Source: a virus | Strand: one strand, 5' to 3' | DNA length: 64,000 bases | UHGV virus genome: UHGV-0072281 | Shown: positions 1 to 64,000 of the stretch, in pieces | Layout: each line of letters begins with the position of its first letter | Numbering within the stretch: the first letter of the stretch is position 1 | The notes under the pieces: model-generated | Databases searched by the model: none | Told to the model about the DNA's origin: nothing | What the model saw: the letters and a program-made list of their open reading frames with translations, nothing else | Made by a program: the position numbers and the translations under genes

Positions 1-5
1 TAACG

Positions 6-1175
6 GTGACGTTACGACGTACCAGTGCTTCTCGCGATGAGTTATTGCGCTGGACAAACCGTTTAGACTCGTTAGTGGACATGGGTCGCTATTCGACAAT
101 GACCGAGTCAGAAGCGTTTTATTATATTCCGAAGCCAGCACTGAAATTGTTGAATGCCTGTTATGTCGCCGCAGGGACTCGTGTACCGACGTTTGACGAT
201 TTTAAAGCCTATCTCAAGGCGTACTTTACACCCGACGTGTTTCGCGCTGCTAACGTTGCCGGTGGACAGGAATCTATTGCGGTTCGCTATGCACCTACTC
301 GCTTAGAGACTGTATACGACGTTCAGACACCTGCCTGGGATAAAGACGAGAACCACTGGGAAGCTACATTCGTCGTGCGTTTCTCTTATCAACGTCCTGA
401 AGAGATTGTGGTTTCGTATCCGTATATCATCAACCAGACACCGCTTCCTGATGAATATTGGCCAGAGATAGATCCACCGTGGGTGTCTAACGAAGAACTG
501 GTGTATCGTCATCCGCAACAAAAGAATCTCGATTCAACGTGGTGGATTAACGAAACCCGTCAGTATATTCGTTTACCGTATCTACTGTCACCGACAGAAC
601 AGTTCCACCGTACACATTCCCCGTTAAAAGATAAACTCTTACACGTTTTCGGAACAGACGTTGTATTTGATGAAGACAACATGAGCTCACCGAAAGTGTT
701 ATCTGTGGAGGATTTACCGTACGAGTGGAATCCAGATTTGTTGCCGTATATCGAACACTGTCGAGCAATAGACCCTACCGGGCAGACAGGTGTCTTCCGT
801 GTGGAGCTGTTCGAAGAAGGACAAATCATCGAACCGCGTTTCTATCATTGGGAAGACAATACCTTCTTTTTGAAAGGACGTGATTTAAAAGTTAACAAGA
901 GTTACTACCTAACCGAATCGGTGATGTTCGACTGGCGAGGGATGAACCTGTGGCCACTCCAGCTCTATCCTAAAGCTGCGAAGGTGTTGATAGAATGGTT
1001 ATTTCCGAAATGGGATGTACCGGACTGGTGGTGGGATAAACCCGTATTACCGCCTAGTGTTGTCGACGACATTAATAAACTGATTCCTAACGTAGAAGCC
1101 CGCGTCTTGCTGACGGTGCTGAACTCGACTGTGATTACCATGCGAGGGACAGAGAATGCTCAAAGCGAAGCGTGA
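6..1175 (+). CDS. hypothetical protein, probable virion module; 5' end may lie upstream of the window
   Basis: Long ORF open to the window edge; translationally coupled to the next gene (start of next overlaps its stop). Confidence 0.55.
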   Translation: MTLRRTSASRDELLRWTNRLDSLVDMGRYSTMTESEAFYYIPKPALKLLNACYVAAGTRVPTFDDFKAYLKAYFTPDVFRAANVAGGQESIAVRYAPTRLETVYDVQTPAWDKDENHWEATFVVRFSYQRPEEIVVSYPYIINQTPLPDEYWPEIDPPWVSNEELVYRHPQQKNLDSTWWINETRQYIRLPYLLSPTEQFHRTHSPLKDKLLHVFGTDVVFDEDNMSSPKVLSVEDLPYEWNPDLLPYIEHCRAIDPTGQTGVFRVELFEEGQIIEPRFYHWEDNTFFLKGRDLKVNKSYYLTESVMFDWRGMNLWPLQLYPKAAKVLIEWLFPKWDVPDWWWDKPVLPPSVVDDINKLIPNVEARVLLTVLNSTVITMRGTENAQSEA

Positions 1176-2526
1176 TAAGCCGTCAACATTTGAACCCGTA
1201 GACCGGCCTATCCCCGAATTAAATAAACCACAGGACGGTGTAAAAGAAACCACCAATATCGTTACGCAACCCACACGTACAACCGTTACTGATTTAGACC
1301 GTATTCCAAAGCAATACCTAATGAAGTATCTGGAGGGGTCAGCGTGGACGGTGGACTTCTTTAACTTCCTGAAAGGAAGAAACGACGCCAAGAAGTTTTT
1401 CGATTCGAAAGTGCTTACACCTGACCAACAGGTGGAGAAAATCATCGGGTTGGAGCTGCGTGTAACGTCACCTCTCGACCGAAGCCAAGACACCACGAAC
1501 AAAACGTTCAGCATGTCAGGCGCTGCAACAATTGCAAACTCGATTATCCCTAACGAAGGTTGCTTTTTCATCGCCCCTATCGGTGACGGTCGTTTCGCGT
1601 TGTTTAACGTTACCAACGTTGTGCGTATGTCGAATAACAAAGTCGCGACGTACAACATTGAATACACGTTACTTTTCGAAGTTGACCCAGAAACCGCAGA
1701 AACGATTCGTCGTTGTACCGTACGTGAATACTACTACGTTGCAGAGCGTGCCTGGACAGGTGGTGATACACTTCTCACACCGAAAGAGTACCGTGCGTTC
1801 CTGGAAGTCGTTGACGCGATTGAAGACATTGAACAGACATATGTGAAACGTTTCTACGACGGTGAAACGGCCACGTTGTTGTTCCCACACGATCGTCACA
1901 GCGACGGTTTGCGTAGCCGTGCTTACTACGACGTGTTCTTAGCGCTGTTTGTGCGTGCGGTGGGGTTACGTACCGTAGGTAAGGATATTCAGATTTATCC
2001 GCATCCACCGATGAACGTGGAAGACATTGAAACGGTGTGGACAGCGCTGCTGCAACAGTCGCCAACGTTCTTAGCAGATTACAAACGTGACAGCACGGTG
2101 TGGCAAACGAAAACTTTCCGTACGATGCAACATCGTAACTCGGTAACGTGGTCGTTGATCTCTGATACCCGGTTCTTTACGGAAGAGTTAAAGCCAGGTT
2201 ACGGGATGGCGCAACGTTTCCCCGGTCAGTGGCCAGAATGGAAACCATTTGAACCGGTTGAAGTTGAAAACTATCGTGGGAACGAAGGGGAGTCTATTCC
2301 GGCCTTCCTACCACTGTCCTTTAAACCGTATTTGCTGAGCGAGACGTTCTACGACGGTTCTTACAGTTCGTTGTTGGAATACGGCTTGTACTTGTATCTG
2401 CATAAACGTCCGCTACCGTCGGTAATTGCGTTAAAACTGTTTGAGGAAGTTTATAAGCTCCCGAAAGACGCACAGTTCTATTACATTCCGATGGTGTATC
2501 TGCTTTTAAGATATTCGAGGGATTAA
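1156..2526 (+). CDS. hypothetical protein (456 aa), probable virion module
   Basis: ATG at 1156 with GAGGGA 6 nt upstream; overlaps previous stop; long ORF. Confidence 0.6.
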   Translation: MLKAKRDKPSTFEPVDRPIPELNKPQDGVKETTNIVTQPTRTTVTDLDRIPKQYLMKYLEGSAWTVDFFNFLKGRNDAKKFFDSKVLTPDQQVEKIIGLELRVTSPLDRSQDTTNKTFSMSGAATIANSIIPNEGCFFIAPIGDGRFALFNVTNVVRMSNNKVATYNIEYTLLFEVDPETAETIRRCTVREYYYVAERAWTGGDTLLTPKEYRAFLEVVDAIEDIEQTYVKRFYDGETATLLFPHDRHSDGLRSRAYYDVFLALFVRAVGLRTVGKDIQIYPHPPMNVEDIETVWTALLQQSPTFLADYKRDSTVWQTKTFRTMQHRNSVTWSLISDTRFFTEELKPGYGMAQRFPGQWPEWKPFEPVEVENYRGNEGESIPAFLPLSFKPYLLSETFYDGSYSSLLEYGLYLYLHKRPLPSVIALKLFEEVYKLPKDAQFYYIPMVYLLLRYSRD

Positions 2527-2527
2527 T

Positions 2528-3067
2528 GTGTCAGTGAAACGTAGTGCGGCATTTATGCTGTTCCATAAGTGGGTAGCATGGCGGGTTCCTGAATGGACAA
2601 CCATTACCCAGTATATGTCGCAAGAACACGGATTGTTCTTGCCGAATGACGAAAAGAAAGCACGAGCGATTTTGTTGAATAAGAAAACGGTGTATATGCG
2701 GCCATTTGAAGTGGCGGTGTATGCAGAGACCGGTGCTGCGTTAGATGTTCACGATCCGAATGATGGTATTATCGTTTACGGGTATATCATGGAACACCTA
2801 GCAGATTGGTTACATTACATGCAAGAGCCTCATCTGACGACGCGTAAAGTGCCGATAGAAGGACTCCGCCAGTTCAACGCCTTAGCATGTAAACTTTTTC
2901 CCGTTGCTAACCGATACGGTTATTTTAAGAAACCGGAAGTGACGATGGCGACGTCGGTACAAGCGTTATTTGGAGAGGTGCGTTTAGAAACGCAGCAACA
3001 CCGTTTTAACGATACGATAATGCGTCGCATAGAAGCGATTTATCGTAAAAGGGGAGGTATACTGTAA
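2528..3067 (+). CDS. hypothetical protein (179 aa)
   Basis: GTG start with GAGGGA upstream; 1-nt gap after previous stop. Confidence 0.5.
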   Translation: MSVKRSAAFMLFHKWVAWRVPEWTTITQYMSQEHGLFLPNDEKKARAILLNKKTVYMRPFEVAVYAETGAALDVHDPNDGIIVYGYIMEHLADWLHYMQEPHLTTRKVPIEGLRQFNALACKLFPVANRYGYFKKPEVTMATSVQALFGEVRLETQQHRFNDTIMRRIEAIYRKRGGIL

Positions 3068-4386
3068 TGTCGTTTGGTCGGTTACAGAACATAGCAAACG
3101 TGCACATTGCACAAGCGGCGGGATTACCGGCCATCGAATACGTGCCTATCATTACGGTACGTGGCACAGTTATCAGCGTATTCAAAACGTTGTCGATAAT
3201 CCATGCCAGTAACTTCGCACAGGACTTAACGACTATCACCCATCTTACCGTGATGATACCGTTAAGCCAACAGCGTGTGTTAACGTCTTCCGCAGACGGG
3301 GATTTGTCCGTGAAAATTCTAATGCGGACAATGAACAAGAAAACCGTTGCGAAACTCGACTATCGGGGTATCGTCGTGAACAACCACGATCCCGATATGG
3401 AATCGCCCACGATGTTCTTAGGTGAGTCTGACCAGAAAGCGTTAGCGGTCGTCACCCTGGAGTTGATGGACGAGTCGATGTGGTTCTTACGTTGCCGTCA
3501 AGTCGGTGGGATTTATCACGAGACAGATGGTCTTAGTGTTGTTCGTGCACTGCTGGCAGATACGTTACCTACTGGTGATGCGCCAGAAGGCCAGTTGGTG
3601 GGTGTGGAGTACGAGGAAGAGGAGCAACAGCCCTATCGGGATATTTTGATTCCTGACTCGGAAAGTTTCCTGTCCGTGTTCGATTACCTTCAGAATCGTT
3701 ACGGGGTTTATAGTCAAGGTCTGGGGGTGTTCCTCTACAAACACCGTTGGTATATTTTCCAACCTTGGGACTCTAAGAAGTTTTCATCAGCGAAGAATAA
3801 GCTGGTGATTATAAACCTACCGAAAGAGAAAGCAGCGTATCTGAATAAGACCTGCCACATTGACGGTGACGTGATTTACCTGATATGTGGTGGTGATGTC
3901 CACACCTTCGAAGATAAAGACTCCTTAGCACTAAACCAAGGTACCGGTTATCGTGTGGGGTCTATCCGTGCGTTGGATGGCCGTGCGTCTTCTTTCTCGT
4001 CAGGCGATGTTTCTGCTACAACGTCAGATTCGTTCGTGTCAGCGGCTGATCCGACGCAATATCCAGGTGGGGTAGTTAACGCACCAATAGACCCGAACCA
4101 ACACTTCTCGGATACGGATAAACCGCAACGGTCTAAGTTGGCGGCGGCGAAAGGGACGCTAACAGCAACAACCTGGAACGCATCAACGTACGGCTTACTC
4201 CGTCCTGGGATGGCAGTAAAATACATTTATGCGAATAACTATGGTGTATACACGCGTTACGGAACATTAGTTGCAGAAGTTTTCCAAGGTGCAATTGATG
4301 GTGGTTCAGCGGCTTCACCACGGTTTAATACCATTAGTCAGTTGACGTTGTGGCTGACTAATGAAAATTTTACATCCACAACGTAA
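3067..4386 (+). CDS. hypothetical protein (439 aa), probable structural
   Basis: ATG preceded by GGGAGGT; coupled to the upstream gene. Confidence 0.6.
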   Translation: MSFGRLQNIANVHIAQAAGLPAIEYVPIITVRGTVISVFKTLSIIHASNFAQDLTTITHLTVMIPLSQQRVLTSSADGDLSVKILMRTMNKKTVAKLDYRGIVVNNHDPDMESPTMFLGESDQKALAVVTLELMDESMWFLRCRQVGGIYHETDGLSVVRALLADTLPTGDAPEGQLVGVEYEEEEQQPYRDILIPDSESFLSVFDYLQNRYGVYSQGLGVFLYKHRWYIFQPWDSKKFSSAKNKLVIINLPKEKAAYLNKTCHIDGDVIYLICGGDVHTFEDKDSLALNQGTGYRVGSIRALDGRASSFSSGDVSATTSDSFVSAADPTQYPGGVVNAPIDPNQHFSDTDKPQRSKLAAAKGTLTATTWNASTYGLLRPGMAVKYIYANNYGVYTRYGTLVAEVFQGAIDGGSAASPRFNTISQLTLWLTNENFTSTT

Positions 4387-4418
4387 GTTATGTCGACAGC
4401 AACCTAAAGGATTTGTTA

Positions 4419-5219
4419 ATGAGCAATTTACTTACTTTCCGCATGTCTGGTCAAACGTTAATGCAGATTGACGAGTACGAAAAAGAACATTTCGCTAAAC
4501 CGTCCAAACTGTTAGAACGTTGCTTAAAGGTTATTCCAGGCGGCGAGCACTGTCAGCTAGATTTCGTCATGGCGTCTTCTGCTGACAAAACGGTCTCTGT
4601 TATCTACACGGTTGACGGAGTACAGGGCCATCGCTTATTACCGATTGAAGAAAAAGGTTCTTTGGGTAATTTGTTGTTCTTGCACGCAATCACGACTGCG
4701 GTAGTGACGGGAGCACTGGGAGCGCAGTACGGTTTCGCCTATTGTTATTTCTACGCACAGAAGTTGGCGAATGCGGTAGTTCCAGGAGAACCAGAAACGT
4801 ATCCGAAGTATATCGAACGTTTGCTTCCGACGCATTTTGCTGAGTCTGACGACTATGAGTTCAATGCTTTCCGTTTCACGATGATTGGCGAAGCACGCGA
4901 TCCTGAAAACACCATTGCGTTACGTGCTGTTGTTCGTTACGCAGTAATTTCGTCTGACAGCGGAATGGCAAGCAACTTCAACGAAGTGTTCCCGGTTATG
5001 CAACTAGGTCCGTATATCACGTTTAACGCGTATGTACCGTTTACTTGTCAGTTAATCGGCCCGCAGGATAATGATTCTATCCTCCCGATTACTGAAGAGA
5101 AAGGTCTACATATTCGTGATGCCGTAGAAGTCATCAACGATAAACGTTTTACGATCTCATCGAAAAGCGGCATCGCCGATGAAGAACTTGCGGTTGTGAA
5201 CAAAATGCAAGTGATGTAA
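4419..5219 (+). CDS. hypothetical protein (~266 aa)
   Basis: ATG at 4419 with AAGGA 8 nt upstream (track start 4413 is a TTG); followed by terminator hairpin. Confidence 0.55.
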   Translation: MSNLLTFRMSGQTLMQIDEYEKEHFAKPSKLLERCLKVIPGGEHCQLDFVMASSADKTVSVIYTVDGVQGHRLLPIEEKGSLGNLLFLHAITTAVVTGALGAQYGFAYCYFYAQKLANAVVPGEPETYPKYIERLLPTHFAESDDYEFNAFRFTMIGEARDPENTIALRAVVRYAVISSDSGMASNFNEVFPVMQLGPYITFNAYVPFTCQLIGPQDNDSILPITEEKGLHIRDAVEVINDKRFTISSKSGIADEELAVVNKMQVM

Positions 5220-5225
5220 AATTAT

Positions 5226-5264
5226 CCCGTTACCCACAAAGGTAACGGGATGTCCTTTTATTTA
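5226..5264 (+). terminator. rho-independent terminator
   Basis: Stem cccgttacc/ggtaacggg with 6-nt loop, followed by a T-rich run. Confidence 0.6.
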
Positions 5265-5383
5265 CTCGTAAACGCGTCTTAGACGCTGTTTTACACCTTA
5301 AGACGATTAATGGTGTTTAAAAAATAAAAGGTCGTCAGAATGCGATACAGCGCGTTTTAGAGGGTGTTTTAATTAAAATATTT

Positions 5384-5424
5384 TCAGATATATATTACTT
5401 AGGTGAGAGAATTACGTAATACTC
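5384..5424 (+). promoter_or_regulatory. conserved phage promoter motif (TCAGATATATATTAC-TTAGGTGAGAG) plus downstream palindrome
   Basis: One of four near-identical copies in the window; lies after a terminator and ~50 nt before an RBS and ATG. Confidence 0.55.
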
Positions 5425-5455
5425 ATTTATCGTATACCTAATTAGGAGCTATATC

Positions 5456-5599
5456 ATGATTTCTGTAAAACACAAAAAAGCTATCTTCGCTGTTGTTATC
5501 GCTGTTGTTCTGGGTTGCCTGTACCTGGATATCGACAAAGGCTACGACACTTGCATCGACAACGGTAATTCCGTTGCGCAGTGCACTGGTCGTGGTTAA
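5456..5599 (+). CDS. small lipoprotein-like membrane peptide (47 aa)
   Basis: AGGAG RBS; hydrophobic N-terminus ending VLGC (lipobox-like); three Cys; codon usage of a highly expressed gene; own promoter and terminator. Below the length cutoff of the ORF track. Confidence 0.5.
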   Translation: MISVKHKKAIFAVVIAVVLGCLYLDIDKGYDTCIDNGNSVAQCTGRG

Positions 5600-5604
5600 T
5601 GTAT

Positions 5605-5635
5605 AAGGCACCTTCGGGTGCCCTTAATTTTTTTA
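5605..5635 (+). terminator. rho-independent terminator
   Basis: aaggcacc-ttcg-ggtgcctt hairpin followed by a T run. Confidence 0.7.
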
Positions 5636-5653
5636 TTAATTGGAGCATAAACG

Positions 5654-6469
5654 ATGATTACTATTAAAGATTATTTTCCGCGTGGGTTGAGCAATGAAAA
5701 CTTCGTTCCAACTGAAGACATTGCCATCGTTGCAGAGTCCAGCGATAAGTCTTTTAAACTCTACTTGAGTACGGCAGCAGGAAAATCCACTCTTATCCTT
5801 CGTGAACCTGAAGTGATAAGCATCTGCTCGTTTGGGGGTGGTGTAGAAGGAACGATTAACTGGTTGAAATCCAGAATGCATCGTTTGCTTATCGTGAATA
5901 CCGATCCTGTGATTCGTTTACAGCAATTGAAATCGTTGAATGAAATTATCGTCGGATTATTGGAACATGAAACGTTTGGTAATGCTGAGATTGCGGAAGC
6001 GATTAAATCTGTAGAACTAATCGAGTGGAGCGATATCGAATACGAACGTGCTGGGTTATTCGCAATGTACGGTGATGATAATCCCGTTGCGTTTGCACAA
6101 ACGTTGGATAATGTTACCGTAACAGCGCGCGTATTGTTTGGTTTACAACGTGTTGAGTTTGAACTGAAACACGTCTACGTGAGCAATAAACCGGAGATGG
6201 TGGAGACATTGATTCGTGCTTTCGCATACCCGTTAGACGGTGAATGGGAACAGCAGATTAATGAAGCGTTAGAAGCCATGCATTTCCTGGCTGAAACGTT
6301 AAGGAAGGATGAGAAATTGAAAGGTCGTGTTTATCCAGAACACGATTTTGTTTGTGAAGAATGTGGAGCACAGTATCAAATCCGTGTTCCTTTAACCGGC
6401 CTAACATTCCCGCAAGCCAACGTGCAATGTAAGGAATGTGGTCATGTTCAATACGTAGCGATTAAATAA
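5654..6469 (+). CDS. hypothetical protein with C-terminal CxxC...CxxC zinc ribbon
   Basis: ATG with GGAG upstream; C-terminal CEECG...CKECG pair. Confidence 0.6.
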   Translation: MITIKDYFPRGLSNENFVPTEDIAIVAESSDKSFKLYLSTAAGKSTLILREPEVISICSFGGGVEGTINWLKSRMHRLLIVNTDPVIRLQQLKSLNEIIVGLLEHETFGNAEIAEAIKSVELIEWSDIEYERAGLFAMYGDDNPVAFAQTLDNVTVTARVLFGLQRVEFELKHVYVSNKPEMVETLIRAFAYPLDGEWEQQINEALEAMHFLAETLRKDEKLKGRVYPEHDFVCEECGAQYQIRVPLTGLTFPQANVQCKECGHVQYVAIK

Positions 6470-6475
6470 AAGCAA

Positions 6476-6517
6476 CCCCTAATCCCGAAAAGGATTAGGG
6501 GTACACTTTATTTATTT
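6476..6517 (+). terminator. rho-independent terminator
   Basis: cccctaatcc/ggattagggg stem followed by a T-rich tract. Confidence 0.65.
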
Positions 6518-6541
6518 TCGCTCTTAAAAGGAAATTGTGTC

Positions 6542-6697
6542 ATGAGAAATGTTAATGCAATGCTTAACCAGGCATTTGTTAACCAACAGCGTTTTCAGGA
6601 ACGCTTAGCACAACTTAAAACACAACACAGACCACCACAACAAAGAGTGGTTAAGAGCAAGTTCGGCGAAATGGTTTTCGAAAGAAAATCTTTCTAA
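6542..6697 (+). CDS. small basic protein, paralogue A of a tandem triplet (51 aa)
   Basis: AAGGA RBS; shares FxERL and C-terminal F(E/T)ERxS with the next two small ORFs; own terminator. Confidence 0.45.
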   Translation: MRNVNAMLNQAFVNQQRFQERLAQLKTQHRPPQQRVVKSKFGEMVFERKSF

Positions 6698-6706
6698 TAA
6701 CCGTTA

Positions 6707-6729
6707 GGGGTGTGACAGCACCCCTTTTT
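6707..6729 (+). terminator. rho-independent terminator
   Basis: ggggtg/cacccc stem followed by TTTTT. Confidence 0.55.
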
Positions 6730-6847
6730 ACGCTTTAACTTTTCCAAAGAGAAGTTAAAGCAGTAAGGACTGTTGGCGCAGTCCTTACTTGTCATCGCTA
6801 TTACAGAAACGTGATAGCACAATTCTAATTTTTAGAGGCGATCAGAA

Positions 6848-7015
6848 ATGTTCGACAGTATTACACAAATTTTTAACACTACCGTAAACAATCACGCTCA
6901 GCAAGCGAAGTTTAATGAACGATTAAGGGAAGTTCAACAATTAGGATTAAATAAAAGATTAAAATCTTCCAATAATCCTCGAGTACAGATCTTCACCGAA
7001 AGGAGAAGTAACTGA
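6848..7015 (+). CDS. small basic protein, paralogue B (55 aa)
   Basis: AGAGG RBS; QLGxNKRLKxSxN...QIxTExRS shared with paralogue C. Confidence 0.5.
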   Translation: MFDSITQIFNTTVNNHAQQAKFNERLREVQQLGLNKRLKSSNNPRVQIFTERRSN

Positions 7016-7024
7016 TAAAAACAA

Positions 7025-7052
7025 GGTGAGCTGTTGGAGCAGCTCACCTTTT
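7025..7052 (+). terminator. rho-independent terminator
   Basis: ggtgagctg/cagctcacc stem followed by TTTT. Confidence 0.65.
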
Positions 7053-7111
7053 ACAACGCCATTACGTTTCCGTAATGGATTTCTTTAATCACCCTACAAA
7101 GAGGGCTTACC

Positions 7112-7285
7112 ATGAACAATGGTTACTACTTTACTGACAAAATGCTTGCAGAACAATATGCAGCAAAAACCAATTTACAGCAACGTATCTACGAGTATAG
7201 TCAACTCGGTGCGAATAAACGATTAAAACCATCAACCAACCGTTTCACACAGATAATCACTGAAAAAAGGAGTGAACGCTACTAA
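7112..7285 (+). CDS. small basic protein, paralogue C (57 aa)
   Basis: AGAGGG RBS; clear protein-level similarity to paralogue B. Confidence 0.5.
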   Translation: MNNGYYFTDKMLAEQYAAKTNLQQRIYEYSQLGANKRLKPSTNRFTQIITEKRSERY

Positions 7286-7420
7286 CTAATAAAAGGGGGT
7301 GTGCTACCACCCCCTACTTAGTTCAGCAGTTGTCTTTCGTTCATAAATATTAGATGTCTTGTTTTTTTTTGCTTTTCGGGACGCATAAGGGGTCGTAGGG
7401 GGAGCCGAAGCTCCCCAGAC

Positions 7421-8983
7421 TCAAAAGAGTTCGTCACCCATACCGCCTGTAAAGACGTTAATCGACGATGCAGTCACTGTTTCTTCTTTATCGCAATCCC
7501 ATGGCAGAATGCCAACTTCACGGAAAGGTATTACTGTATAATGGTAAGCTTCTTTAGTATCGATAATTGTACGGTGTTTACCACGTTGTACTTCTAAGTA
7601 ACTATGCCCATTGACAACACGTTTGTTAAAATACATCTCACCGTCAGCTTCGTTATCCAAGCTGGAGCAGTTATCGTAAAGACCGCGACCTGGTAAGTTC
7701 TTACAGAAACTTGCTGGGTCTAACGCTTTTAATTTTTTGCCTTCTGGTGAGATTTGGTGTGGCGCTAACAAGAAACCACGGTTACGTACTACCTGGATGT
7801 TTCGAGCGATACGATAAATTTCTTTAATGTCGCTACCGGCAATCCCGTTACCGTGACCTGCTTTACTGATAGTCCCGAAATAGTCTCCGCGAATCCCAGC
7901 TACATGATAACCTCGACGCTTTAAGTCCAGTATTAAGTCGTTTAAGTAATGTATTTTAAAATCTGAGTTTGTGTGTTTCTGAAAGATGTACTCCCAACCG
8001 TTAGCCCGCATTTTACTACAGAGGTAGTCCGACATTTTTGTGTTGTGTAAAGCTTTCTCTTCGTCGGTAGCGTTTTCAGAAGCAACCATAACCGGTGCTT
8101 CACCTTCAAAATGACCGTAGAGCGCTTGGTACGCATACGCCAAATTAACGTCCAGTTCGTTCTCTAAACTTAAATCGAGAATAACCGGCTGTAAATCCCC
8201 TTTAACGTTTTCCATTACCTTTTCAGGCGTATTGAATACCGGAATACTGATAGACAACAACAGACTAAAAAGCGATTTACAGTTAAAGGGCAGTGCAGGC
8301 ATTAGCCAAAGTTCTTCAGTAATCCCTTTGTTACAACCCAACATCTGGTTAATGGCTTTCCATCCGGTACGTAAACCATTACCCGCTGCTTTCTTACTGA
8401 TTGAGTCGAACACATGTACGAACGGTGCACGGTTATCCGTAATAAGTTCACCTACGAGTGAGGGAATCTTATTATGAGAGCGTTCACTGAACGTAGAGAG
8501 ACTATCTCTGAGGTCGTTGAGCGCTGTTTGTAAATCAACGCGCGTTTCGGTTCCGTTCAGTGCGCCTAACGTACGACCTAATTTTTGTTTCAGTTGTACG
8601 CCTTGAATAGCTTGACGTAATTGGAAGTAGTATTGTGCTACTTGACGGTTAAGATGCTCGATGCGTGCTTCTGGTTCTTCTGGAATATCATCTTCCAGGA
8701 ATTTGGTAATCGTATCGTATAGAGGACGTATTTGCGTAGTGGCCAGTTTCAAACGTTTCATGACGTTTGTGTGGTCGTAAGGCATACCGCCGTCTATGAT
8801 GGATGTGATGATATCCTTGATTTCGACGAGGGCGGCACGTTCGTCACCTTCCTCTACGTAATCAGGAAGCTTAGCCTCTAACAGCACTTTTCTTATGACC
8901 TCGTGATCCTTCTCAGGGTCGGTCAGCAGACTTTCAGTGTATAGTGTGGCTAATGCGGTTATCAACATCATTTTGTTATTCAT
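7421..8983 (-). CDS. hypothetical protein (520 aa)
   Basis: Long minus-strand ORF; no motif recognised. Confidence 0.6.
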   Translation of the reverse strand: MNNKMMLITALATLYTESLLTDPEKDHEVIRKVLLEAKLPDYVEEGDERAALVEIKDIITSIIDGGMPYDHTNVMKRLKLATTQIRPLYDTITKFLEDDIPEEPEARIEHLNRQVAQYYFQLRQAIQGVQLKQKLGRTLGALNGTETRVDLQTALNDLRDSLSTFSERSHNKIPSLVGELITDNRAPFVHVFDSISKKAAGNGLRTGWKAINQMLGCNKGITEELWLMPALPFNCKSLFSLLLSISIPVFNTPEKVMENVKGDLQPVILDLSLENELDVNLAYAYQALYGHFEGEAPVMVASENATDEEKALHNTKMSDYLCSKMRANGWEYIFQKHTNSDFKIHYLNDLILDLKRRGYHVAGIRGDYFGTISKAGHGNGIAGSDIKEIYRIARNIQVVRNRGFLLAPHQISPEGKKLKALDPASFCKNLPGRGLYDNCSSLDNEADGEMYFNKRVVNGHSYLEVQRGKHRTIIDTKEAYHYTVIPFREVGILPWDCDKEETVTASSINVFTGGMGDELF

Positions 8984-8996
8984 GGAGCATCCTTAA

Positions 8997-9521
8997 ATGC
9001 AAATTCGTTTTAGTCCACCGTGGGAAGTTCAGCCTAACATAGATAAAGGCGCTGCCGTTAAAAGTGTAGAATTGCTCCAGGCAGGGTTCTTTAACTGGTT
9101 ATATGACTGTCCGAATGGTTTCAGTTCTATCATCTTACCTGAAGTAAGTCGTTCTGCTATTTATAAAGCGTTAATGGCTCCGCCTGTACTTCCAGGTAAA
9201 TATTATGATCAGGTGTTACGTCTGGTCGAATCAGGCGAAAAGGTTTCCCTTGACGATTTATATGGGGAAACAATTCCTTGTCGCTTACGCTGGGTCTTTA
9301 CCCAACGTGGTGATACGATTGTGGCGTCATTTGCAGAAGCGAAGTCCGGTTCGGGTTTTTCTTCGGGTGAAGACCACGCTGCGAAAAAGATGTTCTGCGC
9401 AGAACTTTTTAAATATATGCGTACCAAGACTCGCGTCGTGGATGACTGCTTCAGTACCTCAACGCAGTTTGCCGCTAACGAAGTGCTGACGCAATTATAC
9501 GCATGTCATTTATCTCATTAA
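8997..9521 (+). CDS. hypothetical protein (174 aa)
   Basis: ATG with GGAG upstream; immediately precedes the highly expressed 761-aa gene. Confidence 0.55.
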   Translation: MQIRFSPPWEVQPNIDKGAAVKSVELLQAGFFNWLYDCPNGFSSIILPEVSRSAIYKALMAPPVLPGKYYDQVLRLVESGEKVSLDDLYGETIPCRLRWVFTQRGDTIVASFAEAKSGSGFSSGEDHAAKKMFCAELFKYMRTKTRVVDDCFSTSTQFAANEVLTQLYACHLSH

Positions 9522-9533
9522 GGTATTAAACAA

Positions 9534-11819
9534 ATGAAAGATACCCGAATCTCTAATTTAGAGAAACTCGTAGAAGCCGGTACTAGTCTGGCCCAAAACG
9601 TCATCGGCAACAACACCGCCAGCGAAATGTGGAAGACGATTGTTGCAGGCGAGTCCGTACGTAGCAACGCAAAAGTATTTGGCGCTCTGCGTGACGAAGC
9701 ATCACAGCACTATGCCAACGCTTTTGGCGGCAAGAAAATGTCTCATGCTGCGACCGTCGCTTCCGCAATGATTCTGGGCGTAGCTAACCACGGTAAAGAC
9801 CTGCAAGAACGTGTTGCCCAGGAATACGCTAAGCCGGAATTCCACACCAAGTATAACCTGGATATTGGTATCCCTGGTGCGCAAGGTGGTGATTGGGGTC
9901 GTGAGCGTATGGTTGTTGCTCAGGAATACTACAGCAACAAAGACTACGACAAAAACTTGGGCCTGACCTGGACCCTGAACGTACGTGCTCTGGAAACTCA
10001 GTCCAAGTTTGCTGAAACACTGTTCCCGACCATTACCGTTGACACCAACGATGTTGGTATTACCGTACGTACTAAAGTGACTACCGTTTCTCGCGGTATC
10101 ATGAACGCGCTGCTGAGCAAAGACGTCGTTGAAGATCATCGTCGTCCGCTGCACAACGCACTGACTGACCACACCGTTCTCCAGGACGAAGCGATCAACA
10201 TCGTTCCTTACGTAATGGAAACCGGTGAAAACCAGGAATACTTCGTAAGCGAAGATCTGGTTCCGAACGAAAAAGTTCGCCTGGGTCGTGTACCTCCGTA
10301 TCCGACTAACTACCTGAGCTTTGCAAACGACACGCTGAACCTGTTCCAGCTGTCTGCGCATCCGGGTATCGTTCAGGAAGGTTACGATGAAACTGATGAA
10401 ATCGCACCGGGTTGTGCTCTGGGCAGCCTGCTGATTTCTGTACGTAAACCGGCCGAAGAAGCGAAAGCGGGTAAATTCATCAAACTGCACGTTCGTGACA
10501 TGCAGTTCGCAACCTTCCAGCGTCCTGCTGAAGGTGACGGCCGTGAACTGGTTCTGCAATTCCGTCGTACCGCGTTCTCTCTGAATGCGAAAACCACTGA
10601 CTGGAAAGGCGACGCTATTCCGGCACTGCAAGCACTGGGCCAGAACTCCTACACCCTGCGCTACGTTATCACCATCACCATGTCCCTGTTCACCAGCGGC
10701 CAGTTCGGTGGTAAAGTAGACATTTCCGGCCACAAACTGGAAATCGAAGGTCTGTACGATGCAACTGGTAACAAAGTTGATACCAAGTCTGGTACCGGCA
10801 AAGTTATCCTGGATGGCCTGAAACTCGAACTGATGGGCTGGCGCTTCGATGGTACTCGTACCAACGAAAACCGTCGTACCCAGGGTCTGCTGCTTGACCC
10901 AATTTGGGAACAGGAAAACTACAAACTGCAATACGGTTCTCCGATTCTGACCAAGTCTCCGGTTGGTGTTGAATACGACGACACTGAACGTCTGGATGAC
11001 CTGATCTCTGCGGTGAACATCCGTAACGAACAGCTGGCTATTACTCAGACGCTGTCTTACACTGAAGCAGTACGTAACGCAGCCGCTGCGATGATCACTC
11101 CGTGGGACAAACCGGCTATCCGTGGTCTGGGCCGTCACTGGGTTGCTCCGTGGTTCAAAGAGTCTGACTACAAAGTCGATGAAGTTGTTCAGTCTCTGGA
11201 TACCAAAGAAGCGCTGATCAACGCTCGTCAGGGTCTGTTGCAGCGTATCGGTAGCCAGGTAACTCAGGCTATCCAGGATTCTCGTTTCATTCCTGCACTG
11301 CGCCTGCTGACCGCTGATCCGGACATTCTTCCGAAAGTTATTATCGCAACTGACGAACCGACTGCATCCATGCTGCTGCTGGTTCAGGGCGACCAACGTC
11401 TGCTGGGCGACCGTTATGAATACGAAGTCGTTACCACCAACGATGACCGCTGGCGTATCTACAACGCAGCTGACGATTCCTGGACTCGTCGTCTGCAATG
11501 GTTCCTGAAAGTTCCGACTGCGGACGATGGTTCCTACTGCGTACTGAACTGGGGTAACCACTTCTGGTCTCCGATCATGGTTACCAACATCAACATTCAG
11601 CGTAACGGTTCTACTTCTAAAGAACTGGCTGTACAGCCGCGTAACGCGCATATCTGCCACTGCCCGATCACTGGTCTGATTTGGGTTAAAGGCATCACCA
11701 AACTGGTTGAAGAAAAACTGGCTTACAACGTTTCTGTAGAACAGAACGGCCAGAAACAAACCGAAGGTGGTGTAGCAGGTAACCTTGCTGTCGAAGGCAA
11801 AGCTACCGCTGGTAAATAA
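9534..11819 (+). CDS. major virion structural protein, candidate major capsid protein (761 aa); tail sheath not excluded
   Basis: Codon usage sharply different from neighbours (CTG, CGT, GGT, ACC, AAA, GAA dominate); strong terminator directly downstream; size is in the range I recall for jumbo-phage capsid proteins (from memory, unverified). Confidence 0.45.
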   Translation: MKDTRISNLEKLVEAGTSLAQNVIGNNTASEMWKTIVAGESVRSNAKVFGALRDEASQHYANAFGGKKMSHAATVASAMILGVANHGKDLQERVAQEYAKPEFHTKYNLDIGIPGAQGGDWGRERMVVAQEYYSNKDYDKNLGLTWTLNVRALETQSKFAETLFPTITVDTNDVGITVRTKVTTVSRGIMNALLSKDVVEDHRRPLHNALTDHTVLQDEAINIVPYVMETGENQEYFVSEDLVPNEKVRLGRVPPYPTNYLSFANDTLNLFQLSAHPGIVQEGYDETDEIAPGCALGSLLISVRKPAEEAKAGKFIKLHVRDMQFATFQRPAEGDGRELVLQFRRTAFSLNAKTTDWKGDAIPALQALGQNSYTLRYVITITMSLFTSGQFGGKVDISGHKLEIEGLYDATGNKVDTKSGTGKVILDGLKLELMGWRFDGTRTNENRRTQGLLLDPIWEQENYKLQYGSPILTKSPVGVEYDDTERLDDLISAVNIRNEQLAITQTLSYTEAVRNAAAAMITPWDKPAIRGLGRHWVAPWFKESDYKVDEVVQSLDTKEALINARQGLLQRIGSQVTQAIQDSRFIPALRLLTADPDILPKVIIATDEPTASMLLLVQGDQRLLGDRYEYEVVTTNDDRWRIYNAADDSWTRRLQWFLKVPTADDGSYCVLNWGNHFWSPIMVTNINIQRNGSTSKELAVQPRNAHICHCPITGLIWVKGITKLVEEKLAYNVSVEQNGQKQTEGGVAGNLAVEGKATAGK

Positions 11820-11834
11820 TATCGAATAAAAAGT

Positions 11835-11872
11835 GTCTAAGCCCCAAAAGGGCTTAGACCTTTTATTTTTTT
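11835..11872 (+). terminator. strong rho-independent terminator
   Basis: gtctaagccc/gggcttagac 10-bp stem followed by a 12-nt T-rich run. Confidence 0.8.
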
Positions 11873-12000
11873 CTTTCTATTATTTTTCGGATAGATATTA
11901 TTAAAGAGAGACTGTCAGTTGGTTTAAAGGAGAGTTTATGGAAAAATTACAGTTAAAACTAAAGATATGTACCATTATTAAAACTTAATCTGGCCCTTAC

Positions 12001-13011
12001 ATGAACCGTCTTGATATTGATGTGGTACCCAGTGTTACTGACCGCTCGTTGTATCAAAAGTCAGGACTACAAAAACTCATCACTTTTGAGAATAATACTG
12101 GTGTGCCAATTTACGTCACTGAAACCAGTGGCGGTAGCTTTATTTTAACTCCGTCCAAAAGCACGGCTGATGAGCATGGGGTTGTTGTTTATGTAACGTA
12201 TCAATCGTTCGGAAATCTGGCTAACCTGAACGGGTTTGCAGAAGTCTTACCAGAAAAACAATTCACTAAATTTTGTGCAGATTTAAAGGAGAAAGGAGAG
12301 GTCACACTCCGATACGTCGTCGACGATATCGGTGCTTTATTACGTGGGGACTTGGTTGTATTGAAGCAGTTAGGATTTGCATTTTCAATTACACCAGTTC
12401 GATTAGAAAGTACACCACCGAGTGTAAGGCCAGGAGGTGAGAGAACTGAATTTACATTGGGTGTTATTGTTGTGCAGCGTTACGACGATCCCGAATTATA
12501 TCGTTGGATTAGATTCTACGGAACGCGCATGGAAGTACAACCGATTCTATCGCGGTATTACGAACCGGGTGTGTACATGGTAATAGGAGGAGGAGACAAA
12601 GTAGAAGGGAGCAGGATGATTCACTTTGAGTTCGATGACTTATTGTCACCGTTCCGTGTTTTTAAAGATAAAGAAACAGCCACTGCGTTTCGATGGCAAG
12701 AAACGTTACCGGATATTCACGAGATAAAGGAAAAGCTGGAAAGTCAATACAGAGAAAAATTAGAAAGTTTGGATTCGGCAAAAGACAAACTGGAATTAGA
12801 ACACAAAAAACAACTACAGAATTTGGCTTTAGAAAAGGAGCGTTTGACTCTAGCGTATAAACAACAAGAACTAGAAGCAAAGTCTCGGGCAGAGGCACGA
12901 AAAGAATTCTACGAGACTCGTTCTTACATTCGTAAAGATGGGTCAGACCTATTTAAATCAGTCCCTGCGTATCTGGCGGCGGGTGTCGCATTTATAGGGA
13001 TGCTAAAGTAA
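12001..13011 (+). CDS. hypothetical protein with coiled-coil region and hydrophobic C-terminus (336 aa)
   Basis: Heptad-like K/E/L-rich segment; C-terminal AYLAAGVAFIGMLK. Confidence 0.55.
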   Translation: MNRLDIDVVPSVTDRSLYQKSGLQKLITFENNTGVPIYVTETSGGSFILTPSKSTADEHGVVVYVTYQSFGNLANLNGFAEVLPEKQFTKFCADLKEKGEVTLRYVVDDIGALLRGDLVVLKQLGFAFSITPVRLESTPPSVRPGGERTEFTLGVIVVQRYDDPELYRWIRFYGTRMEVQPILSRYYEPGVYMVIGGGDKVEGSRMIHFEFDDLLSPFRVFKDKETATAFRWQETLPDIHEIKEKLESQYREKLESLDSAKDKLELEHKKQLQNLALEKERLTLAYKQQELEAKSRAEARKEFYETRSYIRKDGSDLFKSVPAYLAAGVAFIGMLK

Positions 13012-13021
13012 GGAGCGTGGC

Positions 13022-14797
13022 GTGTTTAAAGATGCAATCAGAAAGCTTAAAGAGGATGGCAAAATAGTACCCTTTAACCGAGCGATTGCGGAAGGTGTCG
13101 GTTATACCCAGGCCAAAGATGGTATACACGAACGTGTTCAGATTATCTTGAAACGTGAGCTGGATTATCATCCTGTTGATAATCCGCGTGTTCCTGAAGG
13201 GCTGGCTGTATTAGGTGTACGGTTAATGTCGCCGTTTGAAACGTTCATCTATAAGCTGTCTCGTTCTGAGAGCAGCAGAATGGATAGACGCCGTGGTGTG
13301 ATGTCCATTGCGAACACCGATGCGTATATGGTCATGTCAACATTCCGTATTCCAGGAGATTCTCGACCGATCTCAAGACCGATTAACTTACCCTTTATCC
13401 GTCGTGGTGGTTTAATGAACTATTACGGTACGACGTATCACGTTGCGCCGGTTATTCACCAGCCAGGTATCTGTCGCGAACACGGTGGGGTATTTGTTAA
13501 CTTTGACTTTAAACGTAAAGCCTCGTTGAAATTCTGTAAGCAACCTGTCCGTGTGTTAGTCAACGGTAAAAAAGAGGAGCTATTCTTACCAGGAACCAAA
13601 AACCTGTTCAAAGCGAAGAACGCAACACATCCCGATACTGACGAGAAACCGTTAATGTATTGGTTGTTCGGACGTTACGGATTTAAAGAAGCGATTAAAC
13701 GCTATACTGGTGTTGACGTAGAAATTTATCCATCGTTTAAGATCCCAGAACTCGATCTCAACGAGAAAGTTGTAATCAGTTCCGGTGAATCGAAATATAA
13801 CCGTTCGATAATGTACGCGGTTGTCGTACCCGCAGAAGCATTGCCGAACGTGGATAAAGTCGGTTGGGATCAAAACGAGCATTTATTGCTGGCTGCAATT
13901 GCTGCGTTCTTCAAAGCTGCTCACTACTATTGCAGTAAACAATCTATTAAGAACGGTAACGTCACACCGCTGCCGCCGCTGTTTACCGCAATTAACGAGT
14001 TAGCGATGGAAGACGATATTGCTAATCTGAACTCTGCTCCGATTTGGCGTGAGATTCTGGGAAGAAGTATCGTAGGACTGAAACCTTCCGATATTGAGTT
14101 AGCGCACAGTATGGCGAAACACTATACTGAATGTGATCGCTATGTTAACTCAACGTTCCGTGCAGAACTGAAGATGACCGATCCCGACATTCCAGACGAT
14201 ATGGATATGTTTGATTTCTTCTGGTATGCAACGAAACTGATGGTACGTACCCGTTTGACCAAACAGGGCGACATTCCGTCGATGTACGGAAAACGTTTAA
14301 CCGTAACTGACTACTTACTGTTAGGTGACCGTGGGTTTACACCAACGGTAGCGGCTATTCGTTTCCAGCTGGGACAAACGGAGAACCGTTCGCCGGAATC
14401 CTGCGCGAATATGATTCGTAGCGCACTCAATAAAGAAATTGTCACGAGTCTGGTACTGCGTAATATCACCGGTAATGGCGGTGTAAGTTATTTTAACGCA
14501 TCAACAGAATCCATGGTGTTAGGAGTATCCACACACGCGATCAGTCAAACTGAAACGGAATCTAAACGCAACAGCAAGGGCGGTAAAACGGTTAACCTTA
14601 ACGACCGTACGAAACACGCTTCTGCATCGCATCTGGAGTGTGGTAACGTTTATTATATTCCGAAATCATCCCCGTTCAAATGGGGTGTCCTTAACCCGTA
14701 TATGAAAACTAACCGTCAGTTAGTGATGGTTCGTAATCCAAAACTTGACGAGTTAATTCAAGCAACTGAAGAAGACATTGCGAAGATTGGCCGTTAA
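13022..14797 (+). CDS. hypothetical protein (591 aa)
   Basis: GTG start with AAGGAG 6 nt upstream; long ORF. Confidence 0.6.
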   Translation: MFKDAIRKLKEDGKIVPFNRAIAEGVGYTQAKDGIHERVQIILKRELDYHPVDNPRVPEGLAVLGVRLMSPFETFIYKLSRSESSRMDRRRGVMSIANTDAYMVMSTFRIPGDSRPISRPINLPFIRRGGLMNYYGTTYHVAPVIHQPGICREHGGVFVNFDFKRKASLKFCKQPVRVLVNGKKEELFLPGTKNLFKAKNATHPDTDEKPLMYWLFGRYGFKEAIKRYTGVDVEIYPSFKIPELDLNEKVVISSGESKYNRSIMYAVVVPAEALPNVDKVGWDQNEHLLLAAIAAFFKAAHYYCSKQSIKNGNVTPLPPLFTAINELAMEDDIANLNSAPIWREILGRSIVGLKPSDIELAHSMAKHYTECDRYVNSTFRAELKMTDPDIPDDMDMFDFFWYATKLMVRTRLTKQGDIPSMYGKRLTVTDYLLLGDRGFTPTVAAIRFQLGQTENRSPESCANMIRSALNKEIVTSLVLRNITGNGGVSYFNASTESMVLGVSTHAISQTETESKRNSKGGKTVNLNDRTKHASASHLECGNVYYIPKSSPFKWGVLNPYMKTNRQLVMVRNPKLDELIQATEEDIAKIGR

Positions 14798-14836
14798 CCA
14801 CGAAAGACGTATTAAGACCTATTAGGAGAATTAAGA

Positions 14837-16447
14837 ATGGCAAGCTACAGCGAAACTCGTGAATTTATCTTGAAAGTTGTAATGGCTAAACAGGATCAGC
14901 TGTTGAACTATCTCGTCGATGCGATGAATGCGAAAGGGATAAAAGAAGATCCGTTTGTTAATGCAGCGTGCATTGTAGGTAACTGGTATCTGCAAAACCG
15001 TCGTCCTAACGACCAGACTAACGTTGCGGTTATCGAAACCTTTAAGGCAACGCTGTATAGCCGTCTGTTAGGTTTAGGCCTGACGCCGTTGCAGCCGGAC
15101 ATTCATAGCGCGTTAGAGAAAGCGTTTGTGCTGGCGAATCAACTTGCAGAAGAAGCTCGTCGTGCCGGGCAGGGTGGATTCGGTGTACGTACTGAACCAG
15201 TTAACTTCGGTATTCAGAATTCACAGAATGCGCAACCAACCGCACCGATTCAGGGTTCTTCTGTACCAATGGCCAGCTATACTCCGGCAGGTGTAACAGT
15301 GCAACCTGTACAACCCGCTCCGGTATTCGGCGGTACTCCGCAACCTCAACCTCAGCCGCAATCGCAGCCTGCTATTATTCAGCCGGCTGTTCCGCAGGAA
15401 GTGATGAACAAAAGCAAGCCTGTGGATATGAATAAGGAAACGATGGATGATATCATTCAACGTGCTAACCGTCCTCACCATGACATTTTGCGGGTAGAAA
15501 TTGTGGAAGACTATTTAGATCACGAGCTGAAAGAAAAGATTCAGCAAAACGTTGTTTCGCCGAAAGAAGCTAACACACGCGTCAAGAATTCTGTGTATGC
15601 AGAACATCGTGACTGGGGTGATAAGGTTAGTGAACTGGTTGAAGATAACGACAAACAATATTGCTCGTATGACGATGCGGGTATCATGGTGAAAGTCGAA
15701 AGCGAATATCGTCTGTATCCGATGGCACAGACTGAAACTTCTGCGGTGTATCTCCAGGAGTTTTATAGTTCGGTTCGCCAGATTATCGACGATCTCGATA
15801 CCGTACGTGATATTGACGATATTGAAAAGCTGATGGAGCGTGTTTCTAATGACGTCTTCAGACTGCGTGACCTTGCACAACGTTTGTTAATGTACTTCCT
15901 CACCAAATCTGATGAGAATGAAACGTATCGTAGCGAATGTTCAATGTTTACTCGTCGTTTCGTTGCAACATTAACCGTGCTGGTTCACAACGCTATCTCC
16001 GTGGCATCTGCTTACGGTAAAGACGTTCCGGGTACGAAATTCGTACAATTGGAATGCTGCCTGGATGACATGACCTACTTTAAAGAGACAGTGTATGGTC
16101 GTACCATCGGTGAAAACGGCGTGAGCAAGTCTGCGGATTATTTCCGTGAAATGTTCCTGCTAATCGCACGTTCTCTGCGTAAGCTGCACATTCGTCTGAC
16201 CTGCGATAATAAAGCCATTGAACTGTCTCAGGTAACGTACACGATTTCTCTGCAAGCAGATTATCAATCCGCTAACGATCGTCATATCGTGGAAATCTCT
16301 TCGTTTGGTAATAGCTTCGAACCGATTGTTTCAATCTACGAAGTCATTAACCAGAAAGCACCAGAAGCGTTCATTAAACTTAAGACCCCGTCTCACGTTT
16401 ATTCGCTACTGAGCACAGGTGACGTTACTGCACCGGTTCGTTATTAA
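14837..16447 (+). CDS. hypothetical protein with PQ-rich linker (536 aa)
   Basis: AGGAG RBS; low-complexity PQPQPQPQSQP segment. Confidence 0.6.
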   Translation: MASYSETREFILKVVMAKQDQLLNYLVDAMNAKGIKEDPFVNAACIVGNWYLQNRRPNDQTNVAVIETFKATLYSRLLGLGLTPLQPDIHSALEKAFVLANQLAEEARRAGQGGFGVRTEPVNFGIQNSQNAQPTAPIQGSSVPMASYTPAGVTVQPVQPAPVFGGTPQPQPQPQSQPAIIQPAVPQEVMNKSKPVDMNKETMDDIIQRANRPHHDILRVEIVEDYLDHELKEKIQQNVVSPKEANTRVKNSVYAEHRDWGDKVSELVEDNDKQYCSYDDAGIMVKVESEYRLYPMAQTETSAVYLQEFYSSVRQIIDDLDTVRDIDDIEKLMERVSNDVFRLRDLAQRLLMYFLTKSDENETYRSECSMFTRRFVATLTVLVHNAISVASAYGKDVPGTKFVQLECCLDDMTYFKETVYGRTIGENGVSKSADYFREMFLLIARSLRKLHIRLTCDNKAIELSQVTYTISLQADYQSANDRHIVEISSFGNSFEPIVSIYEVINQKAPEAFIKLKTPSHVYSLLSTGDVTAPVRY

Positions 16448-16491
16448 GTTTGGATTGGGGGTGGAAACATCCCCATTTTTAAGGAGTGCGT

Positions 16492-16740
16492 ATGGCCGCT
16501 TATGTTGATTACAGTAAAGCCAAGATAGAGCTAAACGTAATTGATACCGTAGAGCGTTTAAAGCAACAACTTTCTTTGGAGTTATATCAACTTCGCGTCC
16601 GTATTCACGAGCGTGAACAACTTATTGAGAAACATCCATTATTTATCGACGAGAAGCAGGTAAAACTTATCACTGCGGAGTTAGAAGTTATGGCCGCAGA
16701 GAAACTGTTACTCGAAGAACGCATCGCTGCTATTGGTTAA
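16492..16740 (+). CDS. small coiled-coil protein (~82 aa)
   Basis: AGGAGT RBS before ATG 16492; heptad-rich sequence. Confidence 0.5.
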   Translation: MAAYVDYSKAKIELNVIDTVERLKQQLSLELYQLRVRIHEREQLIEKHPLFIDEKQVKLITAELEVMAAEKLLLEERIAAIG

Positions 16741-16750
16741 TCATCACACA

Positions 16751-16782
16751 AGGAGAGCCGAAGCTCTCCTCCTTTATTTTTA
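16751..16782 (+). terminator. rho-independent terminator
   Basis: aggagagc-cgaa-gctctcct hairpin followed by a T-rich tract. Confidence 0.7.
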
Positions 16783-16828
16783 TTCCCCAATTTATTATAG
16801 CCGCCCACTATAGTGAGGGAATGAGGAA

Positions 16829-17134
16829 ATGATTAAATATGTTGTTATTAATGTAAACTACGAACGTAGTCCACGTTTTCGCTTCGAATTACCTGAAACC
16901 AATGCAACCATGGAGTTTAATCGCTACTTTTTAGAGCATTCAAACACCAAAGTCAATCGCGGTAGATACTAGCTTATCTACTATAATGCACGTAATGAGT
17001 TACTGAAAGCCGTCAAGAAATCAGGTCAGCAAGAATTGTTAGCGAAACTGATGGCGTTTGATAACGATCCTTTAGCAATAGGAATTATGTTAGACCTTGT
17101 TATCAATAAAGACGAAATAGCGTGGTCCGAATAA
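16829..17134 (+). CDS. small ORF interrupted by one in-frame TAG (47 codons, TAG, 53 codons); readthrough candidate or pseudogene
   Basis: ATG 16829; TAG at 16970-16972 in context TAC TAG CTT; same frame stays open to TAA 17132-17134; terminator follows. Confidence 0.35.
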
Positions 17135-17138
17135 AAAA

Positions 17139-17188
17139 GCTACTCCGACCCCAGAAGGGTCGGAGTAGGCTCGAATTATTTTTTTTTT
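17139..17188 (+). terminator. bidirectional terminator between convergent genes
   Basis: tactccgaccc/gggtcggagta 11-bp stem flanked by an A run upstream and T10 downstream. Confidence 0.7.
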
Positions 17189-17193
17189 GCTAT

Positions 17194-19911
17194 TTAGAGA
17201 GTTTCATCGCTGTTGTCATCTGCACCGGTATCCGTCTCGTCCGTGCCTTCAGTTGAAACGTCTTCTTCCGTTGCCGTATCGGTTTCCGTCGTTTCATCGT
17301 CAGTCATGTCCAAGTCTTCATCACCGCCCAGATCGTCACCACCTAAGTCCTCATCGCCTCCTAAGCCGCCGTCATCTTCAGTGCCGCCGCCAAAGTCGCT
17401 GCTACCGCCGAAGTTATTGGCGTCTTCAGGATTCAGATCAGCCGCTTTTGCTAACGTTTCAACTTTCCCTGTTACACGTTTTGCCAACTGAATCAGTGTC
17501 TTAGATGCAGACGCAATTTCGTCAGAGATCATCTTAACGTTTTCACCGCGTTTCTCTTCATCGTAAATCAGGTCGAACATATCGTTCTCAATACCCTGAC
17601 TACGTAACCAGTGGCGCGCGTAGAAGGTCTTAACCATCGTCTTGAGGTCATCAGGTGACATTTCAATACCTTCGTTCTGAAGCATATTAGCAATGTCATC
17701 CGTGACCACCAGATCTGCAAGTTTCTCGATAAATTCATAGCGTTTATCGAAGAGATCAGCTTGAGATGCTGTTGCAGAAGTATCAGGTGGTGGCAAGGTG
17801 ACCTTCATACCGTTGATAAACTTCGCCATATACTCTGACGTTTGTTTTGTCATCTCTTCGCTAGATACATTCGGATTCTGCTCACGGATATACTCAACGA
17901 TAATACGGATGAGTTCTGCTTGCAGTTTCGGTGAAGCTTGCAGACTGTTTGTAACGTAGCGCGTAAGCGGGGTTGAGAGGATTTCCTGTTTCTTCACAAT
18001 CTGTTGAGTAACCAACAGCGATTTAGAATAAATCTGAGAAGCAAACTCCAGGTTCTCCGGGGTAAGTACAAGGTCAGGATCAACACACGCGATGTGACAT
18101 GTACGGCGTAACAGGTTCTCGTCAATTTGTTGATCAGGAACTTTATACTCCGGCGTGGTATCAGACACAGACACTTTGTGGCTGGCGTAGTAATCGTTAC
18201 CCGTTACGTTAAAGGCAATCCCCGCGTTAGCTCCCATTGCCCAAGCATCGTTAATATCCCCCCACATCGGTAAACGACGGTTGTAGGAGTTAAGGATATC
18301 TGATTTGGCTTGGTCGACAGTTTTTTGACCGTTTGCATCGTCCGGTGACAGCTCAATGTCGTACTGCATGTGACGTGCCGAGTTTAGTACAGATGAGTTC
18401 ATTGTCGCAAACAGCAGTGCCATCCTGACGGTGGAGATGATAAAAGAGCGTTCAGTGATAGAAACCCCGATACCATCTTCGTTAAAATCCGTTGCAAAAT
18501 AGCATAGGTTATTAACCGGAATGTAAACCACTTGAGTATGACGTTTTGCGAGATGACGCGCTAACAGAATACGGCCGAATGTTTCGGTAATATTCATGCT
18601 GATTTCTGCGCCACCTAGTGCCTGACTTAATGCGCGAGCAAATTCGTTTTCAGCGATTTCACCGCAACGTGTACTTAAACGGTTGGCGATTTCCGGGGTA
18701 ATGCGAGAAGTGTTCCCTAAGCCCAGATTAGAACGGTTAATGATGCTGTCCGTCATCCCGTCGTTATTCAGGTAGTTCATAAAGTTCGCATCGCCGTACA
18801 GCGAGGAGCGAGCATTGATGAAGTTACCCATGTCATCTACGATGGTCAGATAACCAATAGGGTTACGAACGTCATCGCCAATTACCAGTGGCAGCGTTGA
18901 CTCTGCGGGCAGTAAACGTTCGATGTATTCGATTTTGTTATTCTCATCCATTGAGATAATAGGAATATCACCGTACGTTTGTGTTTTCGGTGTTGACTTA
19001 TACGCCTCGTTTAAATCACCCAAGTTAATGAACCCTTTTTCAGCAGCGTCACGCTGACGGTCATCGAAAGATTGGTTAGGGTCGAACGGACTGCCACCGT
19101 TTGGTGTAGACGGCTTTTCATATGCGGCTTGCTCTAATTGCCCGTACAAACCCGTACGTGCGTTCTCATGCGCGATACGACGATACAAATCCGGCAGCAT
19201 GGTAATGCGCGGGTTATCGGTAATCGTGATTTCCATCTGGAATTTATCCGAGAACATCGAATCGTGCTTACCGAAATCGATTTTCAACGTCTGAGGACCA
19301 GTAACGGCTCCGTGTAAACGGTTGAGAATTGATTCCACACCAACTCGCTGCCCTTCTTTCGGCGCATTAATAGGCCCGAGAATACCAAGCTGTTGTTCGA
19401 AGAACGCCGTTTGGGAACGACGAATAGATTCAGTAGCGACCTTTGTATTCAGACCGAATAATTGGTCGAAGCCGGTATCCGAGATTATCATCACTGGACT
19501 TGCGCCTTTGGTTTTTAACGCATCGTAAATCCACTGATATAATTTCTTAGGTAGCTGACGAATGTTATCGTGATAATCACGGGTCGGTGTCAGTAGCGCG
19601 TTACGCAGATCAATGGGGATGTCCGCGAAGTTGTCGTAAATCAACGTCGTGTTGATTAAGTCTTTTGTTGATAACAGGCTCGAAGTTGCAATAGTAACGA
19701 TTGTTTCGAGTTCAGGTAACGCATCAAAGATACGTTCCGCATTTTTGATAGTACGAATACGTGAACTCGCAATTGCCGTGAGTTCTTGACGTGTTGGCGT
19801 AGAACCACCCTCGCTACGCGTACCGCGTTGTTGCTGAGGTGCTGGGCCCGTAGTTTTACGAAGAATTGCAGCTACGGCGGGGTCGCCCGTTAATTTACTA
19901 ATATCGTCCAT
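17194..19911 (-). CDS. large virion-type protein with acidic low-complexity C-terminal tail (905 aa); portal is one possibility
   Basis: Long minus-strand ORF; GGAGA RBS on minus strand; C-terminal ~70 aa are D/E/G/T-rich. Portal assignment is speculative. Confidence 0.6.
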   Translation of the reverse strand: MDDISKLTGDPAVAAILRKTTGPAPQQQRGTRSEGGSTPTRQELTAIASSRIRTIKNAERIFDALPELETIVTIATSSLLSTKDLINTTLIYDNFADIPIDLRNALLTPTRDYHDNIRQLPKKLYQWIYDALKTKGASPVMIISDTGFDQLFGLNTKVATESIRRSQTAFFEQQLGILGPINAPKEGQRVGVESILNRLHGAVTGPQTLKIDFGKHDSMFSDKFQMEITITDNPRITMLPDLYRRIAHENARTGLYGQLEQAAYEKPSTPNGGSPFDPNQSFDDRQRDAAEKGFINLGDLNEAYKSTPKTQTYGDIPIISMDENNKIEYIERLLPAESTLPLVIGDDVRNPIGYLTIVDDMGNFINARSSLYGDANFMNYLNNDGMTDSIINRSNLGLGNTSRITPEIANRLSTRCGEIAENEFARALSQALGGAEISMNITETFGRILLARHLAKRHTQVVYIPVNNLCYFATDFNEDGIGVSITERSFIISTVRMALLFATMNSSVLNSARHMQYDIELSPDDANGQKTVDQAKSDILNSYNRRLPMWGDINDAWAMGANAGIAFNVTGNDYYASHKVSVSDTTPEYKVPDQQIDENLLRRTCHIACVDPDLVLTPENLEFASQIYSKSLLVTQQIVKKQEILSTPLTRYVTNSLQASPKLQAELIRIIVEYIREQNPNVSSEEMTKQTSEYMAKFINGMKVTLPPPDTSATASQADLFDKRYEFIEKLADLVVTDDIANMLQNEGIEMSPDDLKTMVKTFYARHWLRSQGIENDMFDLIYDEEKRGENVKMISDEIASASKTLIQLAKRVTGKVETLAKAADLNPEDANNFGGSSDFGGGTEDDGGLGGDEDLGGDDLGGDEDLDMTDDETTETDTATEEDVSTEGTDETDTGADDNSDETL

Positions 19912-19922
19912 TGGGGTCTCCG

Positions 19923-22106
19923 ATGCAGAGATTTAACATATTTCGTGAACAGAACATCGCGTTGGCGAAATCACTGATTATTAAATCAGAATCAATCGCA
20001 CAACAGATGAATCTGGCAATAACCGAGAACGGCGGTTTCGTTTCCGATAACCGAAGTACGTGGCGATACTACCTGCATTTAGCAGGACAACGTCACGAAT
20101 GGGATAAGCCCATTTACATAACGTCGCTCGACACGCAAGAGCAGATAGAATTAACGACAGCCAACCTGTCCCGTCATAAAAAGACCTCAAACGTATTTCG
20201 TTCGAACGGTGAGTACATTGAGGAGCTGATCAGAACGTATCCTGACTACGCGATTTATATCCGAGGTGTGTTTAATCCGGTGGATATAAACTACGCCATC
20301 CGTGTGGCTGATTGTTCTATTCTCTATTACGACAGTTCATTAGTGGAGTCGCAAGAGACGTCACTGATGTCGAGATTGGAAGACAGAATAAGGGCAGCTC
20401 ACGTTCGCTATATGTCAGAAGGGTGGAAAGTTCACAACGATGCGTTCGTGTTAGCATTCTACTGTATTCTGTATCCGCAGCTACCCGGCATTATCGGCTA
20501 TATCCGTTCTTCTTTACAGCATACCACGGAAACACACTCGTTTTACGTGACAGAGTTCTTAGCATCACACCAAGAACTTCACGAGTTTATGCCGTATCTG
20601 ACCCAGAAACAGAAATTCATTCTTTATCGGAACATTCGTTACTGGGAACGTAACTCGGGGAAAGAGGAGATTTTCGACTGGCAGATTGATGCATTGCTGA
20701 CAGGTTGGGGGATGCCTGCGGTTGGGTATAATGTTGCACAACAGATACACGAACCGAAGGATGATGATGACTCCACGTTAACACCGTTACCGATCGGTTA
20801 TCAGCAATCGCTTAACTATACGGAAAAGGATTCTGGTCGAGACCTTGACATTGTAACGACGACAGACATTATCCAGAAGGAAGTCGCGTTAGCGTACAAT
20901 AACCCGGCGTACGAACCGGAGTATCAGGAAGACTTAGATACCCGTTTAAGTTTAACGCAATACCCTAACCTGAAAACCAAACTCATTGAAGTTACAGCAG
21001 TCGACCCAGAAGCGATTGAGCGCTTCGAGTATCTGCATAACCTCTTTAACGAATGGGTACATCTCGTCGCGAAAGGGAAATACAACATTTACCACGAGAT
21101 TCTTAACCCAACAAACGGGGATACCTTAAAGCTTAGCTCAAAAGAGTTATTGGCGCTGTTCTTATACGCGGCGTATAAAGGGTATTCTGACGTTGCGTTA
21201 GAAGAGATTCCTGCGTTCAACGTATTCGGGGTGTTAATCAAACGTTGGGTTTCGTTCGACGAAATGGAACAACATTTAATCCCGAGCTGGGAAAACCGTT
21301 TCGAAGCGTTGATTAACTATTATACCGATACACACACAGAAGTCGTCGGAACGATTCTTAGTGCTGATGAACTCTACGACACGGTTAATGAAATCATTAC
21401 CCAGAAACGTCGTCGTTGGCGTTATAGTCAAAACCGTCGGAAGATTCCTGACCGTGCTGCGGGCTTGATGCTGTTTAACTACCATTACCGTGATTATCGC
21501 TGCGATTTAAAACTGAACTACCGTAACTACGATGAGTTCTTTAAAACGTTCGGGTTAGATTATACATTGGTTTCGGCGGAGACGTGGCAAGACATTGCTA
21601 TTGATGCGTTTAACACCGCGACTAACCTGGAAACCCGTGCAACGATTTCACAGTCTGAGATTCAGCGTGCAATGGTACGATTGATGACGAAGTTGTCATC
21701 CTACACCGTACATTTTGCTGCGCGAATGGGGTCAGATTCTTACGACGTTATGGACCCGCTCTGTCCCATCTTAGGGGATATCCCTATGAGTGGGGAGGGG
21801 ACAATTACAATTATTGAACCCCTCTTAGGCGTACAGCAAGTTACGCGTCACCAGTATATATCCACCGACACTGTGTTACCGGCAGCGCCTGTTATTAAAG
21901 AACTGTCGATGCCGCAGCACATCAAACTCAGGATGAACATTTACATGGGCATCCGAGTGAAAGTAACACAGCAGGTTGTGGTGGATATTAACGAGCCGAC
22001 TACCGGGGTTGTTAAAGTGAAATCTTCGCTTGACGATTGGACGTTAAACGAACAGGTGAAAATTAACGATCTTGACGGCTTCACGCTTGACCAGCTACCT
22101 AAGTGA
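19923..22106 (+). CDS. hypothetical protein (~727 aa)
   Basis: ATG at 19923 (track start 19911 is a TTG); diverges head-to-head from the 905-aa gene with an 11-bp gap. Confidence 0.6.
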   Translation: MQRFNIFREQNIALAKSLIIKSESIAQQMNLAITENGGFVSDNRSTWRYYLHLAGQRHEWDKPIYITSLDTQEQIELTTANLSRHKKTSNVFRSNGEYIEELIRTYPDYAIYIRGVFNPVDINYAIRVADCSILYYDSSLVESQETSLMSRLEDRIRAAHVRYMSEGWKVHNDAFVLAFYCILYPQLPGIIGYIRSSLQHTTETHSFYVTEFLASHQELHEFMPYLTQKQKFILYRNIRYWERNSGKEEIFDWQIDALLTGWGMPAVGYNVAQQIHEPKDDDDSTLTPLPIGYQQSLNYTEKDSGRDLDIVTTTDIIQKEVALAYNNPAYEPEYQEDLDTRLSLTQYPNLKTKLIEVTAVDPEAIERFEYLHNLFNEWVHLVAKGKYNIYHEILNPTNGDTLKLSSKELLALFLYAAYKGYSDVALEEIPAFNVFGVLIKRWVSFDEMEQHLIPSWENRFEALINYYTDTHTEVVGTILSADELYDTVNEIITQKRRRWRYSQNRRKIPDRAAGLMLFNYHYRDYRCDLKLNYRNYDEFFKTFGLDYTLVSAETWQDIAIDAFNTATNLETRATISQSEIQRAMVRLMTKLSSYTVHFAARMGSDSYDVMDPLCPILGDIPMSGEGTITIIEPLLGVQQVTRHQYISTDTVLPAAPVIKELSMPQHIKLRMNIYMGIRVKVTQQVVVDINEPTTGVVKVKSSLDDWTLNEQVKINDLDGFTLDQLPK

Positions 22107-22113
22107 GAAAACC

Positions 22114-22641
22114 ATGGCATATCGCGTCGACTTAACGAAAACTCCGAAACAAATTCTGGTAGATCGTATTAACTACGTTTTCGGGGTATCCTATACCACT
22201 GACAACATCGATTTTAACGATAAAGGTGTGCAACCACTGACGAAAGACGAAGCCCGTCGTTATGGACTGGAATCGAAAGTGGCCGCTGACTTTAAAAACG
22301 GTGTTGCGGGGAACCAGGAATTCATCTTAACCCGTGTTGACCTGGCAGCGTTCTTAGCTGACGAACCGGTTACGGTACCGAAAGGCGAAGTAACCAGCAG
22401 CCAAGAACTGGCAGACTATATCGTTGCTCAGACCGGTATTGATTTGACCAAAGACGACATTATGATCGAGCCTATCAGTGAGGAACTCGATTCTTATGAT
22501 GTTCGCTTAGTCCCGAATCACTTATCTTTTAAAGGAACGATTCCGGTCGTATTTACTGACCCCACACCACGTACGTTGGCGTCTCTCGTGACGAAACTTG
22601 CGCTGGACGGGTTCCGCCCTGGAGAATTAATCAATGTCTAA
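22114..22641 (+). CDS. hypothetical protein (~175 aa)
   Basis: ATG at 22114 in frame with track ORF; coupled to neighbours. Confidence 0.5.
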   Translation: MAYRVDLTKTPKQILVDRINYVFGVSYTTDNIDFNDKGVQPLTKDEARRYGLESKVAADFKNGVAGNQEFILTRVDLAAFLADEPVTVPKGEVTSSQELADYIVAQTGIDLTKDDIMIEPISEELDSYDVRLVPNHLSFKGTIPVVFTDPTPRTLASLVTKLALDGFRPGELINV

Positions 22642-23521
22642 TGTCAAAGTTTACGACGGTAAACTCTCGACGGTAACACTTAATGCGATGCGTCTGGCTA
22701 CCGCATTAATTACCGGTGCCGATGTGCAATACCCACAGAAGTCCACACTGAATGAGTTTTATAAGCTCATGCAAACCCCAGTGCCGGACGGTAAAGCACG
22801 TCCCCATTTGCAGTACATGGCGATTGGTAACCGTGGCCACATGGTCGACACATCAGATGTTGTTGCTGATGTTGTTCCTGTAGCTAAAGAACCTATCGCG
22901 TCCGGGATGTTTTCACGCGTTCCGTTTGTCCTGCGTACTAAAGACAACGATTTGTCTGATGAACAGCGTAAGAACTACGCTTTCCGTACTCTGGAAACCA
23001 TCAACAAACGTGAGTATTGGGCGTACTATTTAAAACGCATTGACATGCGTGCAGTAAAAACTACCGACTACGACATTAAGCGTGAGAACGGTGTTGAAAC
23101 TGTAGAAGACTTTGTTTATACGGACACTGAACTGAACCCAGTACCGAAAGTGTTGCCGGATTACGATTACGATGATGACGGTACTGTTGCAATTCCAGAT
23201 GGCCGTTATGTGGAATCAGGTGCAGACCTGGTTATCCCGTGGACGGACTTTGATGTTCAGGAGTACATGAACGTGACCAGCATTATGCGCGGCAGCCCTC
23301 GTAGTTCGATTATCTCTGAACTGGCACTGTGCTCCGGTTTAGACCAGGTAACGTCTGGTGACTCTGCGACTGGTTCGAAGTTCAGTTACACTGAAGCTAT
23401 TGGTGTACAAGCCCTGTATTACATTTCGATGTTTACTAACCTGGCGCAGACGAACGATAAATTGTCACTGACAATCCGTATCGGTCAACCTGCGCCGTTC
23501 TTCTTAGGGACAGCGAATTAA
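22634..23521 (+). CDS. hypothetical protein (295 aa)
   Basis: GGAGA RBS; overlaps upstream stop. Confidence 0.55.
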   Translation: MSNVKVYDGKLSTVTLNAMRLATALITGADVQYPQKSTLNEFYKLMQTPVPDGKARPHLQYMAIGNRGHMVDTSDVVADVVPVAKEPIASGMFSRVPFVLRTKDNDLSDEQRKNYAFRTLETINKREYWAYYLKRIDMRAVKTTDYDIKRENGVETVEDFVYTDTELNPVPKVLPDYDYDDDGTVAIPDGRYVESGADLVIPWTDFDVQEYMNVTSIMRGSPRSSIISELALCSGLDQVTSGDSATGSKFSYTEAIGVQALYYISMFTNLAQTNDKLSLTIRIGQPAPFFLGTAN

Positions 23522-24165
23522 TGTTGATTCCTGAGCCGAGACTTCCCGATAAGATGGTCAGGATCGCGGCGATAGACCCCGGTACGAGCCATCTCGGGAT
23601 GGCGGTGTTGGATTGGGAATATGGCAGCGACCAAGCCGAAGTGGTGTGGGCTGATACTATGCATGTATTAGACCCAACACATCCAAGTGCGTTTGCAGAA
23701 TGTGTTGGTAAACGCGACGATCGCTTAGTAAAACTCGAAGCGTGCTACCGTGAGTTTCTTCGGATTGCGCGTCCGACGTTCGTTGCAACAGAAACGCCGT
23801 TCATGCGGCGGGCAAAACTCTCCGCGTATGAATCTGGCGTAGAGTTACAGCTGATGCTGAGACGGGCGTTATGGGACGTGTTTCCAGAGAAGGTGCTACA
23901 CGGGTTCAATCCGATTATTGTAAAATCATTCGTCGGTGTGGAAGCGAAAGGAACGGACAAAACAGATATGTTTCGTGCCGTAACGAAGTTGTATCGCGAC
24001 CACGCGTTGATTGACATTACGACTTTGGACGAGCACAGTATCGATGCCGTGGCGGTGGGGAATATCTTTGTCAGGGTAAACCTGTTAAACTTGAATAGTC
24101 TCCTACCGCCAAAACAAAAGTCTATTAAGACAGCAAAACGGCGGAGAAGACGTCGGAGGAAATAG
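23521..24165 (+). CDS. RuvC-like Holliday junction resolvase with poly-Arg C-terminal tail
   Basis: N-terminal IAAIDPGTSHLGMAV matches the RuvC GIDPG motif; ATETPF acidic motif; DEHSIDAVAVG matches the RuvC D-x-H-x-x-D-A-x-A catalytic motif; ends KRRRRRRRK. True start may be ATG 23554. Confidence 0.6.
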   Translation: MLIPEPRLPDKMVRIAAIDPGTSHLGMAVLDWEYGSDQAEVVWADTMHVLDPTHPSAFAECVGKRDDRLVKLEACYREFLRIARPTFVATETPFMRRAKLSAYESGVELQLMLRRALWDVFPEKVLHGFNPIIVKSFVGVEAKGTDKTDMFRAVTKLYRDHALIDITTLDEHSIDAVAVGNIFVRVNLLNLNSLLPPKQKSIKTAKRRRRRRRK

Positions 24166-24167
24166 CG

Positions 24168-24746
24168 ATGTCGCAACCAACACAAGACGTGTCGGCCGCA
24201 ATTCTTGACATTCTTATCCAAGCGGGGAACAGAAAGTTAAGTAAAGAGCAGTCCGAAGAACTGTCTAAGATTCTCAAAGACAACTTCGGTGACGAAATCT
24301 CTGTAGACGTAACACGGTCGGGTACAAAGATTCTGTCGGAGTTACGTCCAACGCTTCTTGAGAACCTCGGAAAGATGGCGGAAAACTTTCAGCAGCAAGC
24401 CACAAACGCTGTAGAGAGTTTAGGTGACGAAGTAAGCAAAGAAACGATGTTGACACTGTGGCCGAAACTTGCTGGCGCACAGAAGTTCATTATTGTTCTG
24501 CTTGCATTCGCCACTGTTGTCGTGACAGGCTTCTTAGCGTACGACACTCATCAGAACTTTCCAAAAGACAGCATGGAAGTGTTGTTTGTATCCTTACTTC
24601 CGCTGTTCGGATTGGTAGTGTTCTCAACGTGGCCAATTAAAACATTGGCTTACAAGTCGTTGGAGATTGCTACCAAAGTCGTCGAGAAGAAACTTGAGAA
24701 ATCAGGTCAGGTCATCGCGAAGCCAGAAACAAAGACAACGAAATAA
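24168..24746 (+). CDS. membrane protein with two predicted transmembrane helices (192 aa)
   Basis: GGAGGA RBS; hydrophobic segments FIIVLLAFATVVVTGFLAY and VLFVSLLPLFGLVVFSTWPI. Confidence 0.6.
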   Translation: MSQPTQDVSAAILDILIQAGNRKLSKEQSEELSKILKDNFGDEISVDVTRSGTKILSELRPTLLENLGKMAENFQQQATNAVESLGDEVSKETMLTLWPKLAGAQKFIIVLLAFATVVVTGFLAYDTHQNFPKDSMEVLFVSLLPLFGLVVFSTWPIKTLAYKSLEIATKVVEKKLEKSGQVIAKPETKTTK

Positions 24747-24752
24747 AACCAA

Positions 24753-24790
24753 CCTCTACCTTCGGGTAGAGGTTTTCTTCTTTTTATTTT
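24753..24790 (+). terminator. rho-independent terminator
   Basis: cctctacc-ttcg-ggtagagg hairpin followed by a long T-rich run. Confidence 0.75.
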
Positions 24791-24834
24791 ACAATTTTTG
24801 ATCATACTGTGAGACTTCTAGCGAGGAGATTTAG

Positions 24835-25521
24835 ATGAAGGAATTGCAATTAAGAAAGCGTACTACTCTTATCCCCCTTAAGGAACTAAAACAGTGTCCC
24901 GTTTTCTACTCACCGAAAGATCACCTAGATTTATCTAAAGAGAAAAAGATTATTATTTCTGCCTTCCGAGAAGTAATCAATCTTCGTTATTTCGCGGCAC
25001 CAATGGATTGTGCTATCGAACATGCTATGTTGGATGGAAGAACGTCGCTTACAGTTTACGATTTGTTAGAAGAAAAGAATATCGGTATTGAAACTGGTAT
25101 ACTGAGAGTAAACAAAAATGAGTTATTAGAAAGTCAAAAACAACTAATGACAGGTGTTCAATTACTCTTAGAGCAATATGGCTTCTATTCGGAAAAACCA
25201 ACTTCTGCGGTATCTACACAACCCATCATCTGTGACCATGGGTTTGAGGTAGAATGGAAAACAATTCGAGGGCAAGATTTTATTTTAATACATTGGTTCG
25301 TTCCCTATCTTTGGAAAGAGCGTACCACAGTTTATGCTTTACTTGAATTCGCTGTCTACTGGAGCATTTATAAAAAAGAACGTGCTACTGCAATGAAAAC
25401 GGTAATGACCACACCGTTAAATCAACTTTTTACCTCTGGGTTAGAAACAGATTTTAACGAACTATGTACAACTATTTTCAAGATGGAGTATGGCTATGCA
25501 CCAGTTGGATATAACCGCTGA
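24835..25521 (+). CDS. hypothetical protein (228 aa)
   Basis: GGAGA RBS; first gene after a terminator. Confidence 0.55.
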   Translation: MKELQLRKRTTLIPLKELKQCPVFYSPKDHLDLSKEKKIIISAFREVINLRYFAAPMDCAIEHAMLDGRTSLTVYDLLEEKNIGIETGILRVNKNELLESQKQLMTGVQLLLEQYGFYSEKPTSAVSTQPIICDHGFEVEWKTIRGQDFILIHWFVPYLWKERTTVYALLEFAVYWSIYKKERATAMKTVMTTPLNQLFTSGLETDFNELCTTIFKMEYGYAPVGYNR

Positions 25522-25972
25522 TAAAATCTCCGCTAAATTTCCACAATTACGTGAATACATCAACGACTTAAATTCAATTCGGGAAACACCGGTTAGAATT
25601 ACGTTAGCAGTTGAAGATGATATTACTCACGGTATTGCGATCTGGGAGCCGGGGAATCTTATTTATCTGGTGGTGGCGGAAGGTTCTCGACGTTTCGGTG
25701 TTGGTTCGTTTTTATTGCAATATGTTCAATTGAATTCCGATCGTCAAATGGTGACGTGCCGTGTCCACCCTTCGAACATTGACGGCCTGTGTTTCTTTTC
25801 GAAAAAGGGCTACCAGATTGACCGTTGGTATATCGCCAGCGACTCTCGTCGGTATTTTCGTATGACGAACGGTAACGTTGTTTCGTCATACGCCCCGCCG
25901 GAAGAAGGATATTTGGTGGATTTTATCGAAAACACGCCCATCTTTCTCTCTGTTGCGGATAAAATTTATTAA
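25490..25972 (+). CDS. GNAT-family N-acetyltransferase (probable)
   Basis: RRFGVGSFLL resembles GNAT motif A (R/Q-x-x-G-x-G/A); size ~160 aa. Confidence 0.45.
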   Translation: MAMHQLDITADKISAKFPQLREYINDLNSIRETPVRITLAVEDDITHGIAIWEPGNLIYLVVAEGSRRFGVGSFLLQYVQLNSDRQMVTCRVHPSNIDGLCFFSKKGYQIDRWYIASDSRRYFRMTNGNVVSSYAPPEEGYLVDFIENTPIFLSVADKIY

Positions 25973-25988
25973 CCGTTGAGAGTCTAAA

Positions 25989-26465
25989 ATGATACGTGTC
26001 GAATATGAGACGCGGTGCTTAGAAGACAATCGAGCAAAAGCATTACGTTGTGTTGAAATCGTCCCCGCACACGAACTGGATATTCAAGCTGGTAAGGTTC
26101 GGGGCGTTCCGGTTAAGATCGTACAACACAGCCATTGTTCGCAATATAAAGAGAAAGCTGTCCCAGTAGTACGTTCCAGTAAACGAGAAGACTTTTCAGA
26201 ACTCCGTAAGTGTTTTCAACGACACTACCGCCGGAGTAAATGGAAGGTGTTGGTATTAATGTTAGTCGACGATTTCATTAAAGACCTGGTTTGGGAAGAA
26301 GTGCTTAAAGAGCGTGGTTTTCAACCCAAACCGTTCTCGTATCACTGGGAACGTTTCAAAAAGAAATACCACGAGTCATTGCGTTGGTCTCCGAACACAC
26401 GGAATATGATGCCACGTTTGGAATCAATGCCTTGGCTTCGTGTTTATCTCGATGAGGTAAACTGA
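25989..26465 (+). CDS. hypothetical protein (158 aa)
   Basis: ORF with RBS; no recognised motif. Confidence 0.5.
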   Translation: MIRVEYETRCLEDNRAKALRCVEIVPAHELDIQAGKVRGVPVKIVQHSHCSQYKEKAVPVVRSSKREDFSELRKCFQRHYRRSKWKVLVLMLVDDFIKDLVWEEVLKERGFQPKPFSYHWERFKKKYHESLRWSPNTRNMMPRLESMPWLRVYLDEVN

Positions 26466-26854
26466 TGAAACGTTTTATTACCCCCTTTCTAATGTTACTT
26501 TCGTTTTCTGTATTAGCGGATTTTAAACCTTGTGATATCAGTCGTTACGAACCCGCTGTTCCTGGTGATAAACCAGTCGTGTTTAAAGCAGGTGACCAAC
26601 CCGTAACTGCGGTTCAAAACGAAGAGTTTGCAGTGGTGAACTACGGCAAAACGGAGTTATGCCCTGCGGGTGGATTTTATCTGGTGAACATCAAACGTCG
26701 GACTTACCAGTTTGTTGATCCGGGTAGCTGCTCTGCAACGGTTAAGGTAACGTTAGAAACCGTACCTTACACGAATAAAAACATTAATATACAACGTTTA
26801 ACCTTTTATGCGGGTGATGAAATCACAGCACGTTATCCGTTATACGGGTATTAG
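26465..26854 (+). CDS. secreted or periplasmic small protein with signal peptide (129 aa)
   Basis: N-terminal MKRFITPFLMLLSFSVLA; four Cys in the mature part. Confidence 0.55.
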   Translation: MKRFITPFLMLLSFSVLADFKPCDISRYEPAVPGDKPVVFKAGDQPVTAVQNEEFAVVNYGKTELCPAGGFYLVNIKRRTYQFVDPGSCSATVKVTLETVPYTNKNINIQRLTFYAGDEITARYPLYGY

Positions 26855-26877
26855 TGATTACCCCCCACGGAGTTCGT

Positions 26878-27516
26878 ATGTCTTTTGTAATTGATTTCGA
26901 CGTTGGCCACAGACAGAACTTACTTAATCTCGTTAGTTATTGTAACAGCGACAGTGTACGGAAAAAGCTTTCGGCTGAAAAGGTGGATGTTACGCTCGTC
27001 GGTGCCCCAACACCGGAAGGGCGTTATAAGGTAAAGTTAACGAATCGTAATGATATTAACGATGCGGTAATGATTACCTACACAAAACTTCAACTGAACG
27101 ACTTCCTTGAGATTCCTGCCAAGTATCTTGATTGGTTTGATTTCGAAAACGGACAACCTAAGAACTACGATACGTGGGCAGCTTCCGCTAAAGTCGCCGT
27201 AGAGAAAATGTGCCAAGACCGAGGTATGGTGTTATCGCGAGCATGGGATACCGGTTCGCAATGCCATATCGACTACGATGAATCAATCGAACGGTACGTG
27301 GTCATTTACGAGTGCGACTCTTTTATTTATAGTGCGAGAAACCGATTCATCTTACCTCTACACTTAGGGCAGGTGATTAAAGACACGACATTAGACGGTC
27401 TTGATTACAATAACGAACTGAACAAGAAACCTTTGGCGGATTTGGACGGCGAGTTAGAAGTGTGGATGGGTCAGGCGCTGGTTGAGACAGTAGTCTTAAG
27501 CGGCCTGGAAGTGTAA
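26878..27516 (+). CDS. hypothetical protein (~212 aa)
   Basis: ATG 26878 with ACGGAG upstream (track start 26854 is a GTG). Confidence 0.5.
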   Translation: MSFVIDFDVGHRQNLLNLVSYCNSDSVRKKLSAEKVDVTLVGAPTPEGRYKVKLTNRNDINDAVMITYTKLQLNDFLEIPAKYLDWFDFENGQPKNYDTWAASAKVAVEKMCQDRGMVLSRAWDTGSQCHIDYDESIERYVVIYECDSFIYSARNRFILPLHLGQVIKDTTLDGLDYNNELNKKPLADLDGELEVWMGQALVETVVLSGLEV

Positions 27517-27529
27517 TAGTAACGGTGGG

Positions 27530-27568
27530 TAGAGAGAGCTTTCGGGCTCTCTCTACTTTTCTTTTTTT
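27530..27568 (+). terminator. rho-independent terminator
   Basis: tagagagagc/gctctctcta stem followed by a T-rich run. Confidence 0.7.
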
Positions 27569-27597
27569 CATTATCGACGGTCTTTATGGAGGTGACT

Positions 27598-28152
27598 ATG
27601 AAAGAATATAGAATTGCGATCATCGGGTCTCGAGAAACGCCAGAAGACGTTATGCAGGAAATGTTAGAAACGTTACGGGAAGGGTTTCGAATCTTACGAA
27701 AGAAAGGCTATACGATTACCACCCGTTCTGGCGGGTGTTATAAAGGACCAGACCAACTTCAGTTTATGTTAGCACGCACAGAGGACGTTAAGAGCGTTTG
27801 TTACCTGCCGGATGAAAAGAAAATGTGGTTAGGGAAAATACACCCTAAGGTAGAGTTCCGTTATATCGCACAAGACGTTCAGTACCGCGCAATCGTTGCT
27901 TCACTTCACCCAAACCCAGATAAGCTCTCGCCGATTGCCTGGGCGTTACACGGGCGTAATCTGAATATCATCGCAGGGGATTGTTTAGACGAGCCGGTAG
28001 ACACAGTATATTACTTTAGCGACCACGACAAACACGGGAACGCAAAAGGTGGCACCGCAATGGGTGTGAAATACGCGAAGTCAATCGACGTTCCTTGTTA
28101 TTATCATACCACCGATCGGGATAAGTGGTTGGAAAGCCTTCGTTTATTATGA
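27598..28152 (+). CDS. Rossmann-fold protein, DprA/SLOG-like (tentative)
   Basis: IAIIGSRE followed by ITTRSGGCYKGPD resembles the DprA/LOG-type nucleotide-binding core; GGAGGT RBS. Confidence 0.35.
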   Translation: MKEYRIAIIGSRETPEDVMQEMLETLREGFRILRKKGYTITTRSGGCYKGPDQLQFMLARTEDVKSVCYLPDEKKMWLGKIHPKVEFRYIAQDVQYRAIVASLHPNPDKLSPIAWALHGRNLNIIAGDCLDEPVDTVYYFSDHDKHGNAKGGTAMGVKYAKSIDVPCYYHTTDRDKWLESLRLL

Positions 28153-28323
28153 ACTTGACTTTAACCGCTTTACAAAGGAAACCTCGATAAGCGTCGTAGT
28201 TGAGTTCAGCGATTCACCGTGCGATGGGGTATATCCCCAATCTGATGGGAACAGAAGTTACTGCGTATCCGTTAGCAGGGTGAACTGGGTAAAAGTAAGA
28301 TCAAAGCAAACGAGTAAATTATC

Positions 28324-29457
28324 ATGTCAACGTTAGATAGCGACTTAGAAGTGCTTTGTGACGATTACGACCGACTCGTAGCGTTAGAATCCATTGGAGT
28401 AAAAGACAATTATCCGGCTATCGTTGCTATCCGTAAACGTTGGCTTTTGGATGATGTGGTTGTTGCGTCAGAGTCTGCGGCCATGATGCACCGTGCGCAG
28501 TTTTTGTCAGATACGGAACCTGATAAAGGGATTGGCAAAGCGGCGGCGCGACTCACCGGACGTGCGGTTCGTGGCGTAAGTCGGGTTGCAGGGCGTGCTG
28601 CTAGTGCAGGCGCAAAAGCATCAGCGAGTTTCGCAGGTAAACATTCCAAACAACTTGCTTTACGTTTTGTGGACTTTGCTGAAGCTGCGGGTAAAGAAGT
28701 CATTAAGGAATTAAAAGAAGCGACGTCTAAAGCAACGACCTTAGAACGCAAACTGCAAAGGTTAAATGCACGTCTAAGTTTAATCGATGACAAAGACACC
28801 TTAAAACCGGTTGACTGCGACACGGGAAGCTGGACGACTAAAGTTTGTTTAGAAGACAAACCTAACGTAAAAGCGTGTATTGAGTTCAGTAAGAACCTGA
28901 GCGCATTGGATGCGATGGTCAACGAGTACACCGTTAAAACGCGCACCATTATCGGTAAGAGCAAGAAAGTTACCGAGAGTGGTTTGGAGAAAGTAGGCCG
29001 GTCAACGAACTGGGCGATTAAACGTAGCGCAGGGTTGTTCGGTATTATTGATCCGTTTAAAACGGTGAAAGCGTATCCGTGGCCAGGTAACGTGGTGGTC
29101 GTTGAACACAACGGCGGTAAGATTGAGTGGGCGATTGCTCGTGATGGCGATTTTGGCCACACAATCAAATCGCTGAACTTACACGAAATCGGTTCGGCGC
29201 TCGAAGCCGTTGAAAACATTATCCGTGCTTTACGTCATCGTGGTACGAAGCGACGTAGCGTTGGTTATACCGGTATTTACGATGAAATTCAGCGAATGAA
29301 AAAAGAACTGAAATCGTTAGACGGTCGTGAGTTACGCGATGCTACCGTTCGGTATAAAAACGCACTGCGTTTAGAAGATGCGTTTACTACCTCGTTAGTG
29401 CGTGTTGCGGAGGGCTTACTGGAATGGTGCAGGTTATCGCTGATTGAGGTTAAATAA
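28324..29457 (+). CDS. hypothetical protein (377 aa)
   Basis: Sense ORF in the plus-strand gene series; basic Ala/Arg-rich N-terminal region. Confidence 0.55.
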   Translation: MSTLDSDLEVLCDDYDRLVALESIGVKDNYPAIVAIRKRWLLDDVVVASESAAMMHRAQFLSDTEPDKGIGKAAARLTGRAVRGVSRVAGRAASAGAKASASFAGKHSKQLALRFVDFAEAAGKEVIKELKEATSKATTLERKLQRLNARLSLIDDKDTLKPVDCDTGSWTTKVCLEDKPNVKACIEFSKNLSALDAMVNEYTVKTRTIIGKSKKVTESGLEKVGRSTNWAIKRSAGLFGIIDPFKTVKAYPWPGNVVVVEHNGGKIEWAIARDGDFGHTIKSLNLHEIGSALEAVENIIRALRHRGTKRRSVGYTGIYDEIQRMKKELKSLDGRELRDATVRYKNALRLEDAFTTSLVRVAEGLLEWCRLSLIEVK

Positions 29458-29924
29458 TGCGTATCACTATTATTCTCAAACCCGACAGTAAATACGGAAG
29501 GTTATACGGCGACCAGGTACTCAAACTGCACAACATGTTGTTCGCAGAAGAGAAACTGCGTATTAGTCAGTTAACCGGTCGTGACACGTTCAACCCAATT
29601 GAACACCTAGAAGAGATTTGGCCTCAAGATTATCTCTGTGCGTGTGCGGTGGATGACAACGAACAGCTTCTGGGATTTATGACGTTCTCATTGGGTTCTT
29701 GCTCAAAAGACACGTTTGTTTACATCGGGAATTACTATGTGATTCCTGAAGCACGTTCTCAAGGGGTAGGGCGTGCGCTTATGGACAAAGTCCGTGAATA
29801 CGGAAAGTCCAAAGGTTGTGGTTGGATGAGTCTGGATGTGTTAGACAACAACGTTAAAGCTATCTCCTTGTATGAGAAAATGGGATTCCGTACCGAATGC
29901 AGGGAAATGATAAAGGAAATCTAA
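29457..29924 (+). CDS. GNAT-family N-acetyltransferase
   Basis: ARSQGVGRALMDKV (motif A) and NVKAISLYEKMGF (motif B-like); 155 aa. Confidence 0.7.
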   Translation: MRITIILKPDSKYGRLYGDQVLKLHNMLFAEEKLRISQLTGRDTFNPIEHLEEIWPQDYLCACAVDDNEQLLGFMTFSLGSCSKDTFVYIGNYYVIPEARSQGVGRALMDKVREYGKSKGCGWMSLDVLDNNVKAISLYEKMGFRTECREMIKEI

Positions 29925-29925
29925 A

Positions 29926-30558
29926 ATGGCTGTAAGATTCGTACCGTTTCACGACGGGTCTAGATATACTTTTGGTGTAGAGCGTTACGCTGTGGGTTTT
30001 CGTCCTGGTTGGAGAGTGGTACGAATCGATAAAACGTGTTGGTGTTTACCGACCAGCATTTTTGATTACTTTACACCTGAAGCTTTAACGCGGTTTGTTT
30101 CTCTGGGTTCACCCACGCAACGTGCTGCGTGGGAAAAGAAAATTCGTTGCCGTTATTTGGGTAAAACACGAAACGCGACGGTACGTGGTGTTTATCACGT
30201 AGGGAGTCGTTGGTTACACGTTGAATCAACACATCCCCGTTGTGCAGTTACACCCTTTAACGGTGAATATCACGGTCAGGTGTATACCGGAATACATTTT
30301 GCGTTCCCGGATAACCCTGACCTTAATTATTTTCTGGCTACCCCGAAAGACGTTACATTAGCCACGTTCTATAAATACCTTTTGTTCTATCCTGCGTACG
30401 TCGTTGCAGAATACGAACACAAAGCATTTCCTCTGCCTTACGGTAGAGACAGGAGATTAGCAGGATGTTCTATCGAGAACTTCAGCAATACACCGACGCT
30501 CTCCGAAAAGCGACCATCGATGCTCACAACAACCTCAGAGATGTCGTTAGCGTTATAG
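29926..30558 (+). CDS. hypothetical protein (210 aa)
   Basis: ORF with RBS; 3' end overlaps the next ORF, so exact boundaries are uncertain. Confidence 0.45.
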   Translation: MAVRFVPFHDGSRYTFGVERYAVGFRPGWRVVRIDKTCWCLPTSIFDYFTPEALTRFVSLGSPTQRAAWEKKIRCRYLGKTRNATVRGVYHVGSRWLHVESTHPRCAVTPFNGEYHGQVYTGIHFAFPDNPDLNYFLATPKDVTLATFYKYLLFYPAYVVAEYEHKAFPLPYGRDRRLAGCSIENFSNTPTLSEKRPSMLTTTSEMSLAL

Positions 30559-30836
30559 AACAGTGTTCGGATGTATTGTATGCGGAAACGATTGAAACGC
30601 CAACCCACGACGGTGTGAAATCGCTCCAGCTACACGTTTGTAGTAAACACGGCAGTCTGTCGTTAAACTTCCGTGTAGGTTTAGATTATTACATGGTTCG
30701 CAAGAGCTATTTAAGTTGTGACGGTGACCTCTATCCGGTTGTCTGGAACAACGACTATTCTAAGTTTGTTTATCCACTTGAAGAACACCGACGCACGGTT
30801 TATGAATTTGTGAAAGCTGTTCTCGAGGGGTTCTAA
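30465..30836 (+). CDS. hypothetical protein (123 aa)
   Basis: ORF in the gene series; start uncertain. Confidence 0.4.
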   Translation: MFYRELQQYTDALRKATIDAHNNLRDVVSVIEQCSDVLYAETIETPTHDGVKSLQLHVCSKHGSLSLNFRVGLDYYMVRKSYLSCDGDLYPVVWNNDYSKFVYPLEEHRRTVYEFVKAVLEGF

Positions 30837-30849
30837 AGAGGGTATTGTG

Positions 30850-31455
30850 ATGTCAGAGATGATTCTCGACTCATTACTGCTGATTACGGTGGCGTATATC
30901 AACAAAACCGGTAAGCTACCAAAGCGTGGGGTGACGATTGAGCGGGAGGGATTTAAGCACCGCTACCCGTTAACGAAAGTTCTCGATTTGGCAGCGCGGT
31001 TAGCGAAGATGCGTAGACCGACGTCAGACGCAGCACCGAAGTACGTATTAGTGGTACTTCAACGTGCGATTTCTGAAGTTCGTCGTGCGCGTCGTCGTGC
31101 CTCGTTTCGCTTTTATCCAAACTCTACGCAACAGGTTGTGGGGGTCTATAACGAAATGGTTGTTGATTTACGTGCCGAACACTGTAACGTTACGGGACTT
31201 GCGTATAACCGCCTCAAACGCATTCTGGACAACTCAGACGCGTTTACCACACCGCAAGAAGGTCAAGCGGCTTTAGCGCTTCTACGTGGCGCTGAGCTCG
31301 TTATTGTGGACACCGCAGTACAGGCCGCAAGAATGCAGCACTATCTTGCTAAGCAAGGGTTAGTTTTACTGTGTGTAGCGTCTGCACAGGCTGCTAATCT
31401 TACCGGACCGGAAAAGTCAGAAGTGTGGAGTGGTCCGATTGTTGACCATCAATAA
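30850..31455 (+). CDS. hypothetical protein (~201 aa)
   Basis: ATG 30850; followed by terminator. Confidence 0.5.
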   Translation: MSEMILDSLLLITVAYINKTGKLPKRGVTIEREGFKHRYPLTKVLDLAARLAKMRRPTSDAAPKYVLVVLQRAISEVRRARRRASFRFYPNSTQQVVGVYNEMVVDLRAEHCNVTGLAYNRLKRILDNSDAFTTPQEGQAALALLRGAELVIVDTAVQAARMQHYLAKQGLVLLCVASAQAANLTGPEKSEVWSGPIVDHQ

Positions 31456-31462
31456 AACCTTA

Positions 31463-31496
31463 CCCCTACCTAACGGTAGGGGCGGGTTTCTTTTTT
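31463..31496 (+). terminator. rho-independent terminator
   Basis: cccctacc/ggtagggg stem followed by T-rich tract. Confidence 0.7.
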
Positions 31497-31593
31497 ATCC
31501 TAAAATTTATTACAACCAATAGCTATTATGTGAACGCCGGTATGGAATAAAGAAGTATCGGTTTAAATTTTTGTGCGTAAAGGTAAAACAATA

Positions 31594-32217
31594 ATGCTTA
31601 AGACAGTGTCTATTGATGGCCCTGACTTTTCTGGGAAATCGACGTTGTGCAAAATAGTAAAAGGTATGCTGGAATCTGCGGGGTTAAAGGTCTGCATCCG
31701 TAATCACCCTACGACGGAGACCGAAGCGGGTATCCGCGCGCGCAGTTTAGTCGTTCAGTCCGCAGCAAAAGCAAAAATTGCCGAAGCGATGTGCGACGAT
31801 TTCCTCCACACGCTAGACCATGTTGTTGACGATTACGATGTTGTTATTTTCGACAGGTTCTGTCCCTCTACAGTCGTTTACCAGGGCGTCGACGGTAAAG
31901 ACGAAGTTTTCCGACGTAAGCTAACGCGTCATTTCCACGCACCAGATTTGTACGTTTGGACAGATGTGGATTACGACGGCGCAGTAGCACGCTTTAAGAA
32001 ACGGGTAGAAGAACAAGGTAAGAATTGGGACGATGAGGTTCTTACCGTTAAGTATTTAAAAGACAACCAAAGCTGGGAAGCGTTACGTGATCACTACCGT
32101 TTCGCCCACCACATTCTCACTGAAGGCGGTTGTCTGCACCATTTATTACTCGTGAAGCAAGACGACGATTACCGTTTAAAAGCGGCTGAAATCGTTGCTT
32201 GTATTTTAGAGAATTAA
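31594..32217 (+). CDS. tmk: thymidylate (dNMP) kinase
   Basis: P-loop SIDGPDFSGKST near the N-terminus; DRFCPSTVVYQG matches the Tmk DR-x-x-S-T-x-x-YQG motif. Confidence 0.6.
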   Translation: MLKTVSIDGPDFSGKSTLCKIVKGMLESAGLKVCIRNHPTTETEAGIRARSLVVQSAAKAKIAEAMCDDFLHTLDHVVDDYDVVIFDRFCPSTVVYQGVDGKDEVFRRKLTRHFHAPDLYVWTDVDYDGAVARFKKRVEEQGKNWDDEVLTVKYLKDNQSWEALRDHYRFAHHILTEGGCLHHLLLVKQDDDYRLKAAEIVACILEN

Positions 32218-32224
32218 TCACATA

Positions 32225-32259
32225 CCCCTACCTTCGGGTAGGGGGTTATTTAATTTTTT
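32225..32259 (+). terminator. rho-independent terminator
   Basis: cccctacc-ttcg-ggtagggg hairpin followed by T-rich tract. Confidence 0.7.
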
Positions 32260-32260
32260 C

Positions 32261-32300
32261 TCAGATATATATTACCTTAGTGAGATTACACAGTAATCTC
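32261..32300 (+). promoter_or_regulatory. conserved phage promoter motif plus 8-bp hairpin (gagattac/gtaatctc)
   Basis: Copy 2 of TCAGATATATATTACC; directly after a terminator; precedes the XRE regulator gene. Confidence 0.55.
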
Positions 32301-32334
32301 TTACGACTTGTTCTACAGATTAGGATTAATTATC

Positions 32335-32694
32335 ATGGCTTACAATCACAACTCTATTGTTTTAGCAAAACGTAAATTCGGTCTTCATCTTTCTTACGTG
32401 ATTCGTCATTTGACAGCGAAAGACATTACACAGCGTGAACTTGCCCAGCTTGCGAAAGTTTCACAACCGGTTATTTCATCTATTAAGAACGAACGCAGCG
32501 AATGCCTGAGTCTCCCAATAATGATGAAGGTTGCTGATGCGATTCGTCTGAAATATCAGATTACGTTTAATTCTGTTAAAGGGAGTTGCTCAGTAACGGT
32601 TCACGTAGAGTCTGCGTTGGACTACGTTGCAAATACGTCCCTTAAACGTACAGCGAAGAATATTCGTTTTGTTACTAACGGCGCAACACACTAA
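32335..32694 (+). CDS. XRE-family helix-turn-helix transcriptional regulator
   Basis: ITQRELAQLAKVSQPVISSIKN is a typical HTH_3 (Cro/CI-type) motif; first gene after the promoter motif. Confidence 0.65.
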   Translation: MAYNHNSIVLAKRKFGLHLSYVIRHLTAKDITQRELAQLAKVSQPVISSIKNERSECLSLPIMMKVADAIRLKYQITFNSVKGSCSVTVHVESALDYVANTSLKRTAKNIRFVTNGATH

Positions 32695-32715
32695 CCAACC
32701 TAAAGGAGTATTATC

Positions 32716-33402
32716 ATGGCACCGAAAACTAAGAAAACTGAAGTTAAAGAAACTGAAGAAAAACCGGTTAACTTCTATAATGACGAACAGGTTAAGCAGA
32801 CTGAGCCTAGCAAGAAGCTTGCGCTTATGCCGCCTACCACAGAAATACACGGGGATAAAATCTTAAGTTACACTCCGCGCATGAGTTTAGCGATCGATAT
32901 TTACCATTACCCGGTATTCGACCTGTACACGCTTGTCTGTCGACTCGACGATGAGATACTGGCAGTCGTTCCAGGTATCCACAAAGAAAAACTGCTTACG
33001 GGTTCAGTCATTAGCGAGATTTTCCTGCGCCTGATGTTTAAATCAGACGATAAGAGAATCAGCCAGATTGCTGGTAAAATGACTGACTTCTTTGTTGAGG
33101 CTTCAACGTGGTTAGGCTTTCACCCAACGGCTTATTTCATTTTCGACACCAAAATGTTGTATGCTGAAATGGGCGACAGCGTTAAGTATCCTATCTTACT
33201 TAATGAAGAAGTCGTTCCGTTTTCCCTTTCCAGTCCTAACAAACATCTTCGCTTTCATCCGGCGTTAGAAAGCCTGATCGAACACCAACGGTTGGAAAAA
33301 TATTACGCTTATCATCGCATGTTCTTTGAGCTTCTGCGTGATAAATTAAGAGGCAAAGTTCCAGATTCTAGTGTATCGTTCACTAGTTCTAAGCTTTGGT
33401 AG
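32716..33402 (+). CDS. hypothetical protein (228 aa)
   Basis: AAGGAG RBS. Confidence 0.55.
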   Translation: MAPKTKKTEVKETEEKPVNFYNDEQVKQTEPSKKLALMPPTTEIHGDKILSYTPRMSLAIDIYHYPVFDLYTLVCRLDDEILAVVPGIHKEKLLTGSVISEIFLRLMFKSDDKRISQIAGKMTDFFVEASTWLGFHPTAYFIFDTKMLYAEMGDSVKYPILLNEEVVPFSLSSPNKHLRFHPALESLIEHQRLEKYYAYHRMFFELLRDKLRGKVPDSSVSFTSSKLW

Positions 33403-33415
33403 TTTGTAACAAACA

Positions 33416-33441
33416 GGGAGCTTCGGCTCCCTTTTTCTTTT
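33416..33441 (+). terminator. rho-independent terminator
   Basis: gggagc-ttcg-gctccc hairpin followed by a T run. Confidence 0.75.
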
Positions 33442-33488
33442 TACAACTTTTTCTTTTGTTGTGAGGAAAGCCGATAAGGAGTATTAAA

Positions 33489-34475
33489 ATGGTATATCGT
33501 AAAACGATAGAAAGAACCTCTTCTGATTTAACAGTAGGACGCTTAGCCCGTAGAGATATTCGCAATCCTCAACTTCAGGCATGTTTAATGGGTCCTAACG
33601 GTGCGGTGATTCGTGAAGCACTGTGTAATACCGAGCTGAATACGTTCTCTTTACAAAAAGGAAAAACAATCCAAGGGTTTATCATCACAAAACACATTTA
33701 CGGTGATCCAACGTTACACTGCTTGTATATGCACGAAATTGTACCAGGCTGTTTGAACAAACTGAGTCTTCTATTGGTACTTGACTATACGGGTTTTACG
33801 TACCTTAACCGAATTGCCAGAGGCGTGGAAGAAATTGCTGAGCTTAACGATTTAGGGTTTAGACATACCCACACAGCATATCGTTTAGGTACACGTACGC
33901 TATCGGATGTCACTTTACCGACGAACGTGAAGAACGTCTCCGGCGACTTCTATAAAGACTTAACCGGAGCACAACGTGAGCAGCTCATGACATTGTTTGG
34001 CACTAGTGTCGTTGAAAATATCAATGCTGACCCTGTAACGCGTTCTCGACAAATAATGCCGCAAGTTGAAACATTGGTGGAGTTAGTGCGGCACGTCAAT
34101 CACTACACTTACGTTTGGATGGGCGGTAATGACGTTGTGGGTGTGGTGCAAGTTAAATCACGTAATCTTAGTGAGTGCGAACTAAAAGCCATTGCGGTAA
34201 GTGAATCACACCGGGGCCGTGGGATTGGGCGTGCGTTGCTGTATCGTGCTTTACAGATTGCATCGACAACAGCGGCACCATTAGAAATAGGGTGTTACAA
34301 TAACAATTCAGCATTTAGACACCTGGCTGTAGATTTGTTTAAATTCCGTCCCTACGAGTACGAATTTGTTTTAGTGCGCGACGACGATGTCGTCAGTTGG
34401 GAGCGTCGGAAAAACCGCGTCGCGTTAGTGTTAGGCGACGAAATGTCAACGTTACAAGGCGGAATTAATGCATAA
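33489..34475 (+). CDS. two-domain protein with C-terminal GNAT acetyltransferase domain (328 aa)
   Basis: C-terminal HRGRGIGRALLYRALQIA (GNAT motif A); N-terminal ~200 aa unassigned; stop overlaps the dam start. Confidence 0.55.
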   Translation: MVYRKTIERTSSDLTVGRLARRDIRNPQLQACLMGPNGAVIREALCNTELNTFSLQKGKTIQGFIITKHIYGDPTLHCLYMHEIVPGCLNKLSLLLVLDYTGFTYLNRIARGVEEIAELNDLGFRHTHTAYRLGTRTLSDVTLPTNVKNVSGDFYKDLTGAQREQLMTLFGTSVVENINADPVTRSRQIMPQVETLVELVRHVNHYTYVWMGGNDVVGVVQVKSRNLSECELKAIAVSESHRGRGIGRALLYRALQIASTTAAPLEIGCYNNNSAFRHLAVDLFKFRPYEYEFVLVRDDDVVSWERRKNRVALVLGDEMSTLQGGINA

Positions 34476-35283
34476 ACCAATTATAAAGTGGATGGGTGGC
34501 AAATCGCGGATCATCGACACCTTACTACAAGTCTTACCTGAACGTACAACATTCGTTGAACCGTTTGTTGGTGCAGGGTCGGTGTTTTTGAACACACGTT
34601 ATAAACGTTACATTCTTGCTGACTCTAACCCTGACTTAATACAGTTGCTGAACGTGGCGAAAGACCAACCTGAAGAACTTATCTTAAAGTCGAAACCGCT
34701 ATTCGAAGACGGTAACGATTGTATTAAGTATATGGAGAGACGAGAACTGTTTAATCGCGAAACGGATATGGCCCCGTTAGACCGTGCTGCAATGTTTCTG
34801 TACTTAATGCGTCATGGTTTTAACGGGATGTGTCGTTACAACGGCGGCGGAGGTTTTAACGTTCCGTTTGGTCGCTATCCTAACGGTGTGTATTACCCGT
34901 TAGAAGAGATTCGTGGTTGGGCTAAACGTTGTCAAGAACCGGAATACTTAGAAATTGTTTGTGAAGATTTCCGAACAGTTTTAGAGCGTACACCGGAAGA
35001 CAGCGTGATTTACGCAGACCCACCTTATATACCGCTCTCAGAGACCGCTAAACACGCCCAATACCATCGGAAGGAGTTTTCCCAGGCTGACCATCGGGAA
35101 CTCGCCAGAGCGCTGTTTAAGCAGGTTGAGAAGGGGAATAGCGTTGTGTTGTCCAATGCAGATACGTTACTAACGCGTGAGATTTATTACGGGTTCGAAT
35201 GGCGTTCTGTGGAAGTAGGGCGGTATATGGGTGCATCGGGCGCTGCTCGTAAAACGGTAACGGAATTGTTAGGAGTGCTCTAA
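34468..35283 (+). CDS. dam: DNA adenine methyltransferase (Dam family, GATC-type)
   Basis: IKWMGGKSRIID...VEPFVGAGSVFLN (AdoMet binding) and DPPY catalytic motif; close to E. coli Dam as recalled from memory. Confidence 0.85.
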   Translation: MHKPIIKWMGGKSRIIDTLLQVLPERTTFVEPFVGAGSVFLNTRYKRYILADSNPDLIQLLNVAKDQPEELILKSKPLFEDGNDCIKYMERRELFNRETDMAPLDRAAMFLYLMRHGFNGMCRYNGGGGFNVPFGRYPNGVYYPLEEIRGWAKRCQEPEYLEIVCEDFRTVLERTPEDSVIYADPPYIPLSETAKHAQYHRKEFSQADHRELARALFKQVEKGNSVVLSNADTLLTREIYYGFEWRSVEVGRYMGASGAARKTVTELLGVL

Positions 35284-36056
35284 TGCGTATAGTGGATATC
35301 CACGATTATCGTAATGACCATTTAGCGATTGGTGTAGAAGGTAAAATGGTTTCGTTAACCCGTGTACGTAAAGGGTTAATGGAAAAGGAAATCATTCGGG
35401 AATCTGAAGACCCTACTTTTATCATCCTTTCGAATACTAACCAGTTACAGGGCATCTTTTCAGGGCGTGCAGACGGTAAGATTTTCTATATGTCCGCGAT
35501 CGTTGTGTTTGCGAAGAAGAACATCAACTTCGCCCAACTCAAACGTTTGTTAAACGTGAAGATGTTCGATGTCACGTACCCTGCTAACGACCTAAAACGT
35601 CGTAATCAATTAATGACGTTTTTAGGTATGCAACCAACGTCTATCGATTATGACCTTACGATTACTGAAAAGCCGGAAGTGCGCACTGACTTACCTGACG
35701 TAGACGATGTTGAATCCTTAACGTTAGAAGAGACGTTTACGATTCCTAAGGTTGTTAATGTCAACCTGGACACGCACTGTTTAGGGTTGTTAGCCGTAGG
35801 TGCAGCAGAAGGGTTGTGTTGTCGTAAAGACGGTAAGGTTGAAGGTATCTTAGTCTATTCGAAAATCAACGAAAAGACATTTGCCACCGAAGGCTTTTTC
35901 TATAACGATTGCACTTACGGAAACGCTCTACTAACCACGTATTTCCGTATTGCTTATCTGAAAGGCGCAACTGTACGCCTCACGTTTCCATACACAGCTC
36001 CACCGTCTATGGGTGGAGTTGAGGTAGAAGCATTAACCGGTCACTTTATCTTTTAA
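35283..36056 (+). CDS. hypothetical protein (257 aa)
   Basis: Coupled to dam (ATG overlaps its stop). Confidence 0.55.
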   Translation: MRIVDIHDYRNDHLAIGVEGKMVSLTRVRKGLMEKEIIRESEDPTFIILSNTNQLQGIFSGRADGKIFYMSAIVVFAKKNINFAQLKRLLNVKMFDVTYPANDLKRRNQLMTFLGMQPTSIDYDLTITEKPEVRTDLPDVDDVESLTLEETFTIPKVVNVNLDTHCLGLLAVGAAEGLCCRKDGKVEGILVYSKINEKTFATEGFFYNDCTYGNALLTTYFRIAYLKGATVRLTFPYTAPPSMGGVEVEALTGHFIF

Positions 36057-36065
36057 GGACGATGA

Positions 36066-36293
36066 ATGGAAATCAAACGTATTGTAACCAAAAACAAACA
36101 GATTGTTTACGTCGCAGGTGATAACGAATTCTCGGCGGTAATTAACAGCGAAAATGCGCTCATTATCGGTTATCCGGGTAAAGTTATTACGCGCAGTCAC
36201 CAACGTGCGATTGACAAACTTATCGCGAAAGCGAAAGCGCGCGACGGTGTTGGTTCAGTACAAACCCACACAGGGTTAACGCTGACCCTCTAG
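36066..36293 (+). CDS. small hypothetical protein (75 aa)
   Basis: Short ORF in the gene series; ends with TAG. Confidence 0.45.
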   Translation: MEIKRIVTKNKQIVYVAGDNEFSAVINSENALIIGYPGKVITRSHQRAIDKLIAKAKARDGVGSVQTHTGLTLTL

Positions 36294-36332
36294 TCAGCAG
36301 GTAATATGACCTCTTAACTGGAGACTTTAATA

Positions 36333-36839
36333 ATGAGTGAGACTCTGGATTTTAATCAGCTCGAACAACACGATTTTGATCTCGGTGTTCGTGATATCGA
36401 TGCTGATCATGAAACACGTTGTAAAGAGCTGTTTAACCGTTACGGTCAGCTCATCACCGGTGCCTCTGATGACACCGAATTCAGTTTAGATGAGTTTGAA
36501 AAAGTTTTGTCGTGTTTTATCACCGATTGCCTGGCGAAGAAAGCGTTACTTGTAGAACTGAACTTAGACTCCGTCGAACCTACCGATGCCCACGCGGTGT
36601 TGAAAGAATCCATTATCCCAACTGATGAGATTATGGACACGGTAGCAGGTATTCGTGGTACGTTTGAAACCGCTGTAGATGAATACACGGAACAGCTTCG
36701 TGAGTCAGGACTGACGTTGTGTGCGCCAGCAGGCGAGCAATTACCGTCCGACGCAGAAACTGAAGAAGCGCGTAGCCGCTTAGCACGTTATGTTATCACG
36801 TCTATCTTGGTAGATGATCGCGAAGAGAATCTGCTGTAA
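36333..36839 (+). CDS. strongly acidic protein (168 aa), DNA-mimic candidate
   Basis: High D+E content throughout; own terminator. Confidence 0.5.
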   Translation: MSETLDFNQLEQHDFDLGVRDIDADHETRCKELFNRYGQLITGASDDTEFSLDEFEKVLSCFITDCLAKKALLVELNLDSVEPTDAHAVLKESIIPTDEIMDTVAGIRGTFETAVDEYTEQLRESGLTLCAPAGEQLPSDAETEEARSRLARYVITSILVDDREENLL

Positions 36840-36845
36840 GCTGCA

Positions 36846-36880
36846 CCCTCTCTCCAGACGGAGAGAGGGTGTATTTTTTT
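36846..36880 (+). terminator. rho-independent terminator
   Basis: ccctctctcc-agac-ggagagaggg hairpin followed by a T run. Confidence 0.75.
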
Positions 36881-36935
36881 ACGCGTATAGCCGTAGTTAT
36901 GCACAAGTAAACAAAATTAATTGAGGAACAATCTG

Positions 36936-37253
36936 ATGTGGTTAAGTGCTATTCATCGCGATTTACCGAAAACGGCAGTGAGTTTTGCTAAGAAAACTCC
37001 TGTTCCTAACGTTGGTGTTGCTAAATTTGAACGAGTGGAAGAGGGGCAATTCGTTGTAACGGATCATAAAGAAAACGAATTTATGTTGTATCATCCAGAA
37101 GTGGATACCTCTGAAATTTGTGAGGGTGTTTTTTTATTGTCCTGGCAAGACCCTGAAACTAAAGAGTGGAAGTGGTGCACCGCTAAACCATTAAAAGAAA
37201 TCGAAAACGGTTATGGGATTGGAGAAATTTATGTCGAACCAGAACCACACTAA
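36936..37253 (+). CDS. hypothetical protein (~105 aa)
   Basis: ATG 36936 with GAGGA 8 nt upstream. Confidence 0.5.
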   Translation: MWLSAIHRDLPKTAVSFAKKTPVPNVGVAKFERVEEGQFVVTDHKENEFMLYHPEVDTSEICEGVFLLSWQDPETKEWKWCTAKPLKEIENGYGIGEIYVEPEPH

Positions 37254-37298
37254 TTTCGATATAACATCAGCATTGCGTTGTTAACGGTCTAAAAAATT

Positions 37299-37332
37299 TA
37301 AGATATATTTCATCTATGTGAGAATTCTCACT
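37299..37332 (+). promoter_or_regulatory. degenerate copy of the promoter motif plus 14-bp palindrome gtgagaattctcac
   Basis: taAGATATATttcatctatGTGAGA followed by a perfect palindrome, 25 nt upstream of the ATG at 37355. Confidence 0.35.
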
Positions 37333-37354
37333 TAACTAAATGGAGTAATCTAAA

Positions 37355-37624
37355 ATGGCTAAGATTTACATTGTTGAAAAACGTTCAGGTAATGTTCTTT
37401 CTTATCACGAAGAAGGCAAACCCGAAAGAGTTAAAACGCTCAAGCTTGAAGGTTTTGATGTGAAAAGCCTGCGTAAAGGCGTGAAGATTACTTTCAAAGG
37501 TTTGATTCGTGCAAGTAACTTACACATCATTAAAACGGACGGAACGATGGTTGCATTAGCACCGGCTACCGCTGCGAAAACGACAGCCGGTCGGGGTTGC
37601 TACGGCAGCAGTCGTAAGATTTAA
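37355..37624 (+). CDS. small hypothetical protein (89 aa)
   Basis: ORF between promoter-like element and terminator. Confidence 0.5.
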   Translation: MAKIYIVEKRSGNVLSYHEEGKPERVKTLKLEGFDVKSLRKGVKITFKGLIRASNLHIIKTDGTMVALAPATAAKTTAGRGCYGSSRKI

Positions 37625-37631
37625 GCAGTGC

Positions 37632-37668
37632 CCCTCTCTCCTAGCGGAGAGAGGGTACTTTTATTTTT
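37632..37668 (+). terminator. rho-independent terminator, near-duplicate of the one at 36846
   Basis: ccctctctcc-tagc-ggagagaggg hairpin followed by a T run. Confidence 0.75.
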
Positions 37669-37682
37669 CTTCGAGGTGTGTG

Positions 37683-38171
37683 ATGACAACGGTATTAGTA
37701 ACAAAGGATTACATTTTAGCTGATCGTTTAGTGGAATATAGTGGAACAGTTAAAGAATTGCCCAAACTACACAAACACAAAAACAAGTTTGTTTTCTACA
37801 CGGGGGAACGTGTACTGGACACCGAGTTTTGGAAAATGTCGATGACCGTTACTATAGAAAAATATTTAGACGAGGATAAACGCAAGAAAGTTGAGCCGTT
37901 GCTTGTGGAACTTTTCGAAAAAGAGCAATTGTTTGATCAAATCGTCATTTTTACGGTCAGAGAAACCTATTGGCTAGGATTAGTATCAGATAAGTTTAAA
38001 ACGTTTGTAATAAATAAAAATGCGGTCTGGACGACGGGATCTGGTGGCGGCTTTGCGCGGGCAGCTTGGGCAACAGGAATATCAGAAAAGAAAATTATGC
38101 CATTGGTAGGATCAATTGATACAGCATCATCACAAACGTACGACTTGTTTTACAGGAAGCATTTACGATGA
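37683..38171 (+). CDS. hypothetical protein (~162 aa)
   Basis: GAGGT RBS before ATG 37683. Confidence 0.5.
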   Translation: MTTVLVTKDYILADRLVEYSGTVKELPKLHKHKNKFVFYTGERVLDTEFWKMSMTVTIEKYLDEDKRKKVEPLLVELFEKEQLFDQIVIFTVRETYWLGLVSDKFKTFVINKNAVWTTGSGGGFARAAWATGISEKKIMPLVGSIDTASSQTYDLFYRKHLR

Positions 38172-38689
38172 AAATAAATGCGGTTTTAATTGGCGATGAA
38201 ATATTCGTTAATACAAAAACACAATATATGTGTTACGAAGGTATTACTGTAATAGACGATTATTACGGTAAATACGGTTGGTGGGTTCCGTCTCCTAATT
38301 CTTTACGATTAGAAGAGGCATTAACTGCCGAAGAGAACAAACTGGATGACGAATGGACTTATATCAGCTCCGTAATTGACGTCAGTGGACGAATTAAAGA
38401 CGTCTTCTGGGCTAAAGATATAGGGTGGCGTGTTACACTACACCAACCAACCCCGGTAAGATTGCTCTACGACCACGCCGATACTTCAGAGTTAGCGTTT
38501 ACCATTGAGACGCTCTCGGTACGTAAAGATTTAGATAACGTAGGTAAAGGGAAGTGGTCTATTGAACGCGTAGAGGAAATTCTTAGTCACTTTAAAGCCA
38601 ACAACAAATTTAAACGTTGGTGCACGTTACCTGAATTAGTAGAGGAGTTGAAAAAGCGGGATTGCAAGCCGCTACCTTTTAATCCGTAA
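38168..38689 (+). CDS. hypothetical protein (173 aa)
   Basis: Start overlaps upstream stop. Confidence 0.5.
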   Translation: MKINAVLIGDEIFVNTKTQYMCYEGITVIDDYYGKYGWWVPSPNSLRLEEALTAEENKLDDEWTYISSVIDVSGRIKDVFWAKDIGWRVTLHQPTPVRLLYDHADTSELAFTIETLSVRKDLDNVGKGKWSIERVEEILSHFKANNKFKRWCTLPELVEELKKRDCKPLPFNP

Positions 38690-38733
38690 CTTTTTACGAA
38701 TGTAGCTATTTTAATGATTAGGAGAATATAGAG

Positions 38734-39129
38734 ATGACAGCAATACTAGGTGTAATGACAAGAAAAGCCGATGCCATTGAAACGTTTATTGAACAATACA
38801 ACAACTCACCGTATACGCGTTTTAGATTGCATAAACCGAAGAATAGTACAGAATGGGTTCGTTGGTTTAGGATTTGGGATAAAACAATAAGTAAAATTGA
38901 TCCGTTATTTAGAATAACGGTTGAACCTGCTTATTGGATAGTAATGGAAATTTCGCTATTGCGTATTATCGAAAAACGTCCTATTGACACAAAGACGATG
39001 TTTGGGAATGATACGTATAAAATGTTGACTAACGGTTTTGTAGGTAATGGAGAACACACTTTGTATCAGGCGATGCTGGAAATGTGTTTGTTCGATTTAG
39101 TTACATACGAATTGGAGATTTCAAAATGA
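38734..39129 (+). CDS. hypothetical protein (131 aa)
   Basis: AGGAGA RBS. Confidence 0.5.
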   Translation: MTAILGVMTRKADAIETFIEQYNNSPYTRFRLHKPKNSTEWVRWFRIWDKTISKIDPLFRITVEPAYWIVMEISLLRIIEKRPIDTKTMFGNDTYKMLTNGFVGNGEHTLYQAMLEMCLFDLVTYELEISK

Positions 39130-39590
39130 ATTGCTTCGAATCTAAAGAAATTGTTGAGTTGTTTAAACAGCGTGAGAAAACCTCTTTCCGTGACTTGTAC
39201 GATTCTGATTATCGTCCACTATTTGCGGTATTGTTGAAACTGGATAAAGAACCCGAAATCGCGTTAGCAGAAGTCCAACACCATCATGTCAGTTTCGTGT
39301 TAACTGAAAACAAGGAACGTTGGGTAGATGACATACTGAACCGTATCGCGCTTTTGGAAACGCCACATCGCTGGGAAGTGGTTATTCAGAAATCGTTGTT
39401 CCCGCGTGAAGACATTTTCAACAACTATCGTCCGAAACAATATTACAACCACGATGGGTCGCCAAAACGTGCTTTCCTGGCACCCCAGCATTTCGTAACC
39501 TACGTAACGTTGCGTTACAAAGACACCGTGGTGCCGTTTGACACCTATTTGGAAATGCGTGAGATAATTTTAGGGAAGAATCCGATATGA
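39126..39590 (+). CDS. hypothetical protein (~154 aa)
   Basis: ATGA overlap with upstream stop; GGAGA upstream. Confidence 0.5.
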   Translation: MNCFESKEIVELFKQREKTSFRDLYDSDYRPLFAVLLKLDKEPEIALAEVQHHHVSFVLTENKERWVDDILNRIALLETPHRWEVVIQKSLFPREDIFNNYRPKQYYNHDGSPKRAFLAPQHFVTYVTLRYKDTVVPFDTYLEMREIILGKNPI

Positions 39591-40069
39591 TTCAATTTTG
39601 TGTTGACGCAGAAAGATTGGCGTCATTTAAAGAGCGTGCTCAGTTTGCAGTTAAAAACGGTTACATTGAGAAAGGTGTTCGTGATACTTGTAAACTAATC
39701 AACGACCATCCGCACCTGGCGACAATGTGGAGCTGTGAAGGCCACGGTATGTATTCTAAGTCGCCTGGAATTCTGCACATTGTTTTTGCAACAGATGCTA
39801 TTGGAAGCCAGCTTCCAATGCAGATTACGTCTGAACTTGCAAAATGCGATCTGCCCAATTTCTGGAATCTTAGTTTGCGTCGCCTTTTTTTACCTGACGA
39901 ATTTTCGGATTTGGTATATCTTGAACCCGATTACGGGTTAAACACAGACGACACTTCCTACTGGGCTTGGAGAGTCGGATACATGCGCTTGATTAATCGT
40001 CCTGCGTTAGTTGAAGCACGACAAGCTCTTTATAAAGCATTTCACACAGTATTAGTTGAGAATAAATAA
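39587..40069 (+). CDS. hypothetical protein (160 aa)
   Basis: ATGA overlap with upstream gene. Confidence 0.5.
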   Translation: MIQFCVDAERLASFKERAQFAVKNGYIEKGVRDTCKLINDHPHLATMWSCEGHGMYSKSPGILHIVFATDAIGSQLPMQITSELAKCDLPNFWNLSLRRLFLPDEFSDLVYLEPDYGLNTDDTSYWAWRVGYMRLINRPALVEARQALYKAFHTVLVENK

Positions 40070-40761
40070 TGGCTACCAAGCAAAAGAAACCTCGTAACAA
40101 AAAGTATAACCCGAAAGCAGCTGCTAACCGTACAGCACACGCCATTGCTGAAAATGCGCTAAACCGCATTACTTTCGTCGGTAGCTCTATTCGCCCCATC
40201 GGCCCGTATGCAGGACGCGGTTTCCAGTTTACAACGTCGCCGCGTATGCGCATGGCAGCCACCGATATGTTAATCGGTGGTTTGTTTGATGAACCGCGTA
40301 ATTGGAAGCTATGGGTTGCGCATTTGTACGAGATGGATAATGGCGTACAAGCAGAAACCATCGTTGCAACACTTGACGATTATACGTTGGGTGATTTCTG
40401 TCAACATGGTGATAAAATCATTAAGTCGCTACGTGAGACAGAAGAAAATTACTTCGGTTATGCTTTTGTTGCTGCACCTAACGAACGTTATGATTTCGAC
40501 CAGGGAGAAGAGCGCTTACTGGAAAACTTCATGCATTCTGGACTGTTAGACAAATCCTTACACTTACCTGAAGAAGAACTGGTGGTTACGCGTAAGGATA
40601 TGGTAACGTTGCTACTAGCCGATCGTGGTCGTTTTGATATTACTGAACCCCATGTACGTAAAGTACAGAAACTCGTGGATAAAGTAGACGAAACTGACCT
40701 GGACACTAACGAAGTCGCAACACGACTTCAGTCTGTGGTAAACCAGATTGAGGATTACTAA
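40069..40761 (+). CDS. hypothetical protein with basic N-terminus (230 aa)
   Basis: N-terminal KQKKPRNKKYNPK; coupled start. Confidence 0.5.
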   Translation: MATKQKKPRNKKYNPKAAANRTAHAIAENALNRITFVGSSIRPIGPYAGRGFQFTTSPRMRMAATDMLIGGLFDEPRNWKLWVAHLYEMDNGVQAETIVATLDDYTLGDFCQHGDKIIKSLRETEENYFGYAFVAAPNERYDFDQGEERLLENFMHSGLLDKSLHLPEEELVVTRKDMVTLLLADRGRFDITEPHVRKVQKLVDKVDETDLDTNEVATRLQSVVNQIEDY

Positions 40762-40763
40762 AC

Positions 40764-41294
40764 GTGATAGCGAGACTTATGAGTTGGTTTAAGCAATGTC
40801 GGGCAAAGGCGGTCGAATGGCCGCCTATTACGCACGATGAAAAGGTGGTTGCTTTTCTGAATTATAACAAAGACTTGAAGAGATTAGGCGAGTTAATGCG
40901 CTTAACGGAATGTCAGGTTTTTGCTAAGATTTCAAGTAGTGCTTTACGTAAACAGGTAATTCCCTACCTATCCTTTTCAGGGCAGGTTTATGCAATAACA
41001 GCAGAAGAATTTTTATCGATGGTGGGCAATGAAACCCCACGTATACGGTACTCGGTTGCGGGTTCATCTGATGCGGTCGGTACAGTTGATTTCGGACGGT
41101 TGTATCAGAGCATTAAAAGTGTGGGGCATATACATGTTAAGCGATTATCAGAAACTTCTGTAGTGATTTATCATCGCACTGAGCACGATTTGTTAGGGTG
41201 TGTTATAAGGCTAACAAATTTACATAGTTTTTACGTTGATTTACTTACAGAGTTTTATCCAGAATCATGGTGCTATATAGATGAAAATAAATGA
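40764..41294 (+). CDS. hypothetical protein (176 aa)
   Basis: Track start is a GTG; ATG 40779 is an alternative. Confidence 0.45.
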   Translation: MIARLMSWFKQCRAKAVEWPPITHDEKVVAFLNYNKDLKRLGELMRLTECQVFAKISSSALRKQVIPYLSFSGQVYAITAEEFLSMVGNETPRIRYSVAGSSDAVGTVDFGRLYQSIKSVGHIHVKRLSETSVVIYHRTEHDLLGCVIRLTNLHSFYVDLLTEFYPESWCYIDENK

Positions 41295-41493
41295 CGGATA
41301 TATCATCTCAGCAATTGTTTCAACTGCGTTGATTGTAGCGATGTTGATGTTCTACGTTAAGACGTTCGACGAATCACGTAGAGAGTCCCTTTATCGTGAA
41401 TGTATGTCAGGTACTACTGTAGATAACCCACGTTACGCTGAATTAGTAATGGCGTGTACGGAATACGCTAAACGAATGGGAGGCGGACGATGA
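41281..41493 (+). CDS. small membrane-anchored protein (70 aa)
   Basis: N-terminal hydrophobic helix IISAIVSTALIVAMLMF; paralogous to the next gene. Confidence 0.5.
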   Translation: MKINDGYIISAIVSTALIVAMLMFYVKTFDESRRESLYRECMSGTTVDNPRYAELVMACTEYAKRMGGGR

Positions 41494-41687
41494 AAATTTG
41501 GTTGCCGATTGTAGTTTTTATCCTTATCGCAGGGGCACTAGCGAACGCCGAGTACGAGAGTCGTGTTTTAGAAACGAAACGCATGTTGTATCTGAATTGT
41601 ATAAAGGATTATACACCAGGCACAGAGCTTCATGCACAGGCTGTAAAAAGCTGTGCATTGATGGCTGAATCACAGACTCGCTCCTAA
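41490..41687 (+). CDS. small signal-peptide or membrane-anchored protein (65 aa)
   Basis: MKIWLPIVVFILIAGALANA; shares ESR...Y..C...A.C pattern with the previous gene. Confidence 0.5.
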   Translation: MKIWLPIVVFILIAGALANAEYESRVLETKRMLYLNCIKDYTPGTELHAQAVKSCALMAESQTRS

Positions 41688-42061
41688 TGCGTATCTGGAC
41701 GCTACAACTTGCTAAGTGGCGGTTAGCTAAGCAGAAAGGATTTCACGCAGTGGATATTACTGTGAAGTCAGGGCGAAAGGAACTCGCCCCCGACTGGGAT
41801 TTCCTAATGGCGTATAAAGTTTCTGCCCAGGACGCTACCGCTGAACGTGAGTACACGATAAAGTATTTGTACAAACTCGAACAACTGTTAGATACTGATG
41901 CCGAAGTTTTAGTGTCGTTACTCAGGCACGATGACTTGGTTTTGATGTGTTATTGTCCCGCAGGTAAGTTTTGTCATCGTTACTTACTGGCGAACAAACT
42001 TCAAGAAGTAGGAATGATATTCGGTATCGACGTTGAGTTATGTGGAGAATTAACCGAATGA
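41687..42061 (+). CDS. hypothetical protein, possibly DUF488-like
   Basis: MCYCPAGKFCHRYLLANKL resembles the DUF488 C-x-C...CHR signature as I recall it. Confidence 0.35.
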   Translation: MRIWTLQLAKWRLAKQKGFHAVDITVKSGRKELAPDWDFLMAYKVSAQDATAEREYTIKYLYKLEQLLDTDAEVLVSLLRHDDLVLMCYCPAGKFCHRYLLANKLQEVGMIFGIDVELCGELTE

Positions 42062-42495
42062 AAGTAAAAGCAGCAGTAGAAGTTATTCCCAAAAAAGAAA
42101 TCGTAGTGTGTTCCGGTTTAGTATTCGAGCTGCCGCGCACTGAATGTTATAATAGCACCAATCCTGAAACGATAATTAGACGCCTTTCAAGACATTGCCT
42201 AAACTACTGTCAAGTTGTTACACCGACAAAGGATGGCGATATAGTCCAAGAACATTTGATTATTAATGAACTCGTGGGCGGTGTCCTTAACGGAATGGAG
42301 CTTGAAGAAGTGAATGGTTCGTTAAAGCTTTATGCCAACTTTCGTCCATGTGGACCACTGGGCAATAAAGTAAATGAATTTATTCAGTCACACGGGTATG
42401 TAAAGCTTAAACCACGTTTACACTATATCGATTCTAAAGTAGCTATGATTTCAGCTATCGATATTGACCTATCAAAACCTTCTGAAAATCACTAA
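42058..42495 (+). CDS. hypothetical protein (~145 aa)
   Basis: ATGA overlap with upstream stop. Confidence 0.5.
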   Translation: MKVKAAVEVIPKKEIVVCSGLVFELPRTECYNSTNPETIIRRLSRHCLNYCQVVTPTKDGDIVQEHLIINELVGGVLNGMELEEVNGSLKLYANFRPCGPLGNKVNEFIQSHGYVKLKPRLHYIDSKVAMISAIDIDLSKPSENH

Positions 42496-42526
42496 CCGTC
42501 CTTGATTTTCAGCTACAGATTAGTTT

Positions 42527-42572
42527 CCTACCGCCCGATTCTATGGGCGGTAGGTGTTTTATTTTTTTTTTT
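42527..42572 (+). terminator. rho-independent terminator
   Basis: cctaccgccc/gggcggtagg 10-bp stem followed by a T-rich tract. Confidence 0.75.
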
Positions 42573-42588
42573 GATCTTGGAGGGTTAA

Positions 42589-43152
42589 GTGGCCACATCT
42601 TACGTACCTGATTTGAGTCTGACCTCAGCAGAGCTAGTGGTCGCTTTAATCAATCATGATAACGGGTTACAGCTTACGCTAAACGAAATCCGTATTAGCG
42701 GAACCGTAACAAACCCATCACCAACAACTTCGCGTCGTAACACCATCACCGAAATCAGTAAAATCAGAAAACCGGATGGTGCGTCTGTTGTGGTCTACTA
42801 CGACAGACTTGACGCCGATGAGGTATTAACGTCTGAACCTATTTTGATTTCGTTAGACGGTACCGAAGCGAATATCCGTGACGTTCTGAGTGTTGTAAAT
42901 GAACACTGCGGTACGAACTTACAGCCTGAAGACTTACGCGTTTCTGATATTACTTCAGGTAACGATCCTATTGCCGTTAACGTTGCCGACGATTCACCTG
43001 CGTGGATGAATGCGTTTATGGTGACGTTATTTGATAAAACTGAGCGTGCGTTAGCGAACGAAGAAGATGAAATCTTCTGCATCGGTGACGATAGCGTTCT
43101 TACCTTTGAGGTTCCAGATGACGACTCAGCTGAAGAAAACCCGACTACATGA
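42589..43152 (+). CDS. fibre-associated protein, paralogue 1 of a four-member family
   Basis: GTG start with GGAGGG upstream; shares PDLSLTS, VNHD, NLQ-x-DL and C-x-GDDSVLTF with the 48883 gene; precedes fibre 1. Confidence 0.55.
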   Translation: MATSYVPDLSLTSAELVVALINHDNGLQLTLNEIRISGTVTNPSPTTSRRNTITEISKIRKPDGASVVVYYDRLDADEVLTSEPILISLDGTEANIRDVLSVVNEHCGTNLQPEDLRVSDITSGNDPIAVNVADDSPAWMNAFMVTLFDKTERALANEEDEIFCIGDDSVLTFEVPDDDSAEENPTT

Positions 43153-43357
43153 ACTTGATGATTTTTACCGGTAATGGAGGACAAAGCAAACTTTTATCAA
43201 GACTTAGCAAACCAAAATCATGAAAACGCGAAATTGAACATCGCTTTCACGTTAGAAGATGATGTATTAAAACCAGGGCAATAGTAACCCGCTTATAAAA
43301 AATTGGGGGGTAAACTACTCTCCTGATCTTTTAGCTCCCGATAGAGAATTAAATATC

Positions 43358-46300
43358 ATGGCTAAAGCGGTAAAGAAAATTCGTTTACACGATTTACGTC
43401 CATACACCGGTGATATCGGTGAAGGCGTTTTACTTTTCTCCAAGGATGAGAAAGATTATAAGTTACCAGTCCGTGAGGTTATTGCAGATATTGACACCGT
43501 ACGTAATGCGGTGGCTGATGCACAAACAGCAGCAGCACAATCACAAGAAGCTGCAACTCAGGCTACGCAAGCAAAAGTTTTAGCAGAAGCAGCAAAACAA
43601 CAAACTGACACAGTTGCGGCAACGGTTGCACAACAAGCGCAAACCGTAACCGAAAAAGCAACAGAAGTCAGTACAAAACATACCGAAGTGTTAGCCGCGA
43701 AAACGGCGGTAGACGCTCAGGCTGTGTCCATTAATGAGAAAGCACAAGCGGTAGCGACAAGTGAGGCAAACGTCACACAAGCAGAAACTACCGTTACGAA
43801 GAAAGCAGAAACTGTTGCCACACAAGCCGGGCGGGTCGAACAGTCACTTACGGCAGTTAACGAAGCTGTTGCGTCGGTAGAGTCGTCGAAAGCTGCCGTA
43901 GAAGCTAAAGCAACACAAGTTACTTCAGACAAAGAAACCGCAGAGAATGCGGCAACTCGTTCTGAGGCAGCCGCTAAGCGTGCGGAAGAAATCGTTGCTC
44001 AAGGTACTGTTGATGCAACAACGACCAGTAAAGGTGTCGTTAAACTTAATAATACCTTAACCAGTGACTCTGTTACTGAAGCGGCTACACCGTCAACGGT
44101 TAAGCAGTTAAATGATGAATTGCAGTTAAAAGCAAACCGTCACAACCCAACTTTTACCGGTGTGGTAAAAGCACCGACTCCTGCTTCGGATTCTAACGAC
44201 ACGAGCGTCTCAACGACTGCATGGGTACGGCAAGCGATTGCTGAATTAGTGGACTCTTCACCCGAGACGTTAGATACGTTATCAGAAATTGCAGCCGCGT
44301 TAGGAAACGATCCTAACTTTGCGACAACGATAACGAACCAACTAGCGGGTAAACAGCCGTTAAGTCCGTTACTGACAGCGATTGCCGCAGTCACCACCGC
44401 TGCAAACAAACTCCCTTACTTTACCGGTAGTAATCAGGTAGGGTTAGCGGATTTCACCTCGACTGCTCGCGAATTATTAGCGAAAGGGTCGACGGCCGAT
44501 ATCATCAGCTTCCTGGGGTTGAAAACCACCGTTGATAAAGCTGCGGGCGCTATGCAACGTAGTTCTAACGGTGCCGATATTCCCGATAAAGCCACCTTCG
44601 CGAAGAACATCGGGTTGTCAGCAGAGACGTACCTGAAGTTTAATGGGGAGATGCCAGTAGATGCAGACATCAACACCTTCGGCCCGGTTGAAGCGTTTAT
44701 GGGCGTTTGGTCTAAAGCCACGTCTACGAACGCAACAGTTGCAAAGAATTTTCCAGAAGAAAACGCAGTTGGTTGTTTAGAAGTTTTCAAAGCGGGTAAC
44801 TACAGCGGAAGTCAACGTTTTACTGTACGTAACGGTAACATCTATACACGTCATCTTACTGCTGCATGGAATGGGACAAACGGTCCTTGGTCAGAATGGC
44901 GTAATGTTGCTGGTTCCGCCAGAACGTTGAACGAACAAAATAATCTGAATGACTTGGGTGGTGAGGCCGCACTAGGTGTTTGGAGAAACAGTTCGAGTAC
45001 ATTAGCAACAACCGCGCTGAATTATCCTGAAGAAGGCTCTTTTGCCCAGGGCGTATTAGAAGTTCTCAAAGGTGGCAACTATAGTTACACACAACGCTAC
45101 ACTACCCGCAGAGGCAATGTATACGTTCGTTGTCTACAAGCCACGTGGGACGCTTCAAACCCGCAATGGGAAGAATGGCGCTGTGTTGGTCATCAATCTG
45201 TCAGCACATATTTCGAAGGCGATCTCGACACGTTAACTTCGCCTAACCGTTATAGCATTACTGATAAAGCGACAAACGTTCCTTTAATCGACGGTACTAA
45301 AATTATCGGTATCTTGGACGTCAGTCGTCGTTTTGATAACATTAGTGTCGAACAAAAATTCACCTCGTTTGGTTCTGGGAGCAAAACTACAGGGCGTATT
45401 TTCACACGTGTATTCTCCGGTCAATCAAACGGTAAATGGAGTGAGTGGCGAGAGGTTTTCACCTCGTATTCACTTCCGTTAGTTTTAGGTATCGGTGGGG
45501 TTGCAGCTAAGGTTGACCCGTTAGACTGGCAAACCTACGACTTCGTTCCTGGACAGATGTTAACGACGCCGTTGAACACCATGAAAAACATTCCTGCAGG
45601 AATGGATTGGGGTACTATTGACGGTAACTTAGTTAACATCCTTGTAGGGCCGTCTGACGACACCGGTACTGGTCGGAGTATGCTGGTTTGGCGTAGCACA
45701 GTGTCTGTTGCTAACTATCGCTTCTTTGCGGTACGTATCGCTGGTGAGAAGGGTAGTCGTACGATTACGCCGCGTCAGATGCCTGTGTTGAACGCAGCGC
45801 ACACCTGGTCAGAGAAACAAACGTTCTCTAAAGGTTTAGCGGGTGAATTAACCGGTAATGCTTCTTCAGCAACGAAACTTCAAACAGCCCGTTTAATCGG
45901 CGGCGTAAGTTTCGACGGCACCAAGGACATTGCACTCCCTGGCGTTAACGCACAAGGTACGCAGAACACCACTGGGAATGCGGCTACCGCAACCAAATTA
46001 CAAACGGCTAGAAATATCAACGGTGTGAAATTCGATGGCTCTGGAGACATCAATATCAACACCTTAGTAGGTCGTGGACGTGTCACTGCTCTGGCTGGAT
46101 CAAACAAAGGTACACCTGGTATCCAGATGTACGAGGTTTACAATAACGGTTATCCGACCGCGTATGGTAATTTACTGCATTTAGGTGGTGCTACTGCCGT
46201 AGGTGAAGGTGAACTACTGATCGGTTGGTCTGGTACCAGTGGCGCACACGCACCTGTTTATATCCGTAGTCGTCGAGACACTACAGATGCGCCGTGGTCA

Positions 46301-47674
46301 GAATGGGCGCAAGTTTATACTGCACGAGACAGCATTCCGGGTGTCAACACCACAGGTAATCAGGATACGACCGGAAACGCAGCTACCGCTACAAAACTTA
46401 AAACCACACGTAAAATAGGCGGGGTTAATTTTGACGGAACGGGTGATATTAACCTACCAGGTGTAAACCAGCAGGGCAACCAGAACACAACAGGTAACGC
46501 TGCGACAGCGACTAAACTCCAGACTGCCCGAAATATTGGTGGTGTGGCTTTCGATGGTACTAAAGACATCAGTTTACCTGGGGTAAACCAAACAGGGAAT
46601 CAGTCAACTACGGGGAACGCTGCTACTGCAACGAAGTTGCAGACAGCAAGAAGTATCAACAACGTACCATTCGATGGTTCGAAAGATATTACTCTAACGC
46701 CAAGTAATATCGGTGCGGCTGCCTCCTCAATGACTTGGTTAAATACCGGGGATAATGGTGCAGCGCTTAGTACAGATTCTTTTATTACTTTGTTGCAAAA
46801 TAACGGGGCTTTTAATTCCAGAACTTGGATAGCCCGATGCTCTTGGGCGTATGCTCAAAATGGCGTGATTCCAGATAGTGAAACAAAGTGCGGTACTATT
46901 CCACTTGCAGGCTCAGTTATTGAAGTTGTAAGTTTTGGGATGACCAACTACACCATTCGTATCACAACCCCTACGACGACATCGGTTAGCGGAGCAAAAA
47001 CCAACTCTGAGTTTATTTATTGCTATAATGGTAAAGATTATTCTCCAGGTTGGCGACGGCAGTATAACACTGTTAATAAACCGTCTGCTAGTGACGTTGG
47101 CGCTCTACCAACTGGTGGCGGTACTGTCAGTGGCGATTTGACGGTTAATGGTAAACTGGTTACGAAAAATGCCGATTTTCGAATTGCTTACGGTAGTTAC
47201 GGTTTCATTTTACGTAACGATGGCAATAGCACCTATTTCTTAGTAACAGCATCTGGTCAAGCTGCAACGGGTTCCTGGAATAACTTACGACCGATGTATT
47301 TTAGCAACTCTACCGGTCAAGTAACCTTCGGGCACAACGTTACTGGTAACGGGAACGGTTCGTTTAACGACGTACAGATTCGTTCTGACCGTCGTAACAA
47401 ACGTAATCTGGTGAAACTGGATAATGCATTAGACCGTTTAGAACTCCTTACCGGGTATCTGTACGAAGTTCAACATCCTGACGATGGATGGAATACTTCG
47501 GTAGGCTTAATTGCCCAGGATGCATTAGTTGCGTTACCTGAATTGGTTACTGAAGACGATGACGCTATTTCTGGTGAAAAACGTTTACGTTTGAACTATA
47601 ATGGTGTTATTGCGTTGTTGGTAGAGGGCATTAAAGACCTTCGTCGTGAGCTTAAGGAACTCAAGGGGAAATAA
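43358..47674 (+). CDS. long tail fibre protein (gp37-like distal fibre) with C-terminal intramolecular chaperone (peptidase S74-type) domain
   Basis: 1438 aa; Ala/Gln-rich coiled-coil N-terminal region; five copies of TGNAATATKLQTAR-I-GV-FDG-KDI; three ~70-aa tandem domains; C-terminal SDRRNKRNLVKLD...YNGVIALLVEGIKDL matches the self-cleaving chaperone signature. Confidence 0.85.
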   Translation: MAKAVKKIRLHDLRPYTGDIGEGVLLFSKDEKDYKLPVREVIADIDTVRNAVADAQTAAAQSQEAATQATQAKVLAEAAKQQTDTVAATVAQQAQTVTEKATEVSTKHTEVLAAKTAVDAQAVSINEKAQAVATSEANVTQAETTVTKKAETVATQAGRVEQSLTAVNEAVASVESSKAAVEAKATQVTSDKETAENAATRSEAAAKRAEEIVAQGTVDATTTSKGVVKLNNTLTSDSVTEAATPSTVKQLNDELQLKANRHNPTFTGVVKAPTPASDSNDTSVSTTAWVRQAIAELVDSSPETLDTLSEIAAALGNDPNFATTITNQLAGKQPLSPLLTAIAAVTTAANKLPYFTGSNQVGLADFTSTARELLAKGSTADIISFLGLKTTVDKAAGAMQRSSNGADIPDKATFAKNIGLSAETYLKFNGEMPVDADINTFGPVEAFMGVWSKATSTNATVAKNFPEENAVGCLEVFKAGNYSGSQRFTVRNGNIYTRHLTAAWNGTNGPWSEWRNVAGSARTLNEQNNLNDLGGEAALGVWRNSSSTLATTALNYPEEGSFAQGVLEVLKGGNYSYTQRYTTRRGNVYVRCLQATWDASNPQWEEWRCVGHQSVSTYFEGDLDTLTSPNRYSITDKATNVPLIDGTKIIGILDVSRRFDNISVEQKFTSFGSGSKTTGRIFTRVFSGQSNGKWSEWREVFTSYSLPLVLGIGGVAAKVDPLDWQTYDFVPGQMLTTPLNTMKNIPAGMDWGTIDGNLVNILVGPSDDTGTGRSMLVWRSTVSVANYRFFAVRIAGEKGSRTITPRQMPVLNAAHTWSEKQTFSKGLAGELTGNASSATKLQTARLIGGVSFDGTKDIALPGVNAQGTQNTTGNAATATKLQTARNINGVKFDGSGDININTLVGRGRVTALAGSNKGTPGIQMYEVYNNGYPTAYGNLLHLGGATAVGEGELLIGWSGTSGAHAPVYIRSRRDTTDAPWSEWAQVYTARDSIPGVNTTGNQDTTGNAATATKLKTTRKIGGVNFDGTGDINLPGVNQQGNQNTTGNAATATKLQTARNIGGVAFDGTKDISLPGVNQTGNQSTTGNAATATKLQTARSINNVPFDGSKDITLTPSNIGAAASSMTWLNTGDNGAALSTDSFITLLQNNGAFNSRTWIARCSWAYAQNGVIPDSETKCGTIPLAGSVIEVVSFGMTNYTIRITTPTTTSVSGAKTNSEFIYCYNGKDYSPGWRRQYNTVNKPSASDVGALPTGGGTVSGDLTVNGKLVTKNADFRIAYGSYGFILRNDGNSTYFLVTASGQAATGSWNNLRPMYFSNSTGQVTFGHNVTGNGNGSFNDVQIRSDRRNKRNLVKLDNALDRLELLTGYLYEVQHPDDGWNTSVGLIAQDALVALPELVTEDDDAISGEKRLRLNYNGVIALLVEGIKDLRRELKELKGK

Positions 47675-47677
47675 AGG

Positions 47678-48220
47678 ATGGCAGTTGTTGAAGTTCCAGG
47701 TTATATCGGTTCTTCTGCAAAGGAAGTTACTGGCGAAGAGATGATGTCTGAAGCGATGACCGAACTCGGCGTTGTCGTACCAGGGATGATGTCTGAAATG
47801 GCAGGTCTGTCAATGGGTTGCTATGTAACGTTTGAGGAGTGGACTACCGTTGAAGATGGCCTTGATGTTCGATGGATCGGTGCGTCTACTTCCGAGTGGA
47901 CAGACGGCTACGGCAAACCGGTCGTTAAAGGAAAAATATCCGGGGCGAAGATGTTTGGTTTGAATGTCGAAGCGGAGCTGATCGGAATGCACTATAAAAA
48001 GCATCCGCGATTCCCTTGGTCAGTCGAACTAAAATGTCGCTGCGAAAAAGGTAGCAATTTCAGTTATACGTTAGACGGTGTAAGCGGTTCTGTATCGAGT
48101 GATGGTACCGGTACAACCGGAATGCAAATTCGTACATTCAAATTTAACAATTTCAGTGCAGCATTTAAGGAAAAGATAGAGCAAGTTGGTGTCAAGATGC
48201 CAACATCACGTAAATATTAA
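47678..48220 (+). CDS. gp38-like tail fibre adhesin, copy 1
   Basis: N-terminus MAVVEVPGYIGSSAKEVTGEEMMSEA...MMSEMAGLSMGC closely matches the conserved N-terminal attachment domain of T2-type gp38 adhesins (recalled from memory); directly follows the fibre gene. Confidence 0.55.
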   Translation: MAVVEVPGYIGSSAKEVTGEEMMSEAMTELGVVVPGMMSEMAGLSMGCYVTFEEWTTVEDGLDVRWIGASTSEWTDGYGKPVVKGKISGAKMFGLNVEAELIGMHYKKHPRFPWSVELKCRCEKGSNFSYTLDGVSGSVSSDGTGTTGMQIRTFKFNNFSAAFKEKIEQVGVKMPTSRKY

Positions 48221-48227
48221 AAGAGTA

Positions 48228-48253
48228 GCGTAGGGGTGACCTCCCCCCTACGC
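48228..48253 (+). other. hairpin followed by a G10 tract in place of a T run
   Basis: gcgtagggg/cccctacgc stem; its C6 run could alternatively pair with the downstream G10. Confidence 0.5.
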
Positions 48254-48264
48254 GAATCTTAACA

Positions 48265-48274
48265 GGGGGGGGGG
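48265..48274 (+). repeat. homopolymeric G10 tract, 3 nt upstream of the adhesin-2 start codon
   Basis: Ten consecutive G at -12 to -3 relative to ATG 48277. Confidence 0.9.
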
Positions 48275-48276
48275 TA

Positions 48277-48780
48277 ATGGCGGTTAACTCGGGTTGGGTC
48301 GGTTCTTCGGCTAAGAGCGAAACGGGCGAACAGTGGATGAGCGCTGCGGGTGCCAAATTGGGATTGGGTAAACCTTTTATGATGAGTCAAATGGTGGGAC
48401 GATCTATGGGCTGTAAAATTTCAACTGCTGCATATAGTGATTCTTTAGGTAAGAAATGGGGTGCTGTGGGATCAAGTTGGCCATTAACTCAGAAAAATCA
48501 GGGAACCATTCAAAACGCGGGTAACTGCGGGGTGGGAACTTTAGTAGGTATAGAGTTACAATTAACGACGGTAGTTGCCAACGCAACGCCTACTCTAGCG
48601 GTCTATTTACAAGGCGGCAGGGCCTCTAACATCACTGCAAATCTAGGCGGTAACACTTGTGCGCTGACCTATCAGCAGGTTATTAATGGCCAACATTATT
48701 ACTGGACCAATAACATTAGTGCCGCGTTCCAAAACGTGATGAAATCGACCGGTACACTAAGAGATTTCAAAATTAGTTAA
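48277..48780 (+). CDS. gp38-like tail fibre adhesin, copy 2 (divergent C-terminal domain)
   Basis: N-terminus MAVNSGWVGSSAKSETGEQWMSAA...MMSQMVGRSMGC paralogous to copy 1; Gly/Asn/Thr-rich C-terminal region; flanked by G10 tracts. Confidence 0.55.
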   Translation: MAVNSGWVGSSAKSETGEQWMSAAGAKLGLGKPFMMSQMVGRSMGCKISTAAYSDSLGKKWGAVGSSWPLTQKNQGTIQNAGNCGVGTLVGIELQLTTVVANATPTLAVYLQGGRASNITANLGGNTCALTYQQVINGQHYYWTNNISAAFQNVMKSTGTLRDFKIS

Positions 48781-48817
48781 TTATTTTTCAAACGAATGTG
48801 TTTGAAAACGTAATCGA

Positions 48818-48827
48818 GGGGGGGGGG
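48818..48827 (+). repeat. second homopolymeric G10 tract
   Basis: Ten consecutive G, 55 nt upstream of the GTG start at 48883. Confidence 0.9.
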
Positions 48828-48882
48828 TGAAGTGTTTTTAGCCAACATTTTATGTCTCCCCAACCGTAGGAGGTAAATATAC

Positions 48883-49395
48883 GTGGAACAATTCACGCCA
48901 GATTTGTCGTTAACTTCACTTAACATGGTTATTTCACTGGTTAACCATGACCTCCAACTTGACTTGCAAGAGAATGAGGTCGAAGTCAGTGACGTAAAGA
49001 CCAGTGACGAAATGGAACGTGACACCACTGCTGTTGTAAAGATAAAACGTTCTGGTAACAGAACGTTACAAATCTACTACAACCGTTTAACTGCAGAGCG
49101 GTGGTTAAACCGACAACCTGTACTTGTAAAAGTAACAGGCGAAGGGTTTAATGCGCACGATCTAATCGAATCCATCAACACCGTTTGTGGTGCTAACTTA
49201 CAAACCGACGATTTAACCGACCAGTCGTTCACGGTGGGTAAAGACGCGGTAATATTTAGCATCGCTCCGAGTTCCCTCGGCTACAAAGGTCAGTTCTCCG
49301 TGGTGGTTTTCGGTCCAGATGAAACACCGTGTGGTATCGGTGACGATTCTGTCGTGCTAACGTTTGACAATAAAATCTTAACCTTTGGAGAGTAA
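48883..49395 (+). CDS. fibre-associated protein, paralogue 2
   Basis: GTG start with AGGAGGT upstream; paralogous to 42589; precedes fibre 2. Confidence 0.55.
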   Translation: MEQFTPDLSLTSLNMVISLVNHDLQLDLQENEVEVSDVKTSDEMERDTTAVVKIKRSGNRTLQIYYNRLTAERWLNRQPVLVKVTGEGFNAHDLIESINTVCGANLQTDDLTDQSFTVGKDAVIFSIAPSSLGYKGQFSVVVFGPDETPCGIGDDSVVLTFDNKILTFGE

Positions 49396-49398
49396 TAG

Positions 49399-51531
49399 AT
49401 GAGTCAGCCAATTGGAAAGAAGCGTATTCATGAGCTGGAAACATTTGAAGGTGAATTAGCAGGAGTCGTTCTGCTGATGTCCAAAGACGACAAAGAATAT
49501 AAACTTGACGCATCTCGTTTACAAAACGATAAGCTGTATCTAGCTTGCGGTACACCTTTTCCTAAACTAGTATTCCAAAACGATAAAACACTTTACAATA
49601 TTAATCCGTACAGTGACTACGACACTTATGAAGTTTCTGCAAATAAAGGTCGGGTATCTAAAGTTACTCGTGCCACATTTAGCGTGATGGCTGGGTCTTT
49701 ATCGGTTGGCGAGAAAATACAACTTACAGTTACGCGCAATGGCGTACCATTTCAATTTGAAGTTACCGTATCGGGACCGCGTATCACTACTCCCACTTGG
49801 ACACTTCCAGTTAATGGCGGTAAATTGAGCGTAACGCCAACCTTTGAAGTAACTGACTATCAAGCCTATCCATATACCAACACCGGTAATCAACAGACCG
49901 CTGCCAGTTGGGAAATTTCCACTAGTGAAGATTTCTCAACTACAGTTTTCCAATCACTGAACGACACCGTCAACAAAACAACCATCAGTATCCCAGAAGG
50001 TAAGTTAGAACCAGGTCAAACTTACTACGCACGTGTTCGCTTCCATAACGCAGTAACCGAAAGTGATTGGTCCGTTGTTCAATTCTCAGTCGGCGAAGCA
50101 TTTATTCAGCGTCCTGCACTGATCGAACCCACCGTAGACATGGTGTTAAGCGCATCGAATATTACACTTAAAACTGATGTTTTTAAATGGGTCGGTGACG
50201 AACCTGCGGAGACCCACGTATCGACTGACTGGCAGGTTACTTACGGTAGCAACGATTTTGACGAAATGAATAATCTCGTTAACCAATTAGAAGATGCGAT
50301 TAACCTGACGTCGCTTAAATTACCGTCTGATCGGGTTTACGTTAATAACAGTTATCGTGCACGCGTGCGTTTTCGTGGTGAGAGAAGCGTCAGTGATTGG
50401 TCTGAACCTTTAACGTTCCGTGTAAGTCGCGGGAACGTACCAACAAGTGAATTCCAGTCAATTTCTGCTTCTGGATTTACAGGTAATTCAATCGGTGCTG
50501 AGTTGGCATGTACTGACGACGGTTTGCTGTTTGCTGCTACTGGCGTTGCACAGAAAGCGAAATTCTTACATATCTTTAAGAAAGACTTCCCGTCTTACAA
50601 CAAAGTTGCCTCTTTAACAGCTGCTACTGAGGTTGACGCAGACAGAGATGGTCGCTGTCCGGTCAGTATGTCAGCCGACGGTAAGATTATTGTTGTCGGT
50701 GTTAGCGCATCTAAAGCTAACGAAGACCACGGCGAAGTTATCGTTTACCGTAACCCAGATAACGCTGAGTGGAGTACAATCAACGGAATAACTTTAGCGG
50801 GATTACCCACAGAAGGGTTCCATGGCCTTGCAGTAAAACTGTCAAAAGACGGCAATCGTTTGATTGTGGGTAACGGTACGAAAGTGCTGTCTATGTATTC
50901 CAATACCGATCAATTTGCTACACGTACGGCTGTGTCGCCGACACTAAGTGCCGAAGACGCCACTTGTGGTGGTATTGGTAGCATTGCAATGTCTGAAGAC
51001 GGTAACGGTTTAGTGCTTGGCGAAACTAACGGAACGAAATTCCACGTACTGGCTTGGGAATCGGATAGTTGGGTGACTAAGGCATCTATTACACCAAAAG
51101 ACTTGACTGAGAAAGCAACGATTAAAGTCGCTGCTTCTTCTGACTTGTCTACGATTCTTGTTTCTGTAGTTGAGACACACAAATACTACGTTTACAAGAA
51201 AACCGGTGATAGTTGGTCTCTGTTCCAAACCTTGGATTATACCGAACTGGATTACTCCATTACTTCTACCCGTTACCCGACGGGAGACATTAATGTTGCG
51301 CCTTCCGGAAGCTGGTTAATTTTCGGTATGGTGGGTTCGTTGGGTTCTATTTTCGAATTTCGTAATAGTACCTACCAACGACAAAATAGCATTTACGGCA
51401 GTAGTCTTAGCGATCCTGAGAATTACCACTTCTATACGTCACAAGCCATCAGTGCACAAAACGATTTGTTCGTCGGTGCTGATGTTAAAGAAAGTGCTTC
51501 GTACTTCCCACAAATCAAAGTTTACATGTAA
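49399..51531 (+). CDS. second tail fibre or receptor-binding protein (710 aa)
   Basis: N-terminal ~45 aa homologous to fibre 1 (KKRIHELE...GVVLLMSKDDKEYKL); two tandem domains ending Y-ARVRF...SDWS; C-terminal repeated S-x-DG-x-x-IVVG blade-like motifs. Confidence 0.7.
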   Translation: MSQPIGKKRIHELETFEGELAGVVLLMSKDDKEYKLDASRLQNDKLYLACGTPFPKLVFQNDKTLYNINPYSDYDTYEVSANKGRVSKVTRATFSVMAGSLSVGEKIQLTVTRNGVPFQFEVTVSGPRITTPTWTLPVNGGKLSVTPTFEVTDYQAYPYTNTGNQQTAASWEISTSEDFSTTVFQSLNDTVNKTTISIPEGKLEPGQTYYARVRFHNAVTESDWSVVQFSVGEAFIQRPALIEPTVDMVLSASNITLKTDVFKWVGDEPAETHVSTDWQVTYGSNDFDEMNNLVNQLEDAINLTSLKLPSDRVYVNNSYRARVRFRGERSVSDWSEPLTFRVSRGNVPTSEFQSISASGFTGNSIGAELACTDDGLLFAATGVAQKAKFLHIFKKDFPSYNKVASLTAATEVDADRDGRCPVSMSADGKIIVVGVSASKANEDHGEVIVYRNPDNAEWSTINGITLAGLPTEGFHGLAVKLSKDGNRLIVGNGTKVLSMYSNTDQFATRTAVSPTLSAEDATCGGIGSIAMSEDGNGLVLGETNGTKFHVLAWESDSWVTKASITPKDLTEKATIKVAASSDLSTILVSVVETHKYYVYKKTGDSWSLFQTLDYTELDYSITSTRYPTGDINVAPSGSWLIFGMVGSLGSIFEFRNSTYQRQNSIYGSSLSDPENYHFYTSQAISAQNDLFVGADVKESASYFPQIKVYM

Positions 51532-51540
51532 GGAAACGCG

Positions 51541-52101
51541 ATGAAATATGCTTATTTAAAAGACGGTAATGTGATCGACTGGAATGTTACCGAAGACATG
51601 ATTGCTTTGCGTGGCCACACTGTAGATATTTATACGCCTGTAGTAGAATCTGCTAAACCGGTTGTTAACCCTGATTGTTATATCGTGTTCGAAACAACAC
51701 CAAAACTGGTAAAAGGCAAGCTGGTTCAACAGTGGGTGACTGAAGTGCTGCCTAAAGAAACGGTAGTACGTAACCAGAAGGCACGTTTAGCGGAAATTCG
51801 TTATGCGAAAGAAACTGCCGGGATTACGTTTAAAGACCAAACTATTCCTACGACACGTGATGTACGTTATCAGTTAATTCAGTCTAAACACGTTGATTCT
51901 ACGCAACCTATTAACTGGAAGCTAGGCGATACGTGGCTAAGTCTTACTCAGGAAGACATTGATGCGCTGCTGGTTGCAATCGCAACTTATGTTGAGAAAT
52001 GCTACGCGGCAGAACGCACAGTCTCCGAGAAAATCACTAAGGTGAAAGCACCTGAAAAACTGGATGTAGAAACCTTATTTAACGACGCTTTCGCAGCGTA
52101 A
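51541..52101 (+). CDS. possible tail fibre assembly or chaperone protein (186 aa)
   Basis: Position directly after a fibre gene; faint resemblance to Tfa-type chaperones. Weak. Confidence 0.3.
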   Translation: MKYAYLKDGNVIDWNVTEDMIALRGHTVDIYTPVVESAKPVVNPDCYIVFETTPKLVKGKLVQQWVTEVLPKETVVRNQKARLAEIRYAKETAGITFKDQTIPTTRDVRYQLIQSKHVDSTQPINWKLGDTWLSLTQEDIDALLVAIATYVEKCYAAERTVSEKITKVKAPEKLDVETLFNDAFAA

Positions 52102-52105
52102 CACG

Positions 52106-52147
52106 GTAGCAGGGGCTAAGCCCCTGCTACCTTTTTCTTTATTTTTT
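52106..52147 (+). terminator. rho-independent terminator
   Basis: gtagcagggg-ctaag-cccctgctac hairpin followed by a long T-rich run. Confidence 0.8.
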
Positions 52148-52148
52148 C

Positions 52149-52192
52149 TCAGATATATATTACCTAGAGGAGAGTGAAATTTACATTCACTC
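52149..52192 (+). promoter_or_regulatory. conserved phage promoter motif plus hairpin (gagtgaa/ttcactc)
   Basis: Copy 3 of TCAGATATATATTACCTAG; directly after a terminator. Confidence 0.55.
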
Positions 52193-52221
52193 CATTAGTT
52201 ATAGCCGAAAAGGAGGATTAG

Positions 52222-53073
52222 ATGTATCACCCGTATTATCTCCCGCACATTCTAGCAAATAGAGACCCTGGTTATTACTACGAACAAACAAAAGGATCTT
52301 TTAATCGGCTCTACATTCGCGAATTTAATACTGATGAAATGACCGATGACCAGTATCTGGAGTATCTAAAAGACCTCTACGGTTTTTCAAAATCGAATAA
52401 AGGTGGCTTTGGACGTTCCGCAGTTATTAGAGTTGGTGAATATCGTCATTTGGCTAAGCCCGTTACGTATCCTATTGTTACACGCGCTTATACATCGGAT
52501 AGGCAATATATTGCTGAACTAAAATTTCCTTTACGGATAGACGGGCCACAAATTAGCGCTATAGAAGTAGAAATTCAACCAATTGCTGAAGACTATATTG
52601 AAGTCTACTTCAAGAAAGCTAAAGAGGTACTCGAGGAGGGTTTAAGCTACTATGAAGAAGGAACGATTTGTCTTCTTTCGTTACTCACGAAGGCTTATGT
52701 CACAGCAAATTTCCGTATCTCCGACTCCAGTGACTATAACACATTTACCCCCTCTAAGGCAAAACCTGTTTATTGGGACGATCAGTTAGTCGACAGACAA
52801 CGCTGGCTTACTATCTTAGATAAAGTAAAATTCGAACCCCCTAAACACACTGAAGACAACTTTATTCTATCCCACAACTTCGAACCGATCTATATTCCGA
52901 CGCATTTTGAGCAAGCCTTACGTCATCGATTGAAGTATGTGTTGGAATTACGGTACGGGAAGATAAATGGGCTAACTTGTTCTGGTGAATTGAGTGAAGA
53001 AGAACGCGAGAAGATAAAAATCGTGTTTGATAAGTTGGTTGAAGATTACATTAAGAAGGAAGGACAGTTATGA
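52222..53073 (+). CDS. hypothetical protein (283 aa)
   Basis: AAGGAGGA RBS; first gene after the promoter motif. Confidence 0.6.
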   Translation: MYHPYYLPHILANRDPGYYYEQTKGSFNRLYIREFNTDEMTDDQYLEYLKDLYGFSKSNKGGFGRSAVIRVGEYRHLAKPVTYPIVTRAYTSDRQYIAELKFPLRIDGPQISAIEVEIQPIAEDYIEVYFKKAKEVLEEGLSYYEEGTICLLSLLTKAYVTANFRISDSSDYNTFTPSKAKPVYWDDQLVDRQRWLTILDKVKFEPPKHTEDNFILSHNFEPIYIPTHFEQALRHRLKYVLELRYGKINGLTCSGELSEEEREKIKIVFDKLVEDYIKKEGQL

Positions 53074-53513
53074 AACCAAATACTACTAACGGCATTATGT
53101 TACTTTGTGATTCTGAAACGTTAGCAAACCGTATTCGTGGTTTGATGCAAGTACGTTGGCAGCAAAAGGTTCGCGTGGATTATGCTGCTCCGTTTGTTCA
53201 CGTTAGTTGGTTGCCAGAAGCTAACGATTTCAAAGAAAATATCACCACGAAAAGAATTAAAAATTGGTTAATGGCAATCATTAACAAACAGATTACCGTT
53301 ATCAATTTCCAGTTGTTCGGTAGTAAAGAGGAACATGATACCTTAAAACGCTGTTTAAGGGGATTGGATCTTGCCTTTTCTGTTCGTGGAAATTGTTACA
53401 CAGCGTTCTTCATCGGTTCTCTCGAGTTATTTCAGGGAACATTAAACATTCAACTAAAAGAAGATTACGGGATTGTAAATAAGATTGATTTCGAATTCCC
53501 AGCAATGATTTAA
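53070..53513 (+). CDS. hypothetical protein (147 aa)
   Basis: ATGA overlap with upstream gene. Confidence 0.5.
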   Translation: MKPNTTNGIMLLCDSETLANRIRGLMQVRWQQKVRVDYAAPFVHVSWLPEANDFKENITTKRIKNWLMAIINKQITVINFQLFGSKEEHDTLKRCLRGLDLAFSVRGNCYTAFFIGSLELFQGTLNIQLKEDYGIVNKIDFEFPAMI

Positions 53514-53524
53514 GGAGTAGTAGC

Positions 53525-54352
53525 ATGTTACAGTTCGAACTCACCGAAGAAAGAAAAGTCGTTAACGAGTTTAAAATTTCCCCTATCCCTACCGAAAAAC
53601 AAATTAAAGAAATCGCTGAGTTACAAAATAAGTACAGCTTTTACTATAAAGTTAAATCGGAAACATTTAATATTTTCTGGACCGAAGACGAGGTCAATTT
53701 CCCTAACAAACTCATTAATGCGGCTCTAGATATTTTAGTACGGCCTGTTGAGACGTCTAAAGATCCAGAACAAACCACTTGTAGGTTGAAAGTCGAGCGC
53801 CCAGCGAAGGATGTTGCTTACTTCACAGACGAGATTCTACTTACCTCCAAACAGGCAGGTAAAATTGGATCAATATTATACCTTTTTTACAGCGACAAAT
53901 TCACTTATCTGGTTGAAAACAACGTACTTAAAGTGAACTATGAATATGCTAGTTATCGTGTTCTTTTAAATCAACTATTGGAAGACATAGAGGGAGAAAA
54001 TGTTCTGGTATTTACAGTTGAATATATTAGCAAAGCCGATGCTGGCGAGTTTATCCGCCGCGTGAAAGATGAACTCGAAGACCGTGAATTTATGATTTAT
54101 CAAAGCAAATATCTTGAAGGTAACTTGAATCTCTTGATCAGAAACGAATCATGGATTCTTAAAGTTTTGGAATCCCATGCGCAGAAAATTAAGAGAGGCA
54201 GTGATTGTTTTAAACAAATTTTCGAGAAATACGAAACGGAAATTAGACAACGGCTTGCATCCCACTGGGCCGTAGATCAGGATGTGGAATACGCCCAGCT
54301 ATTTGATAAGTTTTATAACGAGATGAGGAGGGTTTGGGATCTTAAACAATAG
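53525..54352 (+). CDS. hypothetical protein (275 aa)
   Basis: ORF with AGGAG upstream. Confidence 0.55.
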   Translation: MLQFELTEERKVVNEFKISPIPTEKQIKEIAELQNKYSFYYKVKSETFNIFWTEDEVNFPNKLINAALDILVRPVETSKDPEQTTCRLKVERPAKDVAYFTDEILLTSKQAGKIGSILYLFYSDKFTYLVENNVLKVNYEYASYRVLLNQLLEDIEGENVLVFTVEYISKADAGEFIRRVKDELEDREFMIYQSKYLEGNLNLLIRNESWILKVLESHAQKIKRGSDCFKQIFEKYETEIRQRLASHWAVDQDVEYAQLFDKFYNEMRRVWDLKQ

Positions 54353-54432
54353 GCCGAAGATCATTTCCGTAAGTATTAAACAGGGGGATTTACGTCCCCT
54401 CAACACAGAGCAAACCCCTAAAGGAGCATTAA

Positions 54433-54948
54433 ATGTCAGTAAATATTAACATGAATCTTTATACTAAACGTGAACGTCAGATTCTGGCGAATCAACCCGG
54501 TGTTACGACTATTGACGGTAAACCCATTGACCGTTTAAAAGTTATCGTTGCGCGAAATTGCCATGAACGCGATTGGGACATTACCTACTTCCGTTGTTGT
54601 TCGGTCGCAAACGCGCTTACCCAACTCTCCAACTACCACCCAGGGCCGTTATTAAAAGACTGGGTTTGGTTAGTACCCAAAACACCTTCGGCGATTGAAT
54701 ACCCCTCAGGGTTGGTTTATATCCGTCCTGTTGCTTATCCAGAACGTCTGAAAGAGTATCTTGAAGTTATCTGGAACCGTCCTCGTAAAGAGCTGGTGAC
54801 GATCATTAATTTACTGCAACAGATCGATATCCCCGGAGTTTTGAATTTGAAACTCACGTCTCGCGATATTAACCAGGCTTACTGGGAACTAGAGTGGACA
54901 GAACCGAAATTCGAAAACACTAACCGTATTTTCTTGCACCGGGGGTAA
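54433..54948 (+). CDS. hypothetical protein (171 aa)
   Basis: AAGGAG RBS. Confidence 0.55.
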   Translation: MSVNINMNLYTKRERQILANQPGVTTIDGKPIDRLKVIVARNCHERDWDITYFRCCSVANALTQLSNYHPGPLLKDWVWLVPKTPSAIEYPSGLVYIRPVAYPERLKEYLEVIWNRPRKELVTIINLLQQIDIPGVLNLKLTSRDINQAYWELEWTEPKFENTNRIFLHRG

Positions 54949-54950
54949 AA

Positions 54951-55232
54951 ATGTTAAATTGGTTGTTGGGTTTAATTAACTCACGTCAACAGGAGCTTTA
55001 TAAAGAAAACACACGATTACGGCAGGAACTTAATAACAATCGTCAGACCAAACGACAATTAATTCGGATGGTAAAACAACAGGCGCGTTGTATACGGGAT
55101 ATCGATTATCAGTATCACCGTCTGAATACCTTAGACCCAACAACAAAAGCTTTAGGTAGTACGATTGGACACGCACGTAAAGTCAGTCACGATGCGTTAG
55201 TTCGAATCGATACAATAGAAGAGAAACTGTGA
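54951..55232 (+). CDS. small hypothetical protein (93 aa)
   Basis: Coupled to upstream gene. Confidence 0.45.
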   Translation: MLNWLLGLINSRQQELYKENTRLRQELNNNRQTKRQLIRMVKQQARCIRDIDYQYHRLNTLDPTTKALGSTIGHARKVSHDALVRIDTIEEKL

Positions 55233-55275
55233 TTAGCACTCCCTCGGTTTTCCCGAGGGAGATAAGGTGTTTTGC

Positions 55276-55665
55276 ATGAAGCGTTTATCTTACTTAAAAA
55301 GACGTTTGTTACTAAAGGTCCAATTATTCATCAATGGGAAAGTTAAAAACTGGCTATGTGGTGAAAGGGTACAACGTATCGTCAGTGAGGGCGACTGGTA
55401 TACGGAAATCGTGGTTTCCCCAAATGGCGAGCTTATAAACGTTACCATTCGTGACGTTTTGGTTAAGATTGGCAGGGAAGGTGGTTTGCTGTTTGAATCG
55501 GAAACTACAAAAGTCGTTGCTAAACAATTGAAAGAAGGTCGGATTATATTCAACGTTGCTGCCCAAAAATACTACGACAATTTATTCGAATGTCAACGAG
55601 CAATAGGCAGAATGACTCGTGAGATGCGAAGAATGCACATCACGGAGATCACTATAGGAGTTTAA
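55276..55665 (+). CDS. hypothetical protein (~129 aa)
   Basis: ATG 55276 (track start is a GTG). Confidence 0.45.
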   Translation: MKRLSYLKRRLLLKVQLFINGKVKNWLCGERVQRIVSEGDWYTEIVVSPNGELINVTIRDVLVKIGREGGLLFESETTKVVAKQLKEGRIIFNVAAQKYYDNLFECQRAIGRMTREMRRMHITEITIGV

Positions 55666-55667
55666 CG

Positions 55668-55976
55668 ATGGAAAATAAAATCGCAAACACAACGGCACCT
55701 GAGAACATCGTCAACTATATTCTCAGTGGCGGGTTATTAGAAGACAACAAAGAAACGTGCGATAAACTCGTTTCACAACTACTGCCTATTCGTTCAGAAT
55801 ACTGCGAAATCGTTATCTTAGGTTCTGAGTATTGCGTACGTTCTTACTGTCGTCGTTTCGAAGCCTTACGCGTTCCACGTACGTTAGGTGGCGTGATACT
55901 CTTAGTCTCTAACTTTCACAGTGCACACGTTCGTGTTGCAACCTGGATTGCAAACGGTGGCGATAATGGTTTTTAA
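55668..55976 (+). CDS. hypothetical protein (102 aa)
   Basis: Coupled start. Confidence 0.45.
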   Translation: MENKIANTTAPENIVNYILSGGLLEDNKETCDKLVSQLLPIRSEYCEIVILGSEYCVRSYCRRFEALRVPRTLGGVILLVSNFHSAHVRVATWIANGGDNGF

Positions 55977-56077
55977 TTTATTTAAACGTAAGGAATGTCC
56001 TGTCTGCGAAACCTGCGAAAAAAATTATCTCTACGCAAGATGAGCTAATCAAACAGCAAGATAAGTTGCTCACTGAA

Positions 56078-56254
56078 ATGGGCGAACTCTATTTTAAACT
56101 TTGTGCTATTACCGAACTGGTTAGTGAAGGTGTGTTAACGAAAGACGGTGGATTAGAGTTGGTCAAGAAGGCAACGATTCACTGTCGTCCTGAAGTAGAA
56201 AAATATAAACTTGAAGTGAAACGTGAAATGTGGGAGATTATTAATGAAGCGTGA
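56078..56254 (+). CDS. small hypothetical protein (~58 aa)
   Basis: ATG 56078 in frame with track ORF; weak. Confidence 0.35.
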   Translation: MGELYFKLCAITELVSEGVLTKDGGLELVKKATIHCRPEVEKYKLEVKREMWEIINEA

Positions 56255-56525
56255 AACAGTTGTATTTCGTAGTAATGGTGATGTGGTTTTGTATCGTGGT
56301 AAGAAACGTATTCGTACGTTAGAATACCGTGAAGCAAAACGTTTTGTTGAAGAGTGTGCATGGTTAATGCATTACGAAGGGAACTATCGTGCTATCTTAG
56401 AAGCTCCGCGTTTAGAACGTGCGGTTGCACAGATGGCAATAGGTAATCCTAAGAACTGTTACCTGGCCCGTAAGCCAAAATACTTACAGCGTCTTTCGTT
56501 AGGCAGCTTTATTGCTGGATTTTAA
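56244..56525 (+). CDS. small hypothetical protein (~93 aa)
   Basis: ATG overlaps upstream stop. Confidence 0.4.
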   Translation: MKRETVVFRSNGDVVLYRGKKRIRTLEYREAKRFVEECAWLMHYEGNYRAILEAPRLERAVAQMAIGNPKNCYLARKPKYLQRLSLGSFIAGF

Positions 56526-56536
56526 TAAAAATAATT

Positions 56537-56578
56537 TCAGATATATATTACCTAGGTGAGAGTTCAGTTACTCTCACT
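56537..56578 (+). promoter_or_regulatory. conserved phage promoter motif plus hairpin (gtgagagt/actctcac)
   Basis: Copy 4 of TCAGATATATATTACCTAGGTGAGAG. Confidence 0.55.
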
Positions 56579-56607
56579 TAACCAAAACCATTTTAGGAGC
56601 ATATACC

Positions 56608-57102
56608 ATGAACTTCACTAGACTTGACTACACTAACGAATTAGTCGACAAAGAAAAATACAAATTCACCGTTGGCTTGGGTTACGGATTACTGGACGTA
56701 GAAAAAGACGTCCTGCACAAAGAATTCCGTGAACAGTTCGGTGCTCTGTTCTGCGCAGGTTTCCGCAGAAACACTATCGATATCGGTTATAGCGCAACAG
56801 CGTATACCGACGAAGAAATGTTTAAGCTGGTAACACAGATTATCGGTACGCGTGGAGCCAAACGACTCAACTATTCCAACGAACTTGTTTCGAAAGAACA
56901 TTACAAGTTCACCGTTAGACTACCTGTTCCCCTCACAGAAGAGGATAAGAACATCCTCTATAAAGCCCTTCAAACCGAATTCGGTAAAACGCTCAAAGTA
57001 GGGTTCCGTAATCGTAGTATCGATATCGGAATTAGTGTAGACGTATGCAGTGACGATGACCTTTACGAACTAGTTTCGGAAGTTATCGGAAAACATCTTT
57101 AA
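56608..57102 (+). CDS. hypothetical protein built from two tandem ~80-aa repeats (164 aa)
   Basis: AGGAG RBS; the two halves align (L-x-Y-x-NELV-x-KE-x-YKFTV...FG...GFR-x-x-IDIG...LVS...IG). Confidence 0.6.
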   Translation: MNFTRLDYTNELVDKEKYKFTVGLGYGLLDVEKDVLHKEFREQFGALFCAGFRRNTIDIGYSATAYTDEEMFKLVTQIIGTRGAKRLNYSNELVSKEHYKFTVRLPVPLTEEDKNILYKALQTEFGKTLKVGFRNRSIDIGISVDVCSDDDLYELVSEVIGKHL

Positions 57103-57145
57103 CGTAAATTAACACTTCGACTTGTAAATCTAAAAGGAAAATAAA

Positions 57146-57937
57146 ATGGCTACTTTAACTATTGCTAATACTCTTACTCCTCGTAAAATGAAACGTCTTA
57201 CGACTTTTATCTCTCGCTGCACACCTAGCGTCAAATTGGAAACGACCTCTGACAAAATCACGTTTTGGACTTATAGTGACGTAGAACTTGAAACTGTGAA
57301 AGGGTTTGTTAATGGGCTAGTTGAAAATACCGCATCATCACTCGTTATTAGCTTCACTAGCGAAAATAGCGAGATGAACGAAGCAACAATTTCGGATGCA
57401 ATCTATTACGCGACTGGCAATAATTTTGATACCGCCGACAGACTTAATCTTTCTAATAACCTTTGTAAAATCGACGACAAGACTTACATCCTGTATTTTA
57501 ATAGTCCGTTCCCACAAATCGGAGGTTTTAAACATTATCTTTCAATGAAACCTATCTTGGGTATAGAAGTTTTCTCTACGGATCTTGAAGACAATGTACA
57601 GCTAAACCGTATTCGTTATCGTGGTAAACGTCCAACCGAAACAGATTCTGAATACGGTGCTTGTGCTGAATGTATTCTGGTTCATAAAGATCGCTTCGCT
57701 TACTACAACCAAGACGATATTGAACGTCTTGTAGAAGCCGTCAATTTATACACTCGCGATTTTGCATTCCGATTGGTTTATAACACTTATCCGAATGGTG
57801 TAACGGCTTTCTATATCCCTCCCTACCTTTTCGACAAGGTTTATTGTATTCTGTCTAAAGAACTGGAAAAAATTAAACCGGTTTTCGTGGGCGAAGACGC
57901 TATGGCTTATATCAGGAGTGGTGCTAATGTCCTCTAA
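57146..57937 (+). CDS. hypothetical protein (263 aa)
   Basis: AAGGAAA upstream of ATG. Confidence 0.55.
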   Translation: MATLTIANTLTPRKMKRLTTFISRCTPSVKLETTSDKITFWTYSDVELETVKGFVNGLVENTASSLVISFTSENSEMNEATISDAIYYATGNNFDTADRLNLSNNLCKIDDKTYILYFNSPFPQIGGFKHYLSMKPILGIEVFSTDLEDNVQLNRIRYRGKRPTETDSEYGACAECILVHKDRFAYYNQDDIERLVEAVNLYTRDFAFRLVYNTYPNGVTAFYIPPYLFDKVYCILSKELEKIKPVFVGEDAMAYIRSGANVL

Positions 57938-58358
57938 ACTTAAAGATGAATTGCGTGATTACATTCGTAAATACCCAGCCAGTATTCCGGTACTGGCTTC
58001 ACTCTCTCTGTCGGGTATGGACCTTAATACCTTAACGGTAGAAAAATTCCACGAAGTGGTAAAATCATCGTACCAAATTGTTACCGATATGTCAGTGCGG
58101 AAACGTGCTGACTACCCAGACGGTGATTTCGGTACGGAGATGTTCACAGACTACGCAGTTGCGTATCTGATGGGACGTCACTTTATCGATAAACTCAATA
58201 CGGCTGTAGAAGGAGAAACAGTTTCGGAAATTGTCAATGCTTGGCAACAACGTACTGTGAGTGATGCTTACTGTCGTCAAGCCTTAAAGAAAATGTCGGC
58301 AGTAGCGCTAACCAATGACCAACGTGCTTTAGAGTTCCTTAAGCACAATTACGAATAA
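57918..58358 (+). CDS. hypothetical protein, paralogue of the 59642 gene (146 aa)
   Basis: Shared LKD-x-x-R-x-YIR, KR-x-R-x-x-YP-x-G and C-terminal L-x-x-L-x-HN pattern. Confidence 0.5.
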   Translation: MVLMSSKLKDELRDYIRKYPASIPVLASLSLSGMDLNTLTVEKFHEVVKSSYQIVTDMSVRKRADYPDGDFGTEMFTDYAVAYLMGRHFIDKLNTAVEGETVSEIVNAWQQRTVSDAYCRQALKKMSAVALTNDQRALEFLKHNYE

Positions 58359-58379
58359 TTTACCAAAAGGAAAAGTACC

Positions 58380-64000: not shown

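What the first reader, a model, noticed from the sequence alone, without database searches (positions are those of the whole stretch)
5384..56578. Conserved ~25-bp promoter-like motif TCAGATATATATTACCTAGGTGAGAG followed by a variable hairpin
Four near-exact copies (5384, 32261, 52149, 56537) plus degenerate ones (37299, 11888). Each sits just after a rho-independent terminator and 40-60 nt before a gene start, with no conserved -35 element. Each is followed by a 7-8 bp stem beginning GAG and ending CTC whose loop differs between copies. This looks like a phage-specific promoter class with a 5'-leader stem-loop. The TATATTAC core resembles what I recall of early promoters in phiKZ-like phages, but I am not certain of that consensus.
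Basis: partly seen in the sequence, partly recalled or inferred. Interest (0 to 1): 0.6.

Follow-up and report, generated by a model that had tools for sequence, protein, structure and literature searches.

The report
Jumbo-phage early promoters with 5′ hairpins
The repeated motif is the known early-promoter type that giant phiKZ-like phages use with the RNA polymerase they carry in the virion, but in this phage lineage, unlike phiKZ, most resulting mRNAs are predicted to start with a small hairpin that probably shields them from host RNases.

Summary
The 15-mer TCAGATATATATTAC occurs exactly four times (0 expected), with two degenerate copies. All six are intergenic, on the + strand and 30-53 nt upstream of a start codon. 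The window is a chimallivirus-type jumbo phage; its capsid is 78-80% identical to phiEaH2, Asesino and SPN3US. The motif fits published early (virion RNA polymerase) promoter consensuses position for position: phiKZ TATATTAC, the OBP/N1M2 consensus, and AR9 AAATATATATTAT-(6N)-G+1. Across 47 independent promoters of this lineage, 64% have a helix of at least 5 bp starting at nt 1-3 (13% in shuffles), and stem starts peak at +1. Arms covary, G·U pairs occur, and the sense strand folds better than the antisense. phiKZ and Klebsiella phage N1M2 lack the signal. I found no prior description. The most likely role is protection from RppH/RNase E (inferred). The terminator claim holds for only 3 of 6 copies. 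No transcription start site data exist for this lineage.

The parts
5374..5408 (+). Promoter copy 1: A/T-rich tract, core TCAGATATATATTAC (5384-5398), 6N, predicted +1 G at 5405
   Evidence: matrix score 52.6. Orthologs in L095, L101, L104 and SPN3US 65432 precede the same 47-aa gene.
5405..5424 (+). Predicted 5'-terminal hairpin of transcript 1 (GAGAGAATTACGTAATACTC). Imperfect: GAG/CUC plus AUU/AAU with an internal loop.
   Evidence: not better than shuffles, z = -0.07. Relatives keep an imperfect stem. The SPN3US ortholog has a perfect but different stem, GATAGA/TCTATC.
5223..5252 (+). Strong intrinsic terminator (12 bp) about 130 nt upstream of copy 1
5456..5599 (+). First gene of unit 1: 47-aa protein (phrog_8574, unknown function). 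5' UTR 51 nt.
11835..11859 (+). Intrinsic terminator after the major capsid gene (9534-11819)
11877..11911 (+). Promoter copy 2, variant class (core TCGGATAGATATTAT 11887-11901, predicted +1 at 11908). No terminal hairpin.
   Evidence: score 19.0. Positional orthologs: SPN3US 72505 and phiKZ 120657, both directly after the capsid gene. Fits the K = G alternative of the OBP/N1M2 consensus.
13022..14797 (+). Homolog of phiKZ gp123, a beta-like subunit of the non-virion RNA polymerase. It lies downstream of copy 2, after a 17-codon mini-ORF (11938-11988) and gene 12001-13011.
   Evidence: E = 2e-21 to phiKZ gp123; phrog_2943 'polymerase'; gp123 is an nvRNAP subunit made from early genes.
32225..32244 (+). 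Intrinsic terminator after the thymidylate kinase gene (31573-32217)
32251..32285 (+). Promoter copy 3 (core 32261-32275, predicted +1 at 32282)
   Evidence: score 46.7. Same kinase-promoter-HTH synteny as SPN3US 93524-94675.
32282..32300 (+). 5'-terminal hairpin of transcript 3: GAGATTAC-aca-GTAATCTC (8 bp)
   Evidence: -8.2 kcal/mol, z = -1.95. The syntenic ortholog L027 has a different stem, GAGAGTTA/TAACTCT.
32335..32694 (+). First gene of unit 3: 119-aa helix-turn-helix DNA-binding protein. 5' UTR 53 nt.
   Evidence: PF13744, PF01381; phrog_7126
37289..37323 (+). Promoter copy 4, degenerate (core TAAGATATATTTCAT 37299-37313, predicted +1 at 37320). No terminator directly upstream.
   Evidence: (score 21.0)
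37318..37331 (+). Small palindromic hairpin GTGAGAATTCTCAC (5 bp, starts at -2) before gene 37355-37624
52105..52131 (+). Strong intrinsic terminator (12 bp, 9 GC) after the tail-fibre-like gene 51541-52101
52139..52173 (+). Promoter copy 5 (core 52149-52163, predicted +1 at 52170). Heads a block of nine genes of unknown function (52222-56525).
   Evidence: (score 39.6)
52170..52193 (+). 5'-terminal hairpin of transcript 5 (GAGTGAA-atttaca-TTCACTC). 5' UTR 52 nt.
   Evidence: -7.6 kcal/mol, z = -3.05
56527..56561 (+). Promoter copy 6, a perfect match to the lineage consensus AAAAATAATTTCAGATATATATTACCTAGGTGAGA (core 56537-56551, predicted +1 at 56558)
   Evidence: score 54.6
56556..56577 (+). 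5'-terminal hairpin of transcript 6: (GT)GAGAG-ttcagtta-CTCTC(AC), before gene 56608-57102. 5' UTR 50 nt.
   Evidence: -8.4 kcal/mol, z = -2.71. Close orthologs L033, L090 and L103 keep the stem while the loop is rewritten (TACAAAAG, TACGAAAG).

Best explanation
The six sites are early promoters of a phiKZ-related (chimallivirus-type) jumbo phage. They are recognised by the multisubunit RNA polymerase packaged in the virion and injected with the DNA. The recognition element is an A/T-rich tract (-31..-22) followed by the near-invariant block TTTCAGATATATATTAC (-23..-7). Transcription is predicted to start at the G seven nucleotides after TAC, giving RNAs that begin GAGA.

In this lineage (SPN3US, phiEaH2, CR5 and relatives, plus the window's phage) the first roughly 18-24 nt of most such RNAs fold into a 6-9 bp hairpin whose 5' arm starts at +1. 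About 20-25 unstructured nucleotides, a Shine-Dalgarno sequence and the start codon follow, for a total 5' UTR of 50-53 nt.

The hairpin acts in the RNA. Its most likely job is to leave no single-stranded 5' end for RppH and the 5'-end sensor of RNase E, which would lengthen the life of early mRNAs in the host cytoplasm.

Shown here: the motif, its context, its fit to published consensuses, positional orthology, the position of the hairpin, arm covariation and lineage restriction. Inferred: use by the virion polymerase, early timing, the exact start site and the stabilising function.

My graded confidence: promoter of this class about 0.9; hairpin is a selected RNA-level element about 0.8; its function is 5'-end protection about 0.5.
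For: Promoter class:
- Published consensuses fit: phiKZ TATATTAC, 201phi2-1 ..TTTRARR_BTATATTACDWHDGTG, OBP and N1M2 WWWWWTTTCARRYAKATATTATYWAAGTGWA, and AR9 AAATATATATTAT-(6N)-G+1. The same paper states that the phiKZ and phiR1-37 start sites lie 6 nt downstream of the element. The review says every such phage has an AT-rich motif centred near -10.
- phiKZ itself carries TATATTAC-6N-purine at 29 AT-rich sites, 26 on the + strand.
- SPN3US has 14 matrix hits, all on the + strand and all 30-135 nt upstream of an annotated gene.
- The 15-mer recurs in many 205-246 kb jumbo-phage contigs.
- Copy 11888 lies between the capsid gene and a gp123-like nvRNAP subunit gene, as do SPN3US 72505 and phiKZ 120657.
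- Downstream genes are small and mostly of unknown function, plus one HTH protein.

Hairpin:
- A helix of at least 5 bp starts at nt 1-3 in 59% of promoter-context sites, against 13% of shuffles and 8-12% at offsets of +6 nt or more downstream (33% at +3). In the strong class it is 30 of 47.
- Stems of at least 6 bp start at +1 in 19 of 83 promoters, against a background of 0-3 at most other positions, with lesser peaks at +3, -2 and within the palindromic core.
- Sense RNA folds at -4.92 kcal/mol, antisense at -3.91 (p = 0.001), shuffles at -1.85 (p = 1e-10). 32 of 303 helix pairs are G·U.
- Swap control: a promoter's own +3..+8 arm finds its exact complement downstream in 12 of 47 cases, against 43 of 2090 for other promoters' arms (p = 6e-10), with 33 different arms.
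- Orthologs keep the stem but change the loop, or change both arms.

Function: 5'-terminal base pairing is an established protection against RppH and RNase E in E. coli (references in PMC3997798). Early chimallivirus mRNAs are made in a vesicle and exported to the host cytoplasm.
Against: - No transcription start site, timing or polymerase-dependence data exist for this lineage in the literature I could search, so +1 is set only by a rule measured in other phages.
- The hairpin is not universal. 36% of strong-class promoters lack a terminal helix of at least 5 bp; copy 5384 is no better than shuffles; the variant copies 11888 and 37299 have little or none.
- Stems are short and AU-rich (-6 to -8 kcal/mol).
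- The RNase argument does not explain the distribution by itself. N1M2 infects an enterobacterium yet shows no significant signal, and Pseudomonas also has RNase E.
- The absence of a Dip homolog outside the Pseudomonas phiKZ-like phages is only weakly suggestive.
- The promoter sample was gathered with the exact 15-mer, so it is biased towards the strong class and towards related genomes, although it was de-duplicated.
Confidence: 0.6

Rival explanations
1. The promoter reading is right, but the 5' hairpin is a recognition tag rather than a stabiliser. It could be a binding site for a phage or host protein that marks early transcripts for export from the early-infection vesicle, for ribosome loading, or for timed shut-off.
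For: Early mRNAs must leave a membrane vesicle by an unknown route. The hairpin is confined to one lineage rather than tracking host type, as expected for co-evolution with a lineage-specific partner. The first four nucleotides (GAGA) and the constant 50-53 nt leader length are conserved.
Against: Loop sequence and length (3-8 nt or more) and the variable part of the arms are unconstrained: 33 different arms among 47 promoters. That leaves little for sequence-specific recognition beyond GAGA, which may simply be an initiation preference. The one chimallivirus RNA-binding protein studied (ChmC) showed no motif, bound near start codons, and did not affect early proteins.
Confidence: 0.15
2. The inverted repeat works in the DNA, as part of the promoter or initially transcribed region. 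It could be extruded or melted to help the virion polymerase open or clear the promoter, by analogy with the hairpin promoters of phage N4.
For: N4's virion polymerase does use DNA hairpins (PMC4496689, listed; details from my own knowledge). The repeat is adjacent to the promoter core. In some copies the stem reaches 2 nt upstream of the predicted +1: GTGAGAG...CTCTCAC at 56556-56577 and 37318-37331.
Against: About 10% of helix pairs are G·U, which would be C·A mismatches on the other strand, and the sense RNA folds significantly better than the antisense. phiKZ and N1M2 share the promoter core yet have no such repeat. The repeat lies downstream of +1 with variable loops, unlike N4's fixed 3-nt loop hairpin upstream of the start. 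The polymerase here is multisubunit, not T7-like.
Confidence: 0.06
3. The hairpins have no function of their own. They are inherited pieces of a mobile promoter cassette that spreads by recombination, so their recurrence reflects common descent.
For: The identical promoter, hairpin and leader of copy 32261 occur in relatives L007 and L028 in unrelated gene contexts. Several stems belong to families such as GAGAGTTAA/TTAACTC. T4-type phages have comparable mobile terminator/promoter cassettes.
Against: Descent alone does not explain 33 different arm sequences that each match their own partner (12 of 47 against 2% in the swap control). Nor does it explain orthologs with both arms changed (window against L027 against SPN3US), loops rewritten while stems are kept, or the sharp start at +1. 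Cassette mobility is compatible with a functional hairpin.
Confidence: 0.07
4. The motif is a host sigma70 promoter (TATATT as the -10 element, with an upstream A/T tract acting as an UP element) used by the bacterial polymerase for early genes, as in T4.
For: TATATT matches TATAAT at 5 of 6 positions. The sigma70 scan flags weak matches (9 of 12) overlapping copies 56537 and 37299.
Against: There is no conserved -35 and no TG extension. Sigma70-like sites are not enriched in the window: 25, 35 and 40 found against 30, 32 and 35 expected. Invariant positions (TCAG, and AC after TATATT) have no role for sigma70. The same core marks promoters mapped in phiKZ, whose development is reported as independent of host transcription. 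The injected chimallivirus genome sits inside a vesicle with the virion polymerase.
Confidence: 0.03
5. The hairpin is a promoter-proximal attenuator or early terminator that limits read-through into the early genes.
For: In many Erwinia-phage copies the stem is followed by TTTT, for example AATCTTTTAC. The terminator scan flags 52172-52192.
Against: In the window, three of four hairpins have no U-tract. The stems are AU-rich and weak for terminators. Part of the T-run is itself paired with the 5' GA. The real terminators in the window have 8-14 bp GC-rich stems.
Confidence: 0.04

Closest known systems
phiKZ early promoters (virion RNA polymerase), core TATATTAC
   Same: Same core, same 6-nt spacer to a purine start, AT-rich upstream region and no -35. 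Tens of copies per genome, co-oriented with small early genes. One copy sits in the same slot after the capsid gene, ahead of the gp123-type nvRNAP subunit.
   Different: The window's conserved block is longer (TTTCAGATATATATTAC). phiKZ's upstream half reads ..TTTAAACAG or ..TTAAGAT. phiKZ leaders are not structured at +1: -1.9 against -1.4 kcal/mol for shuffles, p = 0.78, and 5 of 29 with a terminal helix against 30 of 47 here (Fisher p = 1e-4).
Predicted early promoters of Pseudomonas phage OBP and Klebsiella phage N1M2 (WWWWWTTTCARRYAKATATTATYWAAGTGWA)
   Same: Position-for-position fit, including the A/T tract, TTTCA, the G/T alternative that separates my 'strong' and 'variant' classes, and GTG-W-A around the start.
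   Different: The window's strong class ends in TAC rather than TAT. N1M2 start regions show only a few weak AU stems and no significant folding excess. Those promoters were predicted, not mapped.
AR9 early promoters, AAATATATATTAT-(6N)-G+1 (mapped by dRNA-seq and primer extension)
   Same: ATATATATTA(T/C)-6N-G is shared. This is the experimental anchor for where +1 lies.
   Different: AR9 is a distant, uracil-DNA Bacillus phage. I did not test its leaders for hairpins.
5'-terminal stabilising stem-loops of E. coli mRNAs (ompA, papA) and the phage T7 gene 10 leader
   Same: A sequence-independent hairpin at or within 2 nt of the 5' end, followed by an unstructured spacer and the ribosome-binding site. 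The hosts are enterobacteria, where 5'-end-dependent decay is established (references; the T7 leader is from my own knowledge).
   Different: Here the hairpin is a systematic accessory of a whole promoter class in a virus with its own polymerase, rather than a feature of single genes. Its effect on half-life is untested.
PeSL cassettes of T4-type phages (promoter-early stem-loop: composite terminator plus early promoter)
   Same: Terminator followed by an early promoter at the borders of blocks of variable genes of unknown function (copies 11888, 32261, 52149). One cassette is found in unrelated contexts in relatives.
   Different: In PeSLs the stem-loop is the upstream terminator and the promoter is a sigma70 type. 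Here there is a second stem-loop downstream of the start. Recombination at these sites is suggested by one case only.
Hairpin promoters of the phage N4 virion RNA polymerase
   Same: A virion-carried polymerase, early genes, and an inverted repeat associated with the promoter.
   Different: N4 has a single-subunit T7-like enzyme and a DNA hairpin upstream of the start with a fixed small loop (my own knowledge; PMC4496689 appears). Here the repeat is transcribed, has variable loops and shows RNA-type G·U pairing.

Membership tests
Early (virion RNA polymerase) promoters of phiKZ-related jumbo phages | The phage encodes two split multisubunit RNA polymerases (virion and non-virion) | tested here: inconclusive
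   The window holds a homolog of the nvRNAP subunit phiKZ gp123 (13022-14797, E = 2e-21). No virion polymerase gene lies in these 64 kb. Relatives such as SPN3US are annotated with eight 'RNA polymerase beta subunit' genes, consistent with two split enzymes. The rest of this genome was not available.
Early (virion RNA polymerase) promoters of phiKZ-related jumbo phages | Highly conserved AT-rich element of about 10-15 nt centred near -10, containing (T)ATATTA(C/T) | tested here: met
   Exact 15-mer in 4 copies, variants in 2. Fits the printed consensuses of phiKZ, 201phi2-1, OBP, N1M2 and AR9.
Early (virion RNA polymerase) promoters of phiKZ-related jumbo phages | Conserved purine start 6 nt downstream of the element | tested here: met
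   G at that position in 6 of 6 window sites and 14 of 14 SPN3US sites. This is the sequence feature only; the actual start site was not measured.
Early (virion RNA polymerase) promoters of phiKZ-related jumbo phages | Many copies per genome, intergenic, co-oriented with and close to the first gene of operons of early-type genes | tested here: met
   6 of 6 in the window and 14 of 14 in SPN3US. Downstream genes are mostly of unknown function, plus an HTH protein and an nvRNAP subunit.
Early (virion RNA polymerase) promoters of phiKZ-related jumbo phages | Transcription within minutes of infection, resistant to rifampicin and independent of new protein synthesis | not testable with these tools
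   No transcriptome of this lineage was found in the library.
5'-terminal stabilising stem-loops (ompA type) | Helix begins at or within about 2 nt of the RNA 5' end | tested here: met
   Stem starts peak at the predicted +1. 30 of 47 strong promoters have a helix of at least 5 bp starting at nt 1-3. This depends on the inferred start site.
5'-terminal stabilising stem-loops (ompA type) | Structure, not sequence, is conserved | tested here: met
   Swap control 26% against 2%. Orthologs differ in their arms or have rewritten loops. G·U pairs and strand asymmetry are present.
5'-terminal stabilising stem-loops (ompA type) | Lengthens mRNA half-life by blocking RppH and RNase E 5'-end access | not testable with these tools
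   Needs half-life measurements in wild-type, rppH and rne sensor-mutant hosts.
Bacterial sigma70 promoters | -35 hexamer 16-18 nt upstream of a -10 hexamer | tested here: not met
   No conserved -35. Only 2 of 6 sites give a weak match (9 of 12), and there is no enrichment over shuffles.
N4-type DNA hairpin promoters | Hairpin upstream of the start site with a fixed short loop, read by a single-subunit virion polymerase | tested here: not met
   The repeat lies at +1..+24, loops are 3-8 nt or longer, and pairing is RNA-type. The lineage has multisubunit polymerases.
PeSL-like mobile terminator/promoter cassettes | Composite terminator plus early promoter flanking variable genes and serving as a recombination point | tested here: inconclusive
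   A terminator lies directly upstream in 3 of 6 copies. There is one clear case of the same cassette in unrelated contexts. No systematic test was done.
Curated RNA families (Rfam 15) | Match to a covariance model at its gathering score | tested here: not met
   0 matches in the whole window.

The most novel reading that the evidence does not exclude
In one lineage of nucleus-forming jumbo phages of enterobacteria, the virion-polymerase promoter has fused with a transferable 5' hairpin into a single cassette. The hairpin would then be more than a passive shield: a cap-like identity mark on first-wave transcripts made inside the early-infection vesicle. It could be used for export, preferential translation or timed decay, and could take the place of other anti-RNase strategies such as phiKZ's Dip protein.
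Probability: 0.15. Interest if true: 0.7.

Novelty: new variant of a known kind. Interest (0 to 1): 0.4.

Why it matters
The promoter itself is ordinary for this phage family, and saying so prevents it from being reported as new.

The useful result is the systematic 5'-terminal hairpin. It gives a testable answer to how early mRNAs of these phages survive in the host cytoplasm after leaving the infection vesicle. It separates two lineages that share a promoter core but differ in leader design, SPN3US-like against phiKZ-like. It also offers compact promoter-plus-leader parts for engineering SPN3US-type phages, or for expression systems driven by the virion polymerase.

The consensus also allows early operons to be annotated in dozens of uncultured 205-246 kb phage genomes.

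Tried and rejected
- **Source genome.** Megablast of the 4.3 kb tail-fibre gene against 50,697 phage records found nothing. The phage is not in that collection. The closest relatives are IMG/VR contigs of 221-225 kb.
- **Curated RNAs.** No Rfam family and no tRNA in the window.
- **Sigma70 reading.** Rejected.
- **Text search for the motif.** ATATATTAC plus 'phage' gave nothing relevant. TATATTAC plus 'phiKZ' found the one paper with printed consensuses.
- **Papers and supplements not held.** The phiKZ transcriptome paper (PMC4178840) and the AR9 genome paper are not held. Supplements with phiKZ start coordinates are not held either. I therefore could not check my predicted phiKZ +1 positions base by base, and relied on the stated 6-nt rule.
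- **Goslar.** I fetched its first 50 kb hoping to use its early/late RNA-seq. It has the TATATTAC-6N-G core only once there, in a different upstream context, so it is too distant to stand in for this lineage. I dropped it.
- **OBP/N1M2 consensus in IMG/VR.** Only 5 loci were returned, so I fetched N1M2 itself.
- **'Host RNase explains the hairpin'.** Weakened by N1M2, which has an enterobacterial host but no clear signal.
- **Dip absence.** Dip homologs are confined to Pseudomonas phiKZ-like phages. This is suggestive only.
- **Alignment-based covariation tools.** Not used, because loop lengths differ and any hand-made alignment would be fitted to the structure. The swap control replaces them.

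Full report

Yes. The 26-mer matches at 5384, 32261, 52149 and 56537 with at most 3 mismatches, against none in 100 shuffles. The 15-mer TCAGATATATATTAC is exact in all four. The degenerate copies are at 11887 (TCGGATAGATATTAT) and 37299 (TAAGATATATTTCAT). A weight matrix built from independent instances elsewhere, covering only -31..+4, recovers exactly these six sites in the window and none in shuffled sequence.

All six are on the + strand. All lie in the 6.3% of the window that is intergenic, and all read TA(C/T)-6N-GAGA. The distance from the G to the next start codon is 51, 53, 52 and 50 nt for the four exact copies, and 35 and 30 nt for the two variants.

Two sub-claims are only partly right:
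- Strong intrinsic terminators end 17-28 nt upstream of copies 11888, 32261 and 52149. Copy 5384 has one about 130 nt away. Copies 37299 and 56537 have none that qualifies.
- Clean hairpins follow 32261, 52149 and 56537 (-7.6 to -8.4 kcal/mol, z -2 to -3). The one after 5384 is imperfect and no better than shuffles. The one after 37299 is 5 bp. Copy 11888 has none.

**2. What genome is this?**

The window encodes a phiKZ-type major head protein, a DnaB-like helicase, virion proteins, a long tail fibre and a homolog of phiKZ gp123. gp123 is a beta-like subunit of the non-virion RNA polymerase made from early genes.

The capsid protein is 78-80% identical to those of Erwinia phages phiEaH2 and Asesino and Salmonella phage SPN3US. 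Nothing closer is in the phage collection. The closest relatives are uncultured 221-225 kb contigs in IMG/VR. Gene order follows SPN3US.

**3. What is the motif?**

It is the early-promoter type of phiKZ-related jumbo phages. The evidence:
- The review of their polymerases states that every such phage has a conserved AT-rich motif of about 10 nt centred near -10 upstream of early operons, and that it proved to be the early promoter wherever transcripts were mapped.
- The AR9 study gives AAATATATATTAT-(6N)-G+1 and says the phiKZ and phiR1-37 starts also lie 6 nt downstream of the element.
- A paper on Klebsiella phage N1M2 prints the consensuses: phiKZ TATATTAC; 201phi2-1 ..TTTRARR_BTATATTACDWHDGTG; OBP ..WWWWWTTTYARRYAKATATTATYWWADTG; N1M2 ..WWWWWTTTCARRYAKATATTATYWAAGTGWA.
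- The lineage consensus I derived, AAAAATAATTTCAGATATATATTACCTAGGTGAGA, fits the last two position for position. Their G/T alternative corresponds to my 'variant' class (..GATAGATATTAT..), to which copy 11888 belongs.
- In phiKZ itself I find TATATTAC-6N-purine at 29 AT-rich sites, 26 on the + strand. Published counts are 28-32 early promoters.
- In SPN3US the matrix gives 14 hits, all on the + strand and all 30-135 nt upstream of an annotated gene.

Positional orthology is strong:
- Copy 32261 lies between the thymidylate kinase and an HTH gene, exactly as SPN3US 94258 does.
- Copy 5384 precedes the same 47-aa gene as SPN3US 65432.
- Copy 11888 lies directly after the capsid gene and ahead of the gp123-like gene, as do SPN3US 72505 and phiKZ 120657.

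**4. Where is the hairpin?**

The stem-loop is therefore the 5' terminus of the RNA, not merely something in the leader.

To test this beyond four examples, I collected every instance of the 15-mer in IMG/VR. About half lie in jumbo-phage contigs of 205-246 kb, in AT-rich intergenic context. These include the records whose lengths match SPN3US, phiEaH2, Caitlin, Huxley and CR5. The rest are chance hits inside genes of unrelated contigs and serve as a rough control.

Results:
- A helix of at least 5 bp starting at nt 1-3 of the predicted RNA occurs in 59% of promoter-context sites, 13% of shuffles and 8-12% at offsets of +6 nt or more downstream, with 33% at +3.
- After extending the set with the matrix and de-duplicating to 83 promoters, stems of at least 6 bp start at +1 in 19 cases. 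The background is 0-3 at most other positions, with lesser peaks at +3, at -2 and within the palindromic core.
- In the 47 strong-class promoters, 30 have such a terminal helix, with a mean folding energy of -6.0 kcal/mol.

**5. RNA or DNA, selected or inherited?**

- The sense RNA folds better than its reverse complement (-4.92 against -3.91 kcal/mol, p = 0.001) and far better than shuffles (-1.85, p = 1e-10). 32 of 303 helix pairs are G·U. This points to the transcript.
- In a swap control that needs no alignment, a promoter's own +3..+8 arm finds its exact complement downstream in 12 of 47 cases, against 43 of 2090 for other promoters' arms. There are 33 different arms.
- Orthologs agree. 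For copy 56537, relatives about 90% identical keep GAGAG/CTCTC while the 8-nt loop is rewritten.
- For copy 32261, the syntenic ortholog L027 has flanking genes 85-91% identical but carries GAGAGTTA/TAACTCT instead of GAGATTAC/GTAATCTC, and SPN3US has GAGAGTT/AACTCTC.
- For copy 5384, SPN3US has GATAGA/TCTATC.

**6. How widely does it occur?**

It is not a general property of the promoter class.
- phiKZ start regions fold no better than shuffles (-1.92 against -1.44, p = 0.78). 5 of 29 have a terminal helix, against 30 of 47 here (Fisher p = 1e-4).
- N1M2 infects an enterobacterium but belongs to the OBP-like branch. It also shows no significant excess (-1.61 against -1.33, p = 0.76; 5 of 14 have weak AU stems).

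The hairpin is therefore a trait of the lineage that shares the exact 15-mer (SPN3US, phiEaH2, CR5 and relatives). It is not tied to the polymerase family or to the host family.

None of the transcriptome or genome papers I could read mentions it.

**7. How it most likely works**

Shown: the sequence anatomy described above.

Inferred, step by step:
- The injected virion polymerase binds the A/T tract and the TTTCAGATATATATTAC block.
- It starts at the G and makes RNAs beginning GAGA.
- The nascent 5' end folds as soon as about 20 nt are out.
- The mRNA is exported from the early-infection vesicle to the cytoplasm.
- There, the paired 5' end denies RppH and the RNase E 5' sensor the unpaired nucleotides they need (principle and primary references).
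- The remaining roughly 30 nt of leader stay open for the ribosome.

phiKZ encodes Dip, a protein I recall (not checked here) as a degradosome inhibitor. Its homologs are confined to Pseudomonas phiKZ-like phages. That is compatible with different lineages solving the same problem differently, but it proves nothing.

Rivals considered were a recognition tag for export or translation, a DNA-level promoter element, an attenuator, a sigma70 promoter, and a functionless passenger of mobile cassettes. Each is weighed in the rivals section.

**8. Cassettes**

Three copies show the terminator-then-promoter arrangement at borders between late genes (capsid, tail fibre) or metabolic genes and blocks of small genes of unknown function.

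The complete promoter-hairpin-leader of copy 32261 recurs in two relatives in gene contexts with no similarity to the window. This resembles the mobile terminator/promoter PeSL cassettes of T4-type phages. I have one case only.

**9. Verdict and limits**

The motif is a new member of a known promoter class. The coupled 5'-terminal hairpin is, as far as I could find, an undescribed lineage-specific variant of it, and combines two known ideas.

Limits:
- There are no start-site or timing data for this lineage.
- +1 rests on a rule measured in phiKZ, phiR1-37 and AR9.
- The promoter sample was seeded with the exact 15-mer.
- The hairpin is frequent but not universal.
- Its function is untested.

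Noticed in passing
window 6542-7285: Three tandem small paralogous genes (51, 55 and 57 aa) with similar C-termini (..NKRLK.S.N....I.TE(K/R)RS..). Each is followed by its own strong, partly bidirectional terminator. They lie downstream of promoter copy 5384. SPN3US has small genes in the same place (gp195, gp194).
   Followed up: no
window 48265-48274 and 48818-48827: Two runs of exactly ten G. One lies 2 nt before the ATG at 48277; the other is about 55 nt before the GTG at 48883. Both are in the tail-fibre region, just after the 1438-aa fibre gene. They could be slippage-prone tracts or unusual ribosome-binding sequences.
   Followed up: no
window 11938-11988: A 16-aa mini-ORF (MEKLQLKLKICTIIKT) with a good Shine-Dalgarno sequence, 30 nt after the predicted start of variant promoter 11888. 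It is conserved in relatives L095 and L101, and an ATG sits at the same place in SPN3US (about 72541, unannotated). It may be a leader peptide ahead of the gp122/gp123-like genes.
   Followed up: partly
window 16789-16802 and 31504-31517: A second shared intergenic motif, AATTTATTA(T/C)A(G/A)CC, about 20-30 nt downstream of two terminators (16751-16770 and 31463-31482). It may be another promoter class, middle or late. There are only two copies, so it could be chance.
   Followed up: no
L007 and L028 (IMG/VR contigs 3300045988_078609 and 3300029126_000001) against window 32251-32320: The identical promoter, hairpin (GAGATTACACAGTAATCTC) and first ~25 nt of leader occur in front of unrelated genes, with no similarity to the window on either side. 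The syntenic ortholog L027 has a different hairpin. This suggests exchange of promoter cassettes between loci or genomes.
   Followed up: partly
L122, L123, L125 (SPN3US 65450-65475, 94280-94300, 114030-114050, 223320-223340): SPN3US early leaders share a further motif, (T)AATCGAC(T/C)AT, between the hairpin and the ribosome-binding site. It is also seen in phiEaH2-like loci L071 and L081. It has no exact match in the window.
   Followed up: no
window, whole: Terminator-like sites are about twice as frequent as in shuffles (38, 34 and 33 per 20 kb against about 19). Several are perfect bidirectional hairpins, for example 6475-6502, 24751-24774, 33415-33432, 61586-61607 and 63591-63615.
   Followed up: partly
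L126-L131 (phiKZ): phiKZ early promoters fall into two upstream sub-types..(A/C)ATTTTAAACAG-TATATTAC and ..AAAAA(N)TTTAAGAT(C/A)-TATATTAC. This is visible directly in the genome.
   Followed up: no

Follow-up and report, generated by a model that had tools for sequence, protein, structure and literature searches.

The classic role of the small envelope proteins that bacteriophages make early in infection is superinfection exclusion. Imm and Sp of phage T4, which are early and small envelope proteins, protect the infected cell by way of the injection machinery of the incoming phage and not by way of its receptor. Phage T5 makes Llp, a lipoprotein of 61 residues and a single disulfide that targets FhuA on the periplasmic side and whose gene directly follows that of the receptor-binding protein; the Cor proteins of phages T1 and phi80 are similar to Llp. 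Early small phage lipoproteins of this kind, with one intramolecular disulfide, bring about exclusion at the outer membrane, on its periplasmic face (PMC9586334).

[quoted passage not shown] Phage SPN3US forms a nucleus (PMC13282480). The inner membrane gives rise to the early phage infection (EPI) vesicles, and phiKZ gp241, an early protein associated with them, is sensed by JukA (PMC13282480; PMC13434031).

Here we analyse a 47-aa gene carried by a relative of SPN3US, in a window that comprises the whole stretch of DNA under analysis (64,000 nucleotides of the virus genome UHGV-0072281). We think it very probable that the product is an abundant, early peptide that is targeted to the envelope and bears a disulfide-closed loop; what it may do there is weighed below.

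A conserved 47-aa gene of SPN3US-like jumbo phages

The open reading frame that the preliminary description had placed at positions 5456-5599 of the plus strand translates to MISVKHKKAIFAVVIAVVLGCLYLDIDKGYDTCIDNGNSVAQCTGRG, exactly the sequence it had given, and is a genuine and conserved gene. The unit to which it belongs contains the following features:

5223..5252, both strands: bidirectional hairpin terminator closing the upstream gene (terminator scan, 12-bp stem)
5382..5409, plus strand: phage promoter motif TTTCAGATATATATTACTTAGGTGAGAG (repeat copies in the window and in SPN3US)
5400..5429, plus strand: predicted stem-loop at the 5' end of the leader (folding; 8 bp, 5400-5407 pairing with 5422-5429)
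5444..5448, plus strand: Shine-Dalgarno sequence AGGAG, 7 nt 5' of the ATG (read from the sequence)
5456..5599, plus strand: coding sequence of the 47-aa pre-peptide, stop codon included (open reading frame list, PHROG 8574, synteny, selection and codon usage, Fop)
5456..5518, plus strand: putative signal/anchor segment, residues 1-21 (PROSITE PS51257-type pattern, relatives, AlphaFold2)
5537..5596, plus strand: conserved module, residues 28-47, predicted to face the periplasm (34-sequence alignment, AlphaFold2)
5607..5637, plus strand: intrinsic terminator, a stem-loop followed by a T-rich tract (terminator scan)

Selection on the gene is purifying. The four closest relatives (L005-L008) each differ from the window by 2-3 nt, all of them synonymous third-position changes, and among distant relatives, where synonymous sites are near saturation, the C-terminal 20 codons have a pN/pS of 0.25, as opposed to 0.66 in the hydrophobic segment. 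A non-coding RNA in place of a protein is excluded by the synonymous-only substitutions in close relatives, by the amino-acid sequence that is kept despite saturated synonymous sites and by the extreme codon bias of the gene.

The peptide matches PHROG 8574 over its full length (47 of 47 profile positions, E = 3.4e-23), a family already catalogued as hypothetical and of unknown function. This was the only meaningful match, profile searches of Pfam, NCBIfam, PADLOC and PDB sequences having returned none (matches to the MLANA, DUF6672 and CRF-receptor profiles were at chance level). A word-indexed protein search with the single peptide found one near-identical match only; recovering the family took an exhaustive HMMER search, which yielded no more than six short clusters from 1.84 billion representative proteins, together with a profile search, which yielded 31 family members of 45-51 aa. 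By tblastn, the peptide was found in 60 records of Salmonella, Erwinia, Escherichia and Proteus phages, and four IMG/VR contigs (151-225 kb) encode a peptide that is 100% identical. When the 3-kb region was searched by megablast, the 40-nt promoter motif was all that it shared with known phages, indicating that the window has no near relative among deposited phages. Judged by these sequence searches, the family is restricted to the SPN3US/Machinavirus clade (~60 phages).

Proteins and gene order place the window among the SPN3US (Seoulvirus)/Machinavirus jumbo phages of Enterobacterales. The 761-aa open reading frame at 9534-11819 encodes a phiKZ-type major capsid protein (PF25620, E = 5e-207), and the 268-aa open reading frame upstream of the peptide gene is 57.5% identical to SPN3US gp65. 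Head-tail joining genes come first, then the gp65-like gene, small genes, a DnaB-like helicase gene on the opposite strand, a 174-aa gene and the capsid gene. This order is the same in the window, SPN3US, ChrisDB and four metagenomic relatives, a zinc-ribbon protein gene being a further neighbour. By position, the peptide gene is the ortholog of SPN3US gp66 (SPN3US_0066, AEP83899.1 / YP_009153360.1), and its synteny with SPN3US gp66 and ChrisDB gp82 extends to every relative examined. Across the SPN3US/Machinavirus clade, the 47-aa gene is kept while its neighbours turn over.

Like the window peptide, SPN3US gp66 has 47 aa, lies in the same neighbourhood and ends in the same C-terminal module (53% identity overall), and the same promoter motif stands ~70 nt upstream of its gene. 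The two differ at the lipobox-like Cys21 of the window peptide, where SPN3US gp66 has a Val, and in their operon structure: the window gene is monocistronic with its own terminator, whereas gp67-gp68 come right after gp66, with start and stop codons that overlap. We considered gp67 as an obligatory partner and rejected it, since gp67-69 of SPN3US have no homolog anywhere in the window and are also missing from the site in another relative (L011). No mention of gp66 was found in the SPN3US literature that was searched; a candidate tryptic peptide of gp66 for infection proteomes is CIDNGNSVAMCTGR.

A promoter-to-terminator unit with a phage-specific motif

The gene had been described as a stand-alone unit running from promoter to terminator, and this is borne out: the unit is real, being bounded by the 28-nt phage motif on its 5' side, by its own UUCG-loop terminator on its 3' side and by the hairpin of the upstream gene. 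This last hairpin (5223-5252) belongs to the 268-aa gp65 homolog and insulates the peptide unit on the 5' side. The stem-loop of the terminator, at 5607-5622, reads GGCACC-UUCG-GGUGCC; the UUCG-loop terminator is kept in the four closest relatives (L005-L008), and L011 has an equivalent hairpin.

The promoter motif has an invariant 15-nt core, TCAGATATATATTAC, at 5384-5398, of which the window holds four exact copies, all on the plus strand and each 5' of an open reading frame. The full 28-mer TTTCAGATATATATTACTTAGGTGAGAG gives two matches within the window at up to three mismatches, where zero are expected. In the 240-kb SPN3US genome, the 10-nt sequence TATATATTAC occurs six times (0.28 expected), five of the six with the full 15-nt core; all six copies are on the plus strand, 66-93 nt 5' of an ATG with a fixed spacing of about 67 nt, and none precedes a structural gene. 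The window copies of the core are likewise co-oriented with a downstream non-structural open reading frame. Two promoter-gene pairs are kept between SPN3US and the window, that of the peptide gene (53% protein identity) and that of an HTH gene (41%). A sigma-70 promoter scan found none upstream of the open reading frame at 5456-5599, in keeping with a phage that has RNA polymerases of its own, and a text search of the literature with the motif string TATATTAC returned nothing informative.

The motif is AT-rich, highly conserved, over-represented and situated 5' of non-structural genes, the features by which an early vRNAP motif is recognised. Because it resembles the mapped early vRNAP promoters of phiKZ-like phages, we infer that the 47-aa unit belongs to the early vRNAP promoter class, an assignment made by analogy and across genera. 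The word "early", which the preliminary description had used of such small phage lipoproteins, is thus a reasonable reading of the promoter class by analogy with phiKZ-like phages; the literature searched contained no transcriptome for the SPN3US-like clade.

Each of the ten motif-driven leaders (four in the window and six in SPN3US) folds into a hairpin of 7-15 bp (z -1.15 to -7.6), whose 5' arm is the conserved GUGAGAG and whose 3' arm is specific to each unit. The hairpin of the peptide leader at 5400-5429 (-4.9 kcal/mol, z = -1.15) is the weakest of the ten. A separate leader element 5' of the Shine-Dalgarno sequence, AATCGACyAT, is real in SPN3US (13 copies vs 3.2 expected); it is absent from the window and is therefore not part of the peptide unit. 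The cassette of promoter, 5' hairpin and terminator may serve as a compact expression module.

Codon usage

Codon usage had been said to match that of the most highly expressed gene in the window, and this holds; here, as for the transcription unit, the case is stronger than the preliminary description could have foreseen. The fraction of host-optimal codons (Fop, E. coli-type) is 0.913 in the 47-aa gene, which ranks first among 70 open reading frames; the major capsid gene (9534-11819) has 0.821 and every other open reading frame 0.634 or less. At the window mean, the probability of at least 42 optimal codons out of 46 is 8e-9. The bias extends to the orthologs, whose Fop is 0.70-0.96 against local means of 0.49-0.58. 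The earlier term "highly expressed" is hence well founded as regards codon bias, from which a high level of expression would be expected.

A putative signal or anchor segment with a lipobox-like Cys in half of the family

The preliminary description had seen in the N-terminal part a signal-like helix ending in a lipobox-like VLGC. The peptide begins with a basic n-region (K5, H6, K7, K8; net charge +3 in the first 10 residues), followed by an uncharged hydrophobic run of 16 residues, A9-L24, towards the end of which lies the lipobox-like V-V-L-G-C21 (Cys21 codon at 5516-5518); the h-region directly before Cys21, A9-G20, is uncharged and hydrophobic. VVLGC21 agrees with the PROSITE PS51257 pattern, both in charge (K5 and K7 within the first seven residues) and in the position of the Cys (15-35). 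The stricter pattern [LVI][ASTVI][GAS]C does not accommodate V-L-G-C, in which Leu is at -2 and not, as in the lipobox consensus L(-3)-[A/S/T](-2)-[G/A](-1)-C(+1), at -3. The same is true of all the Cys-bearing relatives (17/17), which agree with the permissive pattern and not with the stricter one.

Family-wide, a Cys occupies the lipobox column in 17 of 34 members; it is missing in the SPN3US, Asesino-type and pEa_SNUABM_6/11/29 proteins. The residue switches between close relatives in three pairs: the window has LG-C-LYLD where P0002 has FG-S-LYLS, P0006 has LV-C-LSAD where P0028 has LT-W-LSLD, and P0019 has AA-C-SYIT where P0023 has VS-V-SMMT. From these sequence comparisons, the Cys has been gained or lost at least three times. 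Neighbouring positions follow it: A or G stands at -1 in 16/17 Cys-bearing vs 8/17 Cys-less members (Fisher p = 0.007, ignoring relatedness), Leu at -2 in 11/17 Cys-bearing members, and Phe at -2 in 10/17 Cys-less vs 1/17 Cys-bearing members. The box of the Cys-bearing relatives, [VAT]-L-[AG]-C, is coherent, and none of them has at +2 the Asp that in E. coli signals retention in the inner membrane. All 34 members have a basic N-terminus (net +2 to +4) and a hydrophobic run of 13-22 residues (at least 16 in 31/34).

The basic N-terminus, the hydrophobic run and the PROSITE rule thus sustain the reading of the segment as a Sec-type signal or anchor. The label "lipoprotein-like", given the 17/34 members in which the Cys is missing, can be kept for the window lineage only, where it is reasonable. 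Even there, the sequence leaves the chances for and against lipidation about evenly balanced. With the Cys missing in half of the family and switching between relatives, lipidation cannot define a function that the family shares. We read the family as two morphs, a probable outer-membrane lipoprotein and a signal-anchored inner-membrane form, both displaying the same putative periplasmic module.

A different reading of the same segment is that it forms an uncleaved inner-membrane anchor (N-in/C-out) in every lineage, Cys21 being incidental and carrying no lipid. Several observations favour this reading, including the misfit to the stricter lipobox pattern: half of the family, SPN3US included, has the same helix and module and no Cys, the hydrophobic run goes 3-6 residues beyond the putative cleavage site, and AlphaFold2, which does not model processing, predicts one continuous helix (residues 4-35) across that site. 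Nevertheless, the residues at -2 and -1 covary with the Cys, as recognition by Lgt and LspA would select, and the hydrophobic run of the window peptide has only 16 residues. We regard a universal uncleaved anchor as possible, if on the whole unlikely. Such an anchor is a matter of the tether and would leave room for an exclusion role. A peptide held in this manner would act at the inner membrane or on its periplasmic side, and could block DNA entry like T4 Imm or modulate a host inner-membrane complex.

A constrained C-terminal module

The mature part had been called Cys-rich; this was overstated, as it has one conserved C-x9-C pair. The module follows the pattern Y-x2-C-x2-NGNS-x3-CTGRG, with C33 (codon 5552-5554) and C43 (codon 5582-5584) on either side of the turn N36-G37-N38-S39, and ends in T-G-R-G47. 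Across 34 sequences, the columns of C33, G37, S39, C43, T44, G45 and R46 are invariant and those of Y30, N36, N38 and G47 nearly so. In the AlphaFold2 model built on the family alignment (mean pLDDT 86), residues 4-35 are helical and the NGNS turn leads into a second, short helix at 40-44. In this geometry C33 and C43 could form a disulfide, which is predicted to staple a helix-turn-helix hairpin atop the membrane helix. According to the positive-inside rule the basic end of such a protein stays cytoplasmic, which predicts a cytoplasmic N-terminus and a periplasmic module. When the model was compared with the PDB by Foldseek, no structure had an E value below 4.6, and the helical hairpins of thionins and toxins among the listed matches fall short of significance.

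Phages of four host genera (Salmonella, Erwinia, Escherichia and Proteus) share the module unchanged, and this invariance argues for a conserved target rather than for the masking of a variable surface receptor. The conserved partner could be a component of the enterobacterial envelope or the phages' own injection machinery, and receptor-masking is the less likely form that an exclusion role might take.

The distribution of constraint also bears on whether the peptide is a toxin. Hok/Gef toxins are ~50 aa long, with an N-terminal transmembrane helix and a periplasmic Cys-containing tail. A host-takeover peptide of this sort, which early in infection would upset the membrane potential or some process in the envelope and would not serve to keep other phages out, would agree with the size of the window peptide, its N-terminal helix, its predicted periplasmic Cys tail, its signals of high expression and its early promoter class, and early jumbo-phage genes have been described as a source of cytotoxic activities (PMC5312081). 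However, no Pfam Hok/Gef or other toxin family matched at E <= 1, and a phage whose cycle is long and demands much energy would pay dearly for early depolarisation. Moreover, constraint is strongest on the putative periplasmic loop and not on the helix (pN/pS 0.25 vs 0.66, as given above), which suggests that the peptide binds a specific partner and does not damage the membrane in bulk. Unlike Hok/Gef, the family is phage-specific and selection acts on that loop, and we find a toxin of this type rather improbable.

A possible role in guarding the envelope

In the mechanism that we propose, the gene would be transcribed from its rare, highly conserved AT-rich promoter, presumably by the injected virion RNA polymerase, into an mRNA that has a 5' stem-loop, a strong ribosome-binding site, host-optimal codons and a UUCG-loop terminator end. 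The basic N-terminus of the peptide would remain in the cytoplasm while Sec/YidC inserts the hydrophobic helix into the inner membrane, exposing the C-terminal ~20 residues in the periplasm, where the C33-C43 disulfide would staple the helix-NGNS turn-helix hairpin. In the window lineage, Lgt and LspA would probably process the VVLGC box; in Cys-less members, the uncleaved helix would hold the module at the inner membrane. The module may then bind a target that is conserved across the phages or their enterobacterial hosts, and its most likely purpose would be to guard the envelope of the infected cell against related phages, in the manner of the superinfection exclusion by Imm, Sp or Llp.

Taken as a whole, this chain, leading to an abundant, probably immediate-early, small envelope protein of a nucleus-forming jumbo phage with an exclusion role, seems to us plausible, if somewhat short of probable. 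Superinfection exclusion as the specific function is argued from analogy and is more tentative still, and other envelope functions fit the anatomy of the peptide equally well. A bolder claim, which we consider unlikely, would make the family the founding member of Chimalliviridae-specific immediate-early envelope "immunity" peptides, in which a stapled 20-residue hairpin, made at capsid-like levels, would bind a conserved partner in the ejection apparatus or the host envelope, and in which lipid and helix anchors would have been switched repeatedly. A more radical version would have the peptide act on the membrane of the early infection vesicle.

The nucleus-forming lineage of the phage (phiKZ-type capsid protein, relationship to SPN3US) and the position of the gene among the very few units behind a putative vRNAP promoter would also suit a component or modifier of the membrane of the EPI vesicle, which holds the injected genome, or of the nucleus-forming life cycle. 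Yet the family is absent from phiKZ, Goslar and other EPI-vesicle phages (HMMER, 1.84 billion proteins, six clusters), and the disulfide-dependent module and the lipobox point to the periplasm, which makes this explanation quite doubtful. Least probable of all is a lysis factor (holin, antiholin, spanin-like protein or regulator of lysis timing), which would agree with a small membrane protein that has a periplasmic Cys tail and, in some relatives, a lipobox as in o-spanins, but not with the SPN3US endolysin gene lying ~70 kb away (135425-136042), with the absence of a partner i-spanin or an embedded gene, with flanking genes that are not conserved lysis genes, with a promoter class inferred to be early and not late, or with a peptide that is too short and has none of the proline-rich character of o-spanins.

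An exclusion role for the peptide, should it prove an ordinary exclusion factor, would be a modest result, yet the first for the SPN3US-like phage family. In SPN3US, which uses the flagellum as its receptor, the peptide gene is one of ~six units behind a putative virion-polymerase promoter, and the existence of genetic tools for SPN3US makes the gp66 family a tractable candidate. That the family divides naturally into members with and without a lipobox amounts to a built-in experiment on the membrane tether, and only ~20 residues are under tight constraint.

Comparison with known exclusion systems

The predicted form of the window peptide shares with Llp and Cor that it is small, phage-encoded and probably early, that it has a putative lipoprotein signal, and that it would act from the periplasmic side with one disulfide. 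Searches of Pfam, PHROG, NCBIfam and PDB sequences, and Foldseek against the PDB, detected no homology to Llp/Cor, and the differences are considerable: mature Llp has 61 residues where the processed window peptide would have 27, and the lipobox Cys is missing in half of the family. The genes are also placed differently, llp adjoining the receptor-binding protein gene and the window gene sitting between the head-tail joining genes and the helicase and capsid genes; no receptor-binding, tail-fibre or tail-tip gene adjoins it in the window or in the relatives examined. The peptide is thus not a member of the Llp/Cor family and may act analogously. T4 Imm and Sp are about twice as long as the window peptide and have no C-x9-C module, and no relationship to Imm, Sp or any defence or exclusion family was detected in Pfam, PHROG or PADLOC, so that the likeness to them is a functional analogy only. 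A target in the injection machinery, like that of T4 Imm and Sp, would explain why the module is invariant across hosts.

A rare promoter cassette shared with SPN3US

The promoter upstream of the 47-aa peptide (ORF 5456-5599; ortholog of gp66 in the related jumbo phage SPN3US) belongs to a very rare and almost invariant cassette, in which TCAGATATATATTACYTAGGTGAGAG is followed by a 5' stem-loop, whose 3' arm differs in each unit, and then by an ATG ~67 nt downstream. Only four copies occur in the window and six in the whole SPN3US genome:

Window 5384-5398, 32261-32275, 52149-52163 and 56537-56551: cassette copies
SPN3US 56297, 65416, 94242, 113989, 165690 and 223280 (genome pieces L015-L019): cassette copies

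Structural genes were found behind none of these ten copies, and the cassette is probably an immediate-early regulon marker of the SPN3US-type clade. Its hairpin could act in mRNA stabilisation or form part of promoter recognition.

The second window copy precedes an HTH protein gene:

Window 32308-32694, + strand: HTH protein gene, listed as starting at a TTG (32308)

Its real start is probably 32335 instead, because the alignment with the SPN3US ortholog begins there and an ATG at this position lies 69 nt from the promoter motif, the standard spacing.

One of the six motif-driven SPN3US units encodes a second candidate envelope protein:

SPN3US 165783-166184 (15783-16184 in genome piece L018): motif-driven gene for a 133-aa protein

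The N-terminus of this protein, MTIKKFLQTVVVLAACG, resembles a canonical lipoprotein signal (L-A-A-C); if this signal is genuine, two of the six putative early SPN3US units would target the envelope.

A distinct element, AATCGACyATT, is present in 13 copies in the SPN3US genome (3.2 expected), 12 of them on the + strand:

SPN3US, 13 sites, including 65456, 94281, 114031 and 223319: AATCGACyATT element

In 8 of the 13 cases it lies 10-15 nt upstream of a Shine-Dalgarno sequence and ATG. It could serve either to enhance translation or as a site of RNA processing. We found no copy in the window.

A protein with repeats resembling the peptide loop

P0007 is a 381-aa metagenomic protein with a membrane or pilin-like region at its N-terminus and a weak Pfam thionin match (E = 8.5e-4). 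Its four tandem repeats, AY[NDS]xCIG[NS]G[NA][ST]xxQC, are similar to the DYNKCIDNGNSVAQC loop of the peptide (whole-library E = 9e-4, four matched stretches), a likeness that would reflect either a common disulfide mini-module or low-complexity convergence.

Neighbouring ORFs and their SPN3US counterparts

Window 9702-11759, - strand: 685-aa antisense ORF within the major capsid gene
Window 5654-6469, + strand: 271-aa ORF directly 3' of the peptide unit (PHROG 10180, function not assigned)
Window 6542-6697, 6848-7015 and 7112-7285, + strand: a tandem series of small ORFs, 51, 55 and 57 aa long

The antisense ORF is most likely spurious rather than a real gene, since the strong codon bias of the capsid gene clears stop codons from the opposite strand. 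The three small ORFs are alike, basic and glutamine-rich, each with its own hairpin 3' of it. BLAST detected no similarity between them and SPN3US gp71 and gp72, which they nevertheless resemble in position and composition. The 271-aa ORF likewise occupies the same position as SPN3US gp70, and both end in a CxxC...CxxC motif, a zinc-ribbon in the window protein (weak Pfam zinc-ribbon matches).

What the first reader, a model, noticed from the sequence alone, without database searches (positions are those of the whole stretch)
6542..7285. Tandem triplet of paralogous ~55-aa basic micro-proteins, each with its own RBS and terminator
The three ORFs (51, 55 and 57 aa) share QLG-x-NKRLK-x-S-x-N...QI-x-TE-x-RS and C-terminal basic tails, indicating selection at the protein level. 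Each is its own mini-cistron separated by strong hairpin terminators, and the intergenic spaces carry extra hairpins. No function is known to me; the size and charge would fit nucleic-acid-binding or host-takeover factors.
Basis: seen in the sequence. Interest (0 to 1): 0.6.

Follow-up and report, generated by a model that had tools for sequence, protein, structure and literature searches.

The report
Shuffling micro-protein gene cassettes, jumbo phage
Three real genes for ~55-residue basic proteins of unknown function sit in a variable spot of an SPN3US-like jumbo phage, separated by conserved hairpin spacers where related phages gain, lose and swap such genes; this is an interesting but not unprecedented kind of phage accessory locus.

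Summary
The three ORFs exist as described (6542-6697, 6848-7015, 7112-7285, + strand). B and C are clear paralogs (BLASTP E=4e-11). A is a distant member that only profile comparison joins to them, and it lacks the quoted QLG-NKRLK motif. The window is an SPN3US/phiEaH2-like jumbo phage. The ORFs belong to a lineage-restricted family that includes SPN3US gp71/gp72 (phrog_18219, unknown function). It always sits next to the 3' end of the convergent DnaB-like helicase gene. pN/pS of 0.16-0.21 shows they encode proteins. They are basic (pI 9.8-11.7) and predicted as one long helix plus a floppy basic tail, with no known fold or domain. Across 27 related loci the content varies (A-B-C, D-B-E, D-F-C, D-C, B-F, F-E and others), with frameshifted and truncated remnants. 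The spacers are a repeated hairpin module; its 11-bp hairpin shows compensatory change at 7 of 11 pairs. One genome differs from another by exactly one cassette plus module. Several hairpins are oriented as terminators for the opposite strand. The array lies at the far end of a putative early operon. Function remains unknown; a host- or nucleic-acid-binding accessory role is inferred. The closest analogue is PeSL-mediated shuffling in T4-like phages.

The parts
5384..5398 (+). Putative early (virion-RNAP) promoter motif TCAGATATATATTAC at the head of the operon that ends in the micro-ORF array
   Evidence: Four exact copies on the + strand of the window. The 12-mer GATATATATTAC is conserved at the syntenic site in 42 of 52 fetched loci, including SPN3US and phiEaH2. 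It contains TATATTAC, listed as the predicted phiKZ promoter in PMC7058600 Table 2. Activity was not tested.
5456..5599 (+). 47-aa single-pass membrane micro-protein gene, first gene after the early-promoter motif
   Evidence: ORF. Homologs with a C-x-x-NGNS-x-x-x-C-TGRG tail sit at the same position in SPN3US, phiEaH2 and others.
5654..6469 (+). 271-aa protein with a C-terminal zinc ribbon, homolog of SPN3US gp70; left anchor of the variable locus
   Evidence: phrog_10180 E=2.9e-8 and weak Zn-ribbon Pfam hits. Syntenic with SPN3US_0070. SPN3US gp70 is reported as essential and non-virion (PMC5105663).
6475..6502 (+). T0: 11-bp terminator hairpin of the 271-aa gene. The T-rich tail TTTATTTATTTTCGC that follows is the conserved left junction of the variable region
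   Evidence: Homology between relatives with different cassettes ends right after this tail. The loop is inverted (CGAAAA vs TTTTCG) between near-identical relatives.
6542..6697 (+). Micro-ORF A, 51 aa, pI 11.7; distant family member closest to the D type and to SPN3US gp71/gp72
   Evidence: Variant P0032 is found in other samples.
6706..6725 (+). T1: GC-rich hairpin AGGGGTGT-GACA-GCACCCCT followed by TTTTT; canonical intrinsic terminator of ORF A
   Evidence: Sequence, fold. It recurs after most cassettes in relatives.
6732..6761 (+). H2: 13-bp AU-rich hairpin GCTTTAACTTTTC-CAAA-GAGAAGTTAAAGC. Its sequence is conserved as far as SPN3US (TTTATTTTC...GAAAATAAA)
   Evidence: Single copy in the window. 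Present only at this locus in four IMG/VR genomes. 98.9% of cells paired, with an invariant U.G wobble on the + strand. SPN3US, L010, L011 and L013 versions.
6762..6789 (.). H3: 11-bp hairpin A[GA]N7CTG-N6-CAGN7'[CT]T. The structure is conserved and the stem sequence covaries; it has a U-rich tail on the - strand
   Evidence: 7 of 11 pairs change on both sides, 99.6% paired, 0 of 500 shuffles reach the covariation score. Scored as a - strand terminator. The SPN3US and L013 counterparts have a UUCG loop and a U-tract on the - strand.
6797..6818 (+). H4(B): 8-bp hairpin GCTATTAC-AGAAAC-GTGATAGC specific to the B/G cassette leader
6848..7015 (+). Micro-ORF B, 55 aa, pI 11.4
   Evidence: Seven distinct natural alleles give pN/pS 0.19; the C-terminal 34 codons are nearly invariant (ratio 0.11).
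7023..7050 (.). H3-type 11-bp hairpin AAGGTGAGCTG-TTGGAG-CAGCTCACCTT after ORF B, followed by TTTTAC
   Evidence: The L004 counterpart AAGGTTCGCTG...CAGCGAACCTT shows compensatory changes.
7059..7078 (+). H4(C): 8-bp hairpin CCATTACG-TTTC-CGTAATGG in the leader of cassette C
   Evidence: The loop is found in both orientations (TTTC / GAAA) among relatives.
7112..7285 (+). Micro-ORF C, 57 aa, pI 9.8
   Evidence: pN/pS is 0.17 from 4 distinct alleles and 0.16 from 8.
7294..7315 (-). GC hairpin AGGGGGTG-TGCTAC-CACCCCCT. The U-tract is on the - strand only, so it probably ends helicase-side transcripts rather than ORF C
7352..7420 (-). Conserved non-coding stretch next to the helicase stop: T9 run, GACGCATAA box, and hairpin GGGGAGC-CGAA-GCTCCCC (UUCG loop on the - strand)
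   Evidence: Conserved in SPN3US, L010 and L011. The hairpin core GAGCCGAAGCTC occurs three times in the window.
7421..8983 (-). Divergent DnaB-like replicative helicase, convergent with the array; right anchor of the locus
   Evidence: PF20307 E=4.9e-126 and phrog_3213 E=7.5e-199. 84% identical to the SPN3US and phiEaH2 helicases.

Best explanation
The region is a hyperplastic accessory locus of an SPN3US-like, phiKZ-type jumbo phage. It lies in the gap between two convergent conserved genes: the gp70-like zinc-ribbon gene and the DnaB-like helicase.

The locus holds an array of one to three cassettes. Each cassette is a short structured leader, a Shine-Dalgarno site and an ORF of about 50 aa. 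All the ORFs belong to one lineage-specific family, which includes SPN3US gp71/gp72 (phrog_18219).

The proteins are real, since they are under purifying selection. They are small, hydrophilic and basic. The predicted structure is one long amphipathic helix with a conserved face, F-x-[QE]-R-[LVIM]-x-[EQ]-[LVY], followed by a flexible, positively charged tail or beta-hairpin.

The cassettes are separated by a repeated spacer module (T1, H2, H3, plus a cassette-specific H4). This module does two things.
1. It punctuates transcription in a convergent zone. T1 is a terminator or 3'-end hairpin for the + strand, H3 is one for the - strand, and the arms of H2 supply their U-tracts.
2. Its roughly 65-90 nt of repeated sequence is the substrate for homologous recombination. 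This recombination deletes, duplicates and swaps cassettes within and between co-infecting phages, and so produces the different cassette sets seen in otherwise near-identical genomes.

Shown: the ORFs, the paralogy, the selection, the restricted distribution, the variable content, the module covariation, and junctions that fall in the module.

Inferred: early expression, from the upstream TATATTAC-type promoter motif. Also inferred: the proteins are dispensable accessory factors that bind a polyanionic or groove-bearing partner (nucleic acid, or a host or phage protein), with the paralogs diversifying that interaction.
For: Identity of the phage: helicase 84% identical to SPN3US and phiEaH2, with conserved gene order.

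Family: hmmsearch and profile hits in the syntenic gap of relatives. 69 clusters, all unnamed or named 'hypothetical', in a 5.8-billion-protein search; the full-length contigs that carry them are about 220-250 kb. Only 15 representatives reach E<=1e-3 in an exhaustive HMMER scan of 1.84 billion proteins. 46 isolated Salmonella, Erwinia, Escherichia and Proteus jumbo-phage records carry the family. SPN3US-type members hit phrog_18219 at 1e-13 to 1e-30. hhalign bridges the subfamilies.

Coding: pN/pS 0.16-0.21.

Protein properties: pI 9.8-11.7. AlphaFold gives helix 2-34 plus a low-confidence tail, or helix plus beta-hairpin for SPN3US gp71.

Variable content: 27 loci with about ten different cassette architectures, a frameshifted D cassette and truncated G, F and C remnants, while the flanks are 89-100% identical.

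Module: 30 unique instances. H3 changes on both sides at 7 of 11 pairs, with 99% of cells paired and 0 of 500 shuffles reaching the score. Spacer folding z-scores are -8.15 and -6.23. The module is confined to this locus.

Recombination: L044 equals L046 minus one F cassette plus one module, and the T1-H2 stretch aligns to both flanks. Homology breaks between the window and L004, L005, L006 fall at T0/H2, in the module, or at ORF ends. Chimeric proteins exist, for example P0005, a D body with an F tail.

Early context: promoter motif.

Strand orientation of the hairpins.
Against: There is no expression data of any kind. gp71 and gp72 are not mentioned in the SPN3US virion and essential-gene paper read here, and the infection-proteome paper could not be read.

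No promoter motif lies in front of the individual ORFs, and strong hairpins precede B and C, so it is unclear how they are transcribed.

The recombination role of the module is inferred from junction positions, not observed. Junctions also occur inside ORFs.

The biochemical role is pure inference. There is no domain, fold or homolog with known function.

The pN/pS values pool all pairs of a few related alleles, so they are not independent comparisons.
Confidence: 0.7

Rival explanations
1. The region is functional only as structured RNA or DNA (terminators, small RNAs). On this view the small ORFs are chance reading frames between hairpins and are not translated into functional proteins.
For: Hairpin density is very high and the stems clearly covary. 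The ORFs are tiny and have no known domain. Frameshifted and truncated copies are tolerated.
Against: Synonymous changes exceed non-synonymous changes about five-fold in three cassette types. Subfamilies that can no longer be aligned at the DNA level keep ORF length, start position, a Shine-Dalgarno site and the F-x-x-R-hydrophobic-x-E core. Every genome examined in the window clade keeps at least one intact copy.
Confidence: 0.05
2. The hairpins are ordinary intrinsic terminators, piled up because two transcription units converge here. The variation in cassettes then comes from ordinary illegitimate or homologous recombination anywhere in a dispensable region, and the spacer module has no special role in shuffling.
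For: T0, T1 and the SPN3US H3 look like canonical terminators on one strand or the other. The H2 arms can be explained as the two U-tracts. Some junctions lie inside ORFs, for example the 3' end shared by B and D and the start shared by C and E. Similar strong hairpins follow many genes elsewhere in the window.
Against: The module is a 65-90 nt direct repeat at 80-97% identity within single loci. At least one clean indel (L044 vs L046) has its crossover inside the module. Two to four consecutive hairpins per spacer is more than termination needs.
Confidence: 0.2
3. The micro-proteins are phage-encoded mimics or homologs of ribosomal protein bL34, which has the same length and is also a basic protein, and they act on the ribosome.
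For: The best PDB sequence hit of the family profile is bL34 (E=0.47), collinear over positions 1-42 and sharing F-x-x-R-M/L and a K-G pair.
Against: hhalign against a bL34 alignment gives probability 0.2% over 5 columns. Real bL34 sequences score no better than 2-65% of their own shuffles against the family HMM. No family member hits Pfam Ribosomal_L34. The Arg/Lys residues of bL34 that contact rRNA are mostly Gln in the phage proteins.
Confidence: 0.02
4. The array is an integron-like or otherwise enzyme-driven cassette system. On this view the hairpins are recombination sites for a dedicated recombinase.
For: The cassettes are promoterless small ORFs, each followed by an imperfect palindrome, and content varies at a fixed site.
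Against: The adjacent genes are a Zn-ribbon protein and a helicase, not a recombinase. The junction evidence is explained by homology between repeated modules. The hairpins have no conserved attC-like boxes, and their loops flip freely.
Confidence: 0.03

Closest known systems
SPN3US gp71 and gp72 (SPN3US_0071/0072; YP_009153365/6) and phrog_18219, 'unknown function'
   Same: They occupy the same position: after the gp70-type gene and convergent with the helicase. Size is the same (47-49 aa) and both are basic. They share the core F-[NQ]-Q-R-[VL]-Q and are tandem paralogs. Profile-profile match to window ORF A/D types is 95%, E=2.3e-8.
   Different: SPN3US-type members end in an invariant KGLGG[DE]I[IVL]F motif that is absent from the window proteins. 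Window ORFs B and C belong to a diverged subfamily with a QLG-x-NKRLK linker. hmmscan does not assign them to the PHROG. The window clade has seven types with rapid turnover.
PeSL (promoter-early stem-loop) composite terminator/promoter motifs that mediate modular shuffling in hyperplastic regions of T4-like phages (PMC2839356, PMC4122927)
   Same: Short repeated intergenic motifs containing stem-loop terminators flank small ORFs of unknown function in a hypervariable region. Closely related phages differ by indels and replacements whose junctions lie in the motif.
   Different: The phage family is different, and these phages use their own RNA polymerases. No early-promoter consensus is present in the module. 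The module is confined to one locus rather than dispersed. The cassettes here are all paralogs of one family rather than unrelated ORFs. No circular intermediates have been shown.
Morons of lambdoid phages (own knowledge)
   Same: Small accessory genes inserted between conserved genes, each with its own terminator, and dispensable for lytic growth.
   Different: Morons usually carry their own promoter, are unrelated to each other, and are expressed from prophages. Here the phage is a lytic jumbo phage, the genes are paralogs, and no promoter is evident.
Integron gene cassettes with attC hairpins (own knowledge)
   Same: An array of promoterless small ORFs, each followed by a palindromic element, with variable content at a fixed site.
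   Different: There is no integrase next to the array, no attC box structure, and the junctions are explained by repeat homology.

Membership tests
phrog_18219 / SPN3US gp71-gp72 family | Significant sequence or profile match to family members | tested here: met
   For ORF A: hhalign of A/D types vs SPN3US-type alignment gives 95.3%, E=2.3e-8 over 45 columns. For B and C the link is weaker and partly indirect: 62%, E=7.6e-5 over 23 columns directly, and 79.5%, E=1.5e-5 via the A/D types. Direct hmmscan against the PHROG: A E=0.086, B and C no hit.
phrog_18219 / SPN3US gp71-gp72 family | Syntenic position in the gap facing the 3' end of the divergent DnaB-like helicase gene | tested here: met
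   Same position in SPN3US, L010, L011, L013 and all window-clade loci.
phrog_18219 / SPN3US gp71-gp72 family | C-terminal KGLGG[DE]I[IVL]F motif (invariant K, G, L, G, G, I in 16 members) | tested here: not met
   Absent from A, B and C. The equivalent positions are SKFGEMVF, NPRVQIFT and NRFTQIIT. The window proteins are therefore relatives in a wider superfamily, not members of the narrow PHROG.
PeSL-type shuffling cassettes (T4-like phages) | Repeated intergenic motif containing a stem-loop terminator, flanking variable small ORFs | tested here: met
   The T1-H2-H3 module occurs in 30 unique instances across loci, often twice per locus.
PeSL-type shuffling cassettes (T4-like phages) | The motif also contains an early promoter | tested here: not met
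   The early-promoter motif (TCAGATATATATTAC / GATATATATTAC) has no match with up to 3 mismatches in 6470-7420. Only TATTAC / CATTAC fragments lie in the H4 arms, which is not above chance.
PeSL-type shuffling cassettes (T4-like phages) | Indel and replacement junctions between close relatives fall in the motif | tested here: met
   In L046 vs L044 the crossover lies inside the duplicated T1-H2 stretch. In the window vs L004, L005 and L006, homology breaks fall at T0/H2 and in the module. Some junctions are inside ORFs.
PeSL-type shuffling cassettes (T4-like phages) | Excised circular recombination products detectable during infection | not testable with these tools
   Requires PCR on infected cells.
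Intrinsic (Rho-independent) terminators, one per ORF | GC-rich stem followed by a U-tract on the coding strand | tested here: inconclusive
   After A: met (CACCCCTTTTT). After B: four U. After C: no U-tract on the + strand, but a U-rich tail on the - strand. Whether jumbo-phage RNA polymerases terminate here is unknown.
Ribosomal protein bL34 (Pfam Ribosomal_L34) | Significant match to bL34 sequences or profile | tested here: not met
   PDB profile hit E=0.47 only. hhalign probability 0.2%. The shuffle control shows no excess score. 0 of 35 members hit the Pfam model.
Integron cassette array | Adjacent integrase and attC sites with conserved boxes | tested here: not met
   The neighbours are a Zn-ribbon protein and a DnaB-like helicase. 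The hairpins share no attC-like boxes and their loops invert freely. The rest of the window was not scanned for recombinases.

The most novel reading that the evidence does not exclude
The locus may be a dedicated diversification device. On this reading a hairpin-bounded, self-shuffling array lets a population of jumbo phages mix and match variants of one early-expressed helical peptide. Each variant would neutralise or hijack a different allele of a host factor or a different defence system. The conserved H2-H3 element would be a functional RNA/DNA signal (bidirectional termination plus a recombination hotspot) that co-evolved with the gene family from the window clade to SPN3US and the Machina-like Erwinia phages.
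Probability: 0.15. Interest if true: 0.7.

Novelty: new variant of a known kind. Interest (0 to 1): 0.42.

Why it matters
Most genes of nucleus-forming jumbo phages have no known function, and their small early genes are thought to be a reservoir of host-takeover and anti-defence activities.

This locus offers a compact natural experiment. One micro-protein family has at least seven types in one phage clade. Cassettes are gained, lost and swapped between genomes whose flanking genes are 89-100% identical. SPN3US, which carries two homologs (gp71 and gp72), is a genetically tractable model in which to test them.

The locus also suggests that modular shuffling through repeated terminator-like motifs, described for T4-like phages, operates in a quite different phage lineage. 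In addition, it gives a conserved hairpin module and an early-promoter motif that can be tested directly by RNA end-mapping.

If the proteins turn out to be dispensable fillers, the locus is still a clean example of birth-and-death evolution of micro-genes in a convergent-transcription gap.

Tried and rejected
1. No near-identical DNA of the region in the GenBank phage collection (megablast). tblastn with ORF B found nothing, and ORF A gave only a spurious hit at E=0.2. Short, low-complexity queries fail here; local HMM searches on fetched loci worked instead.

2. Rfam: only a chance CrcZ fragment (E=0.098, 17 bits against a gathering score of 95).

3. Pfam, NCBIfam and PHROGs on the window proteins gave nothing significant. 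The weak NCBIfam hits of relatives (an endonuclease/exonuclease/phosphatase-family model, Csy4) sit far below the curated cut-offs and were dismissed.

4. The bL34 lead from the PDB profile search was rejected by hhalign and by a shuffle control.

5. Foldseek of both AlphaFold models against BFVD and PDB gave no matches. The models are a lone helix with a low-confidence tail, so this says little.

6. P0070 is a 287-aa secreted repeat protein that matches the profile in 5 stretches (E=4e-8). It has a repeated helical motif F-x-x-R-V-x-E-L-x-x-E-G-L and was judged repeat-driven similarity, not homology. It was not pursued.

7. Sigma-70 promoter scan: 3 sites against 3.9 expected, so uninformative. 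These phages use their own RNA polymerases.

8. Literature: no mention of gp71 or gp72 in the SPN3US papers available. The infection-proteome paper (PMC6384053) and the phiKZ transcription paper (PMC4178840) are not held.

9. The integron-like reading was rejected for lack of an integrase or attC features.
Full report
**What the window is**

The 520-aa ORF on the minus strand just right of the finding (7421-8983) is a divergent DnaB-like helicase (PF20307 E=4.9e-126; phrog_3213). It is 84% identical to the helicases of Salmonella phage SPN3US and Erwinia phage phiEaH2. Gene order around it matches those phages: a capsid-side 174-aa gene, the helicase, and a 271-aa protein with a zinc ribbon that corresponds to SPN3US gp70. 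The window therefore comes from an SPN3US-like, phiKZ-type jumbo phage. Near-identical and 88-98% identical contigs of about 220-227 kb exist in IMG/VR, ENA, Logan and NCBI assemblies. One relative is deposited as a 221.9-kb circular 'plasmid' of a urinary E. coli isolate.

**Check of the observation**

- A, 6542-6697, 51 aa.
- B, 6848-7015, 55 aa.
- C, 7112-7285, 57 aa.

Each has an AGGA/GAGG box 6-9 nt before the ATG. All three are basic, with the charge in the C-terminal half.

B and C are clear paralogs (19 of 39 identical, E=4e-11). A is nevertheless a family member. Together with the D type from relatives, it matches the SPN3US-type proteins at hhalign probability 95.3% (E=2.3e-8, 45 columns). 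It matches the B/C/E/F/G subfamily at 79.5% (E=1.5e-5).

Hairpins are strongly enriched: 9 terminator-like sites against 1.8 expected. The spacers fold far better than shuffles (z=-8.15 and -6.23).

**The family**

SPN3US carries two 48-aa homologs at the same place, gp71 and gp72. A profile search of 5.8 billion proteins found 69 clusters, unnamed or called 'hypothetical'; the full-length contigs carrying them are about 220-250 kb. An exhaustive HMMER scan of 1.84 billion representatives found only 15 hits at E<=1e-3, essentially the same set.

Among isolated phages the family is in 46 records of Salmonella, Erwinia, Escherichia and Proteus jumbo phages. It is absent from the syntenic gap of phiEaH2 and several other relatives. 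The SPN3US-type members form phrog_18219, 'unknown function'. The window proteins are not captured by it.

No Pfam, NCBIfam or PDB relative exists. AlphaFold predicts a long N-terminal helix (residues 2-34 of B) and a low-confidence tail. For gp71 it predicts a helix plus a tentative beta-hairpin. Foldseek finds nothing.

The conserved core is F-x-[QE]-R-[LVIM]-x-[EQ]-[LVY], which lies on one face of the helix.

**Are they genes?**

Yes, as far as sequence can show. Natural alleles recovered from 27 loci give pooled pN/pS of 0.19 (B, 7 alleles), 0.16-0.17 (C) and 0.21 (F). In B/G the C-terminal 34 codons are almost invariant (ratio 0.09-0.11) despite pS of about 0.2. Subfamilies that no longer align as DNA still keep length, start position, Shine-Dalgarno site and core motif.

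**The locus is a cassette array**

Seven cassette types (A-G) occur in the window clade. Genomes whose flanking genes are 89-100% identical carry different sets:

| Locus | Cassette content |
|---|---|
| window | A-B-C |
| L004 | D-B-E |
| L005 | F-E |
| L006 | truncated G, C, truncated F, E |
| L021-L026 | frameshifted D, G, C |
| L027-L040 | B-F |
| L032 | F-C |
| L044 | D-C |
| L045, L046 | D-F-C |

The E. coli 'plasmid' copy contains an intact D-type ORF and an intact E-type ORF (sequence), of which only the E-type one is annotated.

Chimeras and read-through variants occur, for example a D body with the F tail LPSWWS, and an N-terminally extended E. Individual cassettes are therefore dispensable and turn over quickly, yet every genome examined in this clade keeps at least one intact copy.

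**The spacers**

Between cassettes lies a repeated module. In the window its parts are:
- **T1** (6706-6725): a GC hairpin followed by a U-tract.
- **H2** (6732-6761): a 13-bp AU-rich hairpin.
- **H3** (6762-6789): an 11-bp hairpin. The hairpin after B (7023-7050) is a second H3-type copy.
- **H4** (6797-6818 and 7059-7078): a cassette-specific 8-bp hairpin.

On an alignment of 21 distinct instances, 99.2% of cells pair. H3 shows changes on both sides at 7 of 11 pairs, and 0 of 500 shuffles reach the observed covariation.

H2 behaves differently. Its sequence, not just its structure, persists in SPN3US, Machina-like and pEa_SNUABM_11-like phages (TTTATTTTC...GAAAATAAA). It carries an invariant U.G wobble on the + strand.

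In SPN3US and L013 the hairpin before H2 has a UUCG loop and U-tail on the + strand. The hairpin after H2 has a UUCG loop and U-tail on the - strand. The simplest reading is a back-to-back pair of terminators, one for each of the two convergent transcription units, with the H2 arms serving as their U-tracts. The hairpin after ORF C (7294-7315) likewise has its U-tract only on the - strand.

The module occurs only at this locus.

**Recombination**

L044 equals L046 minus one F cassette and one module. The 65-nt T1-H2 stretch of L044 aligns to both copies that flank F in L046. This is the footprint of recombination between direct repeats. Between the window and L004, L005 and L006, homology ends right after the T0 tail TTTATTTATTTTCGC, which resembles an H2 5' arm. 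Homology resumes in the module or at ORF ends. B and D share the last codons and stop region at 96% identity, a junction for chimeras. This parallels PeSL-mediated shuffling in T4-like phages (PMC2839356, PMC4122927). Unlike PeSLs, the module contains no recognisable early promoter.

**Expression context**

The motif TCAGATATATATTAC occurs four times on the + strand of the window. One copy lies at 5384-5398, about 60 nt upstream of a conserved 47-aa membrane-protein gene that heads the run of genes ending in the micro-ORFs. Its 12-mer core is conserved at the syntenic site in SPN3US, phiEaH2 and more distant relatives. It contains TATATTAC, listed as the predicted phiKZ promoter (PMC7058600). 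AT-rich conserved motifs of this kind mark early, virion-RNAP promoters in this phage group (PMC7598289).

The micro-ORFs are therefore probably distal early genes reached by read-through. This is inference, because no promoter sits in front of each ORF. SPN3US gp70, the upstream gene, is essential and non-virion, and gp71/gp72 are not mentioned in that study (PMC5105663).

**Function**

Function is unknown. I commit, with low confidence, to accessory early proteins that use the conserved helical face and a basic tail to bind a polyanionic or groove-bearing partner. That partner could be nucleic acid, or a host or phage protein. On this view paralog turnover reflects adaptation to hosts.

The bL34 resemblance (E=0.47) was tested and rejected.

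**Verdict**

The finding is real but partly mis-described. It is a new and broader view of a family already catalogued as 'hypothetical', organised as a hairpin-punctuated, recombining cassette array. It is of moderate interest.

Noticed in passing
window 5384-5398, 32261-32275, 52149-52163, 56537-56551 (+ strand): Four exact copies of TCAGATATATATTAC, all on the + strand. The core GATATATATTAC is conserved at the syntenic site in SPN3US, phiEaH2 and more distant relatives, and it contains the phiKZ-type TATATTAC. These are likely early (virion RNA polymerase) promoters of this phage group.
   Followed up: partly
window 6475-6502, 6762-6789, 7059-7078, compared with loci L004, L021-L046: Hairpin loops are exactly reverse-complemented between otherwise near-identical genomes while the stems stay the same. 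Examples: T0 CGAAAA vs TTTTCG; H3 TTGGCG vs CGCCAA and GTGCTA vs TAGCAC; H4 TTTC vs GAAA. Both T0 loop orientations occur among L044, L045 and L046, three genomes with 99-100% identical flanks, which suggests the flip is frequent, probably by template switching at palindromes. H2 was never seen flipped.
   Followed up: partly
window 7352-7420: The non-coding stretch between the array and the helicase stop is conserved across genera. It has a T9 run, a GAC[GA]CATAA box, and a hairpin with a UUCG loop on the - strand. The hairpin core GAGCCGAAGCTC also occurs at 16755 and 33418. It may be the helicase 3' UTR or terminator, or a small RNA ending at the - strand terminator 7315-7294.
   Followed up: no
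window 5456-5599 (+): A 47-aa single-pass membrane micro-protein (MISVKHKKAIFAVVIAVVLGCLYLDIDKGYDTCIDNGNSVAQCTGRG) is the first gene after the early-promoter motif. It is conserved in every relative examined, with a C-x-x-NGNS-x-x-x-C-TGRG tail. It is a better-conserved micro-protein than the ones in the finding.
   Followed up: no
L053 = NZ_CP173450.1 87627-92441 (E. coli strain 98232, 'plasmid p98232-contig_4', 221,873 bp, circular): A relative of this jumbo phage (92.5% identity over the matched parts) is deposited as a plasmid of a complete clinical E. coli genome. This points to E. coli as a host and to a carrier state or co-purified phage. PGAP annotates only one micro-ORF there, although an intact D-type ORF is also present in the sequence.
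   Followed up: partly
proteins P0002, P0003, P0005, P0008, P0017, P0025, P0051, P0055 (relatives of window 6542-7285): Natural variants include in-frame chimeras (a D body with the F tail LPSWWS), N-terminal extensions that read through the leader hairpin, cassette fusions, and frameshifted C-termini that run into the terminator. The C-terminal few residues are therefore loosely constrained, or these alleles are decaying.
   Followed up: partly
L001 (SPN3US) about 5870-5910 on the - strand of the locus, just upstream of gp72: The sequence GCGATATATTAAC lies between gp71 and gp72 in SPN3US. It resembles the early-promoter core with one extra base, so gp72 may have its own weak early promoter. 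The window spacers have only TATTAC / CATTAC inside the H4 arms.
   Followed up: no
upstream of the ATG in window 7088-7094 and in SPN3US, L010, L011, L013: A short box (A)ATCAC(A) lies about 20-30 nt upstream of the micro-ORF start codon in several clades, between the last hairpin and the Shine-Dalgarno site. It could be a transcript 5' end or a processing site.
   Followed up: no

What the first reader, a model, noticed from the sequence alone, without database searches (positions are those of the whole stretch)
9534..11819. Codon-usage island marking the most highly expressed gene, with a 685-aa antisense shadow ORF
The 761-aa gene uses a strongly restricted, host-optimal codon set unlike its neighbours and is followed by the strongest terminator in the window. 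The bias is strong enough that the opposite strand stays open for 685 codons. The size would suit a jumbo-phage-type capsid protein.
Basis: partly seen in the sequence, partly recalled or inferred. Interest (0 to 1): 0.35.

Follow-up and report, generated by a model that had tools for sequence, protein, structure and literature searches.

The report
Codon-optimised jumbo-phage major capsid gene
This is the major capsid protein gene of an SPN3US-like jumbo phage of enterobacteria; its host-optimal codon choice is real and conserved, and the 685-codon "gene" on the opposite strand is only a by-product of that codon choice, so the finding is correct but ordinary.

Summary
Both ORFs exist exactly as described. 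The 761-aa protein is a PhiKZ-type (HK97-fold family) major capsid protein. It matches Pfam PF25620 at E=5e-207 and is 77-80% identical to SPN3US gp75 and the phiEaH2 capsid protein, with the same gene order and a conserved prohead-protease site (VAQE131|YY).

Its codon bias is extreme. CAI against E. coli ribosomal/EF genes is 0.765, versus 0.52 for the next gene and about 0.39 typically. Nc is 33.4 where GC3 alone predicts 60 (z=25.7). Sixteen relatives show the same bias.

The antisense ORF lies in exact codon register, so its stop codons are sense TTA/CTA/TCA. The gene has 2 of these where 36 are expected. E. coli tufA, fusA, rplB and rpsC show the same effect. The antisense frame is not a gene:
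- its dN/dS is 1.0-1.7;
- it has no ribosome-binding site and no homologues;
- it is broken by 3-9 stops in phiEaH2, Wellington and pEa_SNUABM_11.

The claim of the "strongest terminator in the window" fails: the hairpin (-16.3 kcal/mol) ranks about 17th of 23, although a terminator after this gene is conserved.

Verdict: known phenomena in an already described phage lineage, so low interest. One side observation is an invariant palindrome and a candidate leader structure upstream of the capsid start codon.

The parts
9534..11819 (+). Major capsid protein gene (761 aa), PhiKZ_MCP family, homologue of SPN3US gp75
   Evidence: ORF. Pfam PF25620 E=5e-207 and PHROG 3231 E=1e-278. 77-80% aa identity to SPN3US and phiEaH2 capsid proteins. 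PDB matches 11bt, 36za, 8y6v, 8bfl. CAI 0.765, Nc 33.4.
9534..9926 (+). N-terminal propeptide (residues 1-131), predicted to be removed by the prohead protease after A129-Q130-E131; weakly biased 5' part of the gene
   Evidence: In alignment A1, VAQE|YY aligns with SPN3US VATE130|YY, and E131, Y132 and Y133 are invariant. SPN3US gp75 loses 130 residues at an A-X-E motif (PMC5694885). CAI is 0.455 for codons 1-50, and synonymous conservation is at baseline for codons 1-100. Cleavage itself is inferred.
9927..11816 (+). Mature capsid protein region (630 aa); this is the actual codon-usage island
   Evidence: Sliding CAI is 0.75-0.88 from codon 101 onward. Same-codon fraction among relatives is about 0.7, against a baseline of 0.53.
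9702..11759 (-). 685-codon antisense 'shadow' ORF in codon register (frame -1); not a gene
   Evidence: Its stops are the sense codons TTA/CTA/TCA, which are avoided. dN/dS in this frame is 1.0-1.7. It is interrupted in phiEaH2, Wellington and pEa_SNUABM_11. It has no PHROG match, and the exact sequence is not in the 15-billion-protein collection. It starts with TTG and has no Shine-Dalgarno sequence upstream.
11835..11872 (.). Bidirectional intrinsic-terminator-like hairpin (GTCTAAGCCC-CAAAA-GGGCTTAGAC) with a T-run on the + strand and an A-run (T-run on the - strand) upstream
   Evidence: Scan. Stem energy is -16.3 kcal/mol on + and -17.2 on -, which is mid-ranking. A hairpin plus T-run follows the capsid stop codon in all 9 genomes examined (the window and 8 relatives), although the sequences differ.
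9520..9524 (+). Shine-Dalgarno-like AAGGT, 9 nt upstream of the capsid ATG, overlapping the stop codon of the upstream ORF
   Evidence: Sequence. AAGGT or GGGT is conserved in 15 of the 17 aligned sequences; Wellington and pEa_SNUABM_11 read GAGA here (A6).
8997..9521 (+). Upstream 174-aa ORF (SPN3US gp74 homologue, PHROG 8266, function unknown), 12 nt from the capsid gene; ordinary codon usage, but it carries conserved nucleotide elements
   Evidence: CAI 0.415. dS is 0.68-0.74, where neighbouring genes are saturated. Synonymous conservation peaks at codons 1-30 and 121-160.
9385..9414 (+). Nearly invariant 30-nt block AAAAAGATGTTCTGCGCAGAACTTTTTAAA containing a perfect 14-bp palindrome (9392-9405), 129-142 nt upstream of the capsid ATG
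   Evidence: Invariant in the first 9 genomes, synonymous positions included. In the 17-sequence alignment the 24 nt from the palindrome onward stay invariant, and a few flank bases vary. The surrounding 46 nt are 91-100% identical across the roughly 70 enterobacterial-phage records of the clade that match. The palindrome is unique in the window.
9417..9537 (+). Candidate conserved RNA structure in the capsid leader: long-range stem TATGCGT (9417-9423) with TACGCATG (9498-9505), two internal hairpins, and UCAUUU (9506-9511) pairing with AAAUGA (9532-9537), which contains the start codon
   Evidence: RNAalifold on 9 and on 17 sequences. 98.7% of cells are paired. Four pairs carry compensatory changes, reached by 2 of 500 shuffles, and slid controls give 0-1. 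No Rfam family matches. Function is inferred only.

Best explanation
The segment is the major capsid protein gene of a nucleus-forming-type jumbo phage. The phage resembles Seoulvirus and Erskinevirus and most likely belongs to the proposed genus 'Bapsvirus'. It infects Enterobacteriaceae.

Each virion needs about 1,600 copies of this protein, so it is the most heavily translated phage product. Selection for fast and accurate translation has therefore fixed the host's preferred synonymous codons almost everywhere downstream of the first 50-100 codons (CTG, CGT, GGT/GGC, ACC/ACT, CCG, AAC, TAC, TTC, GAA, AAA, ATC).

The three sense codons whose reverse complements are stop codons are TTA, CTA and TCA. 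All three are non-preferred, so they have been purged along with the other rare codons. As a result the codon-aligned antisense frame has no stops for 724 codons. That frame is not expressed and not selected.

The gene lies 12 nt after a small upstream ORF, which must hold its promoter or leader, and it ends in a conserved intrinsic terminator of ordinary strength. The first 131 residues are a propeptide, predicted to be cut off after A-Q-E131 by the prohead protease.

SHOWN: protein identity; size and conservation of the bias; the arithmetic link between the bias and the open antisense frame; the lack of constraint on the antisense frame.

INFERRED: the expression level, the cleavage, and that translational selection is the cause of the bias.
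For: IDENTITY
- Pfam, PHROG and PDB matches.
- 77-80% identity to SPN3US and phiEaH2 capsid proteins, and the helicase(-)/174 aa/capsid/336 aa/RNAP-beta gene order as in SPN3US gp73-77.

ABUNDANCE OF THE HOMOLOGUE
- 1,560-1,615 copies per virion and the highest spectral counts.

BIAS
- CAI 0.765 against 0.52 or less for every other window ORF, and Nc 33.4.
- z=25.7 against synonymous resampling, and Nc 60.2 expected from GC3.
- CAI is 0.71-0.78 in all 16 relatives examined, while their neighbouring genes score 0.32-0.58.
- Synonymous divergence is held at dS 0.66-0.77, while the helicase, the 336-aa gene, RNAP-beta and the 536-aa gene are saturated.

HOST
- Genomes 98% identical occur as 222-kb 'plasmids' of E. 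coli and Enterobacter. The identical protein occurs on 221-227 kb contigs of Salmonella, Shigella and Enterobacter assemblies.

SHADOW ORF
- 2 TTA/CTA/TCA codons against 35.7 expected, and P=1e-18 under average usage.
- Under the gene's own usage, 20% of simulations reach 685 codons or more.
- E. coli tufA, rplB and rpsC are 100% open and fusA 75% open in the same frame. Weakly or moderately biased E. coli genes (CAI 0.29-0.55, rpoA among them) are 15-51% open.
- TTA/CTA/TCA are no rarer than the other minor Leu and Ser codons.

LITERATURE
- Frame -1 ORFs are explained by the codon bias of highly expressed genes (Silke 1997, as cited in PMC3454372; bioRxiv 10.1101/724807).
- Phage structural genes have elevated CAI (PMC2266997).
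Against: - No expression or proteomic data exist for this phage itself.
- The host reference is E. coli K-12, not a proven host strain.
- The nine capsid genes pooled use TTA+CTA for 5.5% of their non-CTG Leu codons. The E. coli reference set uses 19%. This is a slight extra avoidance that codon bias alone need not predict, although tufA, rplB and rpsC are equally clean.
- In nucleus-forming phages transcription and translation are physically separated, so part of the synonymous constraint could act at the mRNA level rather than on decoding.
Confidence: 0.9

Rival explanations
1. The 685-codon antisense ORF is a genuine overlapping gene, and avoidance of stops on the minus strand is itself selected.
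For: - The frame is open for 678-769 codons in most relatives.
- TTA and CTA are somewhat rarer among minor Leu codons than in the E. coli reference set.
- Overlapping genes are known in phages (PMC3454372).
Against: - The frame is interrupted by 4 stops in phiEaH2, 9 in Wellington and 3 in pEa_SNUABM_11.
- Antisense dN/dS is 1.0-1.7 and amino-acid identity 46-60%, against 60-79% for the sense frame.
- It has a TTG start, no Shine-Dalgarno sequence, and its first ATG is at residue 37.
- It has no PHROG family, and no gene caller has recorded this product.
- The bidirectional terminator at 11835-11859 would stop minus-strand transcripts from entering it.
- E. coli tufA, fusA, rplB and rpsC show the same open frame.
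Confidence: 0.02
2. The codon island reflects foreign origin of the capsid gene, that is horizontal transfer from a genome of different composition, rather than selection for expression.
For: - GC is locally higher: 0.515 at 10-11 kb against 0.40-0.48 elsewhere.
- The capsid gene plus the upstream ORF form the only stretch of the 3.5-kb query that megablast detects in relatives.
Against: - The bias points towards host-optimal codons. It is not a simple GC3 shift: GC3 is 0.536, within the window's range, while Nc is 33 against 60 expected.
- The same bias, position and gene order are seen in all 16 relatives examined, which span five classified genera plus this lineage.
- The 5' 50 codons of the same gene have genome-typical usage.
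Confidence: 0.03
3. The synonymous constraint acts mainly at the mRNA level (stability, export from the phage nucleus, or avoidance of premature termination or cleavage) rather than on decoding speed or accuracy.
For: - Relatives in this family separate transcription from translation (PMC12768965).
- The adjacent upstream ORF shows strong synonymous conservation without any codon bias, so nucleotide-level constraints do exist at this locus.
Against: - The preferred codons are exactly the E. coli high-expression set, giving a CAI above the mean of the reference genes themselves (0.765 against 0.684).
- Synonymous conservation within the gene is uniform rather than blocky.
- Conserved amino acids are re-encoded with the same preferred codon rather than with conserved arbitrary codons.
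Confidence: 0.05

Closest known systems
Salmonella phage SPN3US gp75 (Seoulvirus major capsid protein; T=27 capsid)
   Same: - 77% amino-acid identity over the full length.
- Same flanking genes.
- The same A-X-E|YY protease site at residue 130/131.
- The same codon bias (CAI 0.775, Nc 33.2) and a fully open antisense frame.
- A terminator after the stop codon.
   Different: - It belongs to a different genus-level lineage. Flanking genes are only 34-84% identical with saturated dS.
- This protein lacks the Gly/Thr-rich C-terminal extension of SPN3US, phiEaH2 and Asesino.
- The genome is about 222 kb rather than 240 kb.
Pseudomonas phage phiKZ gp120 (Pfam PF25620 PhiKZ_MCP; PDB 8y6v)
   Same: Same protein family (E=5e-207 to the Pfam model, E=6e-33 to the solved chain). 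Both have a long N-terminal propeptide and form a large jumbo-phage capsid.
   Different: Only about 24% identity. The host differs and so does the preferred codon set. I did not analyse codon bias in phiKZ.
Frame -1 'shadow' ORFs opposite highly expressed genes (Silke 1997; Merino 1994; the dnaK-antisense 'glutamate dehydrogenase' PF10712 case)
   Same: A long ORF in codon register on the antisense strand, produced because TTA/CTA/TCA are avoided in a strongly biased gene. There is no purifying selection on its translation.
   Different: None in kind. At 685-724 codons this is simply a long example, because the host gene is long and very biased.
Translational selection on phage structural genes (Lucks et al. 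2008, PMC2266997)
   Same: A structural gene needed in very high copy number uses host-preferred codons more than the rest of the phage genome does.
   Different: Here the effect is concentrated in one gene, not in a structural-gene block. Other virion-protein genes in the window reach only CAI 0.45-0.52.

Membership tests
PhiKZ-type major capsid protein (Pfam PF25620; PHROG 3231) | Full-length profile match above the curated threshold | tested here: met
   689 bits against a cut-off of 27, covering profile positions 2-634 of 635. PHROG 3231: 927 bits over positions 1-743 of 746.
PhiKZ-type major capsid protein (Pfam PF25620; PHROG 3231) | Sequence relatives with solved capsid structures (HK97-derived fold) | tested here: met
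   phmmer against the PDB: 11bt E=1.6e-49, 36za E=4e-49, 8y6v (gp120) E=6e-33, 8bfl E=2e-32. All are named capsid or head protein chains. I did not predict a structure.
PhiKZ-type major capsid protein (Pfam PF25620; PHROG 3231) | N-terminal propeptide removed at an A-X-E motif by the prohead protease | tested here: inconclusive
   The motif A129-Q130-E131|Y132 aligns with the experimentally mapped SPN3US site, and E131, Y132 and Y133 are invariant. Cleavage itself cannot be tested here.
PhiKZ-type major capsid protein (Pfam PF25620; PHROG 3231) | Most abundant protein of the virion | not testable with these tools
   Known only for the homologue SPN3US gp75.
Seoulvirus/Erskinevirus-like capsid locus | Gene order: DnaB-like helicase (-), small ORF, capsid gene, about 336-aa ORF, RNAP beta-like subunit | tested here: met
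   Window ORFs 7421-8983(-), 8997-9521, 9534-11819, 12001-13011 and 13022-14797 match the order in all 16 related records fetched. Some relatives carry 1-3 extra genes after the capsid gene.
Translationally selected, highly expressed gene | Codon adaptation to the host's highly expressed genes, beyond what composition explains | tested here: met
   CAI 0.765 (the reference genes average 0.684). z=25.7 against resampling. Nc 33.4 against 60.2 expected from GC3.
Translationally selected, highly expressed gene | Bias conserved in orthologues and synonymous divergence reduced | tested here: met
   CAI 0.71-0.78 in 16 orthologues. dS 0.66-0.77 where four of the five neighbouring genes compared are saturated.
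Translationally selected, highly expressed gene | Measured high mRNA or protein level | not testable with these tools
   No expression data exist for this phage.
Genuine antisense overlapping gene | ORF kept intact across relatives | tested here: not met
   Broken by 4 stops in phiEaH2, 9 in Wellington and 3 in pEa_SNUABM_11.
Genuine antisense overlapping gene | Purifying selection in its own frame | tested here: not met
   dN/dS is 0.98-1.67 in the antisense frame, against 0.20-0.41 in the sense frame.
Genuine antisense overlapping gene | Translation signals and protein homologues | tested here: not met
   TTG start without a Shine-Dalgarno sequence. No PHROG match. The product is absent from the protein collection.
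Proposed genus 'Bapsvirus' (Chimalliviridae found in bacterial assemblies) | Genome of about 220-226 kb in Salmonella, E. coli or Shigella assemblies, with gene order like Seoulvirus but low nucleotide identity to it | tested here: inconclusive
   The window is 98% identical to 222-kb circular 'plasmid' records of E. coli and Enterobacter. The identical capsid protein lies on 221-227 kb Salmonella and Shigella contigs. This fits the description in PMC12768965. I did not check that paper's accession lists or calculate genome-wide ANI.

The most novel reading that the evidence does not exclude
The last 140 nt of the upstream ORF may hold a cis-acting control element for capsid-protein synthesis, shared by the whole enterobacterial Seoulvirus/Erskinevirus/Machinavirus/Derbicusvirus/Wellingtonvirus/'Bapsvirus' clade. 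The region is conserved at the nucleotide level far beyond what the protein requires.

It contains a nearly invariant 30-nt block with a perfect 14-bp palindrome (9392-9405) and a structured leader. The last helix of that leader pairs the capsid start codon with an upstream CAU.

The element could be an operator or promoter for the phage's own RNA polymerase, or a translational switch that keeps read-through transcripts silent until late infection. That would resemble what is known for some T4 late genes (from my own knowledge, not checked here).
Probability: 0.25. Interest if true: 0.4.

Novelty: already known. Interest (0 to 1): 0.12.

Why it matters
It matters mainly as a clean worked example and an annotation warning.

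- The gene can be labelled with confidence as the major capsid protein. RefSeq records of this phage, filed as 'plasmids', call it hypothetical.
- Its start should be the ATG at 9534, not the internal Met79 used in some records.
- The long antisense ORF should not be annotated. A fragment of the equivalent ORF is annotated as a protein in phiEaH2.
- The host-like codon signature supports an enterobacterial host for a phage known only from bacterial assemblies.

None of this changes current understanding of jumbo phages.

Tried and rejected
- Antisense ORF as a gene: rejected. It has no PHROG family, the exact sequence is not in the protein collection, dN/dS is at or above 1, and it is broken in three relatives.
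- Overlapping gene in another frame of the upstream 174-aa ORF as the cause of its synonymous conservation: rejected. The +1, +2 and antisense frames are not consistently open across relatives.
- Known RNA family in 8800-12100: none at E<=1.
- tRNA genes in the window that might shape codon choice: none.
- Sigma-70-type promoters: no enrichment over shuffles anywhere. This is expected for a phage with its own RNA polymerases.
- A phiKZ-style TATG late-promoter motif downstream of the palindrome: it is present in some lineages (window, SPN3US), but it is shifted or absent in others (Derbicus, Phobos, CR5 read TTCATG). I therefore make no promoter call.
- Further copies of the palindrome or of TACGCATGTCAT elsewhere in the window: none beyond chance.
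- An apparent N-terminal truncation of the RNAP-beta gene was an artefact of my ATG-only ORF caller. The gene starts at GTG 13022.
- Structure prediction and fold search were not run, because the sequence matches to solved capsid chains were already decisive.
Full report
**Observation.** The ORF listing returns both ORFs at the stated coordinates: 9534..11819 (+, 761 aa, ATG) and 9702..11759 (-, 685 aa, TTG). The region also stands out in composition, with GC 0.515 at 10-11 kb against 0.40-0.48 elsewhere.

**Identity.**
- The 761-aa protein matches Pfam PF25620 'PhiKZ major capsid protein gp120' (E=5e-207, profile positions 2-634 of 635) and PHROG 3231 'major head protein' (E=1e-278).
- It matches solved capsid chains by sequence, including phiKZ gp120 (8y6v).
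- tblastn against 50,697 phage records finds 203 records. The best hits are phiEaH2, SPN3US-like Salmonella and Escherichia phages and Erwinia jumbo phages at 60-80% identity, and the phiKZ group at about 24%.
- The neighbourhood is DnaB-like helicase (-), 174-aa ORF, capsid gene, 336-aa ORF, RNAP beta-like subunit. This order is the same as SPN3US gp73-gp77 and as every relative fetched.
- In a nine-protein alignment the N-terminus MKDTRI is conserved, which supports the ATG at 9534. VAQE131|YY aligns with the SPN3US site VATE130|YY.
- In SPN3US, mass spectrometry showed removal of 130 residues at an A-X-E motif (PMC5694885).
- SPN3US gp75 builds a T=27 shell of 1,560-1,615 copies and gives the most spectra of any virion protein (PMC10052503, PMC5694885, PMC7552025).

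**Codon usage.** I called 73 ORFs in the window (ATG starts, at least 80 aa, non-overlapping). I built CAI weights from 28 E. coli K-12 ribosomal-protein, rpoA, tufA and fusA genes.
- The capsid gene has CAI 0.765, above the mean of the reference genes themselves (0.684). The next ORF scores 0.522 and most score 0.25-0.45. Nc is 33.4 against 40-61.
- Leu is 87% CTG where the rest of the window uses 20% CTG and 33% TTA. Arg is 83% CGT, and Gly uses no GGA or GGG. Asn is 95% AAC, Tyr 83% TAC and Phe 80% TTC. Heterogeneity against the rest of the window gives chi2=436, df 41, p=2e-67.
- Re-drawing synonymous codons for the same protein from window-wide usage gives CAI 0.380 +/- 0.015 (z=25.7). 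GC3 alone would predict Nc 60.2.
- The first 50 codons have CAI 0.455 and codons 51-100 have 0.687. Everything beyond codon 100 lies between 0.75 and 0.88.
- The bias is a property of the whole clade. Sixteen orthologues have CAI 0.71-0.78, while their neighbouring genes score 0.32-0.58. They span Seoulvirus, Erskinevirus, Machinavirus, Derbicusvirus, Wellingtonvirus and the two near-identical 'plasmid' copies.
- Against SPN3US and Asesino the capsid gene has dS 0.66-0.77. The helicase, 336-aa, RNAP-beta and 536-aa genes are saturated (dS 1.6 to infinity), although the helicase is more conserved as a protein.
- This fits the published pattern that phage structural genes use host-preferred codons (PMC2266997).
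- The enterobacterial reference is justified. The identical protein lies on 221-227 kb contigs of Salmonella, Shigella and Enterobacter assemblies. Genomes 98% identical are filed as 222-kb plasmids of E. ludwigii and E. coli.

**The shadow ORF.** The antisense ORF is in exact codon register with the sense gene, so its stop codons are the reverse complements of the sense codons TTA, CTA and TCA.
- The capsid gene has two of these (codon 9 TTA, codon 57 TCA), where window-average usage predicts 35.7. The probability that codons 58-761 stay open under average usage is 1e-18.
- With the gene's own codon usage, 20% of simulated sequences reach 685 open codons or more. With window usage the mean longest run is 81 and the maximum of 5,000 simulations is 243.
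- Only this frame is open: 2 stops against 27-53 in the other alternative frames. The stop-free stretch is 9705-11876.
- E. coli tufA, rplB and rpsC are open over 100% of their length in the same frame, and fusA over 75%. Weakly or moderately biased E. coli genes (rpoA, secY, chiA, gspA, gspD, gspE; CAI 0.29-0.55) are open over 15-51%.
- TTA/CTA/TCA are no rarer than the other minor codons CTC, CTT, TTG, AGT and TCG.
- In the antisense frame dN/dS is 0.98-1.67 and amino-acid identity 46-60%. In the sense frame these are 0.20-0.41 and 60-79%.
- The frame carries 4 stops in phiEaH2, 9 in Wellington and 3 in pEa_SNUABM_11.
- There is no Shine-Dalgarno sequence before the TTG, and the first ATG is at residue 37. 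There is no PHROG match, and no such product is in the 15-billion-protein collection.
- This is the known frame -1 effect of codon bias (Silke 1997 and Merino 1994 as cited in PMC3454372; bioRxiv 10.1101/724807).

**Terminator.** A 10-bp hairpin with 6 G-C pairs at 11835-11859 is followed by CTTTTATTTTTTT, and it also reads as a terminator on the minus strand.
- Its stem energy is -16.3 kcal/mol. Among the 23 best terminator-like sites of the window it ranks about 17th.
- The strongest sites are 36842-36873 (-26.6), 52105-52131 (-24.4), 17168-17140 (-23.2) and 27527-27558 (-21.5).
- 'Strongest in the window' is therefore not supported.
- A hairpin plus T-run does follow the capsid stop codon in all nine genomes compared, with different stem sequences.

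**What else is at the locus.** The 174-aa upstream ORF (SPN3US gp74 homologue, function unknown) has ordinary codon usage (CAI 0.415). Yet its dS is only 0.68-0.74.
- The conservation is local, at codons 1-30 and codons 121-160.
- Codons 1-30 lie next to the divergent helicase start. The two start codons are 13 nt apart and their Shine-Dalgarno sequences interleave.
- The second zone contains a 30-nt block invariant in the first nine genomes, AAAAAGATGTTCTGCGCAGAACTTTTTAAA (9385-9414), with a perfect 14-bp palindrome. In the 17-sequence alignment a few flank bases of the block vary, but the palindrome and the following TTTTTAAAT stay invariant. TACGCATGTCAT (9498-9509) is invariant in all 17.
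- The surrounding 46 nt are 91-100% identical across the roughly 70 enterobacterial-phage records of the clade that match.
- RNAalifold on 9 and on 17 sequences predicts a structure over 9380-9545. Its last helix pairs UCAUUU (9506-9511) with AAAUGA (9532-9537), the capsid start codon. U-A is replaced by C-G in Derbicus, Phobos and CR5.
- In that structure, 98.7% of cells pair. Four pairs carry compensatory changes, reached by 2 of 500 shuffles, and slid controls give 0-1.
- No Rfam family matches, and no alternative frame is consistently open.
- In phiKZ the strong late promoter p119L likewise sits upstream of the gene that precedes the capsid gene. Its only consensus is TATG at the transcription start (PMC12809450, PMC7598289). 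A TATG follows the palindrome here but is not conserved clade-wide, so I make no promoter call.
- This is a lead, not a result.

**Source of the window.** The phage collection has no close match. The best is about 80% nucleotide identity, and only over the upstream ORF plus the capsid gene. The window is nevertheless 98% identical to circular 222-kb 'plasmids' NZ_CP134650.1 and NZ_CP173450.1, where the capsid gene is annotated 'hypothetical protein'. This fits the proposed jumbo-phage genus 'Bapsvirus', described from Salmonella, E. coli and Shigella assemblies (PMC12768965). I did not check that paper's accession lists.

**Verdict.** Everything in the finding is an instance of well-described phenomena in an already described phage lineage, so novelty and interest are low.

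Noticed in passing
window 8997-9521, especially 9385-9414 and 9498-9537: The upstream 174-aa ORF has ordinary codon usage but unusually low synonymous divergence. It holds a nearly invariant 30-nt block with a perfect 14-bp palindrome (GTTCTGCGCAGAAC). It also holds a candidate conserved leader RNA structure whose last helix pairs the capsid start codon with an upstream CAU. Four pairs in that structure show compensatory changes, and no Rfam family matches.
   Followed up: partly
window 8880-9110: The helicase (-) and 174-aa (+) genes start 13 nt apart, with interleaved Shine-Dalgarno sequences. The junction and the first 30 or so codons of the + gene are nearly invariant at the nucleotide level in 9 phages. 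This suggests that the promoter of each gene is embedded in the coding sequence of the other.
   Followed up: partly
whole window; L010 (NZ_CP134650.1) and L011 (NZ_CP173450.1): The window is 98% identical to circular 222-kb records filed as non-mobilizable 'plasmids' of Enterobacter ludwigii (gull cloaca) and E. coli (human urine). The identical capsid protein lies on 221-227 kb contigs of Salmonella, Shigella and Enterobacter assemblies, in a cluster of 378 members. This fits the published 'Bapsvirus' lineage of lytic-type jumbo phages that persist in bacterial isolates.
   Followed up: partly
L002 (phiEaH2) 6100-6213 minus strand; protein cluster: GenBank annotates a 37-aa 'hypothetical protein' (AFQ96805.1) inside the phiEaH2 capsid gene. 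It is a fragment of the same codon-aligned shadow ORF, and the capsid start there is called 78 codons too late. Several NCBI Salmonella entries of 683 or 685 aa in the capsid cluster are probably late start calls; 683 aa matches a start at Met79 (I did not inspect their sequences).
   Followed up: yes
window 11926-11988: In the AT-rich spacer after the terminator there is a 16-codon mini-ORF (MEKLQLKLKICTIIKT, 11938-11988) preceded by a strong Shine-Dalgarno sequence (AAAGGAGAG). I did not check its conservation.
   Followed up: no
between the capsid gene and the 336-aa gene: window 11820-12000; L004 8979-9788; L005 8423-10106; L006 8449-9201: This intergenic position varies across the clade. 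It is empty here and in SPN3US, but holds one to three extra small genes in Asesino, Machina, ChrisDB and SPAsTU.
   Followed up: no
window 14837-16447: The ORF with the second-highest CAI in the window (0.522, Nc 42) is a 536-aa protein of unknown function (PHROG 8185). It is the homologue of SPN3US gp78, which is listed in the essential-gene comparison table of PMC5105663, yet it is only 34% identical to it. It may be another abundant product.
   Followed up: no
whole window: Terminator-like hairpins are about twice as frequent as in shuffled sequence (38 against 18.9, 36 against 18.8, 28 against 17.6, and 12 against 4.2 in the four scans). Many are bidirectional and sit between genes. Sigma-70-like promoters are not enriched, and there are no tRNA genes.
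   Followed up: no
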